This document shows, in pieces, positions 1 through 64,000 of a stretch of 64,000 bases of DNA (positions within the stretch are counted from its first letter, which is position 1; each line of letters begins with the position of its first letter). The notes beneath the pieces are model-generated. The model was not told the DNA's origin. It saw nothing but the letters and a program-made list of their open reading frames with translations, and ran no database searches. The position numbers and the translations under genes were made by a program. This DNA comes from a virus. The stretch lies in IMG/VR virus record IMGVR_UViG_3300045141_000199, positions 1 to 64,000 of that record; one strand, written 5' to 3'.

Positions 1-76
1 AAACGCCTGTGGTACGAAGCTCTGCCCCTAATGGCAGGCCAGGCTTAGCGCCAGCGACGTTGCTAAAGTTCACTAA

Positions 77-274
77 ATGGCAATCGAAAAGCAGCCAACC
101 AAGGAACGTAAAAGGGTGTATTTGAGCCCAACTGGCCCCAAAAAGGTCGGCGTTTTGCCGGCCGCGGTGGCCGGACCGACCCGGCCGGTCAAAAAGAACG
201 CCTCCGGAGGCACCAAGAGCCGCCAGATGGCCCGTCCGGCGCAGGGCCGCCCGAACTTGCAATCCACGATCTAA
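77..274 (+). CDS. small basic hypothetical protein (probably leaderless)
   Basis: 65-aa K/R-rich ORF; TGc-TAAAGT extended -10 lies 7 nt before the ATG. Confidence 0.45.
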   Translation: MAIEKQPTKERKRVYLSPTGPKKVGVLPAAVAGPTRPVKKNASGGTKSRQMARPAQGRPNLQSTI

Positions 275-292
275 GGCCGCTATACTGCGAGG

Positions 293-451
293 ATGGAGCT
301 TTTCGTCCTCATCCTCTACTACTGCGTAATCGCCGTCTGCGCCCTGTTTGTGGCAGCTTTGGTTGCGTCCGTCTACTTGATCGTTGCCATCCTCGGCGGG
401 CTCTGGTACCTTGTGGAGCGCGTGAGGGGAAAGACCCCGGCCGCAGACTGA
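293..451 (+). CDS. small membrane protein (52 aa)
   Basis: Hand-translated MELFVLILYYCVIAVCALFVAALVASVYLIVAILGGLWYL...; TATACT 6 nt upstream of the ATG. Confidence 0.55.
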   Translation: MELFVLILYYCVIAVCALFVAALVASVYLIVAILGGLWYLVERVRGKTPAAD

Positions 452-696
452 CGGGGATTCAGGTGCGGCCGGGGCGCTTCTGCTAGGCTGGTCGATGACC
501 GGCTCTGGTCGAAACGCTAGGAACGCCGTCGAGGGCAACTTCGGCGGCGTTCTGCTAGTCTGGCGGGGCGCCGCTCGCCTCCGTGGCTCACAGGCAGGGA
601 CGGGCGGCGCTGTGGTAACGCGTCTAGGTCCCTCAGAGCCCCGCCGGTCGTGGTCTTCCTTCCAGCATGATCGGCGGGGCTCTGCTATGCTGTAGC

Positions 697-768
697 GGTC
701 CTCCTCCTTTCCGAAGGACAAGCAGCCAGAAAGGCCCGCCCTCCTCATCCCGAGGGCGGGCCTTATTT
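697..768 (+). ncRNA. predicted small RNA carrying anti-Shine-Dalgarno sequence
   Basis: TGc-TATGCT -10 at 683-691; CCTCCTTTC at 703-711 mostly in the loop of a GTCCT/AGGAC hairpin; ends in a 13-bp terminator-like hairpin 731-764. Confidence 0.5.
731..768 (+). terminator. intrinsic terminator-like hairpin
   Basis: aaggcccgccctc / gagggcgggcctt stem followed by attt. Confidence 0.65.
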
Positions 769-786
769 CTGCTACGATCGCCGCCG

Positions 787-1176
787 ATGGCGACGAACAA
801 TCAGCTCGTACGCAAGGGGCGCAAGGCCAAGCACCGGAAAGTCAAGCGGCCTGCGCTGGAAGGCGCTCCGCAGAAGCGCGGCGTCTGCATGCGCGTGTAC
901 GTCATCAAACCGCGCAAGCCGAACTCGGCCTTGCGGAAGGTCGCTCGCGTGCGCCTGGTCAACGGCATGGAGGTAACGGCCGCCGTACCTGGCGAGGGCC
1001 ACAACCTACAGGAGCACTCCGTAGTTCTGTTGAGGGGCGGAAGCGTGCCCGATCTCGGCGGAGTGAACTACAAGGTAATCCGCGGCGTGCTCGATTGCGC
1101 TGGCGTCGCCGATCGCGAGCAGTCGCGCTCGAAGTACGGTAAGAAGAAAGACGAGGCGCGCAAGAAAAAGCGGTGA
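787..1176 (+). CDS. rpsL: 30S ribosomal protein S12 (uS12), divergent phage-borne copy
   Basis: [10 protein letters not shown]...PQKRGVC...[13 protein letters not shown]...[10 protein letters not shown]...RSKYG is colinear with S12; start placed at ATG 787, 8 nt after TGc-TACGAT. Confidence 0.96.
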
Positions 1177-1201
1177 CAGACGGGAGCGTAGAATCGCTCC
1201 C

Positions 1202-2563
1202 ATGCGATTGAAGCGAATCATCGCAGTCATTGCAGGATGTGTCGCCTTCTCGGCAGGCACAGCTCAAGCGGCGGTCCCTGGGCCAGCTCTTTCCGCTGAA
1301 GGCCACTCTTTGAAATGGACGGCCGTAGCTAGCGCTACCCAATATAAGCTCTACGGCTCGTACGAAAATCAGCACGTCGCGTACGTGATCTCGGGCTTAT
1401 CGGCCACACCAAGTGAAATTGTCGGCCAATCCGTGCGCTGGAAAGTCAAAGCAATGGCGCCGGCCGTATCGCGTTGGTCTAATACAGTAACGATCGCTTA
1501 TTCTGAAGGCGAAAGCCAGAAAGAAAAAGAAGAACGCGAAGCTAAAGAAAAAGCTGAACGCGAACAGAAAGAACGTGAAGAAAGAGAACTGAAAGAAAAA
1601 ATCGAACGGGAAGAACGCGAAGCTAAAGAAAAAGAAGAACGAGAAAAAGAACAGACCGGCGAAGCTGGCAAGGTGAAAAACCGCTTAGATGCCAGAACGG
1701 AATACGATGGTATCCCGGTCGAATGGTTTCAGAAACTTACTAGATTATTAGCCTACCCAACGGCCGGCGACCGCTATCCGAAAGCCGGCGTTGAAACCGT
1801 TGCTTATCACGACGCATGGACGACCTGGGGCTCAAGCGGCGCTACTCATAAGAGTGAATACGTAGCCTGGGTTCACCGTGATAAGGAAATCGGCAAATAC
1901 GCCGGCCAATTCATGGACGATATCAACTATGGGCCTAGCGCTGGCAATAAGGCCGGAACGGACGCCCAATACCGTGAATTAGTCGAAGCCGTTCGAGCTG
2001 AGTTAGGGCCGGCCGGCATAATTGAGATGAACTCTCAATACGCCGATATCTGGCCGCAAATCAAGGCTAAAAACCCTGATGTGCTAAAAGCCCTTGAATA
2101 TGTCAATGTTGTTACTAAGGAGTTTAACGTTGATGCCACGTCAGGCATTAACAGCTCTGATAGATACCGAGAATTCATGGAATTCACTGATTTCCTAGAG
2201 AGCAAAAAAATTGGCATTACGATGTCGGGTGACTCGAATCATAATGGCAGCGCCGAACGTGAGTACAGTTTGGCAACTTACTACTTAGTGAATGACGGAC
2301 TAGACTATATCGGATTTGCTAAACAGTCACCATCGAGCCAGTATCCAGGATTACTGCTCAACATCGGCAACGCAACCAGTCCACGCGAACGCTCATCTAG
2401 TGGTGTCTGGAAACGTAGCTTCGCTAAAGGCGTTGCTTACACTGTTGAGCCGGGCGCAGCAACTCAGACGATAACCCTAGCTAAACCAATGAAAAGGCTA
2501 GACGGCACCACAGTTAGCAGCGTAACGTTGGCCCCCGCTAACGGCGCCGTGCTACAATTCTAA
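1202..2563 (+). CDS. secreted protein with E/K coiled-coil linker and putative glycoside hydrolase (GHL15-like TIM barrel) domain
   Basis: Signal peptide ending AQA; EKEERE repeats; FMDDIN and WKRSFAKGV motifs resemble GHL15-type proteins (family recalled, not searched). Confidence 0.55.
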   Translation: MRLKRIIAVIAGCVAFSAGTAQAAVPGPALSAEGHSLKWTAVASATQYKLYGSYENQHVAYVISGLSATPSEIVGQSVRWKVKAMAPAVSRWSNTVTIAYSEGESQKEKEEREAKEKAEREQKEREERELKEKIEREEREAKEKEEREKEQTGEAGKVKNRLDARTEYDGIPVEWFQKLTRLLAYPTAGDRYPKAGVETVAYHDAWTTWGSSGATHKSEYVAWVHRDKEIGKYAGQFMDDINYGPSAGNKAGTDAQYRELVEAVRAELGPAGIIEMNSQYADIWPQIKAKNPDVLKALEYVNVVTKEFNVDATSGINSSDRYREFMEFTDFLESKKIGITMSGDSNHNGSAEREYSLATYYLVNDGLDYIGFAKQSPSSQYPGLLLNIGNATSPRERSSSGVWKRSFAKGVAYTVEPGAATQTITLAKPMKRLDGTTVSSVTLAPANGAVLQF

Positions 2564-2565
2564 GC

Positions 2566-2855
2566 ACAAGCAGCCCCAGCGACGATGGCTAAGCAACAGC
2601 TTAGAGGAAGTTCGGGGCACCCCCTATAGGGAAACCTATAGGTTCACAGGCCGGCGGGAGTTAGTAACCTAAACGTTAGAACCGCGAGCGCGCCGCACGG
2701 CGCAGTTGCCAAGGCTGGGTGCGATCCCAAAACAGGCACCTAAGGTTCGCTAGGGTGACTAAGGTAGGGAGCGGTACTCCGTTGGGAGGCGCGGCCGACG
2801 GCCGCAGATAGATCATCGTCTAAAACAGAACCCCGGCTATGCTGGGGCTGCTTGT
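2566..2855 (+). ncRNA. rnpB: RNase P RNA (compact variant)
   Basis: Perfect 15-bp P1 (2566-2580/2841-2855); P2 gacgatg/catcgtc; P3; CR-I GAGGAAGTTCGGGGCAC pairs with CR-V ACAGAACCCCGGCTAT to form P4 with bulged U; P15 with GGTA motif; AGATAGAT CR-IV. Confidence 0.93.
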
Positions 2856-2867
2856 AATATAAGGTAA

Positions 2868-3194
2868 ATGGCGAACCTCGTAGTCAAGCTAAATGACACC
2901 TACCCTCCTGTAGAAGCGACTCTAGAATCAACCGTTAGCGGGTCGCTGGCGCCAATCGATTTAACTCCCGCTACCTCGATCTTCTTTATTATGAAGCTGG
3001 GCGTAGTAAAAATCAAGGAATTAGCTACGGTTATCGATGCTGTAAACGGCAAGGTACAGTATAAATGGAAAGCTGGGGATACTTCCACAGTAGGCATCTA
3101 TCGCGTTGAGTGGGAGATACACTGGACCGGCGGCATCGAGACGATCCCTAACGAAGGCTACGATACGATCGAAATTCAGGAAGACCTTGGCTAA
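2868..3194 (+). CDS. BppU-like baseplate/virion Ig-fold protein
   Basis: VKLNDTYP...GKVQYKWKAGDT...EWEIHW...TIPNEGY pattern typical of BppU N-terminal domains. Confidence 0.65.
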   Translation: MANLVVKLNDTYPPVEATLESTVSGSLAPIDLTPATSIFFIMKLGVVKIKELATVIDAVNGKVQYKWKAGDTSTVGIYRVEWEIHWTGGIETIPNEGYDTIEIQEDLG

Positions 3195-4894
3195 TGGAGG
3201 TATTTGCTAATACCAAAGTTCCCTTAGGAAACCTGACCAAAGCTCTAACTGCTTCAACCGGCGACAACAAACTGAAAATCTCCACGGCCGCGCCCGTGGC
3301 TTTACGCGCTGGAACATTCCGCATCATGGTCGATCAGGAGATCATGATGGTAACAGTGGCGCCCGGGACCACCGTGGAATGGCAGGTCGAACGCGCGATC
3401 GAGGGCAGCCCGCTCGAAATACACGCCAACACGGCCCCCGTCTCGCACAAGTTCACGGCTGGGGCGGCTGCCCTGTTCCTACAGACAGCCAGCCCTACTC
3501 TAATTACAGGGTCTGTAGCTGAAAATTTTGTCCCGACAGGCACTTCTATACCGGGAGTTGCGGCCTGGGCCGAAAGCGTGGGGGCTACGAAAGCGTGGGT
3601 TGAAGAACATTTCCTAGAGAGCGAACACGTAACCGAACTCCGAGGCTTTGCAAATGGAGTCCCTAGCGGATCGGGCGGAGTAGCTAATGCCGGCACGATT
3701 CCTTTCGGAATTGGCCTCGGAATAATGAAGCAAATCCCTCTTGTGCTGTTAGTGCAAGAATTAGCGGGGCTAAGGCTAGATATAGAAACCACGCCAGTAA
3801 CTACTGCCATAACTTTGGCTTATGGTAAAGCCTACAAACTGGAAACGCCTGGCCTGGTGTACAAAATCGAAGTGGCTTCAACGTCTGGACTGGAAATCCT
3901 GGTTGAGAACACATCATCGGGCGAAGTCAAACTCAAAGGAAAGTTCGGCGAAGAAACCGAAACGACGATCATCCTTAAAAACAAAGAAGCCATAACGTAT
4001 AAGACGGACATTCACGGCTGGCTTTTCCCTCTAACTTACAGCCGAACGGCTGCTCAAATCCAGGAAATCGCGGTGCCAAAGGGCACAAACCGCGCTGCAA
4101 TTGGCTTCGCAGAAGGCTTTGAAGCCGGCGGTAAAGCCAACAGCTCGACTACGCTGCTGAAAGGCGCGTTTGTCGGCGTTGTAAACGGCAAAGCTCCAAC
4201 GGATGGCACATTCGCGTTGGGTGATTGGGTCATTGACCGCTCGAACGGCATGACCTGGGTGTGCTCGGTCGCCGGAACTCCCGGAACGTGGATTAACGAA
4301 TCTACTAATTACCTAACTAAGAATTCGATCGATGCGGTTGCATCCGGGTTTGACGCCCAAACATTCGATATTCCTAACGATGAAAAAGCACCTGTCAAAG
4401 AAAACGTGCATTTCGTGAAGATCATGATTCCGATCACCACGAAAATCGGTAAAGTCTACATGATTATTCCGACCGGCGGAAAAGGCGCCGCCATAGCAGC
4501 CACAAGTCGCCTAGGCATTTACGGCAAACCTGTAGCGGGCGTTTCTACGAGACTGTGGGAATCAGGCTCGATGGAAACACAATTTGCAGAAGAAAATACC
4601 ATGCTGAAAATAGCGGTGTCACCCAACATCAACATAACCGGCGGTCCCGAAGAATTCATATGGATAGCGGTTCTTGGTGTGGGAACCACAATGCCTAAAT
4701 TCGCCTCCGCGCTAGGAATTGGAACGCCGGCCGTGCAGAACACCGGAGTTACCGCAAGTGAAATGCGCTTCGGTATCGACAAAAATACACCAAAAACCAC
4801 GCTGCCTGCGTCATATACGACGGCTACCGAATTCTTAAAGACAAGCTCGACCGCGGCCGCGGCGCCGTTCTTTTGGGCGGCGGTGAGCAAATAA
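3194..4894 (+). CDS. putative tail fibre/virion structural protein
   Basis: 566-aa G/T/A-rich ORF; PTDGTFALGDW...WVCSVAGTPGTW hinge motif common in tail spikes; TAATG coupling. Confidence 0.6.
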   Translation: MEVFANTKVPLGNLTKALTASTGDNKLKISTAAPVALRAGTFRIMVDQEIMMVTVAPGTTVEWQVERAIEGSPLEIHANTAPVSHKFTAGAAALFLQTASPTLITGSVAENFVPTGTSIPGVAAWAESVGATKAWVEEHFLESEHVTELRGFANGVPSGSGGVANAGTIPFGIGLGIMKQIPLVLLVQELAGLRLDIETTPVTTAITLAYGKAYKLETPGLVYKIEVASTSGLEILVENTSSGEVKLKGKFGEETETTIILKNKEAITYKTDIHGWLFPLTYSRTAAQIQEIAVPKGTNRAAIGFAEGFEAGGKANSSTTLLKGAFVGVVNGKAPTDGTFALGDWVIDRSNGMTWVCSVAGTPGTWINESTNYLTKNSIDAVASGFDAQTFDIPNDEKAPVKENVHFVKIMIPITTKIGKVYMIIPTGGKGAAIAATSRLGIYGKPVAGVSTRLWESGSMETQFAEENTMLKIAVSPNINITGGPEEFIWIAVLGVGTTMPKFASALGIGTPAVQNTGVTASEMRFGIDKNTPKTTLPASYTTATEFLKTSSTAAAAPFFWAAVSK

Positions 4895-5224
4895 ATGCAG
4901 ATTCCTAGCTTATTACCTGAATTGCTTGGTTCAACCTCTGGCGGCGGTGAATCGACATCGGTCGTTGAAATCTTTCAGGCGTCTGGTTATGGCGATGATT
5001 TCCTTGGAAACCTTGCCTGGGGCGGAGATTTCGTTGAAACCACCGTTACGATCATCGAAGTTACGCCGTCTCCGATTGAACCGCCGACAAAGGCACCTAT
5101 TTTTGGGTTGGTGTCGGCCGCGCCCCTCAGAGTGCTTATATCTAAAGGCAATTTGAACGACAGAAAATCGGGCGCAACCCTAACCCCTTACAAAGCTAAG
5201 AGCCACTTCTATGCCGGACAGTAG
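4895..5224 (+). CDS. hypothetical protein
   Basis: ORF abutting both neighbours in the operon. Confidence 0.55.
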   Translation: MQIPSLLPELLGSTSGGGESTSVVEIFQASGYGDDFLGNLAWGGDFVETTVTIIEVTPSPIEPPTKAPIFGLVSAAPLRVLISKGNLNDRKSGATLTPYKAKSHFYAGQ

Positions 5225-5888
5225 AAAGAATTTCTCAGTTAGCACGGTGGCGAAAGCCCCTGAACCGCCGACGACGGGCCTCAGCCTGGAAGTTACGGCC
5301 GGTGAGGGCGTACGCTTTCCTACGCCGCCATTCAATGCGGTGGTAGCTCCCGAAAAAGAAATCGCCACGCCCGAAAATGCTGAGGTTATTCGGGTGACGG
5401 CAATTTCTGTGAACAAATTCACGATCGTTCGCAAACAAGAGAGCAGCGTAGCTCAGCCAATAGCGGCCGGCTTCAGGATTTACTCGGGACAAACCGATAA
5501 GGTCCTGAAAGATATCGAAGCTGGCTTGGTTGGACCGGCCGGTCCTACGGGGGCTACTGGCCCGCCCGGAACCGAACTCGCGCTAGGCGTTGCGGTTACA
5601 ACTACCCCGCGGGTTGTTAAAAAAACCGACGCTGGCAAATCACTTGACGTAAACAGCGCCGTAACCGTGACCATCAAGGTCGAACCGTTCGGCGTAGAAG
5701 GCATACCTGAAGGTAGCGTGTTCGAAATTCTGAAACTAGGAACAGGTAAAGTCAAAATCGAATTTGTCAGCCCGGCAACTGCAATTCCCGTTGCTGCGAC
5801 TTACGAACTTAGGGAAACCGGATCGATCGCTGGTCTGCGGAAAATAGATGGAGCGAATAAATGGGCGATCAGCGGAGATTACGTCTAA
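5211..5888 (+). CDS. putative virion fibre protein with short collagen-like stretch
   Basis: N-terminal AEVIRVTAIS...TIVRKQE module; GPAGPTGATGPPG; C-terminal WAISGD. Confidence 0.6.
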   Translation: MPDSRKNFSVSTVAKAPEPPTTGLSLEVTAGEGVRFPTPPFNAVVAPEKEIATPENAEVIRVTAISVNKFTIVRKQESSVAQPIAAGFRIYSGQTDKVLKDIEAGLVGPAGPTGATGPPGTELALGVAVTTTPRVVKKTDAGKSLDVNSAVTVTIKVEPFGVEGIPEGSVFEILKLGTGKVKIEFVSPATAIPVAATYELRETGSIAGLRKIDGANKWAISGDYV

Positions 5889-8089
5889 TGCGCGGCCGTA
5901 GGATTTCAACTGAGCGCGGCAAAGTAGTGAAACCGCCTCCTACGATTTTGCCGCAGGGATTGTACTCATGGGGGTTTGACTACGAGGGGGCGCTCGGCGG
6001 CGGCTACGAGCATTATGGCCAAGGTTTCTCTTTCCCTCAAGGCGTAATCACGGTCGATAAAGTAGTAGACATAGCCTGCGGCGAGCGCCATACGATTGTC
6101 GCCAAAGAAAATGGCGCGATCTACATGTGGGGTACCAAGAGGATTGGTGTTCAAGGCGACGGAGCCGGAACCGACCTAGCTGGCGAAGAATCACAGCCTA
6201 CCCCATTGCAGGTCATGGGCGGGATTCCGTTATGGAAAGACGAATTCTTTGAAGATAAATCGAAACCACCGAAAACATTTGAACTAAAAGAAAGTGAAGC
6301 GCCGGTAGCTCCGCTTATGGCGACTTCCCCAACAAACATTCTTATACCCTGCACGCAAGTTGCGGCCGCCAATATTACTGCCTTTGCTCGTACCGCCGAC
6401 GGTCGCGTGCTGGCGTGGGGTTCGGGCGCAGACGTAGGCTTGCTGGCTAACGGCTGGCACCCGGAACACTCAGAATTTCCCCAGCGTAAATACGAAGCTG
6501 GCAAATTACGGCCGCAGCGCGCCCCATGGTGGGTCCAAACTGGCCCGCCGATTCAGGCCGTAGCTCCTGGTGAAACGAATATCCTCAAAGGTGTCAAGGA
6601 AGTTGCTGCTACTTTCTTCTGCGCGTATTTCCTAAAGGAAAACGGCGAAGTTTGGTATTGCGGTTCACCTACTCAAGTAGAAGACGTTATCTACGCTGAA
6701 CCCGAGCCTCTATGGGCGGCGGAAGGTGATCTTCGCGCTGTAGAAATTGATTGTGGACACGATCAATACACTTTGCGGCTCAATAATGGTGAAGTTCGCG
6801 TAGTCGGCTATTGCAAGGAAGGTATGTGGGGAACCGGAGTCGAAGAGGAAAAAGAACTCAAAAAAAATGTTACTAGGGAAGTCAAGACACCAGAAATTTC
6901 TCCAGGCGTGCCGCTAACTGGCGTGATCCAGATATCACAGGGCCAATACAATGTAAAGGCGCTAAAAAGCGATGGAACCCTCTGGACATGGGGATCGAAT
7001 GGAACTTACCCCGGCAACAACCCAACCGTTTTCAACGATGAACCTTCGCAGGGGCTTGGCGCTCCCATAGAGCGGCCGCCTACAAAGCGGCCGGTTCAGA
7101 TAACCTCGCTAGGAAATCAAGTAAAAGAAATCCGTTGCGGAGGCATGATCCGCGGAACGGGAACTTTCGGGGGCGATGTGTGTATCGCGTTGATGAAAGA
7201 CGAAACCATTAGGACGTGGGGGAAGAACAACGACACCGATACCGGCCCTTCTAACTTTCACGGTCAGGGAACCGGAACTCTTGGCGATACAACCTACGAG
7301 AATAAAGGGGCGCCAACCCCGGTGGCGCTCAGCAACATTACCAAAGTAGAAACTGGACAGGCACATATGGTTGTCGTCCAGCAACCTGGAGCGCCCGCAA
7401 CGCCTACGATAAAAGCGACTATAGCCGGCAAAGTTGTAACGGTCGAATGGGAACCCGTAGCAGGAGCGGCCGGAGAAATGCCAACATGGAGGCTGCCGGA
7501 ATCGTGGGACGTTCTTATTCAACGCCAGGGAGAAAATCCCGCCACGAAAAAATCGGAGGCCGTCCAGCGTAAAAACAAACTGTCTTACGCTACGCGAAGT
7601 CAGGCGTTTACTGTCACGACCGAACCTTGGCCTGGAGCACCTAAAACGTTTGAAATAAGTGTTATCGAGAACGCAAAAGGAGAATCGCCGGCTATTACTA
7701 CGCCTGGTGCGATTCCTTACAGCGGTGATCCAGGGATAGGAATAAACGCAGTTTTGCTTTCGTCGTCGGGAGGCAAACTCAAAGTAGAATGGGCCAACCC
7801 CGTAAAAGAAGAATTAGGCTGGTATGTTGAGTGGCAACGTAACGAAGAATATCTCGACAAAAATGGCAAACTTACGAAAGACAACTTTGTCCGCGAGCCA
7901 GAAATCCAAAACCCGGCAGCGCGCTCATATGAATGGACCCCAACCCCTTCTCCTCACGGCCTTACTACTACACAGTTTGTCGTGGAAGTCTATGGAACCT
8001 TCGGCGGCCGCACAAAGGCCGGCGGATCAAATGAAGATGCAGGCTCGTATAGAAAGCGCGTAGCTTTCATCGAAGTTCCTACCTCGTAA
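5888..8089 (+). CDS. RCC1/BLIP-II repeat beta-propeller protein with C-terminal Fn3-like domains
   Basis: Repeats IACGERHT...GAIYMWG, DGRVLAWG, DGTLWTWG; start placed at the TAATG overlap (5888). Confidence 0.8.
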   Translation: MRGRRISTERGKVVKPPPTILPQGLYSWGFDYEGALGGGYEHYGQGFSFPQGVITVDKVVDIACGERHTIVAKENGAIYMWGTKRIGVQGDGAGTDLAGEESQPTPLQVMGGIPLWKDEFFEDKSKPPKTFELKESEAPVAPLMATSPTNILIPCTQVAAANITAFARTADGRVLAWGSGADVGLLANGWHPEHSEFPQRKYEAGKLRPQRAPWWVQTGPPIQAVAPGETNILKGVKEVAATFFCAYFLKENGEVWYCGSPTQVEDVIYAEPEPLWAAEGDLRAVEIDCGHDQYTLRLNNGEVRVVGYCKEGMWGTGVEEEKELKKNVTREVKTPEISPGVPLTGVIQISQGQYNVKALKSDGTLWTWGSNGTYPGNNPTVFNDEPSQGLGAPIERPPTKRPVQITSLGNQVKEIRCGGMIRGTGTFGGDVCIALMKDETIRTWGKNNDTDTGPSNFHGQGTGTLGDTTYENKGAPTPVALSNITKVETGQAHMVVVQQPGAPATPTIKATIAGKVVTVEWEPVAGAAGEMPTWRLPESWDVLIQRQGENPATKKSEAVQRKNKLSYATRSQAFTVTTEPWPGAPKTFEISVIENAKGESPAITTPGAIPYSGDPGIGINAVLLSSSGGKLKVEWANPVKEELGWYVEWQRNEEYLDKNGKLTKDNFVREPEIQNPAARSYEWTPTPSPHGLTTTQFVVEVYGTFGGRTKAGGSNEDAGSYRKRVAFIEVPTS

Positions 8090-8108
8090 AGCACTCGTCG
8101 CTAAGATG

Positions 8109-8117
8109 TGCTATAGT
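8109..8117 (+). promoter_or_regulatory. extended -10 promoter of tRNA cluster 1
   Basis: TGcTATAGT; the same TGnTATAGT precedes cluster 2 (10291-10299) and cluster 3 (12683-12691). Confidence 0.7.
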
Positions 8118-8168
8118 TATCCGTCCGGTTGATAGCCGGCCTCGCCCCACAGGGATGTGGGGCTCCAC

Positions 8169-8241
8169 GGGGGTTTAGCTCAGTTGGGAGAGCGCCTGTT
8201 TTGCAAGCAGGAAGTCAAGGGTTCGAGTCCCTTATCCTCCA
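8169..8241 (+). tRNA. tRNA-Ala(UGC)
   Basis: Cloverleaf with G3:U70, anticodon TGC. Confidence 0.95.
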
Positions 8242-8243
8242 TC

Positions 8244-8315
8244 GGACGATTAGCTCAGTGGGAGAGCTTTCGGTTTACACCCGGAGAGTCATAGGTTCGA
8301 ATCCTATATCGTCCA
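8244..8315 (+). tRNA. tRNA-Val(UAC)
   Basis: Cloverleaf, loop TT TAC AC. Confidence 0.93.
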
Positions 8316-8319
8316 TAAC

Positions 8320-8394
8320 GGTGAATTAGCTTAGTCCGGGCAAAGCACCCGTCTGATACGCGGGCGATCCAAGGTTCGAATCCTTGATTCACCA
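8320..8394 (+). tRNA. tRNA-Ile(GAU)
   Basis: Cloverleaf, loop CT GAT AC. Confidence 0.93.
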
Positions 8395-8399
8395 CTCTC

Positions 8400-8472
8400 G
8401 GTTCCGTAGCTCAATGGGAAGAGCGTCCGTCTTATATGCGGTCGGTTCTAGGTTCAAGTCCTAGCGGAACTA
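8400..8472 (+). tRNA. tRNA-Ile(UAU)
   Basis: Cloverleaf, loop CT TAT AT. Confidence 0.88.
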
Positions 8473-8476
8473 CTTC

Positions 8477-8549
8477 GCAGCATTAGCTCAGTTGGTAGAG
8501 CGCCACCGTGCCATGGTGGAGATCATGAGTTCGAATCTCATATGCTGCT
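8477..8549 (+). tRNA. tRNA-Gly(GCC)
   Basis: Cloverleaf, loop GT GCC AT, discriminator U. Confidence 0.93.
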
Positions 8550-8554
8550 TACTT

Positions 8555-8628
8555 GCCTCCGTAGCATAATTGGATAGTGTGGCGGACTTTTAATCCGAAA
8601 GATGTGGGTTCGAATCCCACCGGGGGTA
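8555..8628 (+). tRNA. tRNA-Lys(UUU)
   Basis: Cloverleaf, loop CT TTT AA. Confidence 0.9.
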
Positions 8629-8632
8629 CTTC

Positions 8633-8728
8633 GCGTGAGTAGCTGAATTGGCAGAGCGGCCGTCAAAACGTCGCCCCAGCACTGGTTTTTCACACCAGCG
8701 GATGCGGGTTCGAGTCCCGTCTTGCGCA
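8633..8728 (+). tRNA. tRNA-Glu(UUC) with ~23-nt insertion between D and anticodon arms
   Basis: GCGTGAG/CTTGCGC acceptor, CTGGT-TTTTCAC-ACCAG anticodon arm, intact T arm; 96 nt. Confidence 0.75.
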
Positions 8729-8734
8729 CTACAC

Positions 8735-8807
8735 AGGCCGCTAGCTCAACTGGAAGAGCAAGACCCTCTTAAGGTCGAGGTTATGGGTTCGATTCCCATG
8801 CGGCCCA
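8735..8807 (+). tRNA. tRNA-Lys(CUU)
   Basis: Cloverleaf, loop CT CTT AA, A1:C72 mismatch. Confidence 0.88.
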
Positions 8808-8809
8808 TC

Positions 8810-8884
8810 GCACCCATAGCTCAGTGTGAGAGCACCTGCCGTTCTAAGGCAGGAGGTCCGGCGGTTCGATTCCCCGTGGGTGCA
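8810..8884 (+). tRNA. atypical tRNA, anticodon UCU (Arg?) with 6-bp anticodon stem
   Basis: CCTGCC-GTTCTAA-GGCAGG; bulged C in T stem. Confidence 0.7.
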
Positions 8885-8887
8885 TAC

Positions 8888-8960
8888 GCCATCGTAGCTC
8901 AGCCGGTAGAGCACTTCCTTGGTATGGAAGAGGTCCAGAGTTCGATTCTCTGCGTTGGCT
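8888..8960 (+). tRNA. tRNA-Thr(GGU)
   Basis: Cloverleaf, loop TT GGT AT. Confidence 0.93.
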
Positions 8961-8962
8961 TC

Positions 8963-9029
8963 GCCTCCTTTTGTGGCAGCGGACGCGCCTTGTAAGCGTG
9001 GCAGCAGGGTTCGATTCCCTGAGGGGGCT
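8963..9029 (+). tRNA. tRNA-Thr(UGU), shortened D region
   Basis: 67 nt; acceptor, anticodon (CT TGT AA) and T arms intact; only 14 nt in the D region. Confidence 0.8.
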
Positions 9030-9032
9030 TAC

Positions 9033-9104
9033 GCTCTCAAGGTGTTCATGGTGGCATCGCGCTTTCGTAATGCGCAGGATCGAGTTCGAATCTCGATGAG
9101 AGCT
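9033..9104 (+). tRNA. tRNA-Thr(CGU)
   Basis: Cloverleaf, loop TT CGT AA. Confidence 0.87.
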
Positions 9105-9112
9105 TTTACAGT

Positions 9113-9179
9113 GCCTATCGTCGCCGCGTTGACAGTAGACGATGGGCCGCATCCGAGCCATAACGCGGTAAAGCTCGGA
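9113..9179 (+). ncRNA. unclassified kissing-hairpin structured RNA inside tRNA array
   Basis: 10-bp and 7-bp hairpins whose loops are complementary over 9 bp. Confidence 0.6.
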
Positions 9180-9188
9180 CAGAATTTC

Positions 9189-9260
9189 GCAGGAGAGATG
9201 TTACTGGCTGCATATCGGCCTTCCACGCCGAGTGAGCGGGTTCGAGTCCCGTCTCCTGCT
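9189..9260 (+). tRNA. tRNA-Gly(UCC)
   Basis: Cloverleaf, loop CT TCC AC. Confidence 0.9.
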
Positions 9261-9265
9261 TACAA

Positions 9266-9338
9266 GCTGCGATAGCTCAGTTGGTAGAGCTTGCCGTTGA
9301 AGCCGGCAGAGTCGGCGGTTCGAGTCCGTCTCGCAGCA
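9266..9338 (+). tRNA. tRNA-Phe(GAA)
   Basis: Cloverleaf, loop TT GAA GC. Confidence 0.9.
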
Positions 9339-9648
9339 CTTCGATATCTAGATTCTCAGGGCGCATTTGCTCGTTTATCCACGCGTCAAGATTTACTGTT
9401 ATTCGCGCGTGTTGTATTCTTACCCATCGTTGGAACTCGGCCGACTTTGCCATGCGCACAAACGCTTTCTTCTTGTTCTGAAGTTGCGTGCGCTCCTCAC
9501 GCGATTCGCCGCGGGCGCCGCTAGGCGAATGAATTACACGAACTCCTGTGTCCCGCTTGTCTTTATTCTGGCCACCCTTACCTCCGCAGCGGAAGGTCTG
9601 TACTACGCAATCTTTGATCGTGACGGTTAGTATCTTTTCACGCGCCAA
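9277..9648 (-). CDS. stand-alone class I release factor GGQ domain protein (ArfB/RF-1-domain-like peptidyl-tRNA hydrolase)
   Basis: FRCGGKGGQNKDKRDTGVRVIH...REERTQLQNKKKA; no codon-recognition domain. Confidence 0.88.
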   Translation of the reverse strand: MAREKILTVTIKDCVVQTFRCGGKGGQNKDKRDTGVRVIHSPSGARGESREERTQLQNKKKAFVRMAKSAEFQRWVRIQHARITVNLDAWINEQMRPENLDIEVLRDGLEPPTLPASTASSTN

Positions 9649-10249
9649 CGAAAGCCTCTGGTGAATCGGCCTTCAAATGCTCGGGCTCGTAACAGCCGAG
9701 TATGTAGCCATCTAAGAGCGCCTTCAAATTCACGGGGCTGTAATGTGTTTGCTCGACCGACACATTAATCTGGTTGGCGCTAAACGGCGTAAAGTCCTGG
9801 CCCTTTCCGCCATATCCGTTGTTGTGGATATGGCCATGCACGCGAATATAAAACTTGTGGTATTCGTCGTGCTTGAGCGGATAGTGCGCAAAGCTCACAT
9901 GGTAAAGGCGGTTGCCGGCCGTGTAGGGGAGCGCGAACGGCTTTACGATTTTGAAACCGCACTCACGATAAAAGCTGGGGCGCTGCCGATCGTGATTACC
10001 GAGGATCAGATACTTAGGCGAGCCCGTGAGATGTTTCGAGATAACATGCTTGAACAGGCCGTTACTCTTCCAGACGAGATCGCCTAGATGTAAGAGAGCA
10101 GCGTCCGGCGGGACAGCGCTAGCCCATTCCTCCATAACGATCTGCTCATGGTCTGTCGGCCTGTGGCAGTACCCAATGATGTTGTTATGGCCGAAATGTG
10201 AATCAGATGTGATCCATGTGCTCGCTGGATCGATAAGTGGTACGCTCAT
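9638..10249 (-). CDS. calcineurin-like metallophosphoesterase
   Basis: SDSHFGH, HLGD, GNHD, HYP, HGHIH motifs. Confidence 0.9.
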   Translation of the reverse strand: MSVPLIDPASTWITSDSHFGHNNIIGYCHRPTDHEQIVMEEWASAVPPDAALLHLGDLVWKSNGLFKHVISKHLTGSPKYLILGNHDRQRPSFYRECGFKIVKPFALPYTAGNRLYHVSFAHYPLKHDEYHKFYIRVHGHIHNNGYGGKGQDFTPFSANQINVSVEQTHYSPVNLKALLDGYILGCYEPEHLKADSPEAFVGA

Positions 10250-10308
10250 CTAGGAATCATATCATAACTATCTCGGCTGCGCTTGGTTTGTGATATAGTA
10301 TTTAGCTC

Positions 10309-10389
10309 GCTGCGATAGCGAAGTGGACAAACGCGGGTGGCTGTAAACCATCTCCCTCGGGTACCTAGGTTCGAATCCTAGCCGCAGCA
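10309..10389 (+). tRNA. tRNA-Tyr(GUA)
   Basis: Cloverleaf with variable arm, loop CT GTA AA. Confidence 0.92.
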
Positions 10390-10392
10390 TAC

Positions 10393-10476
10393 GGAAGGTG
10401 GCGGGCAGGTGCCCAAACTGGATTTGAACCCCAGGCTACGGCTAGCGTCGTAAGGTTTCGATTACTTCACCTTCCG
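10393..10476 (+). tRNA. tRNA-Ser(UGA), 8/4 cloverleaf
   Basis: 8-bp acceptor GGAAGGTG/CACCTTCC, 4-bp T stem, long variable arm, G73. Confidence 0.82.
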
Positions 10477-10480
10477 CTTT

Positions 10481-10569
10481 GGTTAGTTGGCAGAGAGGCC
10501 GAATGCACTGGTTTGCTAAACCAGCGTGGGACTAAAAGACCACCGAAGGTTCGAATCCTTCACTAACCG
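10481..10569 (+). tRNA. tRNA-Ser(GCU)
   Basis: Cloverleaf with long variable arm, loop TT GCT AA. Confidence 0.92.
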
Positions 10570-10645
10570 CTTAATTCCGCTGTGGGCCACTGGTCTACAG
10601 GCGGGGCGATTTGCCCGCGTTTCGCCTTCAAGCAACCGGGTACAT

Positions 10646-10716
10646 GGCGCAGTGGCCGACTGGTTAGGCGGTTGCCTGCAAAGCTTCTAAATCCGGTTCG
10701 ATTCCGGGCTGCGCCT
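10646..10716 (+). tRNA. tRNA-Cys(GCA)
   Basis: Cloverleaf, loop CT GCA AA, U73. Confidence 0.9.
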
Positions 10717-11049
10717 CTAAATGTCGTCGTAAATCGGTTCAGGCCGATAGCCAATCCGGCGCCGAACGCGATCGAGATTCGGGCAGATAAACGACGGCTC
10801 GCAGCACCCGCCTTCTAAAGCAGTCAACTCGTCAAAGGTCATATCCGGCCGCAGTGGACAAGTACATTGCCTGGCCTCTTGTTCGCGTATCCCCTCTTCA
10901 ATGATTCGACGTATGCCGGCGTCTGAATGGGCTGCCGGCATTGCGTAGGCTGGTTTGTGCTCAGGGCAATTGCGCGGCCGCCTGCCGCGCTTGAGTGGCG
11001 CCTCGTAATCATGATCGCCGATCTCGCAGTAAAGGATTCGCGTGCTCAT
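10717..11049 (-). CDS. Cys/His-rich hypothetical protein
   Basis: Start placed at MSTRILYCEIGDH (ATGA overlap with upstream ORF); CxxxxH...CxxH and further Cys. Confidence 0.6.
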   Translation of the reverse strand: MSTRILYCEIGDHDYEAPLKRGRRPRNCPEHKPAYAMPAAHSDAGIRRIIEEGIREQEARQCTCPLRPDMTFDELTALEGGCCEPSFICPNLDRVRRRIGYRPEPIYDDI

Positions 11050-11216
11050 ACTCGCTCCCAGCCATCGAATCGACTCCTTGCGGGCAAGGCGCCTTTGTCG
11101 CCCTGCTCGCGCAGCAACGTCCAAGCGTCATCATACCCGATCGCGTAAAACTTGCCAGCCGGGGATTCGATCAGCATCCGCGGCCGTGCTTGAATGACTT
11201 CCTTACTTTTAGTCAA
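11046..11216 (-). CDS. small hypothetical protein
   Basis: Hand-translated TTG-start ORF MTKSKEVIQARPRMLIESPAGKFYAIGY..., overlapping both neighbours. Confidence 0.45.
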   Translation of the reverse strand: MTKSKEVIQARPRMLIESPAGKFYAIGYDDAWTLLREQGDKGALPARSRFDGWERV

Positions 11217-12642
11217 TTAACTTCCACGCCCTTTCGTACAGCCACTCGTTAGTGTTTAGCTTCGGTTGAGATAGAACCTCATGCAAAAGTTGACGCTGCA
11301 TCTCGCCGATCGCTCGGCCCTCATAGCCCATTTCGCGGAGTTCGGTTCCGTCGATCGCCAATTCCTTGACGCTGATTGGTACGCCGGCCTTCTGCGCTCG
11401 TACTTGCTCGGCGGCAATCCATGACAGCACTTCCATCGCCTCAGTGATATCTCCGCCCTTGCCAATCACGTCGCATACGCGATGCGTGATTAGATCGCGC
11501 AGTAGCTCATCCCCTAGTTCCGAGCGTAGCCGGCGTATCTTGAACGGACGGATGTTCTCATGCAAGGCGAGCATGTGGCGCTCGATTAGCGTTTTTACGT
11601 CCTGCATTAGACGGTGCGGGGCGTTCAAACGATGCAGGGCTTCATCGGCAAGTTTGGCGCTCCAATACTCATGCGAGTAAAGAGAAGGGACTCCGGCTCC
11701 TAGTTCGACAGCTCGCTTTGGTGCGAGCGCGTAGTAGTGCTGAAGCCCCTCCTCGTCAGTCCACGCCATCGTAGGCTTCCCGCAATCATGGAAAAGTAGC
11801 GCCATACGCACGCGCATGGGCGCGTGGGAGTGCATGTTAGCGGCCGCCTGCACAGCATCAAAGGTATGGTCGCTTGTCGTCTTTTCGTGATAGCGCGAGC
11901 GTTGGTTGTAATCGATCATCGGCGCTAGCTCAGGCAAGAGAATCTGAAGCACGCCAGTTGCGGCCGCTAGTTCAAGAGCGTAACCAGGGCTGGCACCCAT
12001 TAGAATTCCTTCCAGCTCGGTTAGTGCCGTGCCGCTAACTCCCTTTTGAGTCAGGCCAGTCACGGCTCCCGAATGCTCCTGCATTTGGCTATACGCTTCC
12101 GGCGACAGCCGGAAGTGCGGCAGCTTACTGATAAAACGAAGCGCCCGCAGCATCCTAAGTGGGTCTTCCTCGAAAGAGCCGGGGTGTGTCGTGTGAATTA
12201 GCTTTTCGTTGATATCCTTAGCGCCGCCTAGCGGATCGATTAGCGATCCACTGCGAACATCGCGATAAATAGCGTTGATCGTGAAATCGCGTCGCTGGGC
12301 GTCTAGCTCAAGCGGCAGGTTCTCGTTGATAATCATCTCGAAGGCATGCCGCCCATCGCCTGTAGAGCGCTCTGCGCGTGGCAGCACAACCTCAAGCAGG
12401 CCGAGTCCTCGGACCTGCGCCCGGACCCCGATCTGAGGGCCGTTGCCGCGGAGGCGAAGGGAGCCAATCTTGGCTCCTGCGCCCGATAGCGCAGCCGCTA
12501 CGTCCCATAGGGGCGCTCCTCGGACTACGTAATCGGAGTCCTTGCTTTGGCGGCCTAGCAGCTCATCCCGAACCGATCCGCCCACGCGATAGATTTCGGG
12601 AAGGTCGAGAGAGGCCATGAACTGATCGGGAGTCGTGCGCAT
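11209..12642 (-). CDS. cca: class II CCA-adding tRNA nucleotidyltransferase with HD domain
   Basis: VGGSVRD...DSDY, RRDFTINA, EDPLRMLR, LFHDCGK; start placed 6 nt after TGg-TACGAT. Confidence 0.93.
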   Translation of the reverse strand: MRTTPDQFMASLDLPEIYRVGGSVRDELLGRQSKDSDYVVRGAPLWDVAAALSGAGAKIGSLRLRGNGPQIGVRAQVRGLGLLEVVLPRAERSTGDGRHAFEMIINENLPLELDAQRRDFTINAIYRDVRSGSLIDPLGGAKDINEKLIHTTHPGSFEEDPLRMLRALRFISKLPHFRLSPEAYSQMQEHSGAVTGLTQKGVSGTALTELEGILMGASPGYALELAAATGVLQILLPELAPMIDYNQRSRYHEKTTSDHTFDAVQAAANMHSHAPMRVRMALLFHDCGKPTMAWTDEEGLQHYYALAPKRAVELGAGVPSLYSHEYWSAKLADEALHRLNAPHRLMQDVKTLIERHMLALHENIRPFKIRRLRSELGDELLRDLITHRVCDVIGKGGDITEAMEVLSWIAAEQVRAQKAGVPISVKELAIDGTELREMGYEGRAIGEMQRQLLHEVLSQPKLNTNEWLYERAWKLID

Positions 12643-12706
12643 CGCTAAATCGTACCACATCTCGCTAAGTGGCGCTAAGTTATGATATAGTTATCAATCC
12701 AGTTGA

Positions 12707-12777
12707 TGCGGAATCGTCTAAAGGCAGGACCGCGGGCCTTGAACCCGCTTGTCTAGGTTCGAATCCTAGTTCCGCAG
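12707..12777 (+). tRNA. tRNA-Gln(UUG)
   Basis: Cloverleaf with U1:A72, loop CC TTG AA (C33). Confidence 0.9.
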
Positions 12778-12808
12778 CTAACGGGAAGGGTTAAACCTTC
12801 CCGGCCAA

Positions 12809-12879
12809 TGGGGAGTCGTCTAACGGCAAGACGCGCGGCTCTGAATCGTAAAATGTGGGTTCGATTCCTACCTCCCCAG
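12809..12879 (+). tRNA. tRNA-Gln(CUG)
   Basis: Cloverleaf, loop CT CTG AA. Confidence 0.9.
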
Positions 12880-12887
12880 CTTATCGA

Positions 12888-12960
12888 TCTAGCGTGGTGT
12901 CAACGGCAGCACGGTCGGCTGTTAACCGATTAGGTCCAGGTTCGAATCCTGGCGCTAGAG
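12888..12960 (+). tRNA. tRNA-Asn(GUU)
   Basis: Cloverleaf, loop CT GTT AA. Confidence 0.93.
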
Positions 12961-12964
12961 CTTA

Positions 12965-13035
12965 CGGGGTGAAGTGTTATGGCTGCACCGGGCGCTTGGA
13001 ACGCTCTAGTCAGAGTTCAATTCTCTGCTCCCCGA
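12965..13035 (+). tRNA. tRNA-Pro(UGG)
   Basis: Cloverleaf with C1:G72, loop CT TGG AA. Confidence 0.9.
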
Positions 13036-13040
13036 TATCC

Positions 13041-13124
13041 GCCGACATGATGGAATTGGTAGACGTGCTGGTCTTAGAAACCAGTGTCCGCAAGGACGTA
13101 AGGGTTCGAGTCCCTTTGTCGGCA
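13041..13124 (+). tRNA. tRNA-Leu(UAG)
   Basis: Type II cloverleaf, loop CT TAG AA. Confidence 0.93.
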
Positions 13125-13129
13125 TATAA

Positions 13130-13213
13130 GCCTGTGTGGCGGAATTGGTATACGCGGCGGACTTAAAACCCGCTGGTCTTCGGGCCTTTCGAGTTCGAGT
13201 CTCGACACAGGTA
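13130..13213 (+). tRNA. tRNA-Leu(UAA)
   Basis: Type II cloverleaf, loop CT TAA AA. Confidence 0.92.
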
Positions 13214-13216
13214 TAA

Positions 13217-13299
13217 GCGTGAGTGGTGAAACGGTATACACAGCGGGCTCAAATCCCGCCGGTCGGAAGATCATGCGAGTTCGATTCTCGCCTCACGTA
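13217..13299 (+). tRNA. tRNA-Leu(CAA)
   Basis: Type II cloverleaf, loop CT CAA AT. Confidence 0.92.
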
Positions 13300-13303
13300 T
13301 TTC

Positions 13304-13377
13304 CCCTCTATAGCTCAGTGGACAGAGCACCAGGCTACGAACCTGGGTTGTCGTGAGTTCGAATCTCGCTAGGGGGT
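13304..13377 (+). tRNA. tRNA-Arg(ACG)
   Basis: Cloverleaf, loop CT ACG AA. Confidence 0.92.
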
Positions 13378-13382
13378 TACAA

Positions 13383-13456
13383 GCTGCTGTAGCTCAGTTG
13401 GCCAGAGCGTCCGCCTGTCGAGCGGAGAGTCGAGGGTTCGAGTCCCTTCAGTAGCG
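13383..13456 (+). tRNA. tRNA-Asp(GUC)
   Basis: Cloverleaf, loop CT GTC GA, G73. Confidence 0.92.
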
Positions 13457-13458
13457 CT

Positions 13459-13532
13459 GTGACGGATGCCAAAGTGGTCGAGGCGTCAGGTTGTGATCCT
13501 GGCTAGAGCGGGTTCGAGTCCCGTCCGTCACC
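13459..13532 (+). tRNA. tRNA-His(GUG), no encoded G-1
   Basis: Cloverleaf, loop TT GTG AT, C73; base at -1 is T. Confidence 0.9.
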
Positions 13533-13625
13533 CTTCCCTTGCAAAGGAACGGTAGACTGCTTAAAGCAGTTGGCCGCAATGCTGCCGGCGGTCGAGGCTG
13601 AGACGCTTTCACTTGCCGGCATCCA

Positions 13626-13694
13626 GGGAGATAGGTCATGGTGACCAAGCGGATTCCAAACCCGCAGGCGAGCGTTCAATTCGTTCATCTCCCG
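13626..13694 (+). tRNA. tRNA-Trp(CCA), atypical D arm
   Basis: GGGAGAT/ATCTCCC acceptor, GGTCA-TGG-TGACC D arm, loop TT CCA AA. Confidence 0.82.
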
Positions 13695-13698
13695 CTCC

Positions 13699-13766
13699 GG
13701 CTCTGATTTTGGTATTCGACCGCGTTTCATACGCGCGGGATGAAGGTTCGACTCCTTCCAGAGCTA
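13699..13766 (+). tRNA. tRNA-CAU (elongator Met or Ile2), no D stem
   Basis: GGCTCTG/CAGAGCT acceptor, loop TT CAT AC, intact T arm; D region unpaired. Confidence 0.78.
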
Positions 13767-13768
13767 TC

Positions 13769-13840
13769 GCCTCTATAGCTCAGCGGAAGAGCTGCCGCCT
13801 TCTAAGCGGCCGGCCGTGAGTTCGAATCTCACTAGGGGCT
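13769..13840 (+). tRNA. tRNA-Arg(UCU)
   Basis: Cloverleaf, loop CT TCT AA. Confidence 0.93.
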
Positions 13841-13843
13841 TTC

Positions 13844-13916
13844 GTCCTTGTAGCTCAGCGGATAGAGCATCAACCTCCTAAGTTGATGGCCGTGGGTTCG
13901 ATTCCCACCAAGGACT
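13844..13916 (+). tRNA. tRNA-Arg(CCU)
   Basis: Cloverleaf, loop CT CCT AA. Confidence 0.93.
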
Positions 13917-13987
13917 TGCGGCGAAGTGGTCTGGTGACCATTCGAGCCTCATAAGCTTGAGAGGGTGGTTCAATTCCCCCGCCGCCA
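13917..13987 (+). tRNA. initiator-like tRNA-fMet(CAU), atypical
   Basis: 1:72 mismatch, loop CT CAT AA, TTCAA T loop, 6-bp D stem with TGGT tetraloop. Confidence 0.78.
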
Positions 13988-13988
13988 C

Positions 13989-14063
13989 GCAGGGGTCTAC
14001 TAACTGGCCTAAGTGCCGACGTTCTCAGCGTCGATGATGCGGGTTCGAATCCCGTCCCCTGTA
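13989..14063 (+). tRNA. tRNA-Glu(CUC)
   Basis: Cloverleaf, loop TT CTC AG. Confidence 0.85.
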
Positions 14064-14068
14064 CTCAG

Positions 14069-14097
14069 AAAGGCCCGCTAATTTAGCGGGCCTTTTG
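14069..14097 (+). terminator. intrinsic terminator closing tRNA cluster 3
   Basis: aaaggcccgcta-att-tagcgggcctttt. Confidence 0.85.
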
Positions 14098-14163
14098 TCG
14101 TTATGGAGAGCCCATATTATTTAGGGATTCGCGGGAGAAGGGCCTTAGCGCCGCTCTAACGAG

Positions 14164-14511
14164 CTAGTTTTTCCTCTTTTTGGTCCCTTTGCGCTGCATC
14201 TTCCATAACTTGCGGCGCTCCCGCTGCATTGCCCTCGAAATCTCTTTGATTTCTTCGCTAAGCGGCGAATTGAGGTAGACAAACATGGCCGCTTTACGGC
14301 GGATTGGGTACATTGCTAAGGCAAGCTTGTTCAGCGCCACGCGGATGTCTACTTCGCGTTGACGGGAGCCCGGCCGAGTTCGGCGAGCGTGCAGTTTGCG
14401 CACGGACAGCGCGTACTCGATCGCGTCTTCGGCTTCCTCTACGATCACAGCATCGGGCATTTCGATGCGGCCGCGCTTGTTCTTCTGCCAGGCGAATTTG
14501 CGTTCTTTCAT
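14164..14511 (-). CDS. basic hypothetical protein
   Basis: Start placed at MKERKFAW, 6 nt after TGg-TACACT. Confidence 0.6.
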   Translation of the reverse strand: MKERKFAWQKNKRGRIEMPDAVIVEEAEDAIEYALSVRKLHARRTRPGSRQREVDIRVALNKLALAMYPIRRKAAMFVYLNSPLSEEIKEISRAMQRERRKLWKMQRKGTKKRKN

Positions 14512-14725
14512 GTAGCCAGTGTACCACATATTTGCGGCCGCGCTAAAATGGTATAAAGGGTTTGAAAGTGGTAAAGAAGTGGATATGAGATGTCGCTCTG
14601 CGCGCCCGTTTGATGTACCTGAACTTATTATGGGCCTTAGGAAGGCCCATAAGTTAAGGGACAGCACACGGATTGGTAATGTACGAATGTACCATTTTGC
14701 CTAGTTCGGCCGTAAGATACTCTTG

Positions 14726-16933
14726 ATGGATTATCGAATCAAGGCACTGCTGCGCGCTCAAGCTGAAGGCAAGGCATTAGGCCCTCATCCCGCTTTCATG
14801 GACCCCGGACGCCCTCTTGGCGTCACTGATCTAAATCTCGGCCGCATTGCCGGTCGGTCGCCTTCGGATGGCGGCGGTAAAGGCCAGCGTTTGGCCCAAA
14901 AAGGCGCCGAGCGCTATCTATCAGCCTTTGGTGGCGCGAATGCCATGGACTGGATCATGGACTGCACGCGCTATATGGCAGATACGGTCGCCTCGGCTGA
15001 ATATCACTTCGAGAAGCCCTCTGATCCTAACGTCGAAAAGAAGCCCGGCGACTCGACGCAGCCGCCGGAACGGCTAAAGAAGCTGTTCGAAAAGCCAAAT
15101 CCGTACATGGATTACATAGAGATGATGGAACTGCTGGTAATCGACTTGCTACTAGTAGGAAACGCTTATTGGCTGAAGTGGCGCACTAACGCGGCCGGGC
15201 AGCCCCTAGCAATCTATCGTCTAGCTCCGCCATACATCGAAATCGCGACTGAGCCGTGGGGTCCGGGCGCCTACATCTATCAAGTGCCAAATCACGACAA
15301 GTTAGCCTTCAATTCCGATGAAGTCATTCATCTCAAGCTTGCCAATCCTGAGGCTGAGAACCCTTATTATGGGCTGGGGCTGCTCCAGGGAGCCGGCCGC
15401 GCGGCCGATCTTGAGCTTGCGCTAACGGATTCGCAGTCAAGTTACTACGAAAACCACGCGATGCCGTCTGTGGCGGTCGAATCTGAACGCCGAGTGCCCC
15501 GTGACGTGTTCCACAAGATGCGAGCCCAGCTTCGCGCCCGTGCTCAGGGTCCAAGGAACGCTGGCGAACTGCTAGTGCTTGAGGCTGGCCTGAAGCTGAA
15601 CAGCTTTGCTCCTCACGCTGGGGATGCGGGCTTTGGTGAACTAAGTCAGATGTCGCGCGACCGCGTTTTCTCTTGGTTTAGGATCAATCCAAAACTACTA
15701 GGGATCGCAGAAGCGGGAACTGAATCAGTTTCTGAAGCTCAGAAACAATTTGATGACAAGACGGCGCGTCCTTTCATGAACAAGCTTCAAAAGAAGATTT
15801 CGGCCGAACTTACTAGGGATGCTTGGAACCTCGACTTCTGCATCGATTATGAATACCAGCTAAATCCCGAAGAACGTGCCAAGCTAGCAGGCATGGTCGG
15901 CCAATTGCCGGGAATCACGATCGATGAGAGCCGTGAAGCCGGCGGATTAGGTCCTCATCCCGATAAAACGATCGGCTCGATGACGATTAACCTGCCGGGC
16001 GAAAACGGCGGAGGCGGAGGCCCCGGCGAAACACCATCTCGCAACGGATTCCCTGATCCAGGACTACCGGGAGAGGCCGGAAGACCACCAAAGCGCGAAA
16101 ACACTAAAGCTTTTCCTCGCGCAGGCCGAGCTTTACCCTCAGGAGCGGCCGTTCGCAAAGGAAAAGAAACCAAAAAGGCGCTAAATAGCGCTGAAGTCCT
16201 GGCCGACAGCCTCAAGCGCCTTGAAAACGTGAAGATGCCAGAGGATGAACTGATAAGCAGGCGCACGACTGACGTTGATGCGGCCGCGGCGGCTTTCAAG
16301 GACGATTTAGCTAAGGCCGCCCGGGTTCTTGAGCGCGGATTGCTCGACACGATCGATGGTAAGGCGTTTCAGCCCAGCAAAATAGTCGAAAAGCTGCGCT
16401 ATTCCAAGGCATGGAAGGCATTTGACGAACTAGCCGAGGAAGCTTACGAAAACGCGCTGCTGAAGGTCATGAGCGCCGCGTCGATCCACCATGCCGAGAT
16501 CGGCCTCAAACCAGCCGGCGAAATCGATTACGAAGCTCTCGTAGATCAGCTCCTAGCTAATAAGGAGGGCGGTATTAGCGCGATCACGGGTACGCTGAAG
16601 GATTGGGTGTCAGCCCACGTCAAGGAAGCCCGCAAGGATGATCCAGCCCGTAGCAATCTCCAGGCCGAACTTCAAGCAGCAATTACGGATTGGATCGCTA
16701 ATAAGGCCGATATGATCTCGATAACTGAGGCTACCAGGGGCTATAACGAAGCTACCTTAGCGGTCGCTGAGCAAAGCGGAGCTTCGCATGTCCTAGTCTC
16801 AGACGGTACAGATGACGACGCACCGTGTATCGAGGCTAACGGGGAAATATGGCCGCTTAGCGAAGCCAAAGAACGCATCCTAGAGCATCCTCGTTGTCGC
16901 CGAGCATTTGTGCCGATAATCCCAAAGGCGTAA
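14726..16933 (+). CDS. portal protein fused to MuF-like minor head domain
   Basis: PNPYMD...LLLVGNAYW, EVIHLK...YYGLG portal motifs; C-terminal C..ANGEIW...EHPRCRR MuF motif. Confidence 0.88.
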   Translation: MDYRIKALLRAQAEGKALGPHPAFMDPGRPLGVTDLNLGRIAGRSPSDGGGKGQRLAQKGAERYLSAFGGANAMDWIMDCTRYMADTVASAEYHFEKPSDPNVEKKPGDSTQPPERLKKLFEKPNPYMDYIEMMELLVIDLLLVGNAYWLKWRTNAAGQPLAIYRLAPPYIEIATEPWGPGAYIYQVPNHDKLAFNSDEVIHLKLANPEAENPYYGLGLLQGAGRAADLELALTDSQSSYYENHAMPSVAVESERRVPRDVFHKMRAQLRARAQGPRNAGELLVLEAGLKLNSFAPHAGDAGFGELSQMSRDRVFSWFRINPKLLGIAEAGTESVSEAQKQFDDKTARPFMNKLQKKISAELTRDAWNLDFCIDYEYQLNPEERAKLAGMVGQLPGITIDESREAGGLGPHPDKTIGSMTINLPGENGGGGGPGETPSRNGFPDPGLPGEAGRPPKRENTKAFPRAGRALPSGAAVRKGKETKKALNSAEVLADSLKRLENVKMPEDELISRRTTDVDAAAAAFKDDLAKAARVLERGLLDTIDGKAFQPSKIVEKLRYSKAWKAFDELAEEAYENALLKVMSAASIHHAEIGLKPAGEIDYEALVDQLLANKEGGISAITGTLKDWVSAHVKEARKDDPARSNLQAELQAAITDWIANKADMISITEATRGYNEATLAVAEQSGASHVLVSDGTDDDAPCIEANGEIWPLSEAKERILEHPRCRRAFVPIIPKA

Positions 16934-16950
16934 TTTGCTAAGCTATCAGG

Positions 16951-17316
16951 ATGAATTTTCATCCTGAAGACTTCCAAGCACTATGTTACGCGGTCGAGAA
17001 GGAAAGGGGCGCCTTGCTTATGGAACCTTGCAAAGGCCGCTCGCTGCGCTATAAGCTTCCCGATCCTAAGGGCCGTCGAAGCTGGCGTTTCTACCAAACG
17101 ACCCACTGCAATAACTCTTCCCGCATGGAAATCCCTTATAACCCGGCAGCCACAGTACGCATCTACGATCCCGAGGAGCCGGACGTGATAATCGTTGACC
17201 ACGCTGGCGAACCTAAGCGAGACGCTAAAGCCACGGTTTGCGCTGTAGACGATTGCGTTGGGTTATGGCCGCGCTACAGACATCTCATGAGCGACCGCTC
17301 GTATCAAAAGCCCTAG
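16951..17316 (+). CDS. hypothetical protein
   Basis: 121-aa ORF, TAAGCT 6 nt before ATG. Confidence 0.6.
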   Translation: MNFHPEDFQALCYAVEKERGALLMEPCKGRSLRYKLPDPKGRRSWRFYQTTHCNNSSRMEIPYNPAATVRIYDPEEPDVIIVDHAGEPKRDAKATVCAVDDCVGLWPRYRHLMSDRSYQKP

Positions 17317-17335
17317 GCCGCGCTAGCATTTATCT

Positions 17336-17530
17336 ATGCCCGTTTCTATCACCATGTCAGACACATTAGTTCAAACGGTAGTTGACGCGGATTTCATTTC
17401 GTCAATGAGAGAACTCAACTTAGCGTCTGCTAGCGGGAAGAACTTTGTGGCTTTCCCCGATATGAGCGGCAGCATGGTCATGCTCAACATCCCGAAGATT
17501 CTCATGGCTCAGGAGCTTGACGACAACTAA
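17336..17530 (+). CDS. hypothetical protein
   Basis: 64-aa ORF, TAGCAT 6 nt before ATG. Confidence 0.55.
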   Translation: MPVSITMSDTLVQTVVDADFISSMRELNLASASGKNFVAFPDMSGSMVMLNIPKILMAQELDDN

Positions 17531-17661
17531 TGCCGGCGCCCGCCGTTACATGCCTGCTCGTTGCGGCCGTCCTGCTAGCCAGCGTTTCTGTCGCCGCTGC
17601 CGTGGGCCTAGCTGTTATCTGTGGCATCGTGCAGTTTGCTTTGCCGTATTGGGCTGAGTAA
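17530..17661 (+). CDS. small membrane protein
   Basis: Hand-translated 43-aa hydrophobic ORF with TAATG overlaps at both ends. Confidence 0.5.
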   Translation: MPAPAVTCLLVAAVLLASVSVAAAVGLAVICGIVQFALPYWAE

Positions 17662-17900
17662 TGGAAACCATCGGCCGTCGCTGTGGAATCGGCTGCGCCA
17701 CTTGGCCTGACGATCTGAAATACGCTATCTGCCCTCGATGTGGTGAGCCAACCTCGCGTTTTCGAGGTATGACGCCGATGTCGGCCGCGGAGGCACGCAA
17801 AATGGCCCTCACGGAAGCCTTCGAGCACTACTACGAAACTGAACATGAGATTGATAATTCACCTCTTACCGCAGAGGAGCTAGCAAAATGCGGACTATAA
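17661..17900 (+). CDS. zinc-ribbon hypothetical protein
   Basis: CGIGC...CPRC. Confidence 0.6.
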   Translation: METIGRRCGIGCATWPDDLKYAICPRCGEPTSRFRGMTPMSAAEARKMALTEAFEHYYETEHEIDNSPLTAEELAKCGL

Positions 17901-17993
17901 CTCTCCGCCGAGAATCCTGCTAGTATTCACTGTCATCTGAAGTAGCCTCGCCGTCGCTGAGGCGTTCATATTCGTTCCGACCCAGCCCATCTT

Positions 17994-19730
17994 ATGGAGG
18001 ATTTCTTGTACCCTACTTTCGATTCCCAATTTGCCGATAACATCTATAAACAGCGCTACCAGCACCCTAACGATCAGAATTGGGACGGAACAGCCAAGCG
18101 TGTCGTTAGCAGCGTTGTAGGGGCTCTCTACGGCGCTCCAAAAGCTCAGGGTAACGTTGGAGCCATTGCTAATTTACAAGAGCGCTTATGGGACTCTATG
18201 GCTCGCCGGAAGTTCATTCCCGGTGGCCGCTACCTTTACGCGGCCGGCCGTGATCTACATCAAGTAAACAACTGCATCCTACTTAGGGCCGAGGATTCCC
18301 GTGAGGGATGGGCTGGCCTAGCTTACAAGTCAGCTATGGCGCTTATGACTGGCGCTGGAATAGGAGTTTGGTATGGAGACATTCGCGAGGCAGGGGCGAC
18401 TATTCGTAGAACTGGTGGGGTTGCCTCGGGGCCAATACCTCTTATGGAACTCGTTAACGACCAAGGGCGTTGCTATCTCCAAGGGGGCAACAGACGCTCT
18501 GCTATTTGGGCGGGACTTCCGTGGTCCCATCCAGACATCTTTGAGTTTATAGGCTGCAAGGATTGGTCAGACGAGCTAAAGGGTCTGAAGGAGCGCGATT
18601 GGAACTTCCGCGCGCCGATGGACACCACGAACATTTCTGTGACGTTGGATGAGCATTTCTTTACAGCATACAGTCGAGAAGATGTCGGCGAAGGCTACGA
18701 TAACTTTGCCACCGAAATGCCAGCTTGCGCGCCTGACGGTACTAATTGGGATCAGTGGGCGCGCAAGGTCTACCATGCCACGCTAAAGCAGATGCTTGCT
18801 CACGGTGAGCCTGGATTTACGATTGACACCGGTAGACATTCTGCTGAGGTTTTGAGAAATGCCTGCACAGAGATAACTTCTGCGGACGACAGCGATGTGT
18901 GTAACCTCGGTAGCTTAGTGCTGCCGCGGTTTGACACTCCTGCCGAGTTTGGTGAAGGTGTGCGCGACGCCGTTATGTTCCTGACGGCCGGCAGCATGTA
19001 CTCGCATGTGCCATATGCCAAGGTAGAAGAAGTCCGCGATACTAATCGCCGCCTTGGCTTAGGGCTAATCGGCGTGCATGAGTTCCTAATGAAGCATGGT
19101 GTCCGATACGGTTCTCCTGAGGCATTCGAGGTTATGGAGCCATATATGGATGAGTACGGCCGCGCGTTAGAATACGCTAATGAAGGACAAGCCGGATTCG
19201 GTATCTCAGGATCAATTGGAGCTACTGCTGTTGCTCCTAACGGTACCATCGGCATCATCGCTGAGTCAACACCCTCTGGCGACCCGCTTTTCAGCGCTGC
19301 TGAGCGACGTAGTGTTGTGGTGGCGTCGCCGCACGGTAACAAACACCAACAGCACGTAGTGGTCGATCCTACGGCCGCAAGACTAGTCAGAGAAGGCGTT
19401 GAGCCGGGCATGATTGAGGACGCGTACTCGCTTTCACTTCAACCCGAGCGTCGCTTAGCGCAGCAAGCATTTATGCAACGCTACACCGACCACGCTATCA
19501 GCTCTACGGTGAACCTGGCCGCTCCCATCCTTCACGATGAACAGATTAATGATTTCGGGCAGACACTCATGCACTACCTACCAGAACTAAGAGGCATTAC
19601 GTGCTACCCGGATGGTGCCAGAGCAGGTCAGCCTCGAACTCCGGTCGATCTGGCCTGGGCGATCGATAACGTAGGAACTGTCTTTGAGGCCGAGGAGGAA
19701 ACCTGCATAGGGGGCGTTTGCGGTTTATAA
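17994..19730 (+). CDS. nrdJ: ribonucleotide reductase, probably class II (B12-dependent)
   Basis: FIPGGR, NNC, NACTEI finger loop, VCNLGS, AVAPNGT, C-terminal CIGGVC; no beta-subunit gene in window. Confidence 0.85.
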   Translation: MEDFLYPTFDSQFADNIYKQRYQHPNDQNWDGTAKRVVSSVVGALYGAPKAQGNVGAIANLQERLWDSMARRKFIPGGRYLYAAGRDLHQVNNCILLRAEDSREGWAGLAYKSAMALMTGAGIGVWYGDIREAGATIRRTGGVASGPIPLMELVNDQGRCYLQGGNRRSAIWAGLPWSHPDIFEFIGCKDWSDELKGLKERDWNFRAPMDTTNISVTLDEHFFTAYSREDVGEGYDNFATEMPACAPDGTNWDQWARKVYHATLKQMLAHGEPGFTIDTGRHSAEVLRNACTEITSADDSDVCNLGSLVLPRFDTPAEFGEGVRDAVMFLTAGSMYSHVPYAKVEEVRDTNRRLGLGLIGVHEFLMKHGVRYGSPEAFEVMEPYMDEYGRALEYANEGQAGFGISGSIGATAVAPNGTIGIIAESTPSGDPLFSAAERRSVVVASPHGNKHQQHVVVDPTAARLVREGVEPGMIEDAYSLSLQPERRLAQQAFMQRYTDHAISSTVNLAAPILHDEQINDFGQTLMHYLPELRGITCYPDGARAGQPRTPVDLAWAIDNVGTVFEAEEETCIGGVCGL

Positions 19731-19782
19731 CCGTTGCGCTGAAAAGCTGTTATAGTTAATTTTCCAAACACACAAAAGGAGA

Positions 19783-20055
19783 TTGATTATGGCAACGATT
19801 ATCTGGTGCGACAAGGTTCGCCACATCGTAAATGAGTCGCGTGGAGAGGTTGCAGCGCGGATAGCGGTTGCGCAAGCCAACAAAAGATTAGCGACCACTC
19901 AGGACGCAAGACAGGTTAGGGATACTGCTTTTCGTAAGGAACTTGCTGATGATCCTGAGGGGTTTATCTATTTTACCCTTGAAAACGATCACCAGCGAGC
20001 TTTGAATGTGAATCTGATTTCATCATTTGAGGCTGTACCTGGCGACGGCATATGA
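19783..20055 (+). CDS. hypothetical protein
   Basis: ORF with AAGGAG SD and upstream TGtTATAGT promoter. Confidence 0.6.
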   Translation: MIMATIIWCDKVRHIVNESRGEVAARIAVAQANKRLATTQDARQVRDTAFRKELADDPEGFIYFTLENDHQRALNVNLISSFEAVPGDGI

Positions 20056-20073
20056 TGCGCTAAGGTACACGTC

Positions 20074-20724
20074 ATGGGGAACACAATTACACGCGAAGGC
20101 AGCCGTACAACCGAGACAGTAAACCTCGGCGTAATGAAAAACGCGACCGAAGTTGAAGCCAATCCGACACTTGAAGGAGTAATTACCAGCGGTTCTAAGG
20201 AAATTACGAAAGTATCTAGCTTTGCAAAAGTTGCAGTAGGGACCGAAATCTCTTCAGCAGCTTTCCCAGCAAACACGCACGTTGTTGAACTTAGCTCAGC
20301 GAGCGAAACACTGACAGTTTCTAACGCAGCTACCGAAAGCAAAGCTCTAGCAGCGATCACTGCGCGCAACTTCCTACAGAACAGCTCCGGTGGCGCAGAA
20401 ACAAAGAGCATTCTTCTCGAAGCTGGTTATGCAAACGTCAATCTTCTCGACGTTGAGCTTAACGTTATCGTCGTAACTGGAACTCCTAAACTTGTCGTTA
20501 CTCTGGAGTCCAGCGTAGATAACGGTAAAACCTGGAATGCGGTTGAAGGTCTAAAGAACGCCACAGAAGCCGATGCAGCGTTTGCCGAAATTACGGCAGC
20601 AGTCCAGCTAAATCAGAGCTACAACATTGCCGGTCGCGCTACGGGACCATTGCTTCGTTTGAAGTCGGTCTTTGGTGCCAACGGCGGCGTAGCAGGATTT
20701 GCTTACGTAGCAACTGATAACTAA
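20074..20724 (+). CDS. putative virion protein
   Basis: T/S/A/V-rich 216 aa within the head module, followed by a terminator hairpin. Confidence 0.55.
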   Translation: MGNTITREGSRTTETVNLGVMKNATEVEANPTLEGVITSGSKEITKVSSFAKVAVGTEISSAAFPANTHVVELSSASETLTVSNAATESKALAAITARNFLQNSSGGAETKSILLEAGYANVNLLDVELNVIVVTGTPKLVVTLESSVDNGKTWNAVEGLKNATEADAAFAEITAAVQLNQSYNIAGRATGPLLRLKSVFGANGGVAGFAYVATDN

Positions 20725-20771
20725 GCCTCGCACGGCCCGTCAATTGGCGGGCCGTTTGCCATTCTATAGGG

Positions 20772-21494
20772 ATGGAGTTACCTGCGGGGTTATTCGTATC
20801 TCAAGTTCCTAATAGCGACGATATTGTTGCGTTCAATTTTGGCTTTCAGCTTGAGGGAAAGTCTGCGGACGATCCGATCGTTGAGGAGCTTGAAGACGGC
20901 GACCTATTAATTGAGGGTTGGGCGGCCGAGTTCGATGGGGTTGACCGCCAGGGGGAGAACTTCATGGACGGCGCCTTTCAGCGCGGTATTAAGTCGTTTC
21001 TGAGTGGAGCGGCTTCACTGTGCTTTAACCACCAGCACGAAAAGGTGCTAGGTAAGGTACTCGATCTAGAAGAGGTTGAGGGCAAGGGTCTACGAATGCG
21101 CGCTCGCGTAGATGGCGCAATCAAAGACCATCCTGAGCTTGGCGTGATCTACAACCAGATCAAGAAGGGCACGCTAAGCGCGCTTTCAGTTGGTGGCTTT
21201 TTCAAGCGCCAATTGACCGTGGCCGGTACACGAATTAGTGATATGGATTTCACCGAGATTAGCGTCACGGGGGTTCCTGTTCATTCACGGCCGGCGTTCT
21301 CTGTAATTGCTGGCAAGGCCCTTGAGGGAACCAAAGGCCCTGAAGGCGCCGATGCAGGTTCCGGCGACGCTCTTATTGGGCCTCCGGGCTTAGATTATGG
21401 GGGCATAACAGCCTCACTTGACAATCTTTCCGCAGCACTTGATGTATTCGCGGGCGACACACCGTCGTCTGAAATTCCTTCAGTGTCACACTGA
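20772..21494 (+). CDS. HK97-type prohead protease
   Basis: IEGWAAEF...DRQGE, FNHQH, LSVGG, EISVTGVP. Confidence 0.9.
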   Translation: MELPAGLFVSQVPNSDDIVAFNFGFQLEGKSADDPIVEELEDGDLLIEGWAAEFDGVDRQGENFMDGAFQRGIKSFLSGAASLCFNHQHEKVLGKVLDLEEVEGKGLRMRARVDGAIKDHPELGVIYNQIKKGTLSALSVGGFFKRQLTVAGTRISDMDFTEISVTGVPVHSRPAFSVIAGKALEGTKGPEGADAGSGDALIGPPGLDYGGITASLDNLSAALDVFAGDTPSSEIPSVSH

Positions 21495-21514
21495 ACTCTA
21501 AAGTAGAAGGACAA

Positions 21515-22897
21515 ATGGACCCACTAGAGCAGATTAACCAGAAGATCGAGGAGTTAGACGCCCGCGCTAAAGAGTTAGTTGCGGCGGCCGAGTCCGGTGA
21601 TAAACCTGCCGAGGAAGTCAAGAGCTTGCTCGACACGGAGATTCAGCCTAAGCTCGACTTACTTTTCAAAGATCGCGAAGCCGCTGTTCATGAGGAAGAG
21701 ATCAAGTCTCTTCACGGACAGGTTACAACACTTGAGAAAGCAATCGAGGAGCTTCGCAAGCCAGGCGATGGCTTTGTAGTAGCTGCCGATCCTGAGTCAA
21801 AGAGTGTTGCGGAACCGGATAATCCATATTCGGACGGCTCTCGTTCACCATACGTTGATATTCGTATGGCGGCTAAAGGTAGCTCTGAGGCCCGCGAGCG
21901 TTTGATCGCTGGCGCTAAGGCGTTCACTGACGCCGGCTTTAGCCTCGATGAAGAGGGCAAGGCCATGACCGAGGGTACTGGCTCACAGGGTGGATACCTT
22001 GTTCAGCCATTGCTTGAGCGTCAGATTGTTCTAGCGCGTGAGAAAGACAACGTACTACGTCCTCTTTGCTCAACGCTAAACATCAACACCAACGCCATCC
22101 AGCTTGACCAGCTAGGACTATCAACCACCGCTGGTTGGGTAGCCGAGCTTGCAACCAAGCCTGAAAGCACGGCGATGACGCTAGCGACCATTACGGCGTC
22201 TGTCTTCACAGCAGCCGGTCTGGCAACGATCTCGAATCAGCTCCTACAGGACTCTAACCCTTCAGTAGATCAGCTTGTAACGGCTGATATTGCTAAGCGT
22301 CTGGTAGCCCTAGAAGAGACAGCATTCCTAAGCGGTTCTGGCTCTGGTCAGCCACTAGGACTTCTGAACACTCCGGGAATCTCAACTACATCGATTACAT
22401 CGACTGAAGACCCGGCCGCGGCGGGCAGCATTCTAGACAAGATTCTAGACGCTATCGCTAACGTGCAGGAAAATTGGGGTCAGCCATCGGCTATCCTCAT
22501 GCACCCGCGCACATGGACGACCATCCTGAAGTCCCGTGACACAGCAGGTCACTACACCATCTCGCCACGTAACAACTTTGGCGCTGGTTACGATCCTGCA
22601 ACACCACGAACCTTCATCAACGGCCCACAGCAGACGCTATTCGGCGTAGAAGTGGTGCTAAGCAACCGTATGCCGATCAATCTTGGATCGGGTACTAACG
22701 AGTCAAGGATCGTCGTGGGAGACTTCCGCGAGGCACTGATCCTAGATCGTCAGGGAATTACGGTCGATGAGTCGCCACATGTTTACTTTACAAGCAACCA
22801 GACGGTATTCCGCGCCGAGAGCCGCGTAGGATTCACGGCCGCTCGAAGCCCGGTAGCGTATAACGTTATCGGTGGCGTAGGGCTCGTAAACCGCTAA
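21515..22897 (+). CDS. major capsid protein (HK97 fold, N-terminal delta domain)
   Basis: GGYLV, ISNQLLQDS, GSGSGQPLGLLN, VGDF, FRAESRVG motifs. Confidence 0.93.
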   Translation: MDPLEQINQKIEELDARAKELVAAAESGDKPAEEVKSLLDTEIQPKLDLLFKDREAAVHEEEIKSLHGQVTTLEKAIEELRKPGDGFVVAADPESKSVAEPDNPYSDGSRSPYVDIRMAAKGSSEARERLIAGAKAFTDAGFSLDEEGKAMTEGTGSQGGYLVQPLLERQIVLAREKDNVLRPLCSTLNINTNAIQLDQLGLSTTAGWVAELATKPESTAMTLATITASVFTAAGLATISNQLLQDSNPSVDQLVTADIAKRLVALEETAFLSGSGSGQPLGLLNTPGISTTSITSTEDPAAAGSILDKILDAIANVQENWGQPSAILMHPRTWTTILKSRDTAGHYTISPRNNFGAGYDPATPRTFINGPQQTLFGVEVVLSNRMPINLGSGTNESRIVVGDFREALILDRQGITVDESPHVYFTSNQTVFRAESRVGFTAARSPVAYNVIGGVGLVNR

Positions 22898-22906
22898 GGA
22901 GAAATT

Positions 22907-23206
22907 ATGGCCGACGAGAAAACAGCTACAACACCTAGCGCGGCGCCCAACGCTGTTGCGTCAGACGCATCTTTCGAGGTTGCGGTAAACACTGACGGCG
23001 AGAAAGCGCAAGTAACAGGCAAGCCACATCCGCCAAAGACGCTTACTGAGGTTCATGAGGTATCAGTTAGGACCGATCGCGTGATCCTCGACACATCTGA
23101 CCCGCTAGCAGTCCAGGTTCCACCGAAATCAGAGGTAGACGGTAAGACGCCTATCGCTCTGGCTTACGAAGAGGCTAAGACACCTGAGGAAAAACTAGCG
23201 GAGTAA
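22907..23206 (+). CDS. hypothetical protein downstream of capsid gene
   Basis: AAGGAG SD; followed by terminator. Confidence 0.65.
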   Translation: MADEKTATTPSAAPNAVASDASFEVAVNTDGEKAQVTGKPHPPKTLTEVHEVSVRTDRVILDTSDPLAVQVPPKSEVDGKTPIALAYEEAKTPEEKLAE

Positions 23207-23230
23207 CGTCTCACCTAGCCAACCCCGACT

Positions 23231-23263
23231 CGACAAAGGTCCGCTAATAGCGGACCTTTGTCG
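23231..23263 (+). terminator. intrinsic terminator
   Basis: cgacaaaggtccgct-aat-agcggacctttgtcg. Confidence 0.75.
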
Positions 23264-23285
23264 TGCATAGGACTAGCATCGAACT

Positions 23286-24959
23286 ATGGCAAGACTCATC
23301 AAAAAAGGACTTGAAGGACCACCGGGGCCAGAAGGAGCCACGGGCGAAAAAGGTGAAAAAGGTCTAACGGGATCGACCGGCCCCGAAGGGCCGCCGGGCG
23401 CTACCGGCGAAAAAGGTGAAAAAGGAACTACTGGTGCGACCGGAGCAACCGGCTCGACTGGACCTGAAGGACCGACTGGTGCTACCGGCTCGACCGGACC
23501 TGCGGGTTCGACTGGAGCCACGGGGGCCACTGGCGCGACCGGAGCTGAAGGCCCACGGGGGGAAATGCTATGGCGGGGCGTCTGGTCGTCCGGCACCACT
23601 TACGCTAAAGGTGATGCTGTAGAAGAAGGTGAAAGTTCGTATATCGCGATTAAAAGCGGAAATACCAACCACAAACCTAGTTTATTAGGTGAATGGTGGG
23701 AATTAGTCGCTAAGAAGGGCGCCACGGGAGCGACTGGAGCAACGGGTTCTACGGGAGCAACAGGAGCTACCGGCGAAAAAGGTGAAAAAGGAACAACGGG
23801 CTCGACCGGGCCTGAAGGTCCAGCCGGCGCAACGGGAGCTACCGGCGCGGCTGGGGCTACCGGAGCTGAAGGTCCGCGTGGAGAAATGCTATGGCGTGGC
23901 GTTTGGTCTTCTGGCACAACCTATGCCAAAGGCGATGCTGTAGAGGAAGGCGAAAGCTCGTACATCGCCATCAAAAGCGCCAACACCAACCATAAACCTA
24001 GCGAACTTGGTGAATGGTGGGAACTAATTGCTAAAAAGGGTGCGGCCGGCGCTACGGGCGCCACTGGTGCTACGGGGGCAACGGGAGCCACAGGCGAAAA
24101 AGGTGAAAAAGGTACAACGGGCTCGACTGGAGCCGAAGGCGCGGCAGGAGCAACGGGCGCTAAAGGCGAAGGAACGTGGCAAGGCGTATGGTCATCTGGC
24201 ACAACTTACGCCAAAGGTGACATAGTTGAAGCAGGTGAATCATCTTACATCGCCATAAAATCTGCCAACACCAACCATTCACCGGCCTCCCTTGGTGAAT
24301 GGTGGGAACTAGTAGCTAAAAAGGGTGCTACCGGAGCAACGGGCGCGACTGGCCCTACGGGTGCAGAAGGCCCAACCGGAGCAACGGGAGCTAAAGGCGA
24401 AGGTAAATGGGAAGGCGTTTGGTCTAGCGGCACAACCTACACTAAAGGCGATCTTGTAGAAGAAGGCGAATCATCCTACATTGCCATTAAAAGCGCGAAC
24501 TTGAACCACAAACCTTCATCCCTAGGGGAATGGTGGGCGCTTGTCGCTAAAAAGGGCGCTACTGGCGCGACCGGCTCTGCGGGGTCTACAGGATCGACCG
24601 GCCCCGAAGGCCCAGCGGGAGCTTCAACTAAACCGCTGATTGCAATGTCCTTTGCAATCAAAGGTGAACTACTGGAAACGACTTACCCCGGCCGCTTCAT
24701 CCGTATAACAGGTTCGGAAGAACTAGAACTTGTAGCCATTTACGCTGAACTTGGAGCTGGCACCAGTGCAGTCGTTACGTTGAAAAAGAACGGCTCAGAA
24801 GCTACAGGCTTCAAAGGCACGATCAAAAAAGAATTTTTCTCAGTGACTCCTACCGGAATCGCTCTCGCGGACAAAGACAGGCTTGCTATCAGCGTTGCGA
24901 CCGCGACAGAAAAACCCGGCGATCTCACGTTTACCGTCTTTATCAAGCAGTTGAAATAA
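23286..24959 (+). CDS. collagen-like fibre with four CBM5/12-like repeats
   Basis: G-X-Y triplets alternating with 4x [29 protein letters not shown]...GEWWxLxAKKG. Confidence 0.85.
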
Positions 24960-25648
24960 TGATACTTGAACAGCGCGGAACTACAACTACAGTCAGCGCT
25001 CTGAAAAAAACCTCTCTCACCGTGACCCCGCCTACCGGACTTGCAATAGGTGATCTTGTTTTTTATTTCATCACTTTCGCAGAAGTGCCGGCGGAAACCG
25101 AACCCGGCACCGTAATAACCATGATCGGTGGGGAAAGCTGGTCCCACACAGCTAAAGTCGAAATCACTACGGCTAAATTTCGCAAGAACAGTTGGGTTTA
25201 TTGGGGGGAACCAACCTTCAATGTCGAAGCACCAACCGTACCTATTCTTCCTAATGTTGAAACCAATAAAGAATCCCAAATGTATACGTCGTGCGTGGCG
25301 TTCAAGAAGGGCAGCTTCAATAAGACACACCCGGTACACCAGGAATCCGCTTCATGGTGGGTGTCCGAAACCGCCGGCACTACCACAACTATTCCAGGGA
25401 TTACTACGAATCAGCCAGGGTGTGAACTATTTGCTTATGTTCAGGGGGCTATTGGTTCCACTCCTTTTGCTGTTACGGGTGGATGGGAAGAACCAGCATC
25501 GAAAGACTCAATTTTTGTATTATTTAAGAAGCGGCAGGGTGCAGCAGGGGCAACAGAAGGAATGCAGCACAAAAAGGCGTCGGGTAAACTTACAGACGGT
25601 TATATGATTGCTGTAAATCCCCCCGACGAGTTTGTTTCAATGGTATAG
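24959..25648 (+). CDS. putative virion beta-sandwich protein
   Basis: TAATG-coupled to the fibre gene; PTGLAIGDLV motif. Confidence 0.55.
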   Translation: MILEQRGTTTTVSALKKTSLTVTPPTGLAIGDLVFYFITFAEVPAETEPGTVITMIGGESWSHTAKVEITTAKFRKNSWVYWGEPTFNVEAPTVPILPNVETNKESQMYTSCVAFKKGSFNKTHPVHQESASWWVSETAGTTTTIPGITTNQPGCELFAYVQGAIGSTPFAVTGGWEEPASKDSIFVLFKKRQGAAGATEGMQHKKASGKLTDGYMIAVNPPDEFVSMV

Positions 25649-25655
25649 TGTCACT

Positions 25656-26609
25656 GTGTATATCTACGCTACTCCCAACGAAGAAGTCGAGTCCTACATT
25701 GAAGGCGCTCCTTCTGGCCTAACTGGAACTGTCGGTTATCAGGTAATCAATCTTGAAACCGACGTAGCTATTGCTGCTAGGACTACTGCTGGCGTCGTAG
25801 AGATTCCGGCTGGGTCGGGCGCGTACTACGTAAAAGTCCTAGCTCCAAACAAACCGGGTAGCTATGCCGTAGTTTGGGACACTGGAGAAATCTCACCGGA
25901 AACGTCTGCGACGGACGTGCTGGTTGTCAACTCGACTGGTGTGGTGCCGCCGACTGTATCTGGCACTGGCAATCTAATCAGCCTTGAACAGCTTAGGATC
26001 GCCCATGGCATCCCAGCATCCACGATCGATCCCGAGCTAGATGCCAAATACGAACAGGCAATACGAGGCGCGAGCGCGGCAATCCGAAGCTACACCGATC
26101 GTTCATTTGGTGTACCAACCAAAACTTCCACCAAGCTCTTCGAATATGACTCATCCGGCTTCATCGATATCGATGACGCTATGGAAGTCAAAACCGTAGC
26201 CTTCCGTTTTGGGGCACTTACGCTACCCTTAGACGAATTCTACTGGCGTCCCGAGCCCCAGGATGGCCCGCCATATGAGTACATGACAATCCCGCATTGG
26301 GCCGGCATCTACTCGCCGCAAATGGGGTTCCGTTACAACCTCGATGTGATATCTAGAGAACGTGGCTGGCCTGGACTGATCCCGCTAATCGCAATCGAAG
26401 CGGTTTGGGGATGGCCGGAAATCCCTGCCGACGTAGAAGAGGCTGCCATCCTAACTGCGGCCGCTTTTGCTCAAAAGCCAGACGCTTTCGTTGGTGAGTC
26501 GATCGAGAACTACTCTTACACGATGGGTACACGTTCGAGCCTGAAATCTGAGGCGATCCCCGACCGAGCCCGCGATCTGTTGAACACGTTCGTAAGGTTC
26601 CAAATCTAA
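25656..26609 (+). CDS. head-tail connector protein
   Basis: ASAAIRSYTDRSF...WGWPEIPADVEEAA...ESIENYSY; GTG start 6 nt after TGg-TATAGT. Confidence 0.8.
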   Translation: MYIYATPNEEVESYIEGAPSGLTGTVGYQVINLETDVAIAARTTAGVVEIPAGSGAYYVKVLAPNKPGSYAVVWDTGEISPETSATDVLVVNSTGVVPPTVSGTGNLISLEQLRIAHGIPASTIDPELDAKYEQAIRGASAAIRSYTDRSFGVPTKTSTKLFEYDSSGFIDIDDAMEVKTVAFRFGALTLPLDEFYWRPEPQDGPPYEYMTIPHWAGIYSPQMGFRYNLDVISRERGWPGLIPLIAIEAVWGWPEIPADVEEAAILTAAAFAQKPDAFVGESIENYSYTMGTRSSLKSEAIPDRARDLLNTFVRFQI

Positions 26610-27052
26610 TGAATGAGGGCAACGTAATCACGAAAATTACCACGCGCGACGAGTTCGGTCGCTTCACGGCGATGTGTAGTCATGCCGGCGAGGAGATGCT
26701 GAAGGAAATGGCCCATGATGGGGCCGAGCTATCGCGTGAGCTAGCACCAGTAAGCGGTAAGCCTGATCCACGTTCGGTAAGCGTGAAAGACGGCATTCGC
26801 TATTACGTTACTCACGACACGGCTAGCTGGACTAGCATAGCTCGCCATGCGATGGCTGTCGAGAAAGGCTCAAAAAGGCATCCACAGAGTGGTAATGTGG
26901 GCTTCTTTTGGGAGAAGGAAGGCCGCCGTTGGGGGCCAGGCGATAACATCATCGACCACCCTGCTACCGAGGCTAAACCGTATCTACGGCCGGCGTGGGA
27001 GATTATCATGGATCGTTGGGATGAGTATGCTCGGCGTCATTTCGGGGGCTAA
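26609..27052 (+). CDS. HK97 gp10-like neck/tail completion protein
   Basis: APV...VEKGS...HPATEAKPYLRPA. Confidence 0.75.
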   Translation: MNEGNVITKITTRDEFGRFTAMCSHAGEEMLKEMAHDGAELSRELAPVSGKPDPRSVSVKDGIRYYVTHDTASWTSIARHAMAVEKGSKRHPQSGNVGFFWEKEGRRWGPGDNIIDHPATEAKPYLRPAWEIIMDRWDEYARRHFGG

Positions 27053-27508
27053 ATGACTGTTACAGCCCCCGAGACAGAAGCACGTCAGGCGCTAATTACG
27101 GCCGTCAAAGACGAGTTCACGCCCGAGAAACTGCCGGTGCTAGATGATCGTTTGCATGGTTCGCTGGGAGAACAGGAACCTGTAGCCGGTTGTTTCCCCG
27201 ATCATTCGACAGCGACGCGCGATCAAAAGCTAGTCAACGAGTATTTCATAACGGTTCAAGTCTTCTCTAGATGGGAGAAGATGGCAGACCGTGCTCAGAC
27301 CGTTTCGCCCGCACTTATCGAGGAATGGGCCGAGCGTTTTCGTCGCTGCATACAGAAAGAAGGCGTTGATCCTCAAACCGGGCGTGTCTGGTACTTCGAC
27401 CTTGAGATAATTCGTTATCGCCCTGATCCTACGGGCAATATTACGAGATTTGAAGCTACAGTTATCGCTCGGGGCAACAATAGTGCCTTAATTGAGACGA
27501 TAGGCTAA
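27053..27508 (+). CDS. putative tail terminator protein
   Basis: Position and size between neck and tail tube genes. Confidence 0.55.
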   Translation: MTVTAPETEARQALITAVKDEFTPEKLPVLDDRLHGSLGEQEPVAGCFPDHSTATRDQKLVNEYFITVQVFSRWEKMADRAQTVSPALIEEWAERFRRCIQKEGVDPQTGRVWYFDLEIIRYRPDPTGNITRFEATVIARGNNSALIETIG

Positions 27509-27541
27509 CTTTCTGTCGAGCCGCCGTCTAAAGTATATGGC

Positions 27542-28078
27542 ATGGCGAAGATTACTAAGTCTGCACATGCCCCTTCAGGCGACCTATTAGTTACAACGGC
27601 AGCGGGCGATTTCACAGTTTCAGATGGCGGTAGCTACGAAACTACCGATAAGGCTATTCTAGACAACGTTGGAGGCAATAACTTCCTCGTTGTCGAACTT
27701 GATAAAGCTGAAACTGCGCCAGCGGAAGAACTCAAAGGCGATCAGAATGACCCGCATGTAAACCCATCGGCTGACCACCTTAGCTCTCTAGCTTCACCTG
27801 AGGCCGTAGCGGCCGCAGACGCTAACGAGAAAGCCATTAGGGACACGGTTTCCCCGGAAATTGAGGTTACACCAAACCCTACGGTAGCTGAAATTCAGGA
27901 AAGCTTCTTTGACAATGTGGGGATCAACGCCGATCCCGTAGCTCCAACAGAGAATGCTCCAGTTGAAGAAGCCCCTAAAGCCGAAGAACCACCAGTAGAA
28001 GAAGCCCCTAAAGCCGAAGAACCACCAGTAGAACCAGCGCCGGTAGTCCCGGCTGAACCTTCAGGAGAAGAACACTAA
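27542..28078 (+). CDS. acidic Pro/Glu-rich hypothetical protein
   Basis: ORF with 33-bp tandem duplication near its 3' end. Confidence 0.65.
   Translation: MAKITKSAHAPSGDLLVTTAAGDFTVSDGGSYETTDKAILDNVGGNNFLVVELDKAETAPAEELKGDQNDPHVNPSADHLSSLASPEAVAAADANEKAIRDTVSPEIEVTPNPTVAEIQESFFDNVGINADPVAPTENAPVEEAPKAEEPPVEEAPKAEEPPVEPAPVVPAEPSGEEH
27965..28030 (+). repeat. perfect 33-bp tandem duplication (EEAPKAEEPPV x2)
   Basis: gaagaagcccctaaagccgaagaaccaccagta twice. Confidence 0.9.
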
Positions 28079-29077
28079 ATGGCCGGAAAGCGCGGAAATA
28101 CAGGTTGGATCATGTTCGGCCGCCAGTCGGCTAAGGGCACCCCCGCAACCCTCTCATTGATTGCGGAAGAAGAAAAACAGCCAGTTATTCGCTCGCCTTT
28201 CGCGGGCGGATCAATTGACCCTAGCCGTGAGTTCGGAGAGCTTGCGGAGACAGACTCCAACCGCGATAAAGGCCAGTCATACGTGAAAACAGGCGGCGTG
28301 GCTGGATCGCCTGAGATTTACGTGCGTGACGCGAGCATTGGAGCGCTCCTCTACTTCACCCTAGGTACCGACACCGTTTCAGGTACAGCCGGCAAACGAG
28401 TTCATACGGTCACGCCAGCTAACAACATTCCTTACGTTACATTTTGGGATAACGTAGCCGACACTCTTTTCGAGCGTCACGTTGATTGCTTCATCGACTC
28501 TCTAAACATCAAAGCTACGGCTGGCTCACCTTTGACGGCAACGGCCGCGATCAAAGGTCTGACAACCACCCGCTCTGAAACAGACTTCAACGCTACAGCG
28601 AAAGTACCGCTTCAGGCCGGCTACGTTTATAACTACAACGATGCAACGGTCGAATTATCTGGTGGTGCTACAGCACTCATCGGAAGTTTCGAGATCGTAA
28701 TCGAGAACAGCGTTACAGCGCAGCAGACTGACGATGTTCAGCCGATTGATGTTGTGGCTGGTAAACGAGCAGTTAGCCTGACGTTCGATATCATCTTCGA
28801 AACCCTAGCTGAGTACAACAAGTTCCACTATGGTGAAGCGGCCGGAACTACGATTTCTAACGCTCTTTACACCACATCGGCTAACTTCTCATTCTCACAT
28901 GGCGCTGATAACGGAGTCTCATTCGCACTGCCAAGCATTGCTTACGAGACATTCCCAATCACCCCCGACCCAGGCGGCGCACCGATCGTATCTAGCGTTC
29001 GTGCTGTTGCTCAGCGTCCGGCCGAAGGCTCGAATGTTCTGACTTCGGTAGTAAAAAATCAAGTAGAAAAATACTAA
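28079..29077 (+). CDS. major tail tube protein
   Basis: 332 aa, beta-rich, upstream of chaperone and tape measure genes. Confidence 0.82.
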   Translation: MAGKRGNTGWIMFGRQSAKGTPATLSLIAEEEKQPVIRSPFAGGSIDPSREFGELAETDSNRDKGQSYVKTGGVAGSPEIYVRDASIGALLYFTLGTDTVSGTAGKRVHTVTPANNIPYVTFWDNVADTLFERHVDCFIDSLNIKATAGSPLTATAAIKGLTTTRSETDFNATAKVPLQAGYVYNYNDATVELSGGATALIGSFEIVIENSVTAQQTDDVQPIDVVAGKRAVSLTFDIIFETLAEYNKFHYGEAAGTTISNALYTTSANFSFSHGADNGVSFALPSIAYETFPITPDPGGAPIVSSVRAVAQRPAEGSNVLTSVVKNQVEKY

Positions 29078-29107
29078 GACAGTTGTCTACAAAAAGGAAA
29101 TTCTTTA

Positions 29108-29299
29108 ATGGCTAAGACTTCATACCAGACAAGCCCAGGCGCGATTCGTTCGCCCTCATTCAAAGCTAACCCGCTATCACCGCTAACTGTAGTGAGCCAG
29201 GGGAAGGTTTCTAAGCCTGTCCCTGTTCCAATCGGTAAGTACGGCCCTAAAGCCGTTCCGGGCACTGTAAAGGCCCCGGGCGCCAGCGGTACTATCTAA
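29108..29299 (+). CDS. small hypothetical protein
   Basis: AAGGA SD; followed by terminator at about 29320-29356. Confidence 0.5.
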   Translation: MAKTSYQTSPGAIRSPSFKANPLSPLTVVSQGKVSKPVPVPIGKYGPKAVPGTVKAPGASGTI

Positions 29300-29388
29300 A
29301 CCACTCCCTAATCGACCCTTAGAAGCCTGCTAGGCCCCCCTAGCGGGCTTCTTTTATTTATGACGAGGGTTTCACTAGGATTAATTGA

Positions 29389-29562
29389 ATGGAACCTGAC
29401 CACGGCCTACAGGCGCAGGTCGATTTAGCGCTAGCAAACAGCAAGCGGGTCGCCCGCGAGGCGCGTATAGTAGTGAAAGACCTCGCGAGAATTCGCGACA
29501 CAATCAACGAGCTACAGTCCAAGGAGGACATAAGCGATGACAGCACAGAACGACACAGCTAA
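29389..29562 (+). CDS. small coiled-coil hypothetical protein
   Basis: Hand-translated 57-aa ORF, TAGGAT 7 nt before ATG. Confidence 0.4.
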   Translation: MEPDHGLQAQVDLALANSKRVAREARIVVKDLARIRDTINELQSKEDISDDSTERHS

Positions 29563-29995
29563 CAGTAAGGTCGCCTCCCTAGCGAAGTGGAAGGCCGCGA
29601 AGACCCACACGATTACATTACCGTCAAACACGGTAGTCGAGATCGAGATTCCCGATTTGCCTAACTTAGTGAAGACGGGAACGATTCCTAACGAGCTGAT
29701 CGATGTAGCGATCGGCGTTGCTCAGGGTAAGCAGATTACCAAGCAGGATATCGAGCAGCAGGCCGATTTCTATAACAAGCTATGTGCTATTACGGTGAAG
29801 GCGCCGGCCGTCTCAGAGGAGGATTTCGCCGCGGGCGCTATTCCGTTTGAGGATAAGGAGATGATCGTAGAGATTGCTACACGCCAACGCGATCTCGATG
29901 CGGTCGGACACCACTTAGCAGGACTGGAGAAAGTGAAGGATTGGCGCACCTTTCGTGGCCTCTCCCTCGGCTACCCGGATGATGAGAGTTTGTAA
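29537..29995 (+). CDS. tail assembly chaperone (G-like)
   Basis: AAGGAGG SD; position before the tape measure gene. Confidence 0.7.
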   Translation: MTAQNDTANSKVASLAKWKAAKTHTITLPSNTVVEIEIPDLPNLVKTGTIPNELIDVAIGVAQGKQITKQDIEQQADFYNKLCAITVKAPAVSEEDFAAGAIPFEDKEMIVEIATRQRDLDAVGHHLAGLEKVKDWRTFRGLSLGYPDDESL

Positions 29996-30167
29996 GGAGT
30001 CCAAAAGACCATTTCCTCAGATGTCGGATGACGATGTAATCGATTATCTGATAACTGAGGCGGTAACCTTCAAGATGCTCAAAGAGCAACAGGAAGCCGA
30101 AAAGAAAGCAGAAGTTGACGAGTGGAAGCATGATATGGGTAGTTTAAGAGAGCGACTAGGACAGTAA
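29955..30167 (+). CDS. tail assembly chaperone extension (T-like), overlapping +1 frame
   Basis: Overlaps the G-like gene and abuts the tape measure start. Confidence 0.6.
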   Translation: MASPSATRMMRVCKESKRPFPQMSDDDVIDYLITEAVTFKMLKEQQEAEKKAEVDEWKHDMGSLRERLGQ

Positions 30168-33100
30168 ATGCCAGAGAGGTTAGCGACCGGCGAGGTAGTA
30201 ATCAACCTCAGAGATGAGGCGTTGATTGCTGGCCTCGACCGGGCGCAAGCCAAGTACCACGCCACGATGGCGGCCCTTGATCGCGAGGAGGCGAAGATCA
30301 GGGTCGATCTCGATAGCAAAGGCTTCGATGATGGAATCAAGAAGCTGCGCGCTGAAAAGAAGGCTATTGAGAGTGAACTCCTAAGCATCCACCCCGACCA
30401 GTCAGACTCCAAGAAAATATCGGCGTTGATGAAGGAAGACCTTCGGACGCTAGAGGCGGAGCTGAAAAACCTTGAGTCACAAAAGTTACAGAACGATCGC
30501 ATTATTGGCGCTCGACGCGAATTGTTACAGATCGATGCCTTTCAGGCTAACCAGTCACAAAAGCGCTTCGAAACTGATAACAAGCTCCTAACCGATCGGC
30601 TACGGCTAGAAAAGCAGCAGGCCGCGCAGCGCGCGAATGAACAACGCGAACTGTACCAACTAAAACTGCCGGGTGAACGCGCCGAGGAGGAGCGCCGCCG
30701 CCGCGAGGTAACGTCTGACCGTGACCACGCGGCCGCCCTACGCGAGGCGGCCAGGCTCCGCGATCAGTTTGCTAAAAAGACTGACGAGATCGAGAAACGC
30801 GAACGCACGAAAACAGGCTTTATAGATTTCCTAAGCCGTGAGGAGAAAGTCAAAGTCGATCTTGATACTGGCGCTGCCCGCGCTGATCTAAAGCTACTCG
30901 AAGAGGAGATGAAGCTAAAAGGCATCGATATCCCTGCACACATCAAGGTCGATGAACGTGACATCAAAGACTTCTTCCTGAACCTGCCTAACAAGCTGAA
31001 AGCAGCCACAGGCTCGGGCTTCCGGGTACCGCTGCCATTCACTAGCTTACGAGCGCCCGCAGGAGCCCTAGCCGCGGCCGCACCATTGCTAGCGTCCGTA
31101 GCTGGTGGGATTACGAGTCTCGCTGGGGTTACTGGTGCTGGTGCCCTTGGCGCAGGCGCGGTAGGTGGTGGCGTGCTAGGAGGGCTCGTAGGTAACTTTG
31201 CAGGAATAGCGGCCGCAATTGTTCCAGTCAAGAAAGAAATGGAACAGCTTACGAAATCGACTGAAAAGTACGAAAAAGCTGTCAAGGAATACGGGAAGGG
31301 CTCAAAACAGGCTGTCATTGCGCAGGCTGAGCTAAACGAAGTTCTTCGCCATACTCCTAAATTACTGGTTGAAGGTCAACGCCAGTGGGAGGAAGTAAGC
31401 GACAAATTTATCAAAGACACAAGCGGTATACGTGACGCACTCGGGCGAGTAATCTCTGATGCAGCCAAAGCCGGCAAGGAGCTTGAGCCAATCGCGGCCA
31501 AGAACTCAACGGCGACTGCGAATATCCTCGCCGCCGGCTTTGGTCGATTCAGCCGTAACCTCAGCTCTCCTAAGGAAGCTGAAGGTCTAGATCAGCTAGG
31601 CAAATCTGCCAACGACTTCCTAAAGCCAGCACTAGAAGGCGTTGAAGGGTTTACTAAAGCACTGCTTCACATCGGAGAGTCGGCCGCCAGGCTGTTTGGT
31701 GGCCCGCTAGGCAAATGGATACAAGACCTTGGCCAAGATTTCGAAAAAGCCACGAAGCCGGGCAATAAACTTGATGAAAAAATCAGAATTCTCGGTAAAG
31801 ACGCTCAGGATGTAGGCAAGTTCTTCATCGCGTTTGGCAAAGTCATTACGACCGCGCTTGGCCTAGCAGCCCCTCAGGGAGACAAGCTAGCCAACACCAT
31901 GACCGGCGCGCTTACACGCTGGGATAGCAAGCTCAAAGACGATCAAGGGCGCAAAGGCTTCCAGACATTTATCCGCGAGTCAGATGAAGCACTTGAAAAA
32001 TTAGGCCCCGTCCTTGAGGCCGTGCTGAAGCTGTTTGGCTCATGGGCTATTGGACTGTTGCCGGCCGTCAAGACCGTAACTGAATTCTTCAAAGGCGTTA
32101 CAGACGTAGTAAACGGGCTCGGCAAACTGCTCGGACTACAATCAGGCGTTCAGTCTCTAGGTGTGCTGATCGGGGTGCTATTCGCCGCTAACAAGGCTTT
32201 AGCATTCGCGGCCGCATTGAGCAAGGTATACGCGATTATGAAGGGCATGGCTGCTCTTGGCGCGGCAGGCGATCTTACGGGCGCGCTGCAATTGCCGCTC
32301 GCTACCCGAGCCGGTGGCGCGGCCGCTAAAAAAGCTGAGGAAGACGCTGCTAAAGCTGTCGAGCAGAAAGGCGGCGGCAGTCTCCTAGCGAAGCTACTTG
32401 CCGGCGGCGCGGGCGCGGCTGGCGGAGGGATCGGAATCCGCGGCATCCTAGCGGCGCTTGGTAGCAGCGGCGCAGTCGTCGGTGGCGGTCTAGCACTAGG
32501 AGCGCTCGGGCTCCAACAGGTTACACATCTTGGCCCTAAAGGCATAGAGTTCGGCGCCGATACCGGCGGCTCTCCTCCTAGACATGCTGGGGAAGAACTT
32601 CACAAATTCCACGAAGCGTCGAAGTTGGCAGCTCAGGGTACCGGCGAACTCACCGGGCAGGTTCTCCAGTCTAACCTTACCTTCCACCAGGCCGAGCTAA
32701 GCGTCTCACGCGCCCGCGAAGCAATACACCTAGCTAAGCCAGGAACGGTTGAATACAAGGAAGCGATCCTTGCTTACAAGTCGGCCGTGTTACAGGCTAA
32801 CGAAGCCGAGCGCCAGCGCGCGACGATTATTAGGGAAATCAAGGCCGATAGTTCCGCTGGGGTTTCCGCAGTAAGAGCCCGTAAGAAGGTATTAGAAGAA
32901 TCGATCGCTGCGTCTAAGAACGCCTTTGCTGATCCTGAAAAGGAAGACCCGACATTCAACAAACGAGAAAAGGAACGCGCCGAAGCTGCTAAAGAACTTG
33001 TTGAATTGCTCAACAAGCAGGAAGTGGCGATCCTGAACATCAAGCGGGCCTACAAAAACCTTGAACCAATTACCGAACCTGAAGGAGTCAATGCGCTAGG

Positions 33101-36100
33101 TAGCTTGGCTCGTAAGCCTGGTGGTCAGCCTCTTGCGCAGAAAATCGCTCTTCAATTTCCTAACCCGGTCGATGCTGTCAAGGTTGCAAAAGGTGCGTTA
33201 GACGCCATCAATAGAGGCACGCCGATGAAGGTCGTGGTCAAGGCGGTTGGTGACACCAAGTCAGCCCACGATGCCCTGGCACAACTAGCGAGCGCAGCAA
33301 AAACAAACACAGATAAGATTAATGATGTAGTACGTAATGCTCTGAAACTCACCAAAAAGCTGTTCCACGATGGAGCGGGCAACGCAGTAAGTGCGTTCAT
33401 GGGAGGCTTCCAGGGCTTTGTAGGAGGCTACAAAGGTATCTGGACAGGCATGGAAAATGTCACCAGAACTGCATTGAAGAACATCAATAAGGTTCTACTT
33501 CAAGAACTGAAGGTGCTCAATGGTGGTAAGGTTCCTACGCTCGCTGAAGGTGGCCCTCCTCTTGCTCCAGGAGTCGAGAAACAGCTTCAGAGTGAAAAGG
33601 GCCATGCAGCCAAAGGCTTGATTCAGTACGGACGTGCAGGAGATAAAGGCGGCGACAATATTGCTACTCGAATGGTCGTTGGTTCGGGCGAGGTTGGCGC
33701 TGTATTTACCGGGCACCAGCAGAAGGTAGCTAACGAGTATCTAGCTCCTATCGGCGGACTGTCCGGGCTGTTCAAAAACGTCAACAAGCCGCACTACCAG
33801 ATGGCGTCCGGCGGCCTGATCCACGCTGCTACCGGATATTCAGAATCCTACGGCGGCCGTAAATTCAGTAAACCAGAGCTAGAACGCCTATGGGATCGAG
33901 CCGGCGGTAATCCTGGACAAGCACATCTTATGGCCGCGATTGCTCTAGCCGAGAGCAAAGGCTACTCAGGCGCTTCTAACACTGCGGGCGCGCATGGACT
34001 GTGGCAGATCAAAGGCAACCCATTCCCAGGCAATGAGTTCGACCCCTTAACCAATGCGCGTATGGCTGTAAGCAAGCTCAAGAGCCAAGGGCTAGGAGCA
34101 TGGGAAGTTTATACCAACGGCTCGTATAGACAGTATCTCGATAGCAAGTCCGCCGCAGCAGTAGGGGCGGCTGCCGGTGGCCCAGGCGGAGCTGGACATC
34201 CATTCAAACCAATTCCTAAGCAGAAGATTCCGCTTCATGGTCTAGTGGGGGCGGTTGTTACGGCCGGCGTTGAAAGAGTACGTAAGGCTGCAAACAAGAC
34301 GCTAAAGAAATTTGCCAATTCGCTTGGCGGGGAAGGCCCAGGTGGGCTGTTTAGCGGGCCTACACCAGCCGGCACAAGCATCCCTAACACAGCTTGGAAC
34401 CCTAGTCACAAGCCGATTGCTAACTGGATCGTGCCGATCCTGCGTTGGGCGGCCGCGCACGGTTGGCGAGGATCGGTTTCCAGCGGTTACCGTAGTTTCG
34501 CAGAACAAGCGCAGATTAACGCCGAAGGTAAGTTCTCGGCGGCCGCAGGATCGTCTAACCATGAGTTTGCTAACTACCCCGGTGGCGCCGTCGATGTCTC
34601 CGATGACTATGGTCTAGAACGGGTACTGAGCCGTTACCCTCGTTCGCCTAAGCTAATCGGTCATAAGCTAGGTGCTATCGATCCTGAGCACTTTAGCGCC
34701 ACGGGTAAAGCCCGAGGCGGACTTGTCAAGCGTCCGGCCTTACTGGTCGGAGAGCATGAGCATGAGTGGGTAATCAATCCTCATCGCGCAGATAACCACG
34801 CGTATCTCAAAGAAGCCGGCGAAGAAATGGGCTATCACGTTACGCCGGCTAAGAAGGGTAAGCCAAGCTTCTCCAAGACCTTCAAAGCCAAAGGCAAAAT
34901 TCCTGATACAAGCTGGGCTAACCTGCGAGCTATCCCGGCCGAGTTGATTAAAAAGCCCCTTGAAGAAGTCGAAGCTAACCTCAAGGCCGAGAAGGCGGCC
35001 TATCACAAACTAGAGGTTAAACGCGATAAGGCAATCGACGCTCTAAAGGACAGCAAAGACTCGGCCGCAAGATCACTAGCCAAGACACTAGCCAGCGGCA
35101 ATGAAACCGTGCAGCACGCGAGGAGCCGTGCCGGCAAAGCGGAATCTAAAGCTACCGAATACTACGTTGCACCAGGCATGCCTAACCCAGCGAAAAAAAC
35201 TGCCGAAGGCGCGGCTGAAGGTGTAAGCAGTGCAGAGCGAGCCCGTGATCGTAAAGTGCGCCAGGCAGAGGCGTCAGCTAAGGGCAAAATCGGCAAGGCT
35301 GAAAAGAAACTGAAGGAGATCGAGAAGGGACTTAAAGTCACCAAAGACGGTGGAGTGTTCGAACACACTCAGTACATTCCTTGGCGCGTTCTTGAACGCC
35401 AGCAGCACAAGGGTCGCGAAGCTGTAGCTGCCTTGGAAGCTAAAGAAGCTCAAGTTACTAATCTCAACAAAACGATCGGCTCAGAGACTCACTTGCTGAA
35501 TATCCTTCAGGGCCGCTATGGACACAAGGGCTCAGACAAGAAAGCGATCGAAGGCGAATGGAACAAGACGTTCGGCGTCCGCCAAGGCAACATCGAAGAA
35601 CTGAAGAAAATCATCAAAGACTCCGAAGGCAAGGCGAAGTCATTTGAGAAACTTCACCCATCCGCGGCCATCCACGCCTTCCTTGAAGGAGTAGCGGGCG
35701 AACTCGAAGGCATTGAAGATAAAGAATCTGAAGCAGAGGGCCAACAGGAAGTATTTAGCGAAGCCTCTAAAACAAAAACCGAAGCTCCGACTGGTGAACA
35801 ATTTGCTGAATCGCAGGGCATGCTCGCCAGCATCAAGGAAGCAGAAGAGCGCTACGCGCTATCGCAGGCCGCCGCTCGACCAGACGACCCCAACACTCCT
35901 CAGAACGAGGAACTGCCGTACCTGAAGAAAGAGCTGGTGCCGGCCTCAGACATCAAGGGTCTATGGGAAGGCGCGCTCGAACAGGCTCAGCGCCTACAGG
36001 AGCCTGTAAGCACGATTACTGAACTTGCGAACACCGTAACAGGCGCTCGCAGCACAGTCTTTGGTCTAGAACAGACGATCCAAGGCGCTGAAAAAGATGT

Positions 36101-36383
36101 AACCACTGTGAAATATGCCGAAGCAAAAGAATTTGGTAACCAGCGCTACGAACTACTGAAAAACTTCGGTTCCAATTTTGCACCAATTGCTGTAGCTCCT
36201 GGAATATCTGCCGCCGCGTCCATTAGCGGCGCTCTTACCCCGACACGCTCTGGTACACTAAATAGTCAACCACAAGTAGGGAAGACAGTGAATCTTGAAG
36301 TGAATAATCACTATCAGCAGCCACCAGCTAACCCGCATCATTGGAGCAAGGGCGTCGAGTGGGAGCTAGGAGCCATCATCTAA
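30168..36383 (+). CDS. tape measure protein with lytic transglycosylase-like and M15 peptidase-like domains
   Basis: 2071 aa, helical and A/G-rich; AIALAES...GLWQI; SGYRS...SNHE...GAVD...EHF. Confidence 0.92.
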   Translation: MPERLATGEVVINLRDEALIAGLDRAQAKYHATMAALDREEAKIRVDLDSKGFDDGIKKLRAEKKAIESELLSIHPDQSDSKKISALMKEDLRTLEAELKNLESQKLQNDRIIGARRELLQIDAFQANQSQKRFETDNKLLTDRLRLEKQQAAQRANEQRELYQLKLPGERAEEERRRREVTSDRDHAAALREAARLRDQFAKKTDEIEKRERTKTGFIDFLSREEKVKVDLDTGAARADLKLLEEEMKLKGIDIPAHIKVDERDIKDFFLNLPNKLKAATGSGFRVPLPFTSLRAPAGALAAAAPLLASVAGGITSLAGVTGAGALGAGAVGGGVLGGLVGNFAGIAAAIVPVKKEMEQLTKSTEKYEKAVKEYGKGSKQAVIAQAELNEVLRHTPKLLVEGQRQWEEVSDKFIKDTSGIRDALGRVISDAAKAGKELEPIAAKNSTATANILAAGFGRFSRNLSSPKEAEGLDQLGKSANDFLKPALEGVEGFTKALLHIGESAARLFGGPLGKWIQDLGQDFEKATKPGNKLDEKIRILGKDAQDVGKFFIAFGKVITTALGLAAPQGDKLANTMTGALTRWDSKLKDDQGRKGFQTFIRESDEALEKLGPVLEAVLKLFGSWAIGLLPAVKTVTEFFKGVTDVVNGLGKLLGLQSGVQSLGVLIGVLFAANKALAFAAALSKVYAIMKGMAALGAAGDLTGALQLPLATRAGGAAAKKAEEDAAKAVEQKGGGSLLAKLLAGGAGAAGGGIGIRGILAALGSSGAVVGGGLALGALGLQQVTHLGPKGIEFGADTGGSPPRHAGEELHKFHEASKLAAQGTGELTGQVLQSNLTFHQAELSVSRAREAIHLAKPGTVEYKEAILAYKSAVLQANEAERQRATIIREIKADSSAGVSAVRARKKVLEESIAASKNAFADPEKEDPTFNKREKERAEAAKELVELLNKQEVAILNIKRAYKNLEPITEPEGVNALGSLARKPGGQPLAQKIALQFPNPVDAVKVAKGALDAINRGTPMKVVVKAVGDTKSAHDALAQLASAAKTNTDKINDVVRNALKLTKKLFHDGAGNAVSAFMGGFQGFVGGYKGIWTGMENVTRTALKNINKVLLQELKVLNGGKVPTLAEGGPPLAPGVEKQLQSEKGHAAKGLIQYGRAGDKGGDNIATRMVVGSGEVGAVFTGHQQKVANEYLAPIGGLSGLFKNVNKPHYQMASGGLIHAATGYSESYGGRKFSKPELERLWDRAGGNPGQAHLMAAIALAESKGYSGASNTAGAHGLWQIKGNPFPGNEFDPLTNARMAVSKLKSQGLGAWEVYTNGSYRQYLDSKSAAAVGAAAGGPGGAGHPFKPIPKQKIPLHGLVGAVVTAGVERVRKAANKTLKKFANSLGGEGPGGLFSGPTPAGTSIPNTAWNPSHKPIANWIVPILRWAAAHGWRGSVSSGYRSFAEQAQINAEGKFSAAAGSSNHEFANYPGGAVDVSDDYGLERVLSRYPRSPKLIGHKLGAIDPEHFSATGKARGGLVKRPALLVGEHEHEWVINPHRADNHAYLKEAGEEMGYHVTPAKKGKPSFSKTFKAKGKIPDTSWANLRAIPAELIKKPLEEVEANLKAEKAAYHKLEVKRDKAIDALKDSKDSAARSLAKTLASGNETVQHARSRAGKAESKATEYYVAPGMPNPAKKTAEGAAEGVSSAERARDRKVRQAEASAKGKIGKAEKKLKEIEKGLKVTKDGGVFEHTQYIPWRVLERQQHKGREAVAALEAKEAQVTNLNKTIGSETHLLNILQGRYGHKGSDKKAIEGEWNKTFGVRQGNIEELKKIIKDSEGKAKSFEKLHPSAAIHAFLEGVAGELEGIEDKESEAEGQQEVFSEASKTKTEAPTGEQFAESQGMLASIKEAEERYALSQAAARPDDPNTPQNEELPYLKKELVPASDIKGLWEGALEQAQRLQEPVSTITELANTVTGARSTVFGLEQTIQGAEKDVTTVKYAEAKEFGNQRYELLKNFGSNFAPIAVAPGISAAASISGALTPTRSGTLNSQPQVGKTVNLEVNNHYQQPPANPHHWSKGVEWELGAII

Positions 36384-39300
36384 ATGGCCGTCAAACGTCA
36401 TATAGTCCCGATCGTAGATGAATTTACCCGCGCTGATGGACCGCTGGGCGTCAACTGGACGGTTGTAAAAGGCTCACCGGCCGTAAGCTCTAATCAGCTC
36501 GGCCTCAAAAAAGGCGAAAAAACGATTGCCTACTGGAACGCGCAGAAACTTCCAAGTGGAGGGCATGAGTCGTTCTTCAGAATCCTCGCCGTACCAGGAG
36601 CAGGCGGAACCACCTTCCTACAGGGTGTCATGGTTCACTGGAACCCAGCAACCAAAAAGGGCTATGCCGGGCTGATCTATGGGGAATTCAATTGGGAGAT
36701 TATCCGAATTGATTCCGAAACCGCCTTCACCATTTTGGCGAAAGGTTCGGCGGCCGCAAAATGGAAAGCTAAAGACCTGATTGGGCTAGAGTCCGTTGGC
36801 AGCGAACTAAGGCTATGGCGAGAAGGAGCTACTTCCAACGTACTCGTTGCGACTGTCAAAGACGAAACCGCTGGGCTCTTTAATGCTGAAGGGTATGCAG
36901 GAGTTTACGGCGAACCGGACGCCGTTGGAACCTACGCGCTGTTCGATGATTTCGGCGCGGGGATTCTCGTCAATATCACAAAACCAGAAGACCAAAGTAA
37001 CTCTACTGGCGAACCTGTAAACGTAAAAGTAAAATCTGAAGGCGCTACAGAATATGAAGCTACAGGATTGCCGCCAGGTATTAGCATTACAGGCGAAGGG
37101 CTAAACGGCTTTAACTTTACAGGTGAAGCTACCTCTGGCGCGGGCTCTCCCTACACAGTAAAAATTACAATCAAAGCTCCCAATCTCGGGACAGCCAAAA
37201 CTGAATTCAAATGGACGATCGCAGCGCCAACGGCGCCATCGTGGTCTGCTAAACCAGCCGATAGGACCGACACGGCTGGCGGCGGCCCGATTGCCTTTAA
37301 TGTGGCCGCTACTTCAGGCACGAAACCAATTACATATACGATGGAAAACGCGCCTAGCGGCGTAGTCATCGACGCTGAAGCTGGCGAAGAAGGAGAGATT
37401 TCTGGAACACCAGCGCCAACCGCAGTAAAAACAGTAACGATCAAAGCCACGAACGCTGCGGGCACTGCTTCTACCACCTTCAAATGGACCGTAAACTCGG
37501 GGCCGCCGCCAGTAATTACTAAACCGGCGAATCAGAACACACGTCAGGGTAAATACGCAGAACTTGTCGTAGTGTCAGAAGAAGCCGTTAGTTTCACAGC
37601 TACAGGACTACCGCCGGGCCTTATTCTCAACACTAAAAACGGGGGCATTTCGGGGATTCCTGAAACTACGGTTGGCTCCCCTTTCACGATCAAACTAACG
37701 GCGACGAACCTAAGTGGCTCAGACACAAAGGAATTTACCTGGACGGTAAAACCTGCCCTACCGCCGTTGATTACACCTATTGCGGATCAGACGGGCCATG
37801 AAGGCGATAGCGTAAGTATCCAAGTAGAAGCAGAAGAAACGTATCGTTACGAAGCAACCGGACTGCCGCCTGGTGTAGAAATTGATGAAGTTTCAGGATT
37901 GATTTCGGGAAAACTAGGCTTTGCTGGCGTCACAAATGTAGTAGTCAAAGTAACCGGCTATGGTGGAACCGAAACTGAGCCTTTCAAATGGACAATCCTT
38001 GGTTCTACAATCGTGCCAAGTGGACCTCAGATTGGTGCCGTCTATACGCTGACTGGCCCGGACGGCACGCAGGCTGTGTTCAATGATTCCACTGACCCCA
38101 GCTTTGTTGGCTATATTAGCGAAGCTTCAGGACTTGATTCTCCTGAAGTCAGGGAAAATGCTGAAAATCTAACCGGGCTCGACGGCGGTATCCATGGTAG
38201 CTTCTTCTACGGCCGCCGCCAGATCACACTCTCGGGGATTATCCCCAACGTACATTCCCCCAAAGATCGTAACCAGAAAATGACAAAACTTCTGCATGCA
38301 TGTAACGCGATGCGCGCGGACGCCACATTAGAATGGACCCCCGAAGGGGGAGAAGCACAATTTCTCAATGTACGCCGAGCCCAGCCGGTTAGAATTACGG
38401 GCAATTGGGTGAAGGAATTCCAGGTTCCTTTGGTAGCGGCCGATCCACGCATTTATAGCACTCTGGTTCAGACAGCCGCTACAACCGGCGAAACTCTTTC
38501 GGTCGAAAATCGAGGCGACCACAATACATACCCTGTGATCTCGATTGAAGGTGAACCTGCCGCAATGACGTTGGAAAACGAAACCACCAAAGAAAAATTC
38601 TCCTTCAACTTCCTAGGCAGCGCTTCTGCTAACAACTATTGGTATGGGCTGCAAAACGTGCAAGCTGTAATCGCCGGCACGGTCCTTGTCGCTGTTAGAT
38701 TTATTCCGGTGTTCGGCAGCACGGCTCTAGTAGCTAGTGTAATTACTACAGAAAAAGCTACTCTCAAAGCCGAATATGGAATAAATCCAGCCGCAGGAGA
38801 GGCTTTTGTAGCTCTATCGACTGCGGAGCTTACCTCGACAGAAGTGGTAATAGTTACAGCAAGCTCAAACGGTAAAGGACGATTCTGGTCCCTGAACATT
38901 ACAAACGGCGCCACAAGCGAAATGTTCAGCTTTACAGGCTATCCCTTTGGAGCCGTAAAGGGCAGCGGAAGCTCTTACTTCTGGTCCGATCTTGTAACTA
39001 AATGTATTGGCCGTCGCCCGACAGCGGGAAGCCCCGAACCAAGCTGGACTAGCGTGGCAAAAACTCCTAGAGGGCTCGCAATACAGGGCGGCAATCTTTA
39101 TTGGGGCTACTCGGGGGCTACTGGAATTGGCAAAATGACCGAAGCTGCCGGGTCTAAAAACGAAGCGTTCATCGCTACGACTTCTCCTGTTCTCGATGTC
39201 ACGGCCGACTCCACCTACATTTACTGGACGATGGAAAACAACAAGATCGGCCGAGCGCTGCTTGCCGGCACAAGCGTCAACAACGAATACTCTGAAACTG

Positions 39301-39587
39301 CTCTGTTCCCTGCGCACATTACCAACAACGGATTACAAGTATATTGGGCCAATCAAAACTCATGGTCGATCGGCCGACTGCTTAAATACGGCAGCGCTTA
39401 CACTCTAGACTTCGACTTCCGGAATAGGTCTGTAACCTCAGCTAGCGAGAACTTGTACCGCATAGTAAATGCTGCTTCTGAATGGTTCCCCTTGGAGCCA
39501 GGTGTCAATAACATCAAAATTACTTACGCTAACAAAGCAGGGGAAGCCGCCAAAACTACCTTTGAATGGCGAAATGCGTGGATATAG
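36384..39587 (+). CDS. distal tail (Dit) protein with putative Ig repeats and beta-propeller insertion
   Basis: Four ATGLPPG-type Ig repeats; GLDSPEVR...RQITLSG...AADP; C-terminal WFPLEPGVNNI...WRNAW. Confidence 0.8.
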   Translation: MAVKRHIVPIVDEFTRADGPLGVNWTVVKGSPAVSSNQLGLKKGEKTIAYWNAQKLPSGGHESFFRILAVPGAGGTTFLQGVMVHWNPATKKGYAGLIYGEFNWEIIRIDSETAFTILAKGSAAAKWKAKDLIGLESVGSELRLWREGATSNVLVATVKDETAGLFNAEGYAGVYGEPDAVGTYALFDDFGAGILVNITKPEDQSNSTGEPVNVKVKSEGATEYEATGLPPGISITGEGLNGFNFTGEATSGAGSPYTVKITIKAPNLGTAKTEFKWTIAAPTAPSWSAKPADRTDTAGGGPIAFNVAATSGTKPITYTMENAPSGVVIDAEAGEEGEISGTPAPTAVKTVTIKATNAAGTASTTFKWTVNSGPPPVITKPANQNTRQGKYAELVVVSEEAVSFTATGLPPGLILNTKNGGISGIPETTVGSPFTIKLTATNLSGSDTKEFTWTVKPALPPLITPIADQTGHEGDSVSIQVEAEETYRYEATGLPPGVEIDEVSGLISGKLGFAGVTNVVVKVTGYGGTETEPFKWTILGSTIVPSGPQIGAVYTLTGPDGTQAVFNDSTDPSFVGYISEASGLDSPEVRENAENLTGLDGGIHGSFFYGRRQITLSGIIPNVHSPKDRNQKMTKLLHACNAMRADATLEWTPEGGEAQFLNVRRAQPVRITGNWVKEFQVPLVAADPRIYSTLVQTAATTGETLSVENRGDHNTYPVISIEGEPAAMTLENETTKEKFSFNFLGSASANNYWYGLQNVQAVIAGTVLVAVRFIPVFGSTALVASVITTEKATLKAEYGINPAAGEAFVALSTAELTSTEVVIVTASSNGKGRFWSLNITNGATSEMFSFTGYPFGAVKGSGSSYFWSDLVTKCIGRRPTAGSPEPSWTSVAKTPRGLAIQGGNLYWGYSGATGIGKMTEAAGSKNEAFIATTSPVLDVTADSTYIYWTMENNKIGRALLAGTSVNNEYSETALFPAHITNNGLQVYWANQNSWSIGRLLKYGSAYTLDFDFRNRSVTSASENLYRIVNAASEWFPLEPGVNNIKITYANKAGEAAKTTFEWRNAWI

Positions 39588-40688
39588 ATGTTTGACTGGA
39601 CGTGGCAAGTCACAGACCTTGCGTTTCACCCTGTAGGGGAAGTCAAAAACGCTAGGTCGATGAAACTCAATCTGGCCCTTAATAAGGTAAACACGGCTAG
39701 TTTCCAGATCAGGCTAGACGATCCACTAGGTGAACCTGTCATGGCAACCCTAGGATATCTAAAGATTTACTTCAACAAAGTGCTGATATTCTTCGGGCCG
39801 ATAATCACTGCCACTGAAGTCGGCGAAGGTGACGTAGAGAACGCCAGTGTTCAAGTTAACGCCTCCGGTCCAGAATGGATTTTCGCTCAGCGCCTAGCGG
39901 CTCGAACCAAAGCGGCCGCGGTAAAAAGCGAACCAGCTCCCGAACTATCGGACATCTTCGCAGAATACATCGTGGCCTGCGACGCAGAAAACGACACTCA
40001 CATCTGGTTCCCTTCCGAAGCTATATCGGGAGGTTCCACATTCGGGTACGAAACTCCTCTATACCGCCAGCCATCTGAAATCCTCAATGACATGGTGAAC
40101 ACGACGGATGGTTTCGATTGGCGCGTTACCCCAATCGAGAACTACTTTGCAGGCGGCGTATCTAGCTCCAAGATCGGTAAGTTCGAAGCGGCTAAGGTCT
40201 TGAACACGTTCCAGCCGGGAACCATCTTCGAGTGGGGCACTGGCCTGCATAACGTCACAGCCTATTCACGCGCGGTTGATCGTTCTACGTTGCTAAACCG
40301 CGCATATCACATCCTTAGCGAAGGCCCGGAAGTTGAACATGGCTTGATTACCTCTGATCCTACGTTAGGCAAAGAAAGCATCGAACGCTGGGGGTTACAA
40401 GAGGGAGTGATCTCTGCTTCGCTTCTAAACGAAAGCATGCGCCAAGAGCTTGTGAACGAGCATGTTACAGTGCGCCGCAACCCACGCCAGACAATTACCT
40501 TCCAACCTAACGCCGATCCTGTTACTCCTAGCCTTGGTCGTGATTTTAACCTTGGTGATTCAGTAACCGCTAGAATTGGTTACCAGGGCTCCCTACGTTA
40601 TCAGTCTATGGTGAGGGTATGGGCGGCCGAATTCACGCTGGATGAGAACTTAAAGGAAACGCATACCCTAGTCCTATCGGACACATAA
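39588..40688 (+). CDS. minor tail protein (Tal/hub, ReqiPepy6 Gp37-like)
   Basis: Follows Dit; FFGPI, RDFNLGDSVT motifs. Confidence 0.72.
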   Translation: MFDWTWQVTDLAFHPVGEVKNARSMKLNLALNKVNTASFQIRLDDPLGEPVMATLGYLKIYFNKVLIFFGPIITATEVGEGDVENASVQVNASGPEWIFAQRLAARTKAAAVKSEPAPELSDIFAEYIVACDAENDTHIWFPSEAISGGSTFGYETPLYRQPSEILNDMVNTTDGFDWRVTPIENYFAGGVSSSKIGKFEAAKVLNTFQPGTIFEWGTGLHNVTAYSRAVDRSTLLNRAYHILSEGPEVEHGLITSDPTLGKESIERWGLQEGVISASLLNESMRQELVNEHVTVRRNPRQTITFQPNADPVTPSLGRDFNLGDSVTARIGYQGSLRYQSMVRVWAAEFTLDENLKETHTLVLSDT

Positions 40689-40807
40689 TGGCACCACCAA
40701 TCAGAGTCCCACAGCCAACTAATCCCCAGCAGGCCCTCGCCCAGCGTTTAGCTGAGATCGAAGCGCGCCTACGTGCGATCGAGACTGCACTCCGCGAAGT
40801 AACATAG
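40688..40807 (+). CDS. small coiled-coil protein
   Basis: 39-aa ORF LAQRLAEIEARLRAIE, TAATG-coupled. Confidence 0.5.
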   Translation: MAPPIRVPQPTNPQQALAQRLAEIEARLRAIETALREVT

Positions 40808-40811
40808 AGAT

Positions 40812-41462
40812 ATGGGTAACAAAGCAAAGCTGAAGATGTTAGAAGCTCGTCTTGCGTGGCACCGCGGTAAATACAACTACCGCAAACGCAAGATGGAAGG
40901 CTGGCAGCAGTCCGAGAAACGCGGAGAATACTGGCTAGATCAGCACCGTAAAAAGCACAATGCTAAGGGGGCTGAGAGCGCTAACGCTAGTATCATACGT
41001 GCGCGAGCGGGGGTATACAAGTGGGGCAAGCTTGTTAGTGAAGAGGCTAAGGAAATCAACAAGCTCAAGCCTGCAATTGCCAAGCTCAAGCCAAAGCCGG
41101 TAAAAAAAGCTGAAGGCTTCTCAACTCCTAGAGCCCGTTGGAACCCCAGCGAACGCCCGATCGCCAACTGGATCATCCCTGAATTAGAATGGGCGGCCGC
41201 CCATGGCTGGACTGGTTATGTAACGAGTGGTTATCGCTCTTATCAGAAGCAGAAAGAACTTTACGAACTCTACCAGCGCGGAGGAAACATCGCAGCTAGG
41301 CCGGGGCAGTCTAACCATGAGGGTTACGAATTCCCTAAGGGAGCCGTTGATGTGACGAATTACAACCAGTTCAACGCCGTGCTGTCGAAAAAGCCAGGCC
41401 ACAAACTGCGCTGGGGTATCGTCATCGCAGATTACGTGCATTTCAGTGGTACCGGGCGCTAA
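40812..41462 (+). CDS. M15-like peptidoglycan peptidase (endolysin candidate)
   Basis: TSGYRSYQKQ...AARPGQSNHE...GAVDV...HF. Confidence 0.8.
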   Translation: MGNKAKLKMLEARLAWHRGKYNYRKRKMEGWQQSEKRGEYWLDQHRKKHNAKGAESANASIIRARAGVYKWGKLVSEEAKEINKLKPAIAKLKPKPVKKAEGFSTPRARWNPSERPIANWIIPELEWAAAHGWTGYVTSGYRSYQKQKELYELYQRGGNIAARPGQSNHEGYEFPKGAVDVTNYNQFNAVLSKKPGHKLRWGIVIADYVHFSGTGR

Positions 41463-42196
41463 TGTTTGAACCTAACGAACGTTATCGTTACGCTTATAAG
41501 ATAGGCATGTCCGGAGCCGACGTTTGGTGCATCCAAGTAGCCTTAAACGCCGCGGCCGTATCTCCTCAGCTTGTAACCGATGGCTCTTTCGGCCCGCATA
41601 CCAAAGTAGCGGTTGAGCAGGTTCAGACGCGCTTAGGGATCACGGTCGATGGCGTATGTGGGCCTGAAACTCAGCACAAGCTTTGCGCCCGCGAAGCCAG
41701 CATCATCCAGAAAGGACGTTGCCCTAAAGGCTTGCTGTTAGGCATCTGCGATGGCGAGTCAGGATCGATAATCCCTGCTACGTCCGGGCGCTACGGCAAC
41801 GGCAGTCGCGACTATGGGCCTTACCAGGACAACAAAACTAACCCTAATGAAGCTGAATTGAAGGTAGCCTATGCCGTTAACCAGCAAACGCGCAAAACGG
41901 CTGACAAGATCAGCGGTATCTATGCGAAATATCGCACGATGCCCGGCGGATCGACCGACGAAAAAGCCTGGAGGCTAGCAGTTCTTTACCACAACTGGCC
42001 GGCCGCGGCCGAAAAGATCGCTAAAGGTGAAGGTAACACCTGGACATACCAGGCAGACGGTCGTAGTTACAAAATGAGCGATCCAGCGCAATGGGTGAAA
42101 AACATCGGCGTCGCAGGGGTTTCCACCGGATGGCAGTGGGCGGAATTTTACATAGACTCAAAGGTGATTTACGTAAGTAGCTGGACTGTGGTATGA
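41462..42196 (+). CDS. peptidoglycan-binding domain protein (endolysin candidate)
   Basis: GADV...DGSFGPHT...VDGVCGPET PG-binding motif; GES/YGPYQ lysozyme-like motif. Confidence 0.75.
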   Translation: MFEPNERYRYAYKIGMSGADVWCIQVALNAAAVSPQLVTDGSFGPHTKVAVEQVQTRLGITVDGVCGPETQHKLCAREASIIQKGRCPKGLLLGICDGESGSIIPATSGRYGNGSRDYGPYQDNKTNPNEAELKVAYAVNQQTRKTADKISGIYAKYRTMPGGSTDEKAWRLAVLYHNWPAAAEKIAKGEGNTWTYQADGRSYKMSDPAQWVKNIGVAGVSTGWQWAEFYIDSKVIYVSSWTVV

Positions 42197-42234
42197 TTTT
42201 ACTAACTGCAAATTTCTAAGGAGTACACTCAATA

Positions 42235-42591
42235 ATGGCACCAGAAGAAAACACTCACACACTAGTACCGGACGCTGAAGAGCTTCTTGCGGAAGGTAAA
42301 GGAGTTGCTGGTAAGCCCAGCCTCGCAGGGGTTGCAGGGTTAGCTAGTTCGGCTAAGGCTTTCTCGGCTACACCTGACGTGCAGGAGTTAATCAAGGACG
42401 CATCGCCGCTCCTAAAAGAGACGAAGACGGGATACAAGACTACCGAGTTTTGGGGGGCAATCGCAGCAGTGATCGCCGATCTCGGGACTGACATCTCTAG
42501 CAAAAACAAGCTCATCGTGTCAGGCATTGCGGCGCTTTACGCGCTAGCACGCGGCCTAGCAAAGTCGGGCGTACCAACGTTTGAACGCTAA
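42235..42591 (+). CDS. holin
   Basis: GYKTTEFW followed by two hydrophobic helices; follows the lysins. Confidence 0.7.
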   Translation: MAPEENTHTLVPDAEELLAEGKGVAGKPSLAGVAGLASSAKAFSATPDVQELIKDASPLLKETKTGYKTTEFWGAIAAVIADLGTDISSKNKLIVSGIAALYALARGLAKSGVPTFER

Positions 42592-43121
42592 TGCACGATG
42601 ATATCGACGTAATCCTTGTTATCGAGGATGACGATGATTGCAGCGATTTCGCACGTTTGGCTAGAGGACTAAAGCATCTATCAAGGAAAGTAGACCGAAT
42701 TATGACCGACCTAACAGACCTACGAAAGGCAGTAGCCGACGTACAGGCTACAGACACAGCAGCAGTTGAAGAGATCACATCGCTAGCGGCTAAGGTAGAA
42801 GAACTTACCGCAGGCAATGTAACTCAGCCAGAAATCGACGCTATCGCATCTGACCTTGAGTCAGCAGCGACAGCATTAGCGGCCGCAGGGCCTAAACCAC
42901 CGGCTCCGCCAGTGGAAGAACCTGCGCCTCCAGCGGAAGAACCAGCACCGCCCGCTGAAGAACCCGCGCCACCAGTTGAAACCCCAACTGAAACTCCAGC
43001 AGAACCTCCGGTTGAACCGCCAGTCGAAACTCCCGGTGAAGCGCCAGCTACACCGCCGACTGAAGGTCAGGTACCTAGCGGCACGGTACCAGCCGACGAA
43101 GCTGGTGAACCTAGCGAATAA
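42591..43121 (+). CDS. acidic coiled-coil protein with Pro/Glu-rich tail
   Basis: EEPAPPA repeats; alternative start at 42702. Confidence 0.65.
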   Translation: MHDDIDVILVIEDDDDCSDFARLARGLKHLSRKVDRIMTDLTDLRKAVADVQATDTAAVEEITSLAAKVEELTAGNVTQPEIDAIASDLESAATALAAAGPKPPAPPVEEPAPPAEEPAPPAEEPAPPVETPTETPAEPPVEPPVETPGEAPATPPTEGQVPSGTVPADEAGEPSE

Positions 43122-43178
43122 GACTTTGTAAAGCTTCCTTGTCAAGTACGGCAGAAAGGAGGCGATCCATATCTCGGA

Positions 43179-43205
43179 GAAGGCCCGCTATTAGCGGGCC
43201 TTTTT
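43179..43205 (+). terminator. intrinsic terminator between convergent modules
   Basis: aaggcccgct-att-agcgggcctttttt. Confidence 0.85.
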
Positions 43206-43263
43206 CGTGCGTCAATTATGATGCTTTAACGCCATTTAGCGCCCTAATGCATCATAAATGATG

Positions 43264-44736
43264 CTAAATGCGGCCCATCTCAGAGCCAGTCCAAGCCTGT
43301 CGGCGCCCCATGAGCATTGCTGTAGTGTCGGCCTCGATCGTGGTATGAGTGGGAAGGCCGGTATCAAGCTGTTCCTCATAGATATCTACGAAATCTTCCG
43401 TTTCAGTTTCCTTGCGTTCTTCGGCCTGACTTACGGCATCGTCAGCCGCGATAGCTGTAATGTTCGGAGCGCCCTCTTTGACGATCCCCCAATGCTGAAG
43501 CATCTTGGCCGACACAGCATCGTCATGCTGGCCTTCTGGTGCTCCATACGTCCAGCGGCCGGCGTCAGTGATTTTGTAGGTATAATTTTCAAACTCATGC
43601 AGGGGTTCCTCGTAGTCCAACCGGACTACTCCCTGTTCCATATCCTTTGAGAGCTGCACCACCATGTGTTGCTTAGTTTTGGTAAAGTTGATAGGCACAA
43701 CATCGTAGCCGTCTGCTTCCATCTCCTCCACGATCGGATCGCCAAGCCCGGTCGAGTCAATTACTAACGTGACATGGGTAGCGCCTTCAGCTAGCAATTG
43801 TTTTACAAAGTTCCGCAGCCTTGCGCGCTGCATTTTCCAGGCAATCTCGTTGAAGCGATCGTAGCCACACGGCATCATGTCGTCACAGCTAGCGGCCGAG
43901 AACACAGTGAAGTCATTTGACTTAGCAAGATCAACACCAATTATCACGCGGCCTTTAGGTTTTGTTTTTGAGACGACTATATCGTCATGGAATCTAAAAA
44001 CAGCCCCAGCGCTTGAGATGAAGTCAGCCTCGACCTCCTGCTGATAGGTAAGTAGAGGCATGGAATCGGCCATCTCTCGAACCTCCTCATCTGGAATGAA
44101 GGGGTTAGAGCTGGTGGGAAATTTCCATGATCGATAGAGAGGCTTAGCGTCGTCCTGGCCGCGGAGCCACAGGTAGTAGAACCAGTTACGGCCGCGAGGA
44201 GTCGAGATCATTAGTGCCGAGCCTTCACGATCCATAAGCGTCGGACGGACAATCGTCTCCCATACACCCTTTGGCATCGTGGCAGCCTCATCGAGCACTA
44301 CGAAATCGACTCCCTCTCCAAGCATGGCCTCCGGGCGCTCGGCTGAATAGAACTCCATGCGCGAGCCATTCTTGAACTTCAGGATCACGCTTCGGCCAGC
44401 ATCAAAAGCCGAGTCTAGCTGGGGCGGGTGCGTTAATACGTCGTCGGGAAGCTGGCGAAGTACCTCTCGATAACCACGCTTTACAACCTTGTAGGTCGGG
44501 GCGCACCACCACACCATTTGCTTCGGGCGACGGCAGCGTAACAGCGCCTTCTTGGCGCCTATTACTGTCTTACCGAATCGTCGGCCGCAGCAAACGATCT
44601 GGAAACGTGCATGGTTTTCCATGATCTCCCGCTGGCCGCCGTCATGCGGAATGACAACCTTTTCTTGCAGCTCTAAGAGAAGTTTGGCGGCCGCGTCTGG
44701 ATCAGATTCAACTAATTGCTGAAGCTTACTGTCCAT
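43264..44736 (-). CDS. terminase large subunit
   Basis: GRRFGKT Walker A, VVLDEAA Walker B, STP motif, GVDLA...DFT and HDD nuclease motifs. Confidence 0.93.
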   Translation of the reverse strand: MDSKLQQLVESDPDAAAKLLLELQEKVVIPHDGGQREIMENHARFQIVCCGRRFGKTVIGAKKALLRCRRPKQMVWWCAPTYKVVKRGYREVLRQLPDDVLTHPPQLDSAFDAGRSVILKFKNGSRMEFYSAERPEAMLGEGVDFVVLDEAATMPKGVWETIVRPTLMDREGSALMISTPRGRNWFYYLWLRGQDDAKPLYRSWKFPTSSNPFIPDEEVREMADSMPLLTYQQEVEADFISSAGAVFRFHDDIVVSKTKPKGRVIIGVDLAKSNDFTVFSAASCDDMMPCGYDRFNEIAWKMQRARLRNFVKQLLAEGATHVTLVIDSTGLGDPIVEEMEADGYDVVPINFTKTKQHMVVQLSKDMEQGVVRLDYEEPLHEFENYTYKITDAGRWTYGAPEGQHDDAVSAKMLQHWGIVKEGAPNITAIAADDAVSQAEERKETETEDFVDIYEEQLDTGLPTHTTIEADTTAMLMGRRQAWTGSEMGRI

Positions 44737-45197
44737 TATTTCTTAGAGTTTTTCGCTAGGAGTTCTTGCAGCTCTTTAGCAAAGCCGGCGTCAGATTCGA
44801 TGGCGTCCATTGCCTCATTGATTGTGGAAACGTCCTTGGCACTGCCTTGAGTCTGAAGGCGTAGTGCTCCACCTAGATACTCCTTGCGAATCTTCAATAA
44901 CGTATCAGTGTCAAGTTCATCGGCGTTTAGCAAGCGTTGCTCCATAACCGAGTCCACCTTACGCGCCACTCGAATAACACGATCCTCTACAAACTTGAGT
45001 ACAACTGCCTTAACGATCGGGTTGCGCTTTTCTTCGCCGATCTTCGCTGTTGAGCATCCAAACAAGGACGCCATTTCCTTGTTGGTCATGCCGTTGGCAA
45101 TCGCCATTGCCAGCAGCTCAATTTCCTCGTCGTTCGCAAAAATGCGTTTGACGGCTCCGTTTATCGGATGGCGATGCGGAACAATGTCGTTACTCAT
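44736..45197 (-). CDS. putative terminase small subunit (HTH)
   Basis: GMTNKEMASLFGCS HTH; coupled to TerL. Confidence 0.65.
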   Translation of the reverse strand: MSNDIVPHRHPINGAVKRIFANDEEIELLAMAIANGMTNKEMASLFGCSTAKIGEEKRNPIVKAVVLKFVEDRVIRVARKVDSVMEQRLLNADELDTDTLLKIRKEYLGGALRLQTQGSAKDVSTINEAMDAIESDAGFAKELQELLAKNSKK

Positions 45198-45544
45198 CTC
45201 AATATCATCCCATTTAGTCCGTCAAAATAGGGGGTAATCGACCCGTCAGGCCAAGATAGCCGGCAGGCCGCTAAGTGTGAATCCGCCGCTAGACAAAGCC
45301 GATCAGCCAGGTCAAGACTGATTGTGGGCGTGGACTCACTGAGAACTCGATACACCGTTCGAGTGCTGGTGTTAGCCTTCTCGGCTATCAGAGAGACGCT
45401 TGAGCCGGCGTCCTCATCGTCCGGGCGGACGATCTCCTTCAACACTGTGGCGACATCGATGGTGCAAATGCGTGGCTCAACTTCCTTGGAATTCTTTTCC
45501 TGTTTAGCCGGCTCGTATCCTTCGAGCAGGTATTTCTCTTCCAT
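45194..45544 (-). CDS. HTH DNA-binding protein
   Basis: IAEKANTSTRTVYRVL...SLDLADRL. Confidence 0.7.
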   Translation of the reverse strand: MEEKYLLEGYEPAKQEKNSKEVEPRICTIDVATVLKEIVRPDDEDAGSSVSLIAEKANTSTRTVYRVLSESTPTISLDLADRLCLAADSHLAACRLSWPDGSITPYFDGLNGMILR

Positions 45545-45591
45545 GCTGGCCTCCTAAATTAGCGTGATATTTCAGCATGGTCACGCTCTCC

Positions 45592-46098
45592 TTAGGAGGC
45601 TTTGTTGTTGACAATTTTCCATTTGGTAGGCGGCCGGCGCCAGATGTTTTCTTCTGTCGTTACAGGTTCGCCGTATGGAATAGGTGGCGCGATATAAGGC
45701 GCCGCTGTTTCTGGATTAAAGTAAGGCGGAGCTTCCTCTTTGTAAAGCTCAAACGCCTCGAAGATGCCGGCAATATGAGGATCGTGCTTATCCACCAGCT
45801 CACAGCCGATTGCTGTAAGCGATAGACTTTCGATCTCCGTTCGACCCTCGTCAATGATCTTGGCGGCCGCAATGTCCCGATCGGTAACATAATCATACGC
45901 ATTGCGCATATGGCTCTCATTTTTACCGAGCAGGACAATCTTCTTGTAATGACCTGAGCGGTACCAGAGACGCAGCAGATTAGAGTCTGGAGGGGTCAGC
46001 CTGAAGCCCTCCACAGCCGCGTGAGCGGCCTGTGCGGCGATCTTTCCAGGAGACATACCCAAACCCCTGTTTACTATTAAATACATGCAAGGGTCCAT
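45592..46098 (-). CDS. peptidyl-tRNA hydrolase, Pth2 family
   Basis: MSPGKIAAQAAHA, KKIVL, IIDEGRTEI, TAIG motifs. Confidence 0.9.
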   Translation of the reverse strand: MDPCMYLIVNRGLGMSPGKIAAQAAHAAVEGFRLTPPDSNLLRLWYRSGHYKKIVLLGKNESHMRNAYDYVTDRDIAAAKIIDEGRTEIESLSLTAIGCELVDKHDPHIAGIFEAFELYKEEAPPYFNPETAAPYIAPPIPYGEPVTTEENIWRRPPTKWKIVNNKAS

Positions 46099-46307
46099 TA
46101 GGCGGCCGCTATTCTATCGACTGCACAATCTATCGCTTTGCGCAATTCGGTCAGCTCTTTCAAAGATACCGTTCTAGTAGCTGTCATTCCGCTCTCTTCA
46201 TCTTCAAAGATGATGCGCGCCTTATCCATGCCCGGTAAACACCACACCAGCACTGAATATCTATCCTCCGTGGGATGATGGACTGTCGATTCTCCTAAGG
46301 TAGGCAC
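46098..46307 (-). CDS. hypothetical protein
   Basis: Operon-coupled 69-aa ORF. Confidence 0.5.
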   Translation of the reverse strand: MPTLGESTVHHPTEDRYSVLVWCLPGMDKARIIFEDEESGMTATRTVSLKELTELRKAIDCAVDRIAAA

Positions 46308-46792
46308 AGTGTTGCTCCTTTTATCTCGACTTGACGGTAGAAAAACCCATGCATGATGCTGTCATTGCAGTGACGGTTTTCATGCTGAGGAGTAACGAAC
46401 AGCTCCTTAGCTCCGCCCGCTAAAGCGCGGTCCTTGATCTTTGCTGGCTGCGAGTAGAACTCGATGGCGTTGAGAGCAGCGATCAGCTTTAGCGCCCCGA
46501 TTAGCTGGACTGTTCGGAATTCATCGAACGCTAGCTCTTTAGCCTTCCAGGGATAGAGCGCGAAAATCTCACATACAATAAGGCTAATGGGGCCTACGTT
46601 CTGGTCGGCTCCAATGCCTGATCTGAGTAAGTCCGTCTCACCTTCAGCCAACGGACCTACATTATCCTCGATCGCGTCATGCACATCATGGGCGAACGGC
46701 CAGAGCTTAGTCTGGCCGCCGCCCAATAGCACATCTTCATTCCAAAGTGACCATCCGGTTTCCTCACCCGGGTCTACGCATAGCATTCGCAT
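46295..46792 (-). CDS. RuvC-like Holliday junction resolvase
   Basis: MLCVDPGEETGW, IVCE, HCNDS motifs. Confidence 0.72.
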   Translation of the reverse strand: MRMLCVDPGEETGWSLWNEDVLLGGGQTKLWPFAHDVHDAIEDNVGPLAEGETDLLRSGIGADQNVGPISLIVCEIFALYPWKAKELAFDEFRTVQLIGALKLIAALNAIEFYSQPAKIKDRALAGGAKELFVTPQHENRHCNDSIMHGFFYRQVEIKGATLCLP

Positions 46793-46812
46793 ATATGAAG
46801 TTTACCACAAAT

Positions 46813-47259
46813 TCAATATGCTATCTGCCATTCCACTGTTCCAGTCCAAGAACAGCTAGCATGTGCTATATAGTGAGCGGCCGGGGCATACAAATCGATT
46901 GCGCGCGTGTGACCGTTAACCGATCCTCCGCCTCCGCCGATGTCGTTCTTCTCTAGCTTATGCTTACGGTGACTGCGGGGGTCACGGACGATGATTTTTG
47001 CCTTGTTAGGCAAACCGCCCATATTCGTTCCCATGCCTAACTCGGCGAATGAGTAAGGATGGTTAGGGAGATACGCTTCGCGATAGCCGGTGACCAATGC
47101 TGGCTCACAATCGCCCCCATAAATCGAGGCGCCCACAGTGTGCCAAGGTCGATGGTGCTTGGCCCACGCCCGGCTAACGTTTACGTCACAGCGATGTGAA
47201 TGGCAACCTTTGACATGCGCCGATGCTGGGGATGAAGCTGCAAACATTGCTATTAGCAT
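46813..47259 (-). CDS. secreted RlpA/3D-like double-psi barrel protein
   Basis: Signal-like N-terminus, ASIYG, NDIGG, RAIDL motifs. Confidence 0.65.
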   Translation of the reverse strand: MLIAMFAASSPASAHVKGCHSHRCDVNVSRAWAKHHRPWHTVGASIYGGDCEPALVTGYREAYLPNHPYSFAELGMGTNMGGLPNKAKIIVRDPRSHRKHKLEKNDIGGGGGSVNGHTRAIDLYAPAAHYIAHASCSWTGTVEWQIAY

Positions 47260-47264
47260 TACTG

Positions 47265-47531
47265 TTAGGAAGCGTCCGATACACCTTCACCATCCTTTAG
47301 TTTGAGGGTTGGCCTAATTGATGCTGGCACATAGCGCATGCGCAATGTGTGAGACTCTGATTGCACACGGCCGTTGTAAATGAGCGACAAGGCTTGTCCT
47401 GTTGTGTGAGCGTGGCCGTGATCTTCTAACCACTGCACAAGATCAATGGAAGCTGGTAAACGTCCCTTACGCAAGACTCGTTCGAGCTTGCGTATCTTTT
47501 TGTTGTCCCTTCGATTTTTGGCGCTCACCAT
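47265..47531 (-). CDS. basic protein with S4-like RNA-binding motif
   Basis: LVQWLEDHGHAHTTGQALSLIYNGRV resembles the S4 alpha-L motif. Confidence 0.5.
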   Translation of the reverse strand: MVSAKNRRDNKKIRKLERVLRKGRLPASIDLVQWLEDHGHAHTTGQALSLIYNGRVQSESHTLRMRYVPASIRPTLKLKDGEGVSDAS

Positions 47532-47733
47532 GCAACCTTTCAATAAATTTTTTCCAATTGGCTACGCCCTCCTCAAGCCTTTTAGTATGGCGTTCGAGTC
47601 GGACGGCCTTTTCCTCAGGAGTACGTCGTGCTATCCGTGCCTGCCGGCGAGCGTGCTTGGTTCGTTTGATAGGGCGGCCGTACAGCCGTTGACGCTGCTC
47701 GGACTTATTGAAACGGGGCGGAACTTTAGACAA
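47467..47733 (-). CDS. highly basic hypothetical protein
   Basis: 88 aa, R/K-rich. Confidence 0.5.
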   Translation of the reverse strand: MSKVPPRFNKSEQRQRLYGRPIKRTKHARRQARIARRTPEEKAVRLERHTKRLEEGVANWKKFIERLHGERQKSKGQQKDTQARTSLA

Positions 47734-48100
47734 GCGGCGTCTCTTCCCGCTTCTCGCTTTGCGGACGCATGTCCTCAGCTCTGAATATATCCTCCGGAGA
47801 AGGACCGGGCTTCACCCGCGTAACTGTGAGGTTGAGATCGGGCTCATCGGGAGTGCTTACAACCTCGTAATCGCGCTCTAACTCGCGCTCGGGACGATCA
47901 AGTACCTCGCCAAACGTAGTCGGTTTGATCGAGATATTGTCACCACCCTGGTCGCCCCACTCCGCGCTACGCACGTTAGTCTGTACAGGGCTAGGGCCAA
48001 TTACTTCAACCTCGTTGTACGCGCGCATATCCACGGCGCCAGTCTTCGGCTCCTTGAATAGGTTCTTACGCTTTAGGATTGTTCCTCTTTGGTAGCTCAC
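47726..48100 (-). CDS. hypothetical protein
   Basis: Operon-coupled ORF. Confidence 0.65.
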   Translation of the reverse strand: MSYQRGTILKRKNLFKEPKTGAVDMRAYNEVEVIGPSPVQTNVRSAEWGDQGGDNISIKPTTFGEVLDRPERELERDYEVVSTPDEPDLNLTVTRVKPGPSPEDIFRAEDMRPQSEKREETPLV

Positions 48101-48297
48101 TTAGTGCTCGCTTTCTTCTTGATTAGGTTTGAGCGTCGGAAGGCCAAAACAGTGCGATGGTTCACCAATTCCGCCGCGATGCTCGGATGATAGTTCTCAT
48201 CGATTCCATTTATAGCCTGTGTTAGCTGTTCTATGCGAATCGAAATTCTATCGATTCGTTTTTGACGCCATTTATTCAAGCGTTTATCGTACCACAT
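48097..48297 (-). CDS. hypothetical protein
   Basis: Operon-coupled ORF. Confidence 0.55.
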   Translation of the reverse strand: MWYDKRLNKWRQKRIDRISIRIEQLTQAINGIDENYHPSIAAELVNHRTVLAFRRSNLIKKKASTK

Positions 48298-48695
48298 TAT
48301 GCAGGCCCCATCTCGTTTACAAAGGCAACTGCTAACACATCCACAGCTTTCTCAAGCTCATGTGAAATGCGATTCTGGTAAAGCGTTCGGGCTTCTCGGG
48401 ACATGAATTCGCCACACGATAAAGCGGCTACTTGAATGTTGTGAAAGTGTAGGTGCATAAGCTCATGGCAGATAACCTCGTTGAGCTTAGTTATCGACCA
48501 GTTGGGCCATTCCGCATTGATCGCAAATTTGGCCGTCTCATAGTCTTTCGGCGTGTGTATTTCGGCATCGTTGTCTTCTTCAACCGTGTGTGACCAGTCT
48601 AATTCGATTGACCAGTGCGGCAGATTCAGTCGATCGATCCATACGTCGGTGATTCTCTCGACTTGTTTTTGGGTTAGCTTTTTAGCGGCCGTCAT
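48297..48695 (-). CDS. HExxH zinc metallopeptidase-like protein
   Basis: VICHELMH...E motif; start at ATGA overlap with polA. Confidence 0.65.
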   Translation of the reverse strand: MTAAKKLTQKQVERITDVWIDRLNLPHWSIELDWSHTVEEDNDAEIHTPKDYETAKFAINAEWPNWSITKLNEVICHELMHLHFHNIQVAALSCGEFMSREARTLYQNRISHELEKAVDVLAVAFVNEMGPA

Positions 48696-50536
48696 GCGGT
48701 CACCCACTCAGGTACAAACAGGCTGCCATCTTTCATGGGCTTGGCATCCGACCAACGATCGTAGATTCCTCCGTCAGCTTCAAGTGGCACGATTGGTTTA
48801 TCTCCTTGCCACAGGCGCCCACCGGGCTCCGCCTGTTGGGTTAGACGTTTTATGATTAGCTGTTCGACTTCCTTGGCATCCTCGGCCGGCACATGAGCTA
48901 CAACCTCGTCATGAATGAGTGCCACTACCGGGACGCCATCCTTGTGCAAGCTCACGACCGCATCCTTGAGAATTTGGGCGGCCGTGCCCTGAATTAGGTA
49001 GTTCACGAATTTGTAGGCTTCCTTATCGGCGTTCCAACAACGATAACGTCGGCCCCACATGTCTTCGATGTAGCCCTGATCCTGAAGGCGATACTCGATA
49101 CGGTTCTGAAGATTCTCAACCTCAGGGTAAGCTTCGAAATAACGGCGCCGCAGTAGCCTGGCCTCTGCCTGATCTACTTTGAGCTGCCGTCTAACAGTTC
49201 TCAGCCCACCGCCATAGATAATTGAGAAGTTGTACTTCTTGCCTCGTTGCCGGGCAGATTCAATTCCCATGCCCGTGCGCTTCAAATCTTTGATCCCAAT
49301 TAGCTCCGCGGTCATGATGTGCTGATCGGCGCCTTCTCTAACCGCATCCAGCATCCGGCCTTCACCAGCGTAACCAGCGAAAACGCGCATCTCAATGTTC
49401 GAAAGATCGCAAGCTACGAGCTTGTAACCTGGCTCGGCGCGAATGTTGTAGCGCAGCCGTAGGTCATCGCGCGGCTGGTTCTGCATGTTGGGGCCGCTGC
49501 ATGACATGCGTCCGGTTTTAGCTCCGCTCTGACGGTAACTAGCGTGAATGCGGTCGTCGGGAGCAATGAACGGCTCGTTCCATGATCGCATTGCTTTGTC
49601 ATACGAGCGGCCGATCATCGGCCGAACATACGTCGAAAGCGTCTTGTATTCTGCTCTGAAATCCAGGACCGCACGCGCAAGCTCATCGTCGCAGGCTTCG
49701 AGGTTATCTTTGTCGGCTGATTTTACCTTGCCATCGTTGGTTTCCATGAAGCGCATATCTGCTCCGCGCTGTTCGAGCGCAGCAATGACCTGTGCTGAAG
49801 ACTTCGGATTGAACTCCGTAAGCTCCGTATTATCGGTAGCTAGGCTGTGACAGCGATCCTCAAGCTCATCAAGGTTGTTGATAACTTCATTCTCCAGCTT
49901 CCGATAAGCCTGTTCATCGGCTGGCAGCCCACGCTTCTCCATTGCATAAAGCGCGTCCATAACATCGCGTTCAAACTCGTACAATCCAGCAAGCTTTGGC
50001 TGTTGGGCCAGCACTTTGTCGTATTCATCGCAGATTGCGCGCGTCAGGTACACATCTTCTAATCCGTACGGGATCATTAGCTCGCGTGGTACGTCCGAGT
50101 AGTTAGGCTCAACTAATTCTTCACCTTTCTCGGTGGCCTCTTTCTTGCGCGTGGCGCGCTCGGCGATCAGCCAAGCCTTGACGGCCTTCTGGTGGTCCTT
50201 AGCGCTCTCTCCTTGTAATTCCTCCGCTACGTTCTTTAGTGCGACCGACCGGCGCTCATTTATGATGTGCGCAACCAGCATCCCATCGTGCCACGAACCA
50301 TCGCCTGGTAACTTAAATTTATTGGCCGCATCTGCAAATGCTCGGTCGAACTTGGTGTTCCAAGCACGTATGCCCTCAATCGCGCCCCGACCAAACCATT
50401 CTTGAATACGACCGTCGTCTTTCCCCGGGAACAAAGCCTCGCCCTCGCCCGTACCATCCCAAAATTGCATCATGAAGGCGCGCTGCTTTTGTGACCATGG
50501 CTGAAATCCTGTGGACTCTACATCAAACTCTATCAC
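48692..50536 (-). CDS. polA: family A DNA polymerase with 3'-5' exonuclease
   Basis: FDVEST ExoI, TGRMS, CDLSNIEMR, RQRGKKYNFSIIYG, NYLIQGTAA, IHDE. Confidence 0.95.
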   Translation of the reverse strand: MIEFDVESTGFQPWSQKQRAFMMQFWDGTGEGEALFPGKDDGRIQEWFGRGAIEGIRAWNTKFDRAFADAANKFKLPGDGSWHDGMLVAHIINERRSVALKNVAEELQGESAKDHQKAVKAWLIAERATRKKEATEKGEELVEPNYSDVPRELMIPYGLEDVYLTRAICDEYDKVLAQQPKLAGLYEFERDVMDALYAMEKRGLPADEQAYRKLENEVINNLDELEDRCHSLATDNTELTEFNPKSSAQVIAALEQRGADMRFMETNDGKVKSADKDNLEACDDELARAVLDFRAEYKTLSTYVRPMIGRSYDKAMRSWNEPFIAPDDRIHASYRQSGAKTGRMSCSGPNMQNQPRDDLRLRYNIRAEPGYKLVACDLSNIEMRVFAGYAGEGRMLDAVREGADQHIMTAELIGIKDLKRTGMGIESARQRGKKYNFSIIYGGGLRTVRRQLKVDQAEARLLRRRYFEAYPEVENLQNRIEYRLQDQGYIEDMWGRRYRCWNADKEAYKFVNYLIQGTAAQILKDAVVSLHKDGVPVVALIHDEVVAHVPAEDAKEVEQLIIKRLTQQAEPGGRLWQGDKPIVPLEADGGIYDRWSDAKPMKDGSLFVPEWVTA

Positions 50537-51171
50537 TTGCTTACCTCAAACTCATTGATGATGGCAGGCCCCTTCATGAACCACTCGCCAACCATCCAAG
50601 CCATGTGGTAGGGCATAAACTTGCAGTGCAGTTCTCGCTCCTTTGCCTTGCCGCCGGGCATCGTTGCAATTACTTCTAGCTTGCGGGGGTTACCGGCCTG
50701 GTACTGACCTAAACGGCGGGGGATATTGGTAGAGTGGCCGATCTTGACAGCCGAGTTATCACCCTCCATGCCAACCAAATAGCACAGGTCCGGCTTGCCT
50801 TCCTCGCGTTCGCGTCGTTCCTGTAACTCTACTTTTGCTAATGGGGATAGCGGCGTAGAGTTGCCGTTACCGCGATGCCCTGCCCTATGAAAACTAGCGC
50901 CAGCATAGTCAGAGACATCGCCGCCAAGCGCTTCTCGAACCTCTTGATGCGAAGGATTTCGCTTGTTAGGCCCGTATCTTATTCGGAGTCCTTCCCTCGT
51001 CTTTGTGCAGCGGACGCAGAACGACTGGTAATAAGCATTGATCGTCTTTTTAGCCCTGCTCTTCTGTAAGTAGAAATCATTGGTTGGTTTCCAGTCCCTA
51101 CAAATAGAGCATTGAAGTTCAGCTCCGGGAATAGCATCAACCTTCTCCTTTACCCTAGTCTCGACTCTCAT
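50533..51171 (-). CDS. zinc finger plus GIY-YIG-like (T5orf172) protein
   Basis: CxxC...CxxC; VKIGHS...RRLGQYQAGNP...ERELH...GEWF. Confidence 0.78.
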   Translation of the reverse strand: MRVETRVKEKVDAIPGAELQCSICRDWKPTNDFYLQKSRAKKTINAYYQSFCVRCTKTREGLRIRYGPNKRNPSHQEVREALGGDVSDYAGASFHRAGHRGNGNSTPLSPLAKVELQERREREEGKPDLCYLVGMEGDNSAVKIGHSTNIPRRLGQYQAGNPRKLEVIATMPGGKAKERELHCKFMPYHMAWMVGEWFMKGPAIINEFEVSK

Positions 51172-51746
51172 ATTGAGAACTCAACCTTGCGCCGCAAGTC
51201 ATCTAGTGAGCCATCATTCACGATCGTCTTGGTGACTAACGATCTATCTAACTGAACCTCCGAAGCGTGGCCATCGGACTCAAGCCCCGGCCGCGTGATC
51301 TCCCACACCTTGCCGCCGAGATTCAGAACTCGCTCGGCCTCATTGGGGTAGCGAACGTCCGTAACTACGAGCAGCTTCGCTCCGGGGTAGCGGCGCTTAA
51401 GCATGCCGTCAGCCGGCAATACCTGATCGATCCAGAACGTATCTCCAAAGACTTCACGGGCTCCCTGTCCGAACCATTGCAGATACTCACGGCCGGTGAT
51501 CCAGTATTCAATTTCAGGCCATTCGGGTGCCTGGATTCTGAAATCCCAACCCTCCTTGCATTTATTCATTAGCGGGATGAGCCGCTGATCGTCTTCGGGC
51601 GCAAAGCCAAGGGCCTTAGCAGCCATTTCCTTGAGCTTATCGGCAAAGGCCACGCGCTGTACGGGCTCGGGCGTCAGCTCTTTTATGAACTCGGCTGCCG
51701 TGTCCTTACCGGATGTCTTGTAACCGTTGATGCCTATCAGTCGCAT
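51168..51746 (-). CDS. deoxynucleoside monophosphate kinase
   Basis: GYKTSGKDT, FADKLK, REYLQWFG, TDVRYPNE, HASE. Confidence 0.9.
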   Translation of the reverse strand: MRLIGINGYKTSGKDTAAEFIKELTPEPVQRVAFADKLKEMAAKALGFAPEDDQRLIPLMNKCKEGWDFRIQAPEWPEIEYWITGREYLQWFGQGAREVFGDTFWIDQVLPADGMLKRRYPGAKLLVVTDVRYPNEAERVLNLGGKVWEITRPGLESDGHASEVQLDRSLVTKTIVNDGSLDDLRRKVEFSI

Positions 51747-51758
51747 CGCTAAACCTTA

Positions 51759-52187
51759 TCAAAAATCGCTAAGTTCAGCATTTGAAACCGATATATCGTC
51801 TGCGGTTAGCAGGCATAATATCGGGCTCCCGTCAAAATCTTCGTCGTATTCGAAGACCTGCTTTTCGAGGAAGCTCAGCACGTACGCCTCAGCACGCGCT
51901 CCGCGGCTCTCTCGCCAGTCCTCTAAAAAGATGCCACCGATGCAGGCCGGATCAGCGCATATCGTTATATCGCGTGCTAGGAAGCTCATATACGGCCGCT
52001 CAACCGAATCGGGGGAACCAGTTTCCGATTCCATAGCTTCGCGCTCAACATGCTCATCGTCTAGCTCGGCCGGACTTACTATTGTATAGCCGCTAGCCCG
52101 TAACTTGTCCGCTACTTCCCGGAACCGCGGGAAATTGAAGCAAGGGATGCCAGTCATAGGGCCGCCCTCGTAAAAGTAGGGTTTCAT
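51759..52187 (-). CDS. DUF4406 / nucleoside deoxyribosyltransferase-like protein
   Basis: GGPMTGIP.FNFP.F...SPAE...WRESRGARAE. Confidence 0.8.
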   Translation of the reverse strand: MKPYFYEGGPMTGIPCFNFPRFREVADKLRASGYTIVSPAELDDEHVEREAMESETGSPDSVERPYMSFLARDITICADPACIGGIFLEDWRESRGARAEAYVLSFLEKQVFEYDEDFDGSPILCLLTADDISVSNAELSDF

Positions 52188-53353
52188 AGTGCTAAACCTC
52201 CATGGTCTGTGTTGTCGCCTGACGGGATTCTGTAACGGATGCCAGTGCTGCCAGCACCATCGCTTACTGATTTCATCTTCTTCAAACGATCTTCTGTGCA
52301 AAGCCGCGTCATAATCGGCCGCAGCTTAGCCTCCTTCTCTTGCAATTCTTCCGCGAGCTGCTTGAGAGTCATTGGGTCTTCCTGATTATCAGCCAGCACG
52401 CGCATGACGTTTTGCTCGATCTCATCCATTGAGACATGGCGATACCAGAGTGCGTCCGGGTCGTACTCAAGCCTGGCGGGTGGCGGCGGCTGTAAATAAC
52501 GCGCCTTGCTCCACGTCATTTCTTTGTAATCTCCCCCGACCACCTTTTGAAAGTTCTCCATGAGAGCCGCCACGCCCTCTAGCACGGTTGATCCACGGCC
52601 GGCGCTCATTAACTCTCCATCTTCGCCCGCTCCGCTCTTGCGCTCATGATGGCTTAGGATTACGCCGCAGCCGTAATCGGTCGCTAAGGCCACAAGATTG
52701 TCGGTCACAACGGCCATGTCGGTAGCGGAGTTCTCCTCGCCTTTCCACAGCGATCGAAACGGCTCCACAAATACAATGTCTGGCTCATGCTGCTCGACGC
52801 CCGTCCTGACTTGATTTAGCATCGCAGGGTCATCGATCTTCAGCCCGCTGTATCCGCCGTCGCCCCAAACTAGAACGTTCGCTCTAATTTCTTCGCGCTG
52901 CTCATCGGTGAACATGCGGCCGCTGTTGTTTAGCATGATGCCGATCTTCTGGTGAAACATGCCGGCGCTACCCTCGTTCTCCATTATCAAGATTCGCAGG
53001 GGCCTCTCAGGCTTCATATAAGCTTCCCCGTCTCCATTGGAAAACGTGTCAAACAGAGGCAGTCCAGCTCCCCAACGCAGAATACGGTTGAGGTTCATGG
53101 TCGTCTTCCCATAGCCGGCGCGGCCGAGGGTTACCGTTAGCTCGCCTCGAACCACGATCGTCGGCCAGACCAACGACGGTGGAATCTCGATCGGCGCATC
53201 AAGGTATTCACCCAGCGTTTGAACGGGAGGCTCGAAAATTTCAGGCTCAACCTCGTTTAGCGCAAGCATTCGGGCTCGCTTAATTAGTTGCTCGCGCTTA
53301 GCGGGCTCCTCTGTCTCGGCTAACAGTCGAGCAAAATCGTCTACTACGCTCAT
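52184..53353 (-). CDS. RepA/AAA_25-type replicative helicase with C-terminal wHTH
   Basis: GRAGYGKT, MENEG, IVFVEP, SHHERK, GRGS. Confidence 0.85.
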   Translation of the reverse strand: MSVVDDFARLLAETEEPAKREQLIKRARMLALNEVEPEIFEPPVQTLGEYLDAPIEIPPSLVWPTIVVRGELTVTLGRAGYGKTTMNLNRILRWGAGLPLFDTFSNGDGEAYMKPERPLRILIMENEGSAGMFHQKIGIMLNNSGRMFTDEQREEIRANVLVWGDGGYSGLKIDDPAMLNQVRTGVEQHEPDIVFVEPFRSLWKGEENSATDMAVVTDNLVALATDYGCGVILSHHERKSGAGEDGELMSAGRGSTVLEGVAALMENFQKVVGGDYKEMTWSKARYLQPPPPARLEYDPDALWYRHVSMDEIEQNVMRVLADNQEDPMTLKQLAEELQEKEAKLRPIMTRLCTEDRLKKMKSVSDGAGSTGIRYRIPSGDNTDHGGLAL

Positions 53354-53823
53354 AGCGGAATATTAATCAGATTTTCAGAACCACATTCAGCGCAAATTTT
53401 GCGATGACCACTACCATGGCGTGTATGTCTTATCTGTAGATTCTCGATTTGATTATCCTCCGTATTTCCGTTGATGTGGTGAACTTCCTCAGTAGAGACT
53501 AGAGGGCGCCCTAAATGCCGCGCCATTATCAATCTGTGCTCAGCCACACGATTCGTTTGTCTATTAATAGTTTTTGCGGACATGATGTGCATAGGATCGT
53601 CTGGTGCAACCCAAACATACCAATACTTTCCCTGTTTTGTTCTTCCCCCTGTCCAGCAATGATGTTGAGATGCCTGTTTTGGGCCGCGGGGTTTTAATTG
53701 ACGTATTTGAAGGTTTTGGTACAACGACCGATGAGTAAAACCGTACTCGTCTTCGAGATCGCAAACAGATTCCCCCTGAAAATAGCGTGGCAGTATCTCA
53801 TCCCAGGGATAGCGAGCGTTCAT
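53350..53823 (-). CDS. HNH homing endonuclease
   Basis: EHRLIMARHLGRPL...VHHINGNTEDNQIENL. Confidence 0.88.
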   Translation of the reverse strand: MNARYPWDEILPRYFQGESVCDLEDEYGFTHRSLYQNLQIRQLKPRGPKQASQHHCWTGGRTKQGKYWYVWVAPDDPMHIMSAKTINRQTNRVAEHRLIMARHLGRPLVSTEEVHHINGNTEDNQIENLQIRHTRHGSGHRKICAECGSENLINIPL

Positions 53824-54812
53824 TTAGGATTACCAATAGGACAAGAAGCACTAATGAATGGAGCCATAAGAGGATCGTCACAGCCTGTGCTCACAAATTT
53901 ACCACGTTCAGCATTACTAAGAATACGCTTTAATTCTGAGTCAGTTACATGTGACACTCCCTGCTGGTCAGCAGAATCACGTACTAATTTCATCATATAA
54001 AGAGCTTCTTCTCGGTCGCAAGCTTCCCAATTAGCAAGCATCTTTGCTAAGCAGAAATACACCACATTGCGATGTCCCTCACTAACGGGCACTTCATCAC
54101 GGCGCGCAATAATTTCCTGGCCGCAGATATGTAAATCTGAAGCAGTTCCAAACTCAGCAGCCTCATGTTCGCGCTCCTCGGGCGGAGCGATCATTAACCA
54201 ATCGGCGCGCTTACGCCACTCGATCGGACTATTAAGTTCCTTCATCGCTGCTCGTACGAACATCTCTAGGGTTACTTCGCCTAGCGGCGTTGGAAGGCCG
54301 CTCGGACGCGGCAAGGTACCGCCGTCAAGAGTCGGGATTAGTATCGGACGGGCCTCGCCATGATATGGCAGGTTGATGTAGTTACCAAACATGCCGGCCA
54401 GTAAACGATTTTGCTTAGGAAAGCACTCAACCGTTGGTTTACCTATGCCGGCGATGGCCTCCCGCATGATTCCTCGCGGAATCCACGCATCAATAGGCTC
54501 TTCGAAGAAGGCCCAAATGTGCGCATTTCCAGACCTTGAGCGCTCAATGAACGTATGTCCGAATTTCAAGAACTTTTGCAGCTCGCGAGCAGCATCAAAG
54601 TCAGGCTCATCTAAGTCGATCGCAGCAAACCACACCTTGCCGTTGTCGAGCAGCGGGGCTATGCCTAGACCGGGACCTATGCCTTGAAGGTGATTTTCAT
54701 AGACATAGCGCCGCGGAGGCTTCTTTATCCACCGGCCTTCGCCAGTTCCATAAGCATCCTGGCGACCGCGGAATAACCTCATATAAGTATCAACCATATT
54801 GTCGGTTATCAC
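53820..54812 (-). CDS. archaeo-eukaryotic-type primase
   Basis: FRGRQDAYG, IDLD, ERSRSGNAHIW, FPKQ, GNYINLP, HRN motifs. Confidence 0.85.
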   Translation of the reverse strand: MITDNMVDTYMRLFRGRQDAYGTGEGRWIKKPPRRYVYENHLQGIGPGLGIAPLLDNGKVWFAAIDLDEPDFDAARELQKFLKFGHTFIERSRSGNAHIWAFFEEPIDAWIPRGIMREAIAGIGKPTVECFPKQNRLLAGMFGNYINLPYHGEARPILIPTLDGGTLPRPSGLPTPLGEVTLEMFVRAAMKELNSPIEWRKRADWLMIAPPEEREHEAAEFGTASDLHICGQEIIARRDEVPVSEGHRNVVYFCLAKMLANWEACDREEALYMMKLVRDSADQQGVSHVTDSELKRILSNAERGKFVSTGCDDPLMAPFISASCPIGNPK

Positions 54813-55093
54813 TTAACATCCAATTCGATCGCTATCAAGCGCCTGAATAACGCTCTGGTGAGCTTCTTGTCCAGCATCCAACGCCGAGGGCGTTGTCCCT
54901 CATCGAAGTTTGCTCGGTTTTTGATCGACCACATGATCCGCAGCTCGGCAGCATTGGCGAGAATGTAATCGATCGCCCAAAGTACCTCTGCTTCTCGTAG
55001 TCCGATAATGAAACGCTGACTGCCGTCTGGCGGGAACCAGAGCAGATGTTGGTCAAGCATTTCAACTGGAAATTCTATGGATTTATCGCTCAT
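54809..55093 (-). CDS. hypothetical protein
   Basis: AGGAGG SD. Confidence 0.6.
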   Translation of the reverse strand: MSDKSIEFPVEMLDQHLLWFPPDGSQRFIIGLREAEVLWAIDYILANAAELRIMWSIKNRANFDEGQRPRRWMLDKKLTRALFRRLIAIELDVK

Positions 55094-55142
55094 ATTTCCT
55101 CCTGGGCGTATTTAAGGCGCCTGCTAGGTACCAGCCCAACTG

Positions 55143-55367
55143 CTAGTCCTCGAACCAGTAGCGTCCGTGGGCGCCTTGGTTTGATTTGTGTACCGCACTC
55201 GTTGCACGGTGCAACTGACGGCCGTACTGATCCGTCTTGCTGTCGTCAGTTTCGACGTACACAACGTTTAGCGACGGCGTATCGCCTCCGCCCCATACTT
55301 CCGTGACAAGCGCGTTATGGCCCTTGCCGTACTCATCAACGTAGACAACGTGGTTTCCAATCTCCAT
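55143..55367 (-). CDS. hypothetical protein
   Basis: Strong SD GAAAGGGGGTGA before ATG 55367. Confidence 0.65.
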   Translation of the reverse strand: MEIGNHVVYVDEYGKGHNALVTEVWGGGDTPSLNVVYVETDDSKTDQYGRQLHRATSAVHKSNQGAHGRYWFED

Positions 55368-55394
55368 ATTCTCACCCCCTTTCGGGATGCGTGA

Positions 55395-55433
55395 CACCGT
55401 TCGGTTTCAGAATCAACATGAAACCGAACGGTG
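55395..55433. repeat. perfect 15-bp inverted repeat
   Basis: caccgttcggtttca-(9 nt)-tgaaaccgaacggtg. Confidence 0.85.
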
Positions 55434-55443
55434 CCTTTTAACA

Positions 55444-56265
55444 CTAGACTGCTAGTCCGCCTTTAGCGTCAGGCTCAGCAGCCTTGTCGTCCAGCGCATC
55501 CTCTGCGCCGGCCGAAACTGTGCGCCCCTGCATAACCGCAAACGCGAGCTGTGAGCCCATAGCCTTCTCTTCAGGCGAAGTCTCGCGGATGAACTTCAGG
55601 TTGCTAGGGTCGATTGTGTACGCTTGGTTCTTGCCGTAGGTTTCCTTCTTGGTCACCAAGCGAAGCACGCGATCCCACGGTGGCTTGTTGCGCAACATAG
55701 CACGCTGTAACGTGCGAATCTTGCGATGCGCCGGCACGTCGATCCGCTTCAGCGATAAGCGCACAGGCTGATAATCATCGTCTGCGACAACGAAACCTGT
55801 GTAGTTGTGAGTAGTGGAAACCTGGGGTCCCTTGCCCCACTCACGCTCCTTGCGGTTCACGGCGGCCTTGTACTGCTCCTCCGCCTCGGGGTACTCCGAG
55901 AACGGCTCGCCTACCCACTCCGGCCCAACCAATTCTTCCCATCGCTCGGGAATTGTTGAGTCGAACGCGACAAAGGTTTTGTCTTTGTCCTGGTTTGTGG
56001 CAAAACGCCCGCGGTTATAGTACACGGCAATGAACTCAACCGCGGTTCCAACGCCCTCATTGGATAGCGTGTTGATAAATTCACCGGCTTCAGCGTCACC
56101 CTCCTGTACCTCGCGGGTAAGAGGCTGGCCGATCTTCAGGATTGGGGTATTCAGATATTCATCATCGTCATACTCCTGCGCCTGGGCTGCTAATACTTCG
56201 GCGGCAATAGCGTCCTGGGCCTCTAACTCTGCGCTGTTTAGCTCTGCAATGTCTGTGGTGCTCAC
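55444..56265 (-). CDS. putative single-stranded DNA-binding protein
   Basis: Acidic 273 aa in the replication module; PILKIGQ...AEAGEF pattern. Confidence 0.55.
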   Translation of the reverse strand: MSTTDIAELNSAELEAQDAIAAEVLAAQAQEYDDDEYLNTPILKIGQPLTREVQEGDAEAGEFINTLSNEGVGTAVEFIAVYYNRGRFATNQDKDKTFVAFDSTIPERWEELVGPEWVGEPFSEYPEAEEQYKAAVNRKEREWGKGPQVSTTHNYTGFVVADDDYQPVRLSLKRIDVPAHRKIRTLQRAMLRNKPPWDRVLRLVTKKETYGKNQAYTIDPSNLKFIRETSPEEKAMGSQLAFAVMQGRTVSAGAEDALDDKAAEPDAKGGLAV

Positions 56266-56314
56266 GTTCTTTTCTCCTCGTAGATTGTGTGCTGCTTACA
56301 GTGAATTATAGCAG

Positions 56315-56734
56315 CTAGTTCTTCTTCGAAATTGTTAATCCACGGTTCGAGTAGAAGTCAATACCGGGCGGCATAGGGTCACCTTTGTCCAACAACTCTC
56401 TCACCAACTCATTCAGCCGGCGCTTCACAATGCTCGGCTTTGTCATGTCATCTATTCGGCCCCGCTCTTCGAAATACTCAAGGGCGGCGTCCGCATCAAT
56501 GATGCGGCCGAACTTGGTTTCGCGTGGCGTGAACGTTACGACTCCATGTGGGAATCCAAGATCAAAGCGGCGCGTTCCCTTCATCGGACTGTCTTCCAGC
56601 TCGTCAAACAATTCGGCCTCGTAAGCCCGGTACTCGCGCTCGGCAGTTTCGGCCGCTATTTTGGTCGAGTCACGCTTCTCACGTAACTCGACCAGGCGCC
56701 GGAACCTACTCGCAATGATCTCTTCCTCACTCAT
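56315..56734 (-). CDS. conserved phage replication-module protein
   Basis: N-terminal coiled coil, C-terminal PPGI motif. Confidence 0.6.
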   Translation of the reverse strand: MSEEEIIASRFRRLVELREKRDSTKIAAETAEREYRAYEAELFDELEDSPMKGTRRFDLGFPHGVVTFTPRETKFGRIIDADAALEYFEERGRIDDMTKPSIVKRRLNELVRELLDKGDPMPPGIDFYSNRGLTISKKN

Positions 56735-56976
56735 GAATCATTCTTTTTGGTGTAATTGGCCTTAGCAGCATCCCCTCGGATAATGCCTAAGGCGAAGGCG
56801 ACCCACCACGCGGTTATGAATCCGATCTTGCCAACGTGCCCGCCACAAATCTTCACCACTTCAGTCACGCCGAAGTTCCACGCCCACATCGTTATCAGGG
56901 CGCTAAGCGCCGCTACCGCAACGATTAGGACGATAATGCCGAGCACCATCCAGACTGTCTTAGCTCCGTCACTCAT
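56731..56976 (-). CDS. membrane protein
   Basis: Two hydrophobic segments. Confidence 0.65.
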   Translation of the reverse strand: MSDGAKTVWMVLGIIVLIVAVAALSALITMWAWNFGVTEVVKICGGHVGKIGFITAWWVAFALGIIRGDAAKANYTKKNDS

Positions 56977-57491
56977 AGGATCAGCTCTCCTTTGTCATTT
57001 ACGAAGTCCGCTTTAGCATAAGCTTCTTTTTCAGATGCATCGATGTATGGCCAGAATTCCTTCAGACGCTTGAGCTGGGCTGGGGCATTTTTCTTCAAGC
57101 GCATTACGTGGTCGCAACGTACAGGATCATAGCTTTGATCGATGGCCTCGTTCCACGCATCGAAATCGGCTGCTACCTTACCAATAGCGCCCGGAAGGAC
57201 TACGCCGTATTCAATCTCCTCGCCGAACGTAACCTCATCGACCTTTTTCAGGCCGAGCTTATTAGCGATTCTGTCACGCGTAGCCTCGTCCGTCCACATC
57301 GCCCAGCGATCTTGACTGTCAGGATTGACAAAGCAATTGAAGTTGAGATTCTTCGCAATCAAACACTGCTGTGGGTCCGCGGGAATGGCCGGCATTAATG
57401 CGTCGAGCGGGTTACCGCCGCCGGCCTTACGGACCTGATTCGCAAACTTCTTTAGTTCCGCTAGGGAAGCACGTTTCGTAGCCACTTTCAT
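56973..57491 (-). CDS. hypothetical protein
   Basis: ATGA-coupled 172-aa ORF. Confidence 0.65.
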   Translation of the reverse strand: MKVATKRASLAELKKFANQVRKAGGGNPLDALMPAIPADPQQCLIAKNLNFNCFVNPDSQDRWAMWTDEATRDRIANKLGLKKVDEVTFGEEIEYGVVLPGAIGKVAADFDAWNEAIDQSYDPVRCDHVMRLKKNAPAQLKRLKEFWPYIDASEKEAYAKADFVNDKGELIL

Positions 57492-57979
57492 ATCTCCTTG
57501 TATTCAATGTTTTGGTTGCCGCAATTGGCACAGACTGCTCGTTGATTTACGCCATGACGGCCTTTTCGTAGCTGCAAATTAGCTATTCGATTATCAGCCT
57601 TGTTACCGTTTAGGTGGTGGACCGTCTCATTTTCTAGTAATGGTCTACCGAGATGATGAGCCATTACCAATCTGTGCTCTAAGCAGTGATTCATCTTACC
57701 TAGCATAGCACGTCCGATAAGGTCGTTTAATGACACCCAAACGTAGTTATAGCCTTCTGTATGACCGCCTTTACCTCCTGCCCAACGTGAAGCTTCAGGA
57801 CCGAGGTTTAGTCCTTTTCGACTTCTCGTAGGTATGCCTCGTTCAGCTCTGAATCGCTGAAAACTATGAGGTTTTAGCTCTAACTCATTCAAAAACACTT
57901 TACACTGGCGGCCGCGTTCATACAGCTCAACGGCCTTCCAATAGTCATCTTCCCTAGGCCAACGTCTCATGAACCTCAT
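57488..57979 (-). CDS. HNH homing endonuclease (start uncertain)
   Basis: EHRLVMAHHLGRPL...VHHLNGNKADNRIANL; paralogous to 53350-53823. Confidence 0.85.
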   Translation of the reverse strand: MRFMRRWPREDDYWKAVELYERGRQCKVFLNELELKPHSFQRFRAERGIPTRSRKGLNLGPEASRWAGGKGGHTEGYNYVWVSLNDLIGRAMLGKMNHCLEHRLVMAHHLGRPLLENETVHHLNGNKADNRIANLQLRKGRHGVNQRAVCANCGNQNIEYKEI

Positions 57980-59798
57980 CCTGCTTTATTACAGAGCGGG
58001 TTATCGATTCCTTGAGCTTATTTGTGGGGAGTATGCTGCCGTCATCCACCGTTCGGGATGCCTGATAGATATAAATCGTGGCTGAGCCTTTCATACCCAT
58101 ACGATGGATTCTGTCCTCGGCCTGGGCATTATTGGCTGGAACCCAATTCCTCTCAACGAAATGTGCAGTATCAGATGCAGTTAGCGTTAGCCCTTCTTTC
58201 ATAGCACCGATCGTACCGACAATTACGTCGATCTCTCCACGCTGGAACGCCTCCTCTAGTTCGGATCGATCGCGCTGATCTGTCTCCCCGGTGTAAACCG
58301 CAACGTCAAGTGACTTACCGCGGAGACGGCCTGCAAGAATGTTGCAGGTATCCACAAACTCGCTAAAGACGACGTGCTGTTTGTGGGGGTTATCTTCGAT
58401 GGAGTCCGTAACGGCGTCGAGCTTTGCGCTTTCATCGGCGCCGCCCAGGAGGGCTGGCGTGGAGAGTATCTGACGCAGGCGTACTGTTCTCGCCGCTCCA
58501 TTCGGGATGGAATAGAGGCGCCGTCCGAGAACGGCGGCCTCAGCAAGCGCCTCAGCCGTTTTATCGCCTTCCTGTATCGCTGTTTCCACTTCAAGCCACA
58601 ACTCCTTCTCCGCTTGTTCGTAAAGTTTGCGCTGCTTGGCACCTAGCTTTACCGGAATAGTGATCCTCATCTTCGGCGGAAGGTCAAGTACCTGAGCCTT
58701 GGTGCGCCGGTACAGCTTGCCTTTCAGCTCAAAGCGCAAAGCGTCGGGGTTCTTCACTCCTTCAATTACACGGCCGAAGTATCCTTCTGTGTAGTCCGTG
58801 TACTGCTCAAAGAAGCGCCAATAGGACGTGTACTCCTTTGGGTACAGCCAATGTAATAAAGCCCATAGCTCGGCTGGATTATTCATGATTGGCGTGCCGG
58901 TGGCCGCTAACTCAAGCTCACCTTTCGCTTTGAACAGCCCGCGGGTCTGTGCCGCCTTACGGTTCTTAGCACGATGAGCCTCATCGGCGATGACTGACTG
59001 CCACTTGGTTTCAGCGAACAGCGGCTCCTTCATGATCTCTTTGGTCTTCTCGCCGCCGGCTTTGGTCTTCACCTTAATCTTCTTGGTGCGAAGCTGCTCA
59101 TAATTGACGATCACCCAGGCTTCCTCCTGGATGCCATTTACGAGCTGAAACTTACGAGCTTTCGGCGTGGTGCCATCAACGATTACTGCCTCATCGTCGC
59201 CTAACCAAAGCTCGATCTCGCGCGCCCACACCCCCTTGACAGAGTTCGGACAGACCACTAAGTGGGGGCCACCCATGCTAAAGCCAGTGTTACTCCAGAG
59301 AGCCGTACCCTTACGGATCGCGATCTCGGCGGCCGTTGAAATGGCCGTGCCCGTCTTACCAAGGCCCATGTCGTCCGCGACGATCGCTCCACGATCGCCG
59401 GCCACCAGAGCGTCCACTAGCACGCGTTGGTGGGCCTTCAGGCCAGTGAATGGTTCGCCCCTAACGGCCTCGGGCTGCCAGGGAGCGCGCTCGTAGGCCC
59501 ACGGGATTAGCAGACCAGAAGCGTCCTCGGGCAATGAGTTCACTAACTCCTGTTCGGCTTGTTGTTTGGAATCACGAATCCACTGAACGATCTCGGACGC
59601 AACCTCAGGCTGCGTAGCGTAGACTAGGCGCTCGGCTATAGCCGGGTCGATAGGGAGCTGCCAGACTTTGCGCTTTCCTTCATAGCGTCTACCGGGTAAG
59701 TCCTTGACCTTCGCGAGCACATCCGAGAACTCGGAGCCGCGGCAGGTCGATAAGTCCAGCTCTAGGGCCTCGTCTGTTCTGGTTAACGTCGGAGGCAT
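57954..59798 (-). CDS. SNF2-family helicase
   Basis: ADDMGLGKT, DEAH, TGTP, QAEDRIHRMG. Confidence 0.93.
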   Translation of the reverse strand: MPPTLTRTDEALELDLSTCRGSEFSDVLAKVKDLPGRRYEGKRKVWQLPIDPAIAERLVYATQPEVASEIVQWIRDSKQQAEQELVNSLPEDASGLLIPWAYERAPWQPEAVRGEPFTGLKAHQRVLVDALVAGDRGAIVADDMGLGKTGTAISTAAEIAIRKGTALWSNTGFSMGGPHLVVCPNSVKGVWAREIELWLGDDEAVIVDGTTPKARKFQLVNGIQEEAWVIVNYEQLRTKKIKVKTKAGGEKTKEIMKEPLFAETKWQSVIADEAHRAKNRKAAQTRGLFKAKGELELAATGTPIMNNPAELWALLHWLYPKEYTSYWRFFEQYTDYTEGYFGRVIEGVKNPDALRFELKGKLYRRTKAQVLDLPPKMRITIPVKLGAKQRKLYEQAEKELWLEVETAIQEGDKTAEALAEAAVLGRRLYSIPNGAARTVRLRQILSTPALLGGADESAKLDAVTDSIEDNPHKQHVVFSEFVDTCNILAGRLRGKSLDVAVYTGETDQRDRSELEEAFQRGEIDVIVGTIGAMKEGLTLTASDTAHFVERNWVPANNAQAEDRIHRMGMKGSATIYIYQASRTVDDGSILPTNKLKESITRSVIKQDEVHETLA

Positions 59799-59970
59799 TA
59801 GCCGCCTCTAATTAACCCGACGATTGACAGCCCGAAGCCACAAAGCCAGCAAAGGCTATAAGGTATAATCGCCGGCCAGATCGGGAGATTAATCACCGCA
59901 AAGAAAACTGCGAGCAGGATCATAAAGCATTGGATTCCAAAGCCGATCTCGACTTGTGTATCAGGATTCA

Positions 59971-60360
59971 TTACTCACTACCTCCGTAACTAAGAAGGGG
60001 CTCCAACACTGGCTCTTCATAGTGTGGGCCTTTGATTATCTTTCCATCCGGCTGGCGCTCGATGCCGCCCTTGAGCTTGCTCATGTTGCTGGCATGGACC
60101 GCCTCGATAACACGGTCGAGTGGGATACCGTAGGCTCTGGCCGTACCGTAAAGCACGTAAACCAGGTCGGCTAGCTCCTTTGCAAGATTGATGTATGCCT
60201 CGCCGGTTACGGGCTCACTACCCATCGCCTCCATTACCTCTAGGTACTCCTCAGTAATCAGCGTGCGCCGTAGCGAATGAACCTCAAAGCCACCAGATAG
60301 GACGCTGGGCTCTCCGATGGTGTCATGCCACTCATCTAGCATCGCACCCACGTCAGTCAT
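59971..60360 (-). CDS. MazG/PRA-PH-like NTP pyrophosphohydrolase
   Basis: LITEEYLE...KELADLVYV...VHASNMSK...DGKIIKG. Confidence 0.88.
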   Translation of the reverse strand: MTDVGAMLDEWHDTIGEPSVLSGGFEVHSLRRTLITEEYLEVMEAMGSEPVTGEAYINLAKELADLVYVLYGTARAYGIPLDRVIEAVHASNMSKLKGGIERQPDGKIIKGPHYEEPVLEPLLSYGGSE

Positions 60361-60571
60361 AATGCACCGCTAAGCACGCGATCCGAGACGGGTTTACAAA
60401 CAGCACGTTTTCTCGGCCTTCCTCCACCAGTGTGCCTGACTTGCCATAGGTTTCATCGTTGATGAAGACCACGGAATCTACTTTAGGGAAACGCTTTTCC
60501 GTTAAGTCCGGGCCTAATAATTCTACTTCCATATCTTCTCCTAAGTTATAGTGACTTATAGTTTATCAAAA

Positions 60572-60781
60572 TTAGACAAAGCCCATCCACGCTTCGACAT
60601 CCTCGTCCCACTCCCAACCGAGTGCGTCGAGAACAAAAAGATCAACATCGGTCATGGCTCCAGGGTCTTGAGTTGAGCCATAGAGCACGTCGTGCTCAGC
60701 AGCAACAAGAAAGCCCTGTTCGCCTAACTTGTCGTACTTAGCGAATATCTTTAGGCCCTCAATCGCGTGAGATATCTTCAT
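60572..60781 (-). CDS. hypothetical protein
   Basis: MKISHAIEGLKIFAKY...AEHDVLY...LGWEW. Confidence 0.6.
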   Translation of the reverse strand: MKISHAIEGLKIFAKYDKLGEQGFLVAAEHDVLYGSTQDPGAMTDVDLFVLDALGWEWDEDVEAWMGFV

Positions 60782-61094
60782 AATCAGGCTCCGGTGCATT
60801 GGGATCGTATTCGGCCGATTGAGCTAACTGCCTCAGCTTCACGCGCATGCCATGCGCGGCGTGTTCGAGCGCAATCAGTTTCTTACCTTGCGGGCTCTCG
60901 GTGAAGCCAATACCATCCGGCTCTTGTTCAGCGATAAGTTGGCGCTCCATCTCGGCTACGCGAGCCATCTTGAAGGCGTCCACGATCGCTGTTTTCAGAA
61001 GGACGGCCGTGGCTTCAGCTTGGCGGCACGCGGCGCCGGCAACCTCAAAGCATGTTCCATCTAGCTCGCGCGGGTCTGTGTAGATGAACTTCAC
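60759..61094 (-). CDS. hypothetical protein
   Basis: Operon-coupled ORF with AAGGAG SD. Confidence 0.55.
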   Translation of the reverse strand: MKFIYTDPRELDGTCFEVAGAACRQAEATAVLLKTAIVDAFKMARVAEMERQLIAEQEPDGIGFTESPQGKKLIALEHAAHGMRVKLRQLAQSAEYDPNAPEPDYEDISRD

Positions 61095-61324
61095 TCGCGC
61101 TCCTTCTTTTCGTTATTGCGGTTCCAACGGTGGTATGTCCACTCGGCTGGCGTGTAGATCGTTTCCGAGCCGTTACCAGGTAACCGTAAGTGCAAACAAT
61201 TGCGGCCGTTGGTCTTGCCGAACTTCACAATGCATTTGCTCTGCTTGGCAACCTGGCGGGCGAGCAGACGCGCCTCCTTGTCAGACATCTCTAAGCATCT
61301 CAAAGAGATAGCGAACCTCTTCAA
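61091..61324 (-). CDS. hypothetical protein
   Basis: Operon-coupled ORF, start uncertain. Confidence 0.45.
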   Translation of the reverse strand: MKRFAISLRCLEMSDKEARLLARQVAKQSKCIVKFGKTNGRNCLHLRLPGNGSETIYTPAEWTYHRWNRNNEKKERE

Positions 61325-61537
61325 TGATCTCTGCTTCGGTAGCGCCTAACTCCGTCCAACGGACTACCGCGCCCTCAAAGGCTATTCTGGCTCTTTCCTT
61401 ATCGTCCACGCCATTCCTTTCGTAATGCTGCACGTTCGTTCACACGGCCGCGGCGCTTTTCCTGCGGGCGGTCTTTCTTAGTCGCGCCCTTTCGCCGATG
61501 CTCGGCTTCTGAGATGTGTTTGCGCCTGTAACGTCGC

Positions 61538-61771
61538 TTAGTTAGCAAAGTATCCTCCAGTTTCACCATAGATTGTGTTGCCCGAGCGACCGGCTTTGGC
61601 GAAGTCGCTGTAGATGCGGCGCACGTCAACCTCGACCATGCCGAAGTAGAGAGCCGCGTGAGCAAAGGCTTCATCCGGTGACTTGCCCTGTTCGATCAGG
61701 CCCTCGATGTAATGCACGATGCGCTCGATCGACTCTTTAGCCTTAGCGAAATCAGTCACGGGCTGACCCAC
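61538..61771 (-). CDS. hypothetical protein
   Basis: Operon-coupled ORF. Confidence 0.5.
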   Translation of the reverse strand: MGQPVTDFAKAKESIERIVHYIEGLIEQGKSPDEAFAHAALYFGMVEVDVRRIYSDFAKAGRSGNTIYGETGGYFAN

Positions 61772-62229
61772 GTCGCACCCTGCCTCTCAATGGTTAGAGC
61801 TTTAATGCGGTTGCCTAGCTCTAGGATCGCGTCGAGACTCACGTACATCTCATGGGCGCCCCTGAAGACGGCCGCGCTAATTAGGTCAGTGAGCGGATAC
61901 GCACCGCTCTTGATCCCGTAGAACGCCGGAAGAACCTGCTGCATTGCGTTCTCTCTTTGCGTGCGCTGCTTTGCTTGTTCCGCCTGCTTTATCTTTTCTT
62001 CAGCAACTTCATCAAGACGTGCAACACGTTTCAGCTCACGTTCTGCTGCCTCCTCCGCCCAGGTGGCTGTGAAGGCTTGCCGGTTCACTAACAGCGGCGA
62101 CCCGCTAACTGAACCGTAGAAATCTAACGGCTGTGCCATGACTGAGATGTCGCCGGCCTCTTCAATAATGCGATAGCGGCTGCGAAAGCCCGGCACGCTG
62201 CCGGCGGCATACTCCTCGCCCACCTTCAT
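61756..62229 (-). CDS. hypothetical protein
   Basis: ATGA-coupled 157-aa ORF. Confidence 0.6.
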   Translation of the reverse strand: MKVGEEYAAGSVPGFRSRYRIIEEAGDISVMAQPLDFYGSVSGSPLLVNRQAFTATWAEEAAERELKRVARLDEVAEEKIKQAEQAKQRTQRENAMQQVLPAFYGIKSGAYPLTDLISAAVFRGAHEMYVSLDAILELGNRIKALTIERQGATWVSP

Positions 62230-62531
62230 AGCAAGCCTTTCAGATGGCGCTTTATCGTGTGGATTTCGGCTTGCTTAGACTCAATCTGTTCGCGCGCCAC
62301 TAAGAGCTGGCCCTCAAGAATCGATACAGCGTTCTCAAGATTTTCGATCTGCTCTTCATCTTCACGCGATCCGGCGCGTAAATTCTGGATTTCGAGGATG
62401 TAATCTTTGTTCCTCGACTCAACTAACTCGATCTCTTCTGTAAATCGCTTAGCAAACGATGCCTTCTCGGCGGTATAGCGCTCAACGATCCCCATCGCGC
62501 TCTTCCTCCTCGTCTTTCTTCTTGTTTTCAA
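62226..62531 (-). CDS. coiled-coil hypothetical protein
   Basis: Heptad-rich; start may be the internal ATG after GAGGAAG. Confidence 0.55.
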   Translation of the reverse strand: MKTRRKTRRKSAMGIVERYTAEKASFAKRFTEEIELVESRNKDYILEIQNLRAGSREDEEQIENLENAVSILEGQLLVAREQIESKQAEIHTIKRHLKGLL

Positions 62532-62697
62532 GGTCTAAGTTGTTTAAGGCTTGTGCAAAGCCGAACGTGTAGATTTCGCGGGCGCTCTTAGCGTCCCTGA
62601 TCTTGATAATCGCCATAATCTAGCCGCTCCTTATCGATTGATGCCGGTAGCTTAGCACATTTAGCAATCGGCCGCAGCGCGCTCTAAAATGGGGGTT

Positions 62698-63411
62698 ATG
62701 GACTCCGATGCGGCCCTTTCACCACTAGACGCTCAAACAGCTAATACCCGCGTTGGCTCGGTAGAAAACAGGCTATCCGACAGCGACCGCCTAGCCAAAA
62801 TCGAGGCGGCGTTGGCCGCCCATGCCGCCATCTTCGCCGAGCGCGAAAAGGCCGAGCAGCAGGCTCAAACTGAGCGCCAGTTGGCGGCCGCGGCCGTCCA
62901 GCAGGCCCTTCAAGAGGCTGCGAGCGCTAGCGCTAAGGCCCTGGAAGCAGCGCTAAAAAACGCTAACGAGCTGGAGCTTGAGCGTGTTGCCCGCGTCCGC
63001 GATGAGGTAAAGGAGGTCAAGGACGCCTCGACAAAGCTGGTCAACGAGCGCCAAACAGCCCAGCAGAAGTTCGAGGAAAACGTCAAAGAGCGCTTCGCTC
63101 AGGTCAACGAGTTTCGTGGTTCTCTGGATGACTTAGGCAAATCTATGGGTACCCGCCGCGAACTAGAACAAGCCGTGGACGCCCAAAGATTATCGGCCGC
63201 TACCCTGGCTAAGGAAATCTCCGCGCTGCGCAGCCGAATAGATGTAGGCCCGGAGGACTTACGAGCCTTACAGTCAAAGTCAGACGAATCGTCCGGGAAG
63301 GATGCCGGCGAGGCCAGCCGCCGGGCTCTGCGAGCAGTTTCTGTGGCTATTGTCTCTGCGGGGGTCGCTGGGGTCGCAGTCATTGTGGCGATCGTCCAAG
63401 CGCTTCACTAG
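62698..63411 (+). CDS. coiled-coil protein with C-terminal membrane anchor
   Basis: TAAAAT 7 nt before ATG 62698; hydrophobic C-terminus. Confidence 0.7.
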   Translation: MDSDAALSPLDAQTANTRVGSVENRLSDSDRLAKIEAALAAHAAIFAEREKAEQQAQTERQLAAAAVQQALQEAASASAKALEAALKNANELELERVARVRDEVKEVKDASTKLVNERQTAQQKFEENVKERFAQVNEFRGSLDDLGKSMGTRRELEQAVDAQRLSAATLAKEISALRSRIDVGPEDLRALQSKSDESSGKDAGEASRRALRAVSVAIVSAGVAGVAVIVAIVQALH

Positions 63412-63463
63412 CCGCATCGCGCTTTAGAATGGGAAATATGACCTATCGAACACTGTCTAATGA

Positions 63464-63643
63464 ATGAACTTCCAATGGTATTGGTTCACCCGCAGCATCG
63501 GCGCTGTAACAGTGCTCTACGAGCTGGTGCTCGACAAGGGCGGCGCCGAACGTGGCGTTATCATCGCGGCCGCCTTGAGCTTCATAGGGGTCGAGTGGGT
63601 AGCCAAGAAAGATCAGCGCAAAGGTGACGATGCTCAAGCCTAA
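63464..63643 (+). CDS. small membrane protein
   Basis: Hand-translated MNFQWYWFTRSIGAVTVLYELV...GVIIAAALSFIG. Confidence 0.5.
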   Translation: MNFQWYWFTRSIGAVTVLYELVLDKGGAERGVIIAAALSFIGVEWVAKKDQRKGDDAQA

Positions 63644-63733
63644 GACCGTCATCCACGACTACCCGCTCACGACGATCTACGTCGCGATTGCGGCCACGCT
63701 CAACACGACTCTCTTCTTGCTGGTGAAGTTCGT

Positions 63734-64000
63734 ATGAACAAAGTTAAGTTCCACGTCTCCAAGGCCCTGATTGGCTATGTCATCCTAGGGGCCAGCTTTG
63801 GCGTCGCCGGCACAGAACTCGCGCATAACGCCAACCACGCGAAAGTCAAAGCGACCGAAACCTGCCGCATCCAGCGCCGCGGCCTCGAAGCTACCAGGTA
63901 TCTCGTAGGGTTCACCGAAGGCGTCCGCGCCCTCCTTACCCCGCAGCCTGGCCAGCCGCAGAAACCTGTGCCAAAGGTGTACAAAGACATCATCGATCGC
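63734..64000 (+). CDS. membrane-anchored hypothetical protein (partial, runs off the window)
   Basis: MNKVKFHVSKALIGYVILGASFGVAG..., ATGA overlap with the upstream small ORF. Confidence 0.45.
   Translation, partial: MNKVKFHVSKALIGYVILGASFGVAGTELAHNANHAKVKATETCRIQRRGLEATRYLVGFTEGVRALLTPQPGQPQKPVPKVYKDIIDR

Follow-up and report, generated by a model that had tools for sequence, protein, structure and literature searches.

The 335 nt of non-coding DNA that separate a phage operon from the rpsL gene behind it raise the question of whether a regulatory RNA is encoded there and, if so, which mRNAs it would act upon. The locus lies near the beginning of the window, a 64,000-nt stretch with which a single-contig virus record of 89,773 bp, obtained from soil metagenome DNA, begins. 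An earlier note on this DNA had singled out positions 683-768 as a predicted small RNA that imitates the 3' tail of 16S rRNA and could mask the Shine-Dalgarno (SD) sites of host mRNAs and thereby favour the leaderless transcripts of the phage. The phage genome has a G+C content of 54% and carries 32 tRNA genes; a search of the window at Rfam gathering level returned 27 matches, all of them to tRNA, and a tRNA-like reading of the element itself was rejected by tRNA search. On the 5' side, the ORFs of the upstream operon span 77-451 and include a 52-aa membrane ORF (293-451, + strand), the stop codon of which falls within the first hairpin of the locus. On the 3' side, the complete gene for ribosomal protein S12 (rpsL, 787-1176, + strand, 129 aa) follows directly. 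Its start is devoid of an SD sequence and an extended -10-like box, P4 (TGCTACGAT, 770-778, + strand), stands only 8 nt 5' of the ATG, a placement from which the mRNA is predicted to be leaderless or nearly so. In a crude ORF call with unrefined starts, leaderless-like starts are seen for 17 of 134 ORFs, among them rpsL and its neighbours. The candidate RNA adjoins a ribosomal protein gene of the phage, whose genome relies largely on leaderless mRNAs.

As regards the host, the capsid and portal proteins have distant relatives only, with less than 30% identity and mostly in phages of Gram-positive hosts, and the bacterial S12 genes nearest to that of the phage are found in Thermoleophilia and other Actinomycetota MAGs (73-74% identity). 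The actinobacterial host on which the earlier note had relied is weakly indicated by these S12 genes and is counted here as unsupported.

The flagged unit does not stand by itself but forms the 3'-terminal module of a larger array (452-786) with three further upstream promoters, which ends at the leaderless rpsL. The array is richer in G+C (67%) than the genome, as is rpsL (63%), and is strongly structured (fold z = -6.3). It consists of four tandem units, each formed by a G+C-rich hairpin with a TCTGCTAnnnT box immediately 3' of it. Hairpin A (435-474, + strand) has 10 base pairs (435-444/465-474) and a 20-nt loop, and precedes P1 (TGCTAGGCT, 481-489, + strand), an extended -10-like motif found by motif scan, with an ATG at 495, 5 nt downstream. 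Hairpin B (521-552, + strand), with 14 base pairs and a GCAA loop, abuts P2 (TGCTAGTCT, 553-561, + strand), from which transcription is predicted to start near 567-568. The third hairpin, SL1 (634-684, + strand), combines 19 base pairs with a 13-nt loop (653-665) that holds CUUCCUUCC and has an unpaired probability of 0.60-1.00; it runs into P3 (TGCTATGCT, 683-691, + strand), with a predicted start at G697/G698. In the flagged hairpin, SL2 (698-719, + strand), a stem of 5 bp (698-702/715-719) closes a loop of 12 nt, and SL3 (731-768, + strand), the predicted intrinsic terminator, is built of a stem (731-743/752-764), an 8-nt loop (744-751, CUCAUCCC) and a U-rich tail. Linkers of 13 and 11 nt separate SL1 from SL2 and SL2 from SL3, and P4 and the rpsL ATG follow the terminator at distances of 2 and 19 nt, respectively.

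The unit alignment shows that the 3' arm of the hairpin and the promoter box (CGGCGG..TCTGCTA..CTG) are common to units A, B and C, which looks like the outcome of a tandem cassette duplication. A U tract stands behind SL3 only. Since hairpins A, B and SL1 are without one, the units upstream may not yield separate RNAs, and a common end near 768 is the most plausible for transcripts begun at P1, P2 or P3.

The box itself is unevenly distributed. All four matches to TCTGCTAnnnT in the 64-kb window fall within 479-778 (at 479, 551, 681 and 768). The shorter form TGCTAnnnT occurs 26 times in the genome, with 14 copies falling outside ORF interiors (16.5 kb) and 12 within them (73.3 kb), which gives 0.42 versus 0.08 per kb, or five times denser outside; it is also found 5' of the tRNA arrays and of the RNase P RNA gene, and 6-8 nt before many starts, including that of rpsL. 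For the looser form TGnTAnnnT, the first 2,268 nt contain seven sites against 1.9 expected, six of them on the + strand. On the - strand no extended -10 lies near the element, the sole one in 2.3 kb being located at 1917-1925, and a separate promoter scan likewise found no promoter on that strand. Judged by its enrichment outside ORFs and by its placement, TGnTAnnnT is the putative extended -10 promoter type of this phage; the extended -10 reported earlier at 683-691 is present and belongs to a box type enriched outside ORF interiors. Transcription of the array and the positions of its 5' ends are inferred.

Within the flagged unit, the 23-mer GGTCCTCCTCCTTTCCGAAGGAC is read at 697-719, and its motif at 703-711 (CCTCCTTTC in the DNA, given as CCUCCUUUC in the loop) corresponds to 9 nt of the 16S tail. 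The 16-mer quoted for that tail, GGATCACCTCCTTTCT, has a single occurrence in each of two of the five Actinomycetota genomes searched, and in both it closes the SSU rRNA match; the SL2 loop therefore reproduces nine contiguous letters of an existing tail. The sequence observation of the earlier note is confirmed in this respect. The same applies to the second CU-rich stretch, CCUCCUC, described for the terminator: CCTCCTC is read at 740-746, four letters in the stem of SL3 and three in its loop. The SL3 stem has 13 base pairs, 10 of them G-C, with the tail TTATTTCT, and a G+C-rich stem-loop followed by a U tract (ATTTCTGCTA), as expected of an intrinsic terminator, is thus predicted here. The fold of 694-775 has z = -5.2, none of 200 shuffles being equally stable, and this stability is mostly owed to the terminator. 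SL2 is weak (five base pairs, about -6 kcal/mol). When it is folded locally, the open-loop form is favoured (-6.1 to -6.4 versus -3.5 to -4.0 for the rival fold), and to this extent the motif is predicted to be presented in a hairpin loop as had been claimed; in the whole 72-nt RNA, however, the presentation depends on the 5' end. The open-loop probability is 0.82-0.96 with 5' ends at 692-695 or 698 and only 0.07-0.10 with 5' ends at 696, 697 or 699, for which half of the motif is taken up by a competing stem (705-709/714-718).

The loops of SL1-SL3 are rich in pyrimidines (27 of 33 letters, against 52.5% in the region; binomial 4.6e-4 in a post hoc test), and this enrichment is confined to them, the loops of hairpins A and B showing 7 of 20 and 1 of 4. 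Clustering of CCTCC is unremarkable, with 104 copies on the + strand genome-wide against about 125 expected.

No ATG, GTG or TTG is found in 697-768 on the + strand, in agreement with the earlier statement that no ORF starts within the unit. On the - strand, the SD-like run GGAGGAGG is likewise without a usable start, as the first ATG follows about 30 nt further on (667-669); the long ORFs of this strand overlap + strand genes conserved in a relative. The ATG at 495 opens a 66-aa G/R/A-rich ORF (495-695, + strand), which has no PHROG match and is unlikely to be coding because the frame traverses two strong hairpins. The neighbouring ORFs gave no PHROGs family match. The box, the terminator SL3 and the lack of start codons in 697-768 support a putative compact promoter-to-terminator unit without coding potential, as first proposed.

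The best Rfam match by far is to alpha-r14/"cuckoo" (RF02344), which aligns over the full model to 628-768 (141 nt) with 37.0 bits. The E value is 4.6e-5 for a 1-kb query against all 4227 families, 1.7e-5 with a 361-nt query and 9.9e-7 when the phage genome is searched; the score stays below the gathering cut-off of 58.8 bits. SL1 and SL3 fit the model well, SL1 aligning to its first hairpin, while SL2 is the worst part of the alignment (low posterior, non-standard pairs) and fits through its motif only. Weaker matches concern families of the same design, namely CcsR1 (RF02791; 19.4 bits, cut-off 65.3) and sX13 (RF02232; 22.2 bits at 662-768, cut-off 50). Membership of CcsR further implies an origin in the UTR of a DUF1127 gene.

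According to the available portions of PMC4615179, PMC10746234 and PMC8034643, alpha-r14/cuckoo RNAs have two to four adjacent hairpins with CCUCCUCCC in each loop and are known from Alphaproteobacteria (Rhizobiales, Rhodobacteraceae) only. They silence mRNAs by covering the ribosome-binding site (PMC10746234, PMC4615179), and in NfeR1 three such motifs act redundantly on the targets through ribosome-binding-site occlusion (PMC10746234, in its available sections). The phage element shares this layout: SL1, SL2 and SL3 are adjacent hairpins, two to four in number as in the family, with no multiloop, with CU-rich, anti-SD-like loops and with the last hairpin a predicted terminator, and the units stand in tandem. 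The exact motif CCUCCUCCC has no copy in the element, but near-copies are located at 655, 700 and 743. In SL1, CUUCCUUCC (655) agrees in seven of nine letters and lies within the loop; in SL2, CCUCCUCCU (700-708) agrees in eight of nine, its first three letters being in the stem; in SL3, CCUCAUCCC (743-751) also agrees in eight of nine, with the first letter in the stem. The published cuckoo matcher, as described in the accessible text of PMC4615179, takes hairpins of 24-50 nt, loops of 9-27 nt, helices of at least 6 bp and linkers of up to 10 nt, whereas in the element the hairpins measure 51, 22 and 34 nt and their loops 13, 12 and 8 nt, the helices comprise 19, 5 and 13 bp, and the linkers extend over 13 and 11 nt. 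Further differences are that the element is phage-borne, that the affinities of this phage point to Gram-positive or actinobacterial rather than alphaproteobacterial hosts, and that each unit has its own putative promoter, while cuckoo RNAs arise through RNase E processing of a UTR (PMC8034643, in the part available).

Because the match is below threshold, several sizes are outside the limits and the host is not demonstrably alphaproteobacterial, the element is not filed in RF02344; judged by sequence and predicted fold, it resembles alpha-r14/cuckoo in design and is not a member. Convergence is as likely as distant homology. The likeness to sX13 of Xanthomonadaceae, several hairpins with C-rich loops, is most likely convergence because the hosts are unrelated, the match being also far below the cut-off. 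The 6C family, which we take to be Rfam RF01066, gave no match in the Rfam list at E <= 10. The 6C (B11) RNAs of Actinobacteria, the phylum nearest to the phage S12, have C-rich-loop hairpins that bind multiple mRNAs (PMC6486639, in the portion available); their loops are runs of C, in contrast to the mixed CU loops of the phage. Convergence among such RNAs is argued in the available part of PMC4615179, where sX13 is named as reminiscent of cuckoo.

The background of the RF02344 match was gauged in other genomes. None of 14 control genomes gave a match at E <= 1e-4, and none of five Actinomycetota genomes at E <= 0.01. Among 151 Actinomycetota genomes, three gave matches (38.5, 30.6 and 30.5 bits), all sub-threshold. 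Two of these loci (L215 and L217) consist of two C-rich-loop hairpins and a terminator, and in the remaining one (L216) the motif is found in the terminator loop only. None of the three belongs to an Rfam family at gathering level, so that calling them 6C was rejected. In the positive control, 0 of 81 genomes from the class of a Rhodospirillales MAG exceeded the cut-off, with four at 32-36 bits. Given this outcome of the control, and as the large searches evaluate no more than a few dozen candidates in each genome, negative background counts from them are weak.

Within the phage genome, possible partners of the loops were sought at translation starts. In the same crude ORF call, SD-type complementarity of at least 5 nt within 22 nt of the start is present for 46 of 134 ORFs, including genes of the capsid region (structural), of replication and of the early operon, while 33 of the remaining ORFs have only 4 nt and 38 have none. 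For SL2 the longest phage complement has 8 nt, a length equalled or bettered by 997 of 2000 shuffles, and for SL3 the result is equally at chance (212 of 2000). For SL1, a perfect complement of 10 nt covers the ribosome-binding site of a 222-aa ORF (80597-81265, - strand), a length which 32 of 2000 shuffles reach and which is marginal after three tests. A genome-wide duplex scan gave no match of SL2 or SL3 at a translation start; its energies appear inflated and are not relied on. The perfect 9-nt complement of the SL2 loop, GAAAGGAGG, occurs twice in the 89.8-kb genome, both strands considered: once as the antisense of the element itself and once at 43154-43162 (+ strand), inside a "super-SD" that has no gene behind it and precedes the late-operon terminator. 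Chance would be expected to yield about 0.7 such 9-mers, so that this complement is not significant alone; the super-SD is a possible, candidate partner of SL2.

The relative G001, whose portal protein is 63% identical, is largely syntenic with the phage genome, and has neither rpsL nor an alpha-r14-like match, the whole module being absent. The 65-aa ORF is present there, and a small membrane ORF, recognized by position and reading only (it gives no alignment match), is followed by tRNA-like fragments and RNase P RNA, in the same leaderless layout without the array RNA. The block 452-2563, comprising the array, rpsL and a 453-aa ORF, accordingly appears as an indel relative to G001. A portal search, with the single sequence and with an alignment, recovered G001 as the only relative, and no relatives were found for the neighbouring 453-aa and 566-aa proteins. 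A closer relative is indicated by a 96% identical S12 (protein P0004) on an 88-kb contig. An S12-based scan of viral contigs gave two loci, both AT-rich and with upstream regions unrelated to the element, and a metagenome scan with a back-translated S12 peptide gave no match. No similarity to the element was seen upstream of the 80 nearest bacterial rpsL loci, and blastn of positions 1-3000 against GenBank phages matched only a 171-nt core of rpsL. A scan for two CU motifs with a gap returned at least 5 viral and at least 117 metagenome stretches; among the matches listed, all are low-complexity or coding, and their blastn likeness does not extend beyond 13-17 nt. The sequencing runs containing the stretch comprise the source soil DNA run only and no RNA run; contigs of the source run cover 1-3000 without differences and offer no variant of 452-786. 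The candidate RNA is at present one predicted element in one phage genome.

We consider it most plausible, with a probability of about 0.45, that one trans-acting small RNA or several nested ones are encoded in the array and pair with ribosome-binding sites rich in purines. Products of about 72, 200 and 275 nt would arise from P3, P2 and P1, respectively, and would all end at one proper terminator, 731-768. SL1-SL3 would expose pyrimidine-rich sequences resembling the anti-SD tail and pair in trans with such ribosome-binding sites in mRNAs of the host or the phage, blocking 30S binding as do the alpha-r14/cuckoo RNAs (NfeR1, CcsR1-4) and other RNAs with C/U-rich loops. The design resembles, by analogy, that of experimentally studied anti-SD small RNAs (RF02344; PMC10746234 and PMC4615179, in the portions available); action in trans and the targets are inferred.

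The serious rival is a passive stack of terminators and promoters, in which the hairpins are terminators or RNA-stability elements closing the operon 77-451, duplicated promoter cassettes feed rpsL, and the CU loops are incidental to a GC-rich spacer. The arm and box common to units A-C would suit such a duplication, and so would a block that is an indel relative to G001, and absent there, with the high G+C of rpsL (67% and 63% versus 54%); SL2 has only 5 bp, CCTCC is not over-represented genome-wide, and neither SL2 nor SL3 has a target beyond the shuffles. On the other hand, promoters whose products stop after 60-275 nt at a strong terminator would not feed rpsL, which has its own P4, the pyrimidine enrichment is limited to the SL1-SL3 loops (A 7/20, B 1/4), and the three-hairpin RF02344 match is full-length with E of about 1e-5. 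We regard this explanation as somewhat unlikely. Ribosomal-protein genes often carry structured autoregulatory leaders, and the array might similarly act in cis as an rpsL leader or attenuator, transcripts from P1-P3 reading through 731-768 conditionally (e.g., according to S12 or ribosome supply) and adding leadered mRNA. The position of the terminator directly before P4 and the rpsL ATG would fit, as would the high G+C that array and rpsL share and their joint absence from G001. A leadered copy of rpsL, having no SD, would however be poorly placed for initiation; no antiterminator pairing is seen, the terminator being intact in the readthrough fold; Rfam gives no ribosomal-protein leader family at E <= 10; and the upstream regions of the 80 nearest bacterial rpsL genes show no similarity. 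A cis-acting leader is judged unlikely. Far less probable still is that the - strand is the functional one, its GGA-rich loops (GGAAGGAAG, GGAAAGGAGG and GGGAUGAG) serving as a sponge for a CsrA/Rsm-type protein, or that a small protein is made from ORF 495-695 or from an in-frame extension from 667. P1 does lie 5 nt 5' of the ATG at 495, but these G/R/A-rich ORFs cross hairpins of 14-19 bp and match no family, and the - strand has no extended -10 closer than 1917-1925 and Rfam matches at noise level only.

The proposal of the earlier note differs from the trans-acting regulator in its reach: a stoichiometric mimic of the 16S tail would mask SD sites globally and so favour the leaderless mRNAs of the phage. 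The nine tail letters in the SL2 loop (those of an Actinomycetota 16S rRNA), the leaderless-type starts of rpsL and its neighbours (17 of 134 in all) and the position beside an S12 gene are consistent with it, and a precedent for cutting SD/anti-SD pairing is reported (PMC12274833). Yet a global mask would hit the phage too, because 46 of its 134 ORFs in the crude call have SD-type complementarity of at least 5 nt, and global titration requires an excess of the RNA over all SD sites. With some 5' ends, half of the motif is engaged in pairing, and G001 has the leaderless layout without the RNA. The anti-SD RNAs studied so far act on subsets of mRNAs (PMC10746234, in the portion available), and PMC4615179, in its accessible part, leaves global versus specific action open. 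With no SL2 target beyond chance and the module missing from G001, a decoy that spares the phage and favours leaderless transcripts is possible but weak, and we consider it unlikely. More doubtful again is a complete kit for re-tuning initiation, in which the phage's own S12 would be joined by an SD-masking RNA sparing leaderless genes and by the super-SD (43154-43169), which could serve late in infection as a sponge turning the RNA off.

The trans-acting small RNA accordingly remains the preferred reading of the array. In the open-access literature considered, including the available part of PMC12197685, phage small RNAs pair with particular targets, and RNAs mimicking the tail are not described in the text at hand. 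The design is known from bacterial regulatory RNAs, and its phage setting, beside rpsL and within a stack of promoters, is new. Were the RNA to be produced and to target ribosome-binding sites, it would represent a phage-borne version of the bacterial anti-SD small RNAs; if true, it would offer a handle on how a phage might bias initiation between SD-led and leaderless mRNAs.

Ahead of rpsL, four tandem units can be distinguished (435-778), each composed of a G+C-rich hairpin and the motif TCTGCTAnnnT. The 3' arm (CGGCGG..) is also common to units A-C, and the arrangement looks, from its sequence, like the product of a threefold duplication of a terminator-promoter cassette. Within this region, a 66-aa ORF (495-695) starts 5 nt 3' of the -10 box of P1, a start placement analogous to that of the leaderless genes of the phage. 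Its composition is G/R/A-rich, two strong hairpins lie within its span, and a PHROG search with it matched no family. On the other side of rpsL, the -10-like TAGAAT located 7 nt 5' of the ATG of the 453-aa ORF is part of a hairpin loop (1179-1201) closed by seven perfect base pairs (GGGAGCG/CGCTCCC), so that this promoter could be sensitive to DNA or RNA structure.

In the related phage G001, the place of the array, rpsL and the 453-aa ORF is taken by two T-arm-like fragments, GGTTCGAATCCCTCC and GGCTCGAATCCCTCTC (record positions ~63,100-63,250), which are flanked by the RNase P RNA region on one side and by a small membrane ORF on the other; ARAGORN called no tRNA on them. Small-RNA-like units consisting of a terminator and two hairpins with C-rich loops are present in two Actinomycetota genomes (L215, 1501-1613; L217, 1501-1612, - strand). 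They score 38.5 and 30.5 bits, respectively, with RF02344 (alpha-r14/'cuckoo'), and neither matched an Rfam family at the gathering level.

Regarding the phage genome itself, the SL1 loop (653-665) has a perfect 10-nt complement, GGAAGGAAGA, within 81266-81290 (- strand), which spans the ribosome-binding site of a 222-aa, membrane-like ORF (80597-81265, - strand); a complement of this length was equalled by 32 of 2000 loop shuffles. The early-operon genes (86,600-89,300, - strand) share an unusual ribosome-binding site, AGAAAGGGTGAG, whose predicted pairing partner in the 16S tail is not the CCUCC core but the very 3' terminus (CCUUUCU).

For the SL2 loop, the sole perfect 9-nt complement in the genome, its own antisense aside, lies at 43154-43162 in the gene-less 'super-SD', 5' of the late-operon terminator. 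The two elements could merely both relate to the 16S tail; alternatively, the super-SD and the SL2 RNA could constitute a sponge-and-RNA pair.

Follow-up and report, generated by a model that had tools for sequence, protein, structure and literature searches.

A soil virus genome that encodes a complete ribosomal protein S12 close to one end raises the question of whether this core decoding-centre protein belongs to the phage and, if so, where its unusual residues at classic streptomycin sites came from. The window analysed here is the whole 64,000-nt stretch, positions 1 to 64,000 of the 89,773-bp record IMGVR_UViG_3300045141_000199. The initial annotation had described a full-length, stand-alone S12 amid phage genes, and this description holds. 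The rpsL ORF at 787-1176 on the plus strand, ending with the TGA at 1174-1176, is intact and encodes a 129-aa bacterial-type uS12 (P0001), which exceeds the cutoffs of both Pfam PF00164 (E value 4e-36; 123.5 bits, cutoff 22.3) and the NCBIfam equivalog TIGR00981 rpsL_bact (192.9 bits, cutoff 112.95, spanning model positions 1-123 of 124). Its phmmer alignment to S12 chains of the PDB, among them set u533, which we take to be E. coli S12, is ungapped and identical in register (best E value 5.6e-50), and no other S12 match occurs in the whole record. Likewise correct was the statement that rpsG, fusA and tuf are absent downstream: tblastn with S7 and EF-G returned zero matches across the 89,773 bp, and the EF-Tu/EF-G GTPase domain PF00009 was found nowhere in the record. 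The phage rpsL does not stand at the head of a str operon; both rpsG and fusA were present at 7/7 cellular or contaminant loci tested by tblastn.

The remainder of the record is phage in character, with genes for portal, major capsid, terminase and tail proteins, PolA, RNR and a CCA-adding enzyme. Searches of the record for the integrase and recombinase families PF00589 and PF00239 gave no match. The record, recovered from a soil metagenome, represents a tailed, apparently lytic phage; it is linear, with a CheckV completeness of 74%, and no terminal repeat joining its two ends was found. Its translation cargo includes an array of 32 tRNA genes (8169-14064, plus strand; ARAGORN), which is interrupted by the CCA-adding enzyme gene on the minus strand (11209-12660; phrog_2244 tRNA nucleotidyltransferase, 5.5e-60; PF01743). 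Host assignment from capsid or polymerase similarity was dropped, as the listed best matches to cultured phages reached only 24-28% identity. The PolA matches lean weakly to actinobacteriophages. A second S12 of the same kind, P0005, is 96% identical to P0001 and lies on a separate Logan contig of 88,116 bp.

The immediate surroundings of rpsL contain several putative expression signals. The annotation had proposed that the gene has its own leaderless promoter. In favour of this, inspection of the sequence revealed a candidate -10 hexamer, TACGAT (773-778, plus strand), 8 nt 5' of the ATG, with no Shine-Dalgarno sequence in between, but a sigma-70 scan called no promoter at 773-778. TANNNT motifs 5-9 nt 5' of the start were found at 14/118 ORFs, compared to 4.8% of random positions. 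Leaderless transcription of rpsL from this candidate -10 is plausible. The sequencing runs listed as containing the stretch include no RNA run. Just upstream, a GC-rich hairpin with a T-rich tail (731-764, plus strand), detected by a terminator scan with 13 pairs, 10 of them G-C, and agreeing with the predicted fold, resembles a terminator and would close the element that precedes rpsL. This element (628-768, plus strand) is predicted to fold into three hairpins with C/U-rich loops (-81.4 kcal/mol, z -7.86) and appears sRNA-like from weak Rfam matches: ar14 scored 37 bits, under the gathering threshold of 58.8 (E value 6.5e-5), and sX13 and CcsR1 also matched below gathering. On the 3' side, a hairpin noticed by inspection, GGGAGCG-TAGAAT-CGCTCCC (1182-1201, plus strand), fills the space between the rpsL stop and an ATG at 1202; it could serve as a 3' stem-loop of rpsL and/or supply TAGAAT as a -10-like motif to the next gene, whose start at 1202 was flagged in the TANNNT survey. 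After the gap of 25 nt follow genes for a secreted coiled-coil protein and tail-fibre-like proteins.

Compared to E. coli S12, P0001 carries K43R, R86S, K88P, P91G and R94N when Met is counted as 1, equivalent to K42R, R85S, K87P, P90G and R93N in mature numbering, and it retains PNSA, H77 (mature H76) and D89 (mature D88). The ungapped PDB alignment reproduces exactly the five substitutions and the retained residues reported previously. The loops concerned had been called near-invariant, which is true of 79 distinct metagenome S12 sequences, where the five positions are 92-100% conserved, but does not extend to P90, which is G or A in at least 120 cellular genomes. Among the 78 positions conserved to at least 90%, 68 are unchanged in P0001 and the core is not degraded, while all 10 altered ones fall within 35-43, 66-67 or 86-94 (hypergeometric 1.7e-7, a post-hoc value). 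Streptomycin sites taken from the literature are altered at 4/8, versus 6/69 of the remaining conserved positions (Fisher p 0.008). This distribution supports the view that P0001 departs from conserved residues in decoding-centre segments only. All other conserved features of S12 are retained, among them the N-terminal arm that threads into rRNA, the PNSA loop, H76 and D88, which is a modification site, and the protein ends in a basic, Lys/Arg-rich C-terminal extension.

The annotation had read these changes as a rewiring by the phage. This interpretation is not supported in that form, since K42R, loss of Y65, P90G and altered residues 85, 87 and 93 already occur together in a clade of cellular S12 on contigs as long as 2.27 Mb. 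A careful tree places the phage pair in a 20-row clade (support 98/97) with this unusual cellular form, here termed alt-type, whose members lie on contigs of 2,266,265, 766,267, 431,956 and 223,531 bp; two of them bear NCBI names, as Actinomycetota and Thermoleophilaceae MAGs. The alt-type proteins (P0130, P0127, P0136 = MBS1868371.1, P0137 = MEA2410051.1 and the P0008 group) have R21, K42R, Y65A/S and P90G in common with the phage protein, are likewise non-canonical at 85, 87 and 93, and are 70.5-73.8% identical to it. They differ from it in having TTT at 38-40, where the phage has VIK, and in lacking its V66, P87 and N93. A lineage in which the same residues are the norm was therefore largely found, the more so as K42R with P90A/G is widespread, but T38V, T39I, T40K, I66V, K87P and N93 (mature numbering) are specific to the phage. 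Altogether, these comparisons indicate that most of the odd residues at streptomycin sites were inherited from an unusual bacterial S12 lineage and not invented by the phage, and the annotation's reading is supported in part. After removal of 24 trait columns a constrained clade was not rejected (p-AU 0.644), with a log-likelihood 8.76 above that of the free quick tree, but the clade was lost from the free tree search; the shared alt-type residues may have arisen through convergence at linked sites.

K42R together with P90A/G was present in 98/118 other parsed cellular rpsL loci, and an S12 of this kind was the single copy in 5/5 genomes checked. In a sample of 401 Actinomycetota genomes, S12 was detected in 380/401, reaching at best 74% identity to the phage protein; each of the 12 top-ranked loci was canonical, and a DNA pattern specific to the alt type occurred in 0/401. 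Fifteen genomes present in both 401-genome samples are flagged as unpublished (G273, G179, G231, G053, G348, G323, G006, G125, G093, G087, G244, G023, G153, G341 and G396); they contribute to aggregate counts only, no locus having been read from them. In the class to which the Gaiellales MAG belongs, 146/151 sampled genomes had one S12 each, with a best identity of 78% to P0136, and the best loci, 10 new (L223-L232) and 4 from the preceding sample, were all canonical with no alt type among them. Among the matches listed in a metagenome scan, S12 was canonical or mildly variant and never alt-type. None of the cellular S12 retrieved exceeded 75% identity to the phage protein. Four S12 proteins that are internally duplicated and thus about 200 aa long (P0002-P0004 and P0125) are probable assembly artefacts and were left out of counts and trees.

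We consider it rather probable, if far from secure, that the phage gene is a captured host-lineage rpsL that is held under constraint and whose product goes into 30S subunits newly made in the course of infection. The gene would have been acquired from or near an uncultured Actinomycetota lineage with an unusual decoding face (K42R, Y65A/S, P90G and variable residues at 85, 87 and 93), and the phage would then have added T38V, T39I, T40K, I66V, K87P, N93 and the Lys/Arg-rich tail beside the same loops. Transcribed from its own -10 as a leaderless mRNA, it would yield an S12 that enters 30S subunits as they are assembled in the infected cell; this route is proposed since the ribosomal proteins named as exchanging on mature ribosomes do not include S12. 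There the phage S12 might maintain decoding or shift it slightly in favour of phage protein synthesis, in conjunction with the 32 tRNAs and the CCA-adding enzyme. Identity, origin and protein-level constraint emerge from the sequence comparisons, whereas we infer that the protein is expressed, that it is incorporated into 30S subunits and that it may influence fidelity or drug sensitivity.

This proposal presupposes that rpsL is part of the viral genome. Alternatively, positions 1 to about 1200 could be bacterial DNA, in which the host's rpsL adjoins a prophage or was wrongly linked to phage sequence by the assembler. The gene starts 786 nt from the end of a linear, incomplete record, in a 1.2-kb block of 64% GC compared to 48-58% in the remaining window, its GC3 of 0.81 (mean 0.59) is the highest of 119 ORFs, and its product clusters within a cellular clade; a GC-rich block at a contig end would be expected of host-derived flanking DNA too, or of a gene captured very recently. 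Moreover, 801-1200 collects reads of many other organisms (depth 183 and 55), which makes k-mer cross-talk conceivable. However, a 2,532-bp Logan contig from run X1 spans 356-2887 with 0 differences and a depth of 7.43, equal to that of the phage genes, the adjoining contigs having depths of 4.7-7.3; it is a second assembly whose reads probably stem from the source sample and are not independent. The sole depth drop, from 7.4 to 3.2, lies upstream at about 356-379. The contig of this second assembler thereby joins S12 to phage genes. In addition, rpsG and fusA follow rpsL at every cellular locus tested by tblastn (L002, L003, L221, L222, L092, L182 and L097), and the ORF list of L006 gives the same order, rpsL then rpsG/fusA, unlike the coiled-coil and tail-fibre-like genes that begin 25 nt past the phage rpsL. 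The contig of L031 stops at the start MPRR just past rpsL. No integrase or recombinase gene was found, a GC3 of 0.70-0.80 is reached by further ORFs at 64-84 kb, and the 96%-identical S12 is carried by a contig of nearly the same size. A host flank is thus improbable in our judgement: hallmark genes, the bridging contig and P0005 place S12 on a viral genome, the residual doubt being its contig-end site in the GC-rich block. The same site, next to other small high-GC genes, and the host-like GC3 would also suit a neutral passenger, namely a host rpsL of recent capture that does nothing for infection and has yet to be lost, as would the position of S12 outside the exchangeable ribosomal proteins usual in viruses according to the texts consulted. 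This explanation is unlikely as well. S12 is intact in two phage-sized contigs although 4% diverged, and the 5/129 differences between P0001 and P0005 (A14P, K20R, A27S, S113A and K126R) all spare the conserved core, which shows no decay at its 68 unchanged positions. Furthermore, a divergence of about 26% or more from all cellular S12 compared fits poorly with the gene having been captured very recently from any lineage sampled. Judged from these protein-level comparisons, the phage S12 is most likely kept under constraint.

Another alternative is a role off the ribosome and not as a structural ribosomal protein: the phage S12 could be an RNA chaperone, or could serve as decoy or antidote where a host defence or toxin targets S12 or the decoding site. 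Phage T4 introns are subject to the RNA-chaperone activity of E. coli S12, the phage-specific changes lie on the exposed decoding face, a basic tail was gained, and the nearby tRNAs and CCA-adding enzyme are, as we infer, a type of cargo used against tRNA-targeting defences. However, the rRNA-binding arm and the core are conserved as in a working S12, neither of which an off-ribosome role needs, and no defence or toxin partner was identified; we regard such a role as quite unlikely. The idea that a streptomycin-resistant or altered-fidelity S12 lets the phage sustain translation under aminoglycoside stress draws on the source of the record, a soil metagenome, and soil is the home of aminoglycoside producers. 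By sequence, P0001 qualifies as an SmR-type allele through K42R combined with P90G; both are listed as SmR substitutions in the sections of PMC9456066 consulted, which also give R85 and K87, altered here as well, as sites of resistance or pseudo-dependence. In Klebsiella, K42R confers an MIC above 1,024 ug/ml at a fitness of 0.97, as stated in the excerpt of PMC4182516 used. These substitutions are, however, the native state in the donor clade and in many bacteria, and need not be a phage adaptation. Streptomycin sensitivity is dominant where sensitive and resistant ribosomes or alleles coexist, which counts against this idea, as pre-existing host ribosomes would persist; of the explanations considered it seems to us the least likely. 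A more ambitious version of ribosomal incorporation is a takeover module, in which ribosomes of the phage's own, with VIK at 38-40, P87 and N93 of uS12 on a K42R/P90G background, would prefer the phage's 32 tRNAs and leaderless mRNAs, while the adjacent three-hairpin RNA would mask host Shine-Dalgarno sequences with its C/U-rich loops. We hold this to be a long shot, no better placed than a host flank; if true, the module would be compact and centred on a core decoding protein and not on a peripheral, exchangeable one.

Returning to the favoured reading, a captured and constrained rpsL, such a gene appears to be rare. In IMG/VR only 2 other contigs bear S12, and in both a canonical S12 precedes rpsG and fusA; among 19 GenBank records labelled as phage with an S12 match the 2/2 checked show the host-type arrangement. 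That the commonly reported phage ribosomal proteins are others, as the annotation had it, agrees with the main text of Mizuno et al. (2019, PMC6375957), which names bS21, bL12, bL9, bL31 and bL33 as virus-enriched and exchangeable, and further mentions bS6, uS9, uS15, eS30 and HPF. S12 or uS12 occurs 0 times in that main text, while the full list of 13-14 proteins, given in a figure and the supplement, could contain it. The passages of Al-Shayeb et al. (2020, PMC7162821) that name ribosomal proteins list S4, S1, S21 and L7/L12 without S12, two word-start matches to 'S12' standing elsewhere in the paper. No report of a phage uS12 was found in the literature searched; the Mizuno supplementary list could hold one. 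Described phage ribosomal proteins being mostly peripheral and exchangeable, a conserved stand-alone uS12 would extend the repertoire to the decoding-centre core. A core protein of this kind can probably act only via new 30S assembly, which would mean that ribosome biogenesis continues and matters in infected, slow-growing soil Actinomycetota. Independently of the phage, the 'classic' SmR states, K42R with P90A/G, are native in many bacterial lineages, which bears on the interpretation of rpsL variants in resistome surveys, and the uncultured actinobacterial S12 clade goes beyond them in having lost Y65 too.

Laboratory and clinical SmR alleles of rpsL (K42R, K87R/E and P90A/C/G, with R85C/H pseudo-dependent), as far as the sources consulted list them, affect the same positions, and K42R and P90G are exact matches. 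Unlike these alleles, the phage and alt-type states are natural, lineage-wide, accompanied by further changes and known from sequence alone. With the canonical rpsL of the str operon (rpsL-rpsG-fusA-tuf) the phage gene shares a full-length TIGR00981 equivalog in E. coli register and the PNSA, H76 and D88 residues, but it is followed by none of rpsG, fusA and tuf, is altered at 10 conserved positions and has a basic C-terminal extension. Compared to the virus-encoded ribosomal proteins in the portions of PMC6375957 and PMC7162821 consulted, S12 stands apart: it belongs to the decoding-centre core and is not listed as exchangeable, whereas the viral-enriched proteins are described as loosely bound and exchangeable. 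Like them, the phage S12 is a single cellular gene fixed in a phage beside translation cargo, with the same presumed role of tweaking host ribosomes.

The 129-codon open frame at 787-1176 (+) encodes an intact ribosomal protein S12 (uS12, the rpsL product). Its translation, P0001, matched PF00164 of Pfam (4e-36; 123.5 bits against a cutoff of 22.3) and the NCBIfam equivalog model TIGR00981 rpsL_bact (192.9 bits against a cutoff of 112.95, model positions 1-123 of 124), and a search of PDB chains returned gapless, same-register alignments with solved S12 chains (best E 5.6e-50). One aligned chain, in the set u533, is presumably E. coli S12, which has K, R, K, P and R where P0001 carries R43, S86, P88, G91 and N94 (Met = 1). 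The substitutions K42R, R85S, K87P, P90G and R93N listed in the initial annotation in mature numbering, which is one lower, are confirmed by this alignment, as is the retention of PNSA, H76 and D88.

With 79 diverse S12 sequences from metagenomes as reference, 78 positions were at least 90% conserved. The phage protein differs at ten of these (T35M, T39V, T41K, K43R, Y66A, I67V, R86S, K88P, P91G and R94N; Met = 1), all within 35-43, 66-67 or 86-94 and none elsewhere; an eleventh difference falls in a tail column. P0005, a 96%-identical protein, differs from P0001 at 5 of 129 residues (A14P, K20R, A27S, S113A, K126R), none of them in the conserved core. This sequence pattern is consistent with a functional S12 that is under constraint and has an altered decoding face, and not with a decaying pseudogene.

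The gene begins only 786 nt from the contig end, GC content is ~64% in the first 1.2 kb compared to 54% for the genome, and GC3 of the S12 gene (0.81) is the highest among 119 ORFs (mean 0.59, sd 0.09), all of which would agree with a host flank or an assembly chimera. However, GC3 values of 0.70-0.80 also occur in several ORFs at 64-84 kb of the record, and P0005 was recorded from a separate Logan contig of 88,116 bp. Moreover, a single 2,532-bp Logan contig of sequencing run X1, a soil metagenome that is probably the source sample and hence provides non-independent data, spans 356-2887 with no differences at a depth of 7.43 (neighbouring contigs, 4.7-7.3). The only depth drop near the S12 gene in the Logan assembly (from 7.4 to 3.2) lies upstream of it, at about 356-379. 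Sequence in both assemblies stops at about position 1-2; taken with this drop, 1-379 may mark an assembly-graph branch at which the genome ends, is permuted or varies between strains.

Gene order also argues against host DNA. At all seven cellular or contaminant loci tested by tblastn (L002, L003, L221, L222, L092, L182 and L097) rpsL was followed by rpsG and fusA; the ORF list of locus L006 has the same order, and the contig of L031 stops at an MPRR start right after rpsL. After the phage gene there is instead a 25-nt spacer and then genes for a secreted protein rich in Glu and Lys and for tail-fibre-like products. We thus regard a host flank or chimera as improbable; the S12 gene is linked to phage DNA. 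The protein downstream (453 aa, 1202-2563 (+)) begins with a signal-peptide-like stretch and contains a long repeat region rich in Glu and Lys; no Pfam match exceeded the cutoff. A hairpin precedes the start of its gene and contains TAGAAT, located 7 nt before that start.

The window makes up the initial 64 kb of an IMG/VR record (89,773 bp, classed as linear, CheckV completeness 74%). Products of that record include a portal, major capsid protein, head-tail adaptor, tail proteins and large terminase, as well as a family-A DNA polymerase, ribonucleotide reductase, SNF2 helicase and a primase domain. Among the best matches listed, its capsid and polymerase share only 24-28% identity with cultured phages. 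Thirty-two tRNA genes lie in two blocks (8169-14064), separated by the gene for a CCA-adding tRNA nucleotidyltransferase (11209-12660 (-)); the tRNA-Thr(tgt) gene at 8963-9029 measures just 67 nt and has the anticodon at position 29. No match to S7 or EF-G (tblastn), to the EF-Tu/EF-G GTPase domain, or to tyrosine integrases or serine recombinases was found in the entire record, so that the reported lack of rpsG, fusA and tuf beside the S12 gene holds record-wide. In the replication module, a 330-aa protein (53820-54812 (-)) matched PF22548 (1.3e-19), the archaeo-eukaryotic primase domain of the TOTE conflict system. An RCC1-repeat (beta-propeller) protein (5861-8089 (+)) adjoins the tail-fibre-like genes. 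At 23286-24959 (+), a tail fibre with collagen repeats carries a CBM5/12 carbohydrate-binding module.

The stretch directly upstream of rpsL (628-770 (+)) forms three strong hairpins, their loops C/U-rich and CCUCC-like, in the computed fold (-81.4 kcal/mol, z -7.86), and it ends in a terminator-like hairpin (731-764). Similarity to Rfam CCUCC-motif sRNAs was weak and sub-threshold (ar14 scored 37 bits, below the gathering score of 58.8; also sX13 and CcsR1). The sequence reads TACGAT at 773-778, 8 nt before the rpsL ATG, without a Shine-Dalgarno sequence in between. Leaderless starts are common in Actinomycetota. In this phage, TANNNT occurs 5-9 nt before the start of 14 of 118 ORFs compared to 4.8% of random positions, which makes leaderless starts plausible; SD-like motifs precede 43 of the 118 ORFs (versus 12%). 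The leaderless promoter initially proposed for the gene is a plausible candidate, with TACGAT and the missing SD in its favour, but a sigma-70 scan called no promoter there.

A search with a degenerate DNA pattern encoding HNLQEH...DL[G/A]G found matches in at least 120 cellular genomes. Among the matches listed, 118 of 120 loci (L084-L203) could be parsed; 98 of these 118 combined R43 with G/A91 (mature K42R and P90A/G), and all 118 kept Y66. Taxa among the matches listed included Paenibacillus, Lysinibacillus, Saccharibacillus, Saccharibacteria, Spirochaetia and soil Actinomycetota MAGs; the loops at the Gaiellales MAG locus L182 read PRKPNSA and GGGPADLGGVNYR. The variant was the sole S12 match in 5/5 such genomes checked and headed rpsL-rpsG-fusA in 3/3 tested. 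Native rpsL with K42R and P90A/G is widespread, and "resistance-type" S12 is therefore wild type in many lineages.

A search with P0008 revealed a further, alt-type S12 of uncultured Actinomycetota (P0126-P0137, P0008, P0009, P0042, P0124 and P0246) with the motifs [K/R]RPAL, PRKPNSA, A-[A/S]-IPGEGH and DLGG[I/V]SYKV. The type carries R21, K42R, P90G and S93, with A or S replacing the otherwise invariant Y65. Such proteins are encoded on contigs of 2,266,265 bp (P0130, NCBI), 766,267 bp (P0127), 431,956 bp (P0136, MBS1868371.1, an "Actinobacteria/Actinomycetota bacterium" MAG) and 223,531 bp (P0246); P0137 (MEA2410051.1) is labelled "Thermoleophilaceae bacterium". Their identity to the phage protein is only 70.5-73.8%, and phage residues absent from 16 alt-type proteins include V39, I40, K41, V58, V67, V87, P88 and N94, of which I40, V58 and V87 are common to the phage S12 and P0085. 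Four ~200-aa S12 proteins with an internal partial duplication (P0002, P0003, P0004, P0125; contigs of 0.9-1.7 kb) are probably assembly artefacts.

A careful IQ-TREE analysis with 55 S12 sequences recovered a 20-row clade (support 98/97) made up of the phage pair, P0085, P0247 and 16 alt-type proteins, with an unresolved base and a phage stem (0.30) about as long as those of other subgroups; a 188-row quick tree placed the same group inside a 42-row actinobacterial-type clade (support 97). Since shared trait columns could themselves create this grouping, 24 columns were removed (positions 2, 21, 35-44, 66-67 and 85-94). A free quick search then no longer recovered the clade, whereas a tree constrained to the 20-row clade had a log-likelihood 8.76 higher than the free quick tree and was not rejected (p-AU 0.644). 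The remaining columns thus do not contradict the grouping, but its support comes mainly from the trait columns. S12 was present in 380 of 401 sampled Actinomycetota genomes (best identity to P0001 74%; best 12 loci all canonical), none of which contained the alt-type DNA pattern. In the class of the Gaiellales MAG, 146 of 151 genomes had one S12 each, and the best loci read, L223-L232 and four others, were all canonical; no donor lineage was found among these 401 and 151 genomes. Judged from sequence, the phage S12 derives from or near this unusual cellular clade. The "rewired" residues are real, but they would mostly not be a phage invention as the alt type and native cellular S12 share these states.

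During infection, the phage S12 would be made and would enter newly assembled 30S subunits, because the main text of PMC6375957 does not count S12 among the exchangeable proteins. There it may keep or slightly shift decoding toward phage translation, together with the 32 tRNAs and the CCA-adding enzyme. In cells with a mixture of ribosomes, streptomycin sensitivity dominates, and the streptomycin-site states are ancestral to the clade of the phage S12; because of both, aminoglycoside-proof translation is unlikely as its selected function. The initial observation stands, and its interpretation is partly supported. K42R and P90G are described as bona fide streptomycin-resistance substitutions, and R85 and K87 as resistance or pseudo-dependence sites, in the account of PMC9456066; PMC4182516 gives for K42R an MIC of >1,024 µg/ml and a fitness of 0.97.

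An IMG/VR peptide-pattern scan matched 43 stretches, only two of which encoded S12 relatives; both were rejected as host DNA, being canonical S12 followed by rpsG and fusA. Nineteen records of the GenBank phage set matched S12 (identity at most 67.8%), and the two inspected (H4 and H8) carried rpsL-rpsG-fusA, H4 also with host genes such as fabB and H8 being an UNVERIFIED_ORG record. The literature searched yielded no report of a phage uS12. S12 or uS12 does not occur in the main text of Mizuno 2019 (PMC6375957), the full protein list of which is in a figure and the supplement; this text names bS21, bL12, bL9, bL31 and bL33 as exchangeable proteins enriched in viruses. Virus-encoded ribosomal proteins mentioned in the text of Al-Shayeb 2020 (PMC7162821) include S4, S1, S21 and L7/L12. 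The phage uS12 is best filed as a new member of this known class, which it fits, but of which it is atypical as a core decoding protein.

Follow-up and report, generated by a model that had tools for sequence, protein, structure and literature searches.

A putative phage tRNA supply and maturation island with a reduced class-A RNase P RNA, and a uS12 gene outside it

We propose that the DNA described here carries a phage tRNA supply and maturation island, with ribosomal protein uS12 encoded outside it, and we regard this as the probable reading of the locus. The window analysed covers positions 1 to 64,000 of an IMG/VR virus record of 89,773 bp (G000), which comes from an uncultured, non-jumbo soil phage of ~90 kb whose TerL was 32% identical to its best cultured match. 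Comparisons were made with a relative, G001 (TerL 71% identical to that of G000), with a sister contig of 88,116 bp (S12 96% and CCA enzyme 92% identical to G000), and with a co-occurrence sample of 13 virus records with an RNase P-like RNA, G000 and G001 included. Because G000 is 74% and G001 66% complete, absences from these two records are provisional. The features are listed in Table 1.

Table 1. Positions of the features in the 64-kb window.
Feature	Position	Strand	Evidence or remark
Extended -10-like box TCTGCTACGAT	768..778	+	8 nt ahead of S12 ATG
Ribosomal protein uS12, 129 aa	787..1176	+	TIGR00981, PF00164 8.8e-36
453-aa protein without assigned family	1202..2563	+	Between S12 and RNase P RNA
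Reduced class-A RNase P RNA, 286 nt	2570..2855	+	RF00010, covariation
TGCTATAGT box	8109..8117	+	Ahead of tRNA cluster 1
tRNA cluster 1	8169..9339	+	14 genes; ARAGORN, Rfam
GGQ/RF-1-domain protein, 123 aa	9277..9648	-	PF00472 4.2e-13
Calcineurin-like metallophosphoesterase, 203 aa	9638..10249	-	PF00149 2e-6, phrog_547 5.7e-35
TGATATAGT box	10291..10299	+	Ahead of tRNA cluster 2
tRNA cluster 2	10309..10717	+	4 genes: Tyr, Ser(UGA), Ser(GCU), Cys
CCA-adding tRNA nucleotidyltransferase with HD domain, 483 aa	11209..12660	-	Pfam, PHROG
TGATATAGT box	12683..12691	+	Ahead of tRNA cluster 3
tRNA cluster 3	12707..14064	+	16 genes
tRNA-Met, putative initiator-like	13916-13988		In cluster 3
Pth2-type peptidyl-tRNA hydrolase, 168 aa	45592..46098	-	PF01981 4.5e-20
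Small basic protein, 88-92 aa, candidate S4-type RNA-binding domain	47265..47543	-	

ARAGORN with default settings found 32 tRNAs in the window, and two further genes brought the total to 34. One of them, an odd 96-nt gene (8633-8728) interpreted as Glu(UUC) carrying an insertion behind the D arm, scored 55.1 bits with the Rfam tRNA model and was seen by ARAGORN only with the intron option; the other, tRNA-Ser(UGA) at 10393-10477, came from a relaxed ARAGORN run and scored 34 bits with RF01852 (cut-off 47). ARAGORN and Rfam agreed with the original prediction of 34 tRNAs in three clusters (14 + 4 + 16) covering all 20 amino acids. Cluster 1 contains Ala, Val, Ile (two), Gly (two), Lys (two), Arg, Thr (three), Phe, and the 96-nt Glu(UUC); cluster 3 contains Gln (two), Asn, Pro, Leu (three), Arg (four), Asp, His, Trp, Met (two), and Glu(CUC), and is directly followed by a terminator-like hairpin (~14068-14095). 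As had been claimed, CCA is not encoded (it followed the discriminator in 0 of 34 genes) and spacers are short, 27 of the 31 within-cluster spacers measuring 0-8 nt and the remaining four 84, 76, 31, and 93 nt. No tmRNA was detected in the window by ARAGORN.

The TGnTATAGT promoter expected for each cluster was represented by a box ahead of all three. The box TGNTATAGT has five occurrences in the 64 kb where 0.96 would be expected, a count reached by one of 100 shuffles, and three of the five occurrences lie 9-51 nt ahead of the first tRNA of a cluster (8109, 10291, and 12683). G001 has promoter boxes at its clusters 2 and 3, with TGCTATAGT ~12 nt before tRNA-Tyr. Under strict wobble the tRNA set reads 50 of the 61 sense codons; if U34 is allowed four-way pairing, the figure rises to 60, corresponding to 99.3% of the 20,879 codons in 75 long ORFs. 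Five family boxes, making up 17.4% of phage codons, depend on four-way reading; isoacceptors with G34 or C34 are missing for Ala, Val, Pro, Ser-UCN, and Leu-CUN.

The three proteins predicted opposite the tRNAs, namely a CCA/HD enzyme, a metallophosphoesterase, and a GGQ protein, were all matched by family profiles. The CCA/HD enzyme matched PolyA_pol (PF01743, 9.4e-20), HD (PF01966, 4.1e-5), and phrog_2244 (5.5e-60), together with PolyA_pol_RNAbd (PF12627, 5.2e-4) at 20.2 bits, under the cut-off of 22; it combines a Pol-beta head, an RNA-binding body, and an HD domain in a single protein, as does the class II multifunctional Cca. Its scores were under the NCBIfam equivalog cut-offs (PRK10885, 151.4 vs 451 bits; TIGR02692, 133.3 vs 438.8), and sequence alone does not separate CCA-adding from A-adding/poly(A) activity in this enzyme. 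For the metallophosphoesterase, the closest solved relative was an uncharacterised Aquifex protein (PDB 1xm7, 3.6e-11). The GGQ protein, whose gene overlaps the tRNA-Phe of the opposite strand at its 3' end, matched phrog_3122 ('RF-1 domain', 1.4e-38), carries a GGKGGQ motif, and is conserved over approximately residues 1-108. Against the ArfB profile PRK09256 it reached 19.7 bits (cut-off 100), in a match limited to residues 7-39. An ORF at 10717-11124, tried first as the GGQ protein, was rejected, the PF00472 match being that of 9277-9648.

Farther downstream, the expectation of a Pth2 and an S4-like protein at 45.6-47.5 kb was borne out for Pth2 (PF01981) but not for the S4-like protein, for which no family match was obtained. 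The PTH2 domain scored 72.4 bits against a Pfam cut-off of 23, and the protein fell under the NCBIfam equivalog cut-offs (63.3 vs 126 and 60 vs 82). The candidate S4-like ORF had no Pfam match at E <=5 and none in NCBIfam or PHROG, and a PDB profile search returned no S4 protein; as a weak structural lead, five of six ESM Atlas structure rows were S4 families (TM 0.35-0.46, low-confidence model with pLDDT 0.49), and only two homologues appeared in 5.8 billion clusters. Identities to the G001 counterparts were 66% for the CCA/HD enzyme, 59% for the metallophosphoesterase, 63% for the GGQ protein, 66% for Pth2, and 51% for the candidate S4-like ORF.

Upstream of the clusters, the RNase P RNA that had been predicted was recovered as a match to the full RF00010 model (model positions 1-367, E 2e-14) with covariation, though at 54 bits under a gathering score of 100. 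The G001 homologue scored 19.1 bits (E 1.8e-5), also under the gathering score, and given these two E values we consider both RNAs homologous to RF00010. The helices comprise P1 (2570-2580/2841-2851), P2 (2581-2587/2814-2820), P3 (2589-2594/2599-2604), P4 (2609-2617/2831-2838), and P5 (2617-2622/2717-2722), along with a GAAA-capped hairpin (2623-2642) and an L15 GGU region (2761-2770); TGCTACAAT lies immediately upstream of the RNA (~2550-2558). P4 contains a bulged U, with AGU-U-CGGGG pairable with CCCCGGCU; both strands (CR-I and CR-V flanks) are invariant in four of four aligned relatives, in a register one base off the model consensus. In a MAFFT alignment of only four sequences, from which the structure was itself taken, pairing holds in 89.3% of cells, and two-sided changes occur at 30 of 56 pairs, a result matched by 0 of 500 shuffles, and slid controls gave 4-9 such pairs. 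By helix, two-sided changes affected 8 of 9 pairs in P1, 4 of 8 in P2, 4 of 6 in P3, and 3 of 4 in P15. The specificity domain (P7-P14) has shrunk from ~140 model positions to ~82 nt, the remnant consisting of two hairpins, one of 8 bp with a GAAA cap and one of 5 bp with a GCAC cap.

The RNase P RNA sits 5.3 kb upstream of the first tRNA array, behind S12 and the 453-aa gene; in G001 it occupies the syntenic place, 2.3 kb upstream of tRNA cluster 1. An RF00010 match was present in 11 of 20 virus records holding the RNA's 3' P4 motif, three of the 11 being at least 99% complete. A screen of 185,579 species genomes for the P4 18-mer gave no genuine RNase P RNA, 0 of 10 matches having the 3' motif.

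At the upstream end, the S12 claimed there proved to be a full-length uS12 over the NCBIfam equivalog cut-off (TIGR00981, 192.9 vs 112.95 bits, positions 1-123 of 124). Its residues S86, P88, and N94, as well as T39V and T41K, each occurred in 0 of the 116 nearest database S12 proteins; G91 was present in four of these proteins and arginine in place of lysine at position 43 in 12. The altered positions are near-invariant sites of both decoding-centre loops, and we take them to be the streptomycin/accuracy positions of rpsL. The TCTGCTACGAT box lies so close to the ATG (8 nt) that a leaderless S12 mRNA is implied. It is the last of four hairpin plus TCTGCTANNNT units (479, 551, 681, and 768); all four TCTGCTANNNT matches of the 64 kb fall within 479-778, and a terminator-like hairpin (731-764) stands just ahead of the box. 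The N-terminus of the neighbouring 453-aa protein resembles a signal peptide, and the protein also contains an E/K-rich stretch; it matched no family over cut-off in Pfam, PHROG, or NCBIfam and gave no tblastn match in G001.

G001 retains the three-cluster tRNA layout, the RNase P RNA, the CCA/HD enzyme, the phosphoesterase, the GGQ protein, and Pth2. Among the 13 RNase P-bearing virus records, a CCA-type enzyme was present in 6, an RF-1 protein in 7, and PTH2 in 9. Co-occurrence across relatives therefore held in G001 for rnpB, cca, pth2, and the tRNA arrays but failed for S12, which was present in one of the 13 records and was otherwise kept only in the sister contig (~92-96% identical). Since it is absent from G001 and 11 further RNase P-bearing records, we place S12 outside the conserved block. 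A profile search found no RnpA in G000 or G001 (74% and 66% complete), so the ribozyme would need a host protein or none, and neither RNA ligase (PF09414) nor RtcB (PF01139) was found in either record at E <=0.1. In view of these missing parts, 'self-contained', as the original prediction had it, is an overstatement; as for 'repair', in these two incomplete records the word can refer only to the tRNA 3' end (CCA), and not to the rejoining of cut anticodon loops. Twenty further ORFs yielded no additional tRNA-processing or ribosomal protein family; one encodes a Fic/DOC protein.

From the gene identities, layout, conservation, and RNA fold observed, we infer the processing steps, the use of a host RnpA, and the purpose of the island as follows. 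Three extended -10 promoters would give three polycistronic precursors, supplying the 34 tRNAs together. The phage's reduced class-A RNase P RNA, presumably with host RnpA, would cut each tRNA 5' end, and with spacers of 0-8 nt the same cut would also release the upstream tRNA with a very short 3' trailer. Host 3' nucleases would remove the trailers, the phage CCA-adding enzyme would supply the CCA ends, which are missing from all 34 genes, and phosphorylated 3' ends could be cleaned by the HD domain and perhaps also by the neighbouring metallophosphoesterase. Charging would be left to host synthetases. The GGQ protein may free peptides on stalled ribosomes and Pth2 those on dropped-off peptidyl-tRNA, returning the tRNAs to the pool. 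Because the set is a near-minimal complete decoder, the phage could translate on its own tRNAs when those of the host are insufficient, decaying, or being cut; judged from its genes, it probably sustains protein synthesis on a largely home-made tRNA pool. The uS12 is most likely a lineage-specific addition that would enter new 30S subunits and change decoding behaviour.

The same parts can be read as a plain translational boost without a defence link, in which the tRNAs match phage codon use or sustain late expression and the enzymes handle the load. This is the classical view of tRNA genes in phages (PMC5966550, which cites Bailly-Bechet 2007 and Delesalle 2016), extra rescue factors have been proposed to offset a sudden tRNA surplus (PMC5966550), and CCA-less tRNAs would need a CCA enzyme in any case. 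We nevertheless consider it rather unlikely, since coverage of the full 20 amino acids and of 60 of the 61 codons goes beyond patching a few rare codons. It is improbable, at the other extreme, that S12, RNase P RNA, tRNAs, CCA/HD enzyme, phosphoesterase, GGQ protein, and Pth2 form one self-contained pathway replacing a pool destroyed by anticodon nucleases. Every part is found in one genome with a near-complete tRNA set, and in the framework published for jumbo phages, tRNAs, CCA enzyme, calcineurin-like/HD phosphatases, and PTH2 are interpreted as defences against tRNA cleavage (PMC7824862); that phage tRNA sets replace a pool destroyed by host nucleases has been hypothesised before (PMC7824862, section 3.4.9). 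However, S12 is confined to one of the 13 records, is missing from G001, and lies 7 kb off the arrays with tail-fibre-like genes in between, and the two records lack a detectable RnpA, RNA ligase, or RtcB.

That S12, the RNase P RNA, or both are recent host-derived passengers or assembly chimeras, functionless in the phage, is highly improbable. S12 does lie 787 nt from the contig end, virus ribosomal protein genes are mostly single sporadic captures (PMC6375957; bioRxiv 10.1101/174177), and the RNase P RNA scores under the Rfam threshold. Against this, a Logan contig from an independent assembly spans 356-2887 with 0 differences at even depth (7.4 vs 7.3-8.0 for its neighbours), and the sister phage contig retains an S12 that is 96% identical with the same unusual residues. 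Viral-contig S12 matches with rpsG/fusA context (L002, L003) look bacterial, whereas the phage S12 has no such context; the RNase P RNA helices co-vary, and the P4 18-mer occurred in no genuine RNase P RNA of the 185,579 species genomes. It is likewise quite doubtful that minimal tRNAs, a uS12 altered in its accuracy loops, and an own RNase P ribozyme are tuned to each other as a private decoding system. The altered uS12 would then relax or retune proofreading so that the minimal tRNA set reads all codons, and the RNase P with its P4 variant would mature the CCA-less, near-spacerless precursors; a hint comes from a single comparison, G001 lacking S12 and having additional Val-GAC, Leu-GAG, and Pro-CGG tRNAs. 

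The phage RNA resembles bacterial class A RNase P RNA, of which E. coli M1 RNA is an example (RF00010), in having P1-P5, P15, a P18-like hairpin, and a P4 pseudoknot with a bulged U, and in keeping the GAGGAA...CGG and ACAGAACCC..GGCU strands and the L15 GGU; it differs in its length of 286 nt, its ~82-nt specificity domain, its shifted P4, and its encoding by a virus without an rnpA. The island adds the one RNA enzyme required for every tRNA 5' maturation. An active ribozyme would mean that phages control tRNA 5' processing besides tRNA supply, and the 286-nt RNA would be a natural minimal RNase P for study.

Like bacterial uS12 (rpsL), the phage S12 is full-length and keeps the N-terminal extension, the PNSA loop, and the second-loop Asp; unlike it, the gene lies outside any str operon. 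In common with other virus-encoded ribosomal proteins, the gene appears fixed in a phage genome and under constraint, and its product presumably replaces the host protein (PMC6375957, PMC7162821). The kinds reported in those two papers are bS21, bL12, bL9, HPF, bL31, bL33, bS6, uS9, uS15, S1, and S4, stressed as loosely bound and exchangeable (Mizuno et al. 2019, PMC6375957; Al-Shayeb et al. 2020, PMC7162821). 'S12' or 'uS12' occurs nowhere in the main text of PMC6375957, and this core decoding-centre protein is not a kind named there or in the accessible text of PMC7162821; our literature search returned no paper on a phage RNase P RNA or a phage uS12. If S12 enters ribosomes, phages could alter the decoding centre, beyond exchangeable surface proteins.

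In contrast to T4-type tRNA break repair, which uses a kinase-phosphatase together with an RNA ligase, or RtcB, the phage record shows no RNA ligase or RtcB. The precedent cited in the original prediction, tRNA arrays with a CCA enzyme, an RF-like protein, and Pth, is indeed published (PMC5966550, PMC7824862). Cluster C mycobacteriophages carry tRNA array units with rescue genes (Morgado & Vicente 2018, PMC5966550), and jumbo phages carry RNA-repair/ribosome-rescue gene sets (Iyer et al. 2021, PMC7824862); both are read as replacing cleaved host tRNAs and rescuing jammed ribosomes. RNase P has 0 occurrences in the accessible text of PMC7824862 and no mention in that of PMC5966550. The present locus shares with these sets the large tRNA arrays, the PTH2-type hydrolase, the RF-1-domain protein, and the CCA-adding enzyme, and such sets occasionally include calcineurin-like or HD phosphatases (PMC5966550, PMC7824862). 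Unlike them, this ~90 kb phage has no tmRNA, RNA ligase, or RtcB in evidence and encodes two further components, an RNase P RNA and a uS12.

ARAGORN located 32 tRNA genes in the window; one more, of 96 nt, was added by Rfam (55.1 bits), and a tRNA-Ser(UGA) by relaxed ARAGORN (RF01852, 34 bits, below its cut-off). The total of 34 genes in clusters of 14, 4, and 16, representing all 20 amino acids, agrees with the original prediction. Once the acceptor stems had been located by script, CCA followed the discriminator in none of the 34 genes, whose trailers start with T or CT, and 27 of the 31 within-cluster spacers measured 0-8 nt, bearing out the claims that CCA is not encoded and that spacers are mostly short. 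The other four spacers are longer and could be non-tRNA small RNAs freed during tRNA processing. A promoter box had been described before each cluster: TGNTATAGT occurs five times in 64 kb versus 0.96 expected, a count reached in 1 of 100 shuffles, and three of the five copies directly precede the three clusters. By strict wobble, 50 of the 61 sense codons are readable; with four-way U34 wobble in family boxes, 60 are read, the sole exception being CGG, which makes up 0.7% of 20,879 codons in 75 long ORFs. The acceptor stem, D arm, and T arm of the 96-nt tRNA are all normal, and its CUGGU/UUUUCAC/ACCAG arm gives the anticodon UUC (Glu-type), with about 23 extra nucleotides between the D arm and the anticodon arm; ARAGORN reads it otherwise, as Ala with a 7-nt intron. 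The same slot in G001, a relative, holds a 93-nt gene that ARAGORN labels Thr(tgt).

The genes for the CCA/HD enzyme, the metallophosphoesterase, and the GGQ protein all lie on the minus strand between the clusters, as had been reported, and form two units that diverge from the cluster 2 and cluster 3 promoters, with the phosphoesterase gene upstream of the GGQ gene in the same unit. The predicted Pth2 was likewise confirmed. The top NCBIfam match of the CCA/HD enzyme was the multifunctional CCA addition/repair protein, far under cut-off. As ArfB, the GGQ protein scored 19.7 bits versus a cut-off of 100, and judged by its sequence it is not demonstrable as this factor. The last ~20 codons of its ORF run antisense across tRNA-Phe (9277-9339); the G001 homologue aligns up to residue 107 only, leaving the true C-terminus and the tRNA-Phe overlap uncertain. 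Profile searches returned no family match for the ORF called S4-like, which has two database homologues only and a weak structural likeness to S4-domain clusters, from a poor model. The ORF at 10717-11124(-) was rejected as a GGQ gene, having no GGQ motif, family match, or G001 homologue. The basic 121-aa protein encoded at 14164-14529(-) was rejected as an RnpA stand-in: it had no PF00825 match, and the Atlas structure matches of its low-confidence model were helical-repeat proteins at a TM of ~0.5 or less.

Features of the tRNA island and selected genes elsewhere in the window, with amino acid identity to the G001 homologue
Feature	Coordinates	Strand	Evidence or remark	Identity in G001
RNase P RNA	2570-2855	+	RF00010
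RCC1-repeat protein	5861-8089		742 aa; PF25390, 2.7e-43
96-nt tRNA	8633-8728		Rfam
Longer spacer	9105-9188		84 nt
GGQ protein	9277-9648	-	PF00472, 4.2e-13; phrog_3122, 1.4e-38	63%
Metallophosphoesterase	9638-10249	-		59%
tRNA-Ser(UGA)	10393-10477		relaxed ARAGORN
Longer spacer	10570-10645		76 nt
CCA-adding/HD enzyme	11209-12660	-		66%
Longer spacer	12778-12808		31 nt
Longer spacer	13533-13625		93 nt
Portal	14723-16933		PF04860, 9e-49
Candidate tape measure	30168-36383		2,071-aa ORF; by size alone
Large terminase (TerL)	43264-44736			71%
Pth2	45592-46098			66%
S4-like ORF	47265-47543			51%

The RNase P RNA aligned over the full length of the RF00010 model, scoring 54 bits (gathering score 100), with an E-value of 2e-14 in a 15-kb search. 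An 11-bp P1, a 7-bp P2, P3, and P5 were recognized, together with a P18-like hairpin; P4 is formed by AGU-U-CGGGG paired with CCCCGGCU, the L15 region carries GGU, and the specificity domain spans ~82 nt versus ~140 model positions. The G001 homologue is a 356-nt RNA placed 2.3 kb upstream of the first tRNA cluster there; where the window RNA has its GAAA-capped hairpin of 8 bp, this homologue has a different 8-bp hairpin. Covariation was evaluated by aligning both RNAs with related ones from two metagenome contigs (L044 and L045) and comparing the RNAalifold consensus with slid controls and 500 shuffles. The alignment comprised only four sequences and itself supplied the structure. The consensus contained 56 pairs, with 89.3% of cells pairing and changes on both sides in 30 pairs; none of the 500 shuffles attained any of five measures, and the slid controls gave 4-9 pairs with two-sided changes.

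Searches with the P4 motifs showed that this variant is not confined to the window phage. RF00010 was matched in 11 of 20 virus records bearing the 3' motif; these 11 include a 168-kb record with terminal repeats, scoring 191 bits, and two others at 99-100% completeness. Of 25 metagenome contigs containing the 5' 18-mer, nine also had the 3' motif 200-295 nt downstream, and six of these nine carry 2-24 tRNAs in the piece examined. As a lead to a donor or host, matches of the P4 18-mer in 185,579 species genomes were discarded, the 3' motif being present in 0 of 10. Seven viral loci matching a J5/15 19-mer (L017-L023) proved to be coding sequence unmatched by nhmmer, six of them one related gene family by eye, and the 89,835-bp contig L049 was a chance match. 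A separate RNA of 68-83 nt, matching the tmRNA model at its two ends alone, lies immediately upstream of the RNase P RNA in both G001 (L012:3185-3267(-), 83 nt, 44.6 bits) and L044 (1235-1302(+), 58.1 bits). It has an acceptor stem with G3:U70 and a T arm, and a tag reading frame is absent; in G001 it occupies the place of S12, behind TGATATGGT.

The S12 ORF had been listed from position 667 (169 aa). Homology begins at ATG 787, closely preceded by a hairpin-terminator and a TGCTACGAT box, so translation almost certainly starts there, giving a protein of 129 aa. It passes the rpsL equivalog model (192.9 bits versus a cut-off of 112.95), and its named neighbours are spread over many phyla at 70-75% identity. 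In a comparison with the 116 most similar database S12 proteins, a sample biased toward the query, Val39, Lys41, Val67, Ser86, Pro88, and Asn94 (Met as residue 1) were each found in none, Ala66 in three, Gly91 in four, and Arg43 in 12, while the PNSA loop and Asp89 are unchanged. Positions 43, 86, 88, and 91 are the sites in rpsL classically linked to streptomycin resistance and accuracy. An 88,116-bp Logan contig encodes an S12 that is 96% identical and has the same residues, along with a CCA enzyme (92% identity) and the small S4-like protein (91%); S12 is therefore conserved, between these two strains, at least as well as a bona fide phage enzyme. We saw no sign of a chimera: the soil run, assembled independently, yielded a single contig that covers 356-2887 with zero differences, at a depth of 7.4 versus 7.3-8.0 in the adjoining contigs.

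S12 matches in the phage collection were bacterial contigs or unannotated fragments. The viral-contig S12 locus L002, which has no tRNAs, was set aside as putatively bacterial; L003 was treated likewise, as the 156-aa and 692-aa ORFs that come next fit S7 and EF-G by size alone. Three protein matches of 200-205 aa (P0005-P0007) were S12 artefacts with a duplicated segment. Upstream of the gene, at 479-778, four units of a hairpin and TCTGCTANNNT account for all four matches in 64 kb. Downstream of the third come a CCUCCU-loop hairpin (~700-725) and a terminator (731-764), and the fourth lies 8 nt ahead of the S12 ATG. Rfam matches in this region were weak (ar14, 37 bits; CcsR1, 19 bits), and its layout suggests stacked promoters, a small RNA with a C-rich loop, and a leaderless S12 mRNA.

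The full record, G000, whose first 64,000 bases are the window, is linear, 89,773 bp long, and estimated by CheckV to be 74% complete; it also encodes a ribonucleotide reductase, a DNA polymerase, a primase, a DnaB-like helicase, and an SNF2 helicase. Its DNA is present in one public run, a soil metagenome that may be the source. The best cultured TerL match was Tunturiibacter phage Tunturi_4 (32% identical). No RF00010 match was found in Tunturi_3 or Tunturi_4, the nearest cultured phages, which have at most three tRNAs each. Neither the region nor the RNase P RNA had a nucleotide match among GenBank phages by megablast or blastn. A 148-aa ORF with a Fic/DOC domain (PF02661, 9.7e-7) lies at 81,723-82,169 of G000 (L014:1723-2169(-)). 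Doc-type enzymes modify EF-Tu, and the ORF may be another translation-directed gene.

G001 (80,397 bp) has 32 tRNAs by ARAGORN in three clusters of the same order and keeps the RNase P RNA; in its 66% complete sequence, S12, a 453-aa gene, and the tail-fibre/RCC1 block were not found. In the window this tail-fibre-like block, closed by the RCC1-repeat protein, lies between the RNase P RNA and the tRNAs, and all of it is missing from G001. Val-GAC, Leu-GAG, and Pro-CGG tRNAs are present in G001, which lacks S12, and missing from the window; Leu-UAA and Thr-UGU are in the window and absent from the ARAGORN list of G001. A tally was made of 13 virus records, G000 among them, that carry an RNase P-like RNA; the records were picked by RNA motif with no control set, and many are small fragments. 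PTH2 was found in 9, RF-1 in 7, CCA-type PolyA_pol in 6, and S12 in 1. From the content of G001 and these tallies, the conserved unit therefore consists of the tRNAs, RNase P RNA, CCA/HD enzyme, phosphoesterase, and GGQ protein, with Pth2 elsewhere in the genome. The expected co-occurrence thus held for the tRNAs, RNase P RNA, CCA/HD, GGQ, and Pth2, but not for S12, which is an addition of one narrow lineage.

The observation behind the original prediction was essentially right, and its reading as a system suits a conserved tRNA maturation and rescue island but is overstated for S12. The term self-contained also went too far. Family searches for RnpA, RtcB, and RNA ligases found none of them in G000 or G001, and 20 further ORFs yielded replication proteins, regulators, and one Fic/DOC protein, with no other tRNA-processing or ribosomal protein family. 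The island would therefore rely on the host for 3' trimming and, should its ribozyme need a protein partner, for RnpA; modification and charging of the phage tRNAs would presumably also fall to the host. Repair, as a term for this island, can refer to the rebuilding of tRNA 3' ends alone.

Most likely, the three promoters would produce three precursors. RNase P would cut ahead of each tRNA, leaving the 0-8-nt trailer on the preceding one; host nucleases would remove these trailers and the phage enzyme would add CCA, for which 34 tRNAs made in a burst without CCA would create just such a demand. The HD domain and the phosphoesterase are candidates for clearing phosphorylated ends, and the GGQ protein and Pth2 would free tRNAs trapped as peptidyl-tRNA. 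Defence nucleases, host shut-off, or codon mismatch could each create the need for such an island.

Our literature search found no description of phage RNase P RNA or phage S12, although such genes may be included in the supplementary tables of PMC6375957 and PMC7162821. In the main text of PMC6375957, as far as available, 14 ribosomal proteins are listed and exchangeable ones stressed, with no occurrence of S12 or uS12 (Mizuno et al., 2019), and the available part of PMC7162821 lists S4, S1, S21, and L7/L12 with no occurrence of RNase P (Al-Shayeb et al., 2020). The accessible portion of a 2024 RNase P review mentions phage tRNA precursors and not a phage-encoded P RNA (PMC11143913). Mycobacteriophage tRNA arrays with PTH2-like, RF-1, and tmRNA genes are described in the sections available of PMC5966550 (Morgado and Vicente, 2018), and section 3.4.9 of PMC7824862 presents jumbo-phage tRNAs, a CCA-adding enzyme, calcineurin-like and HD phosphatases, and PTH2 as countermeasures against tRNA cleavage (Iyer et al., 2021), a paper in which RNase P does not occur. 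The island belongs to this known kind of phage tRNA island, and its interest lies in two apparently unpublished components, the RNase P RNA and uS12, rather than in the combination of parts.
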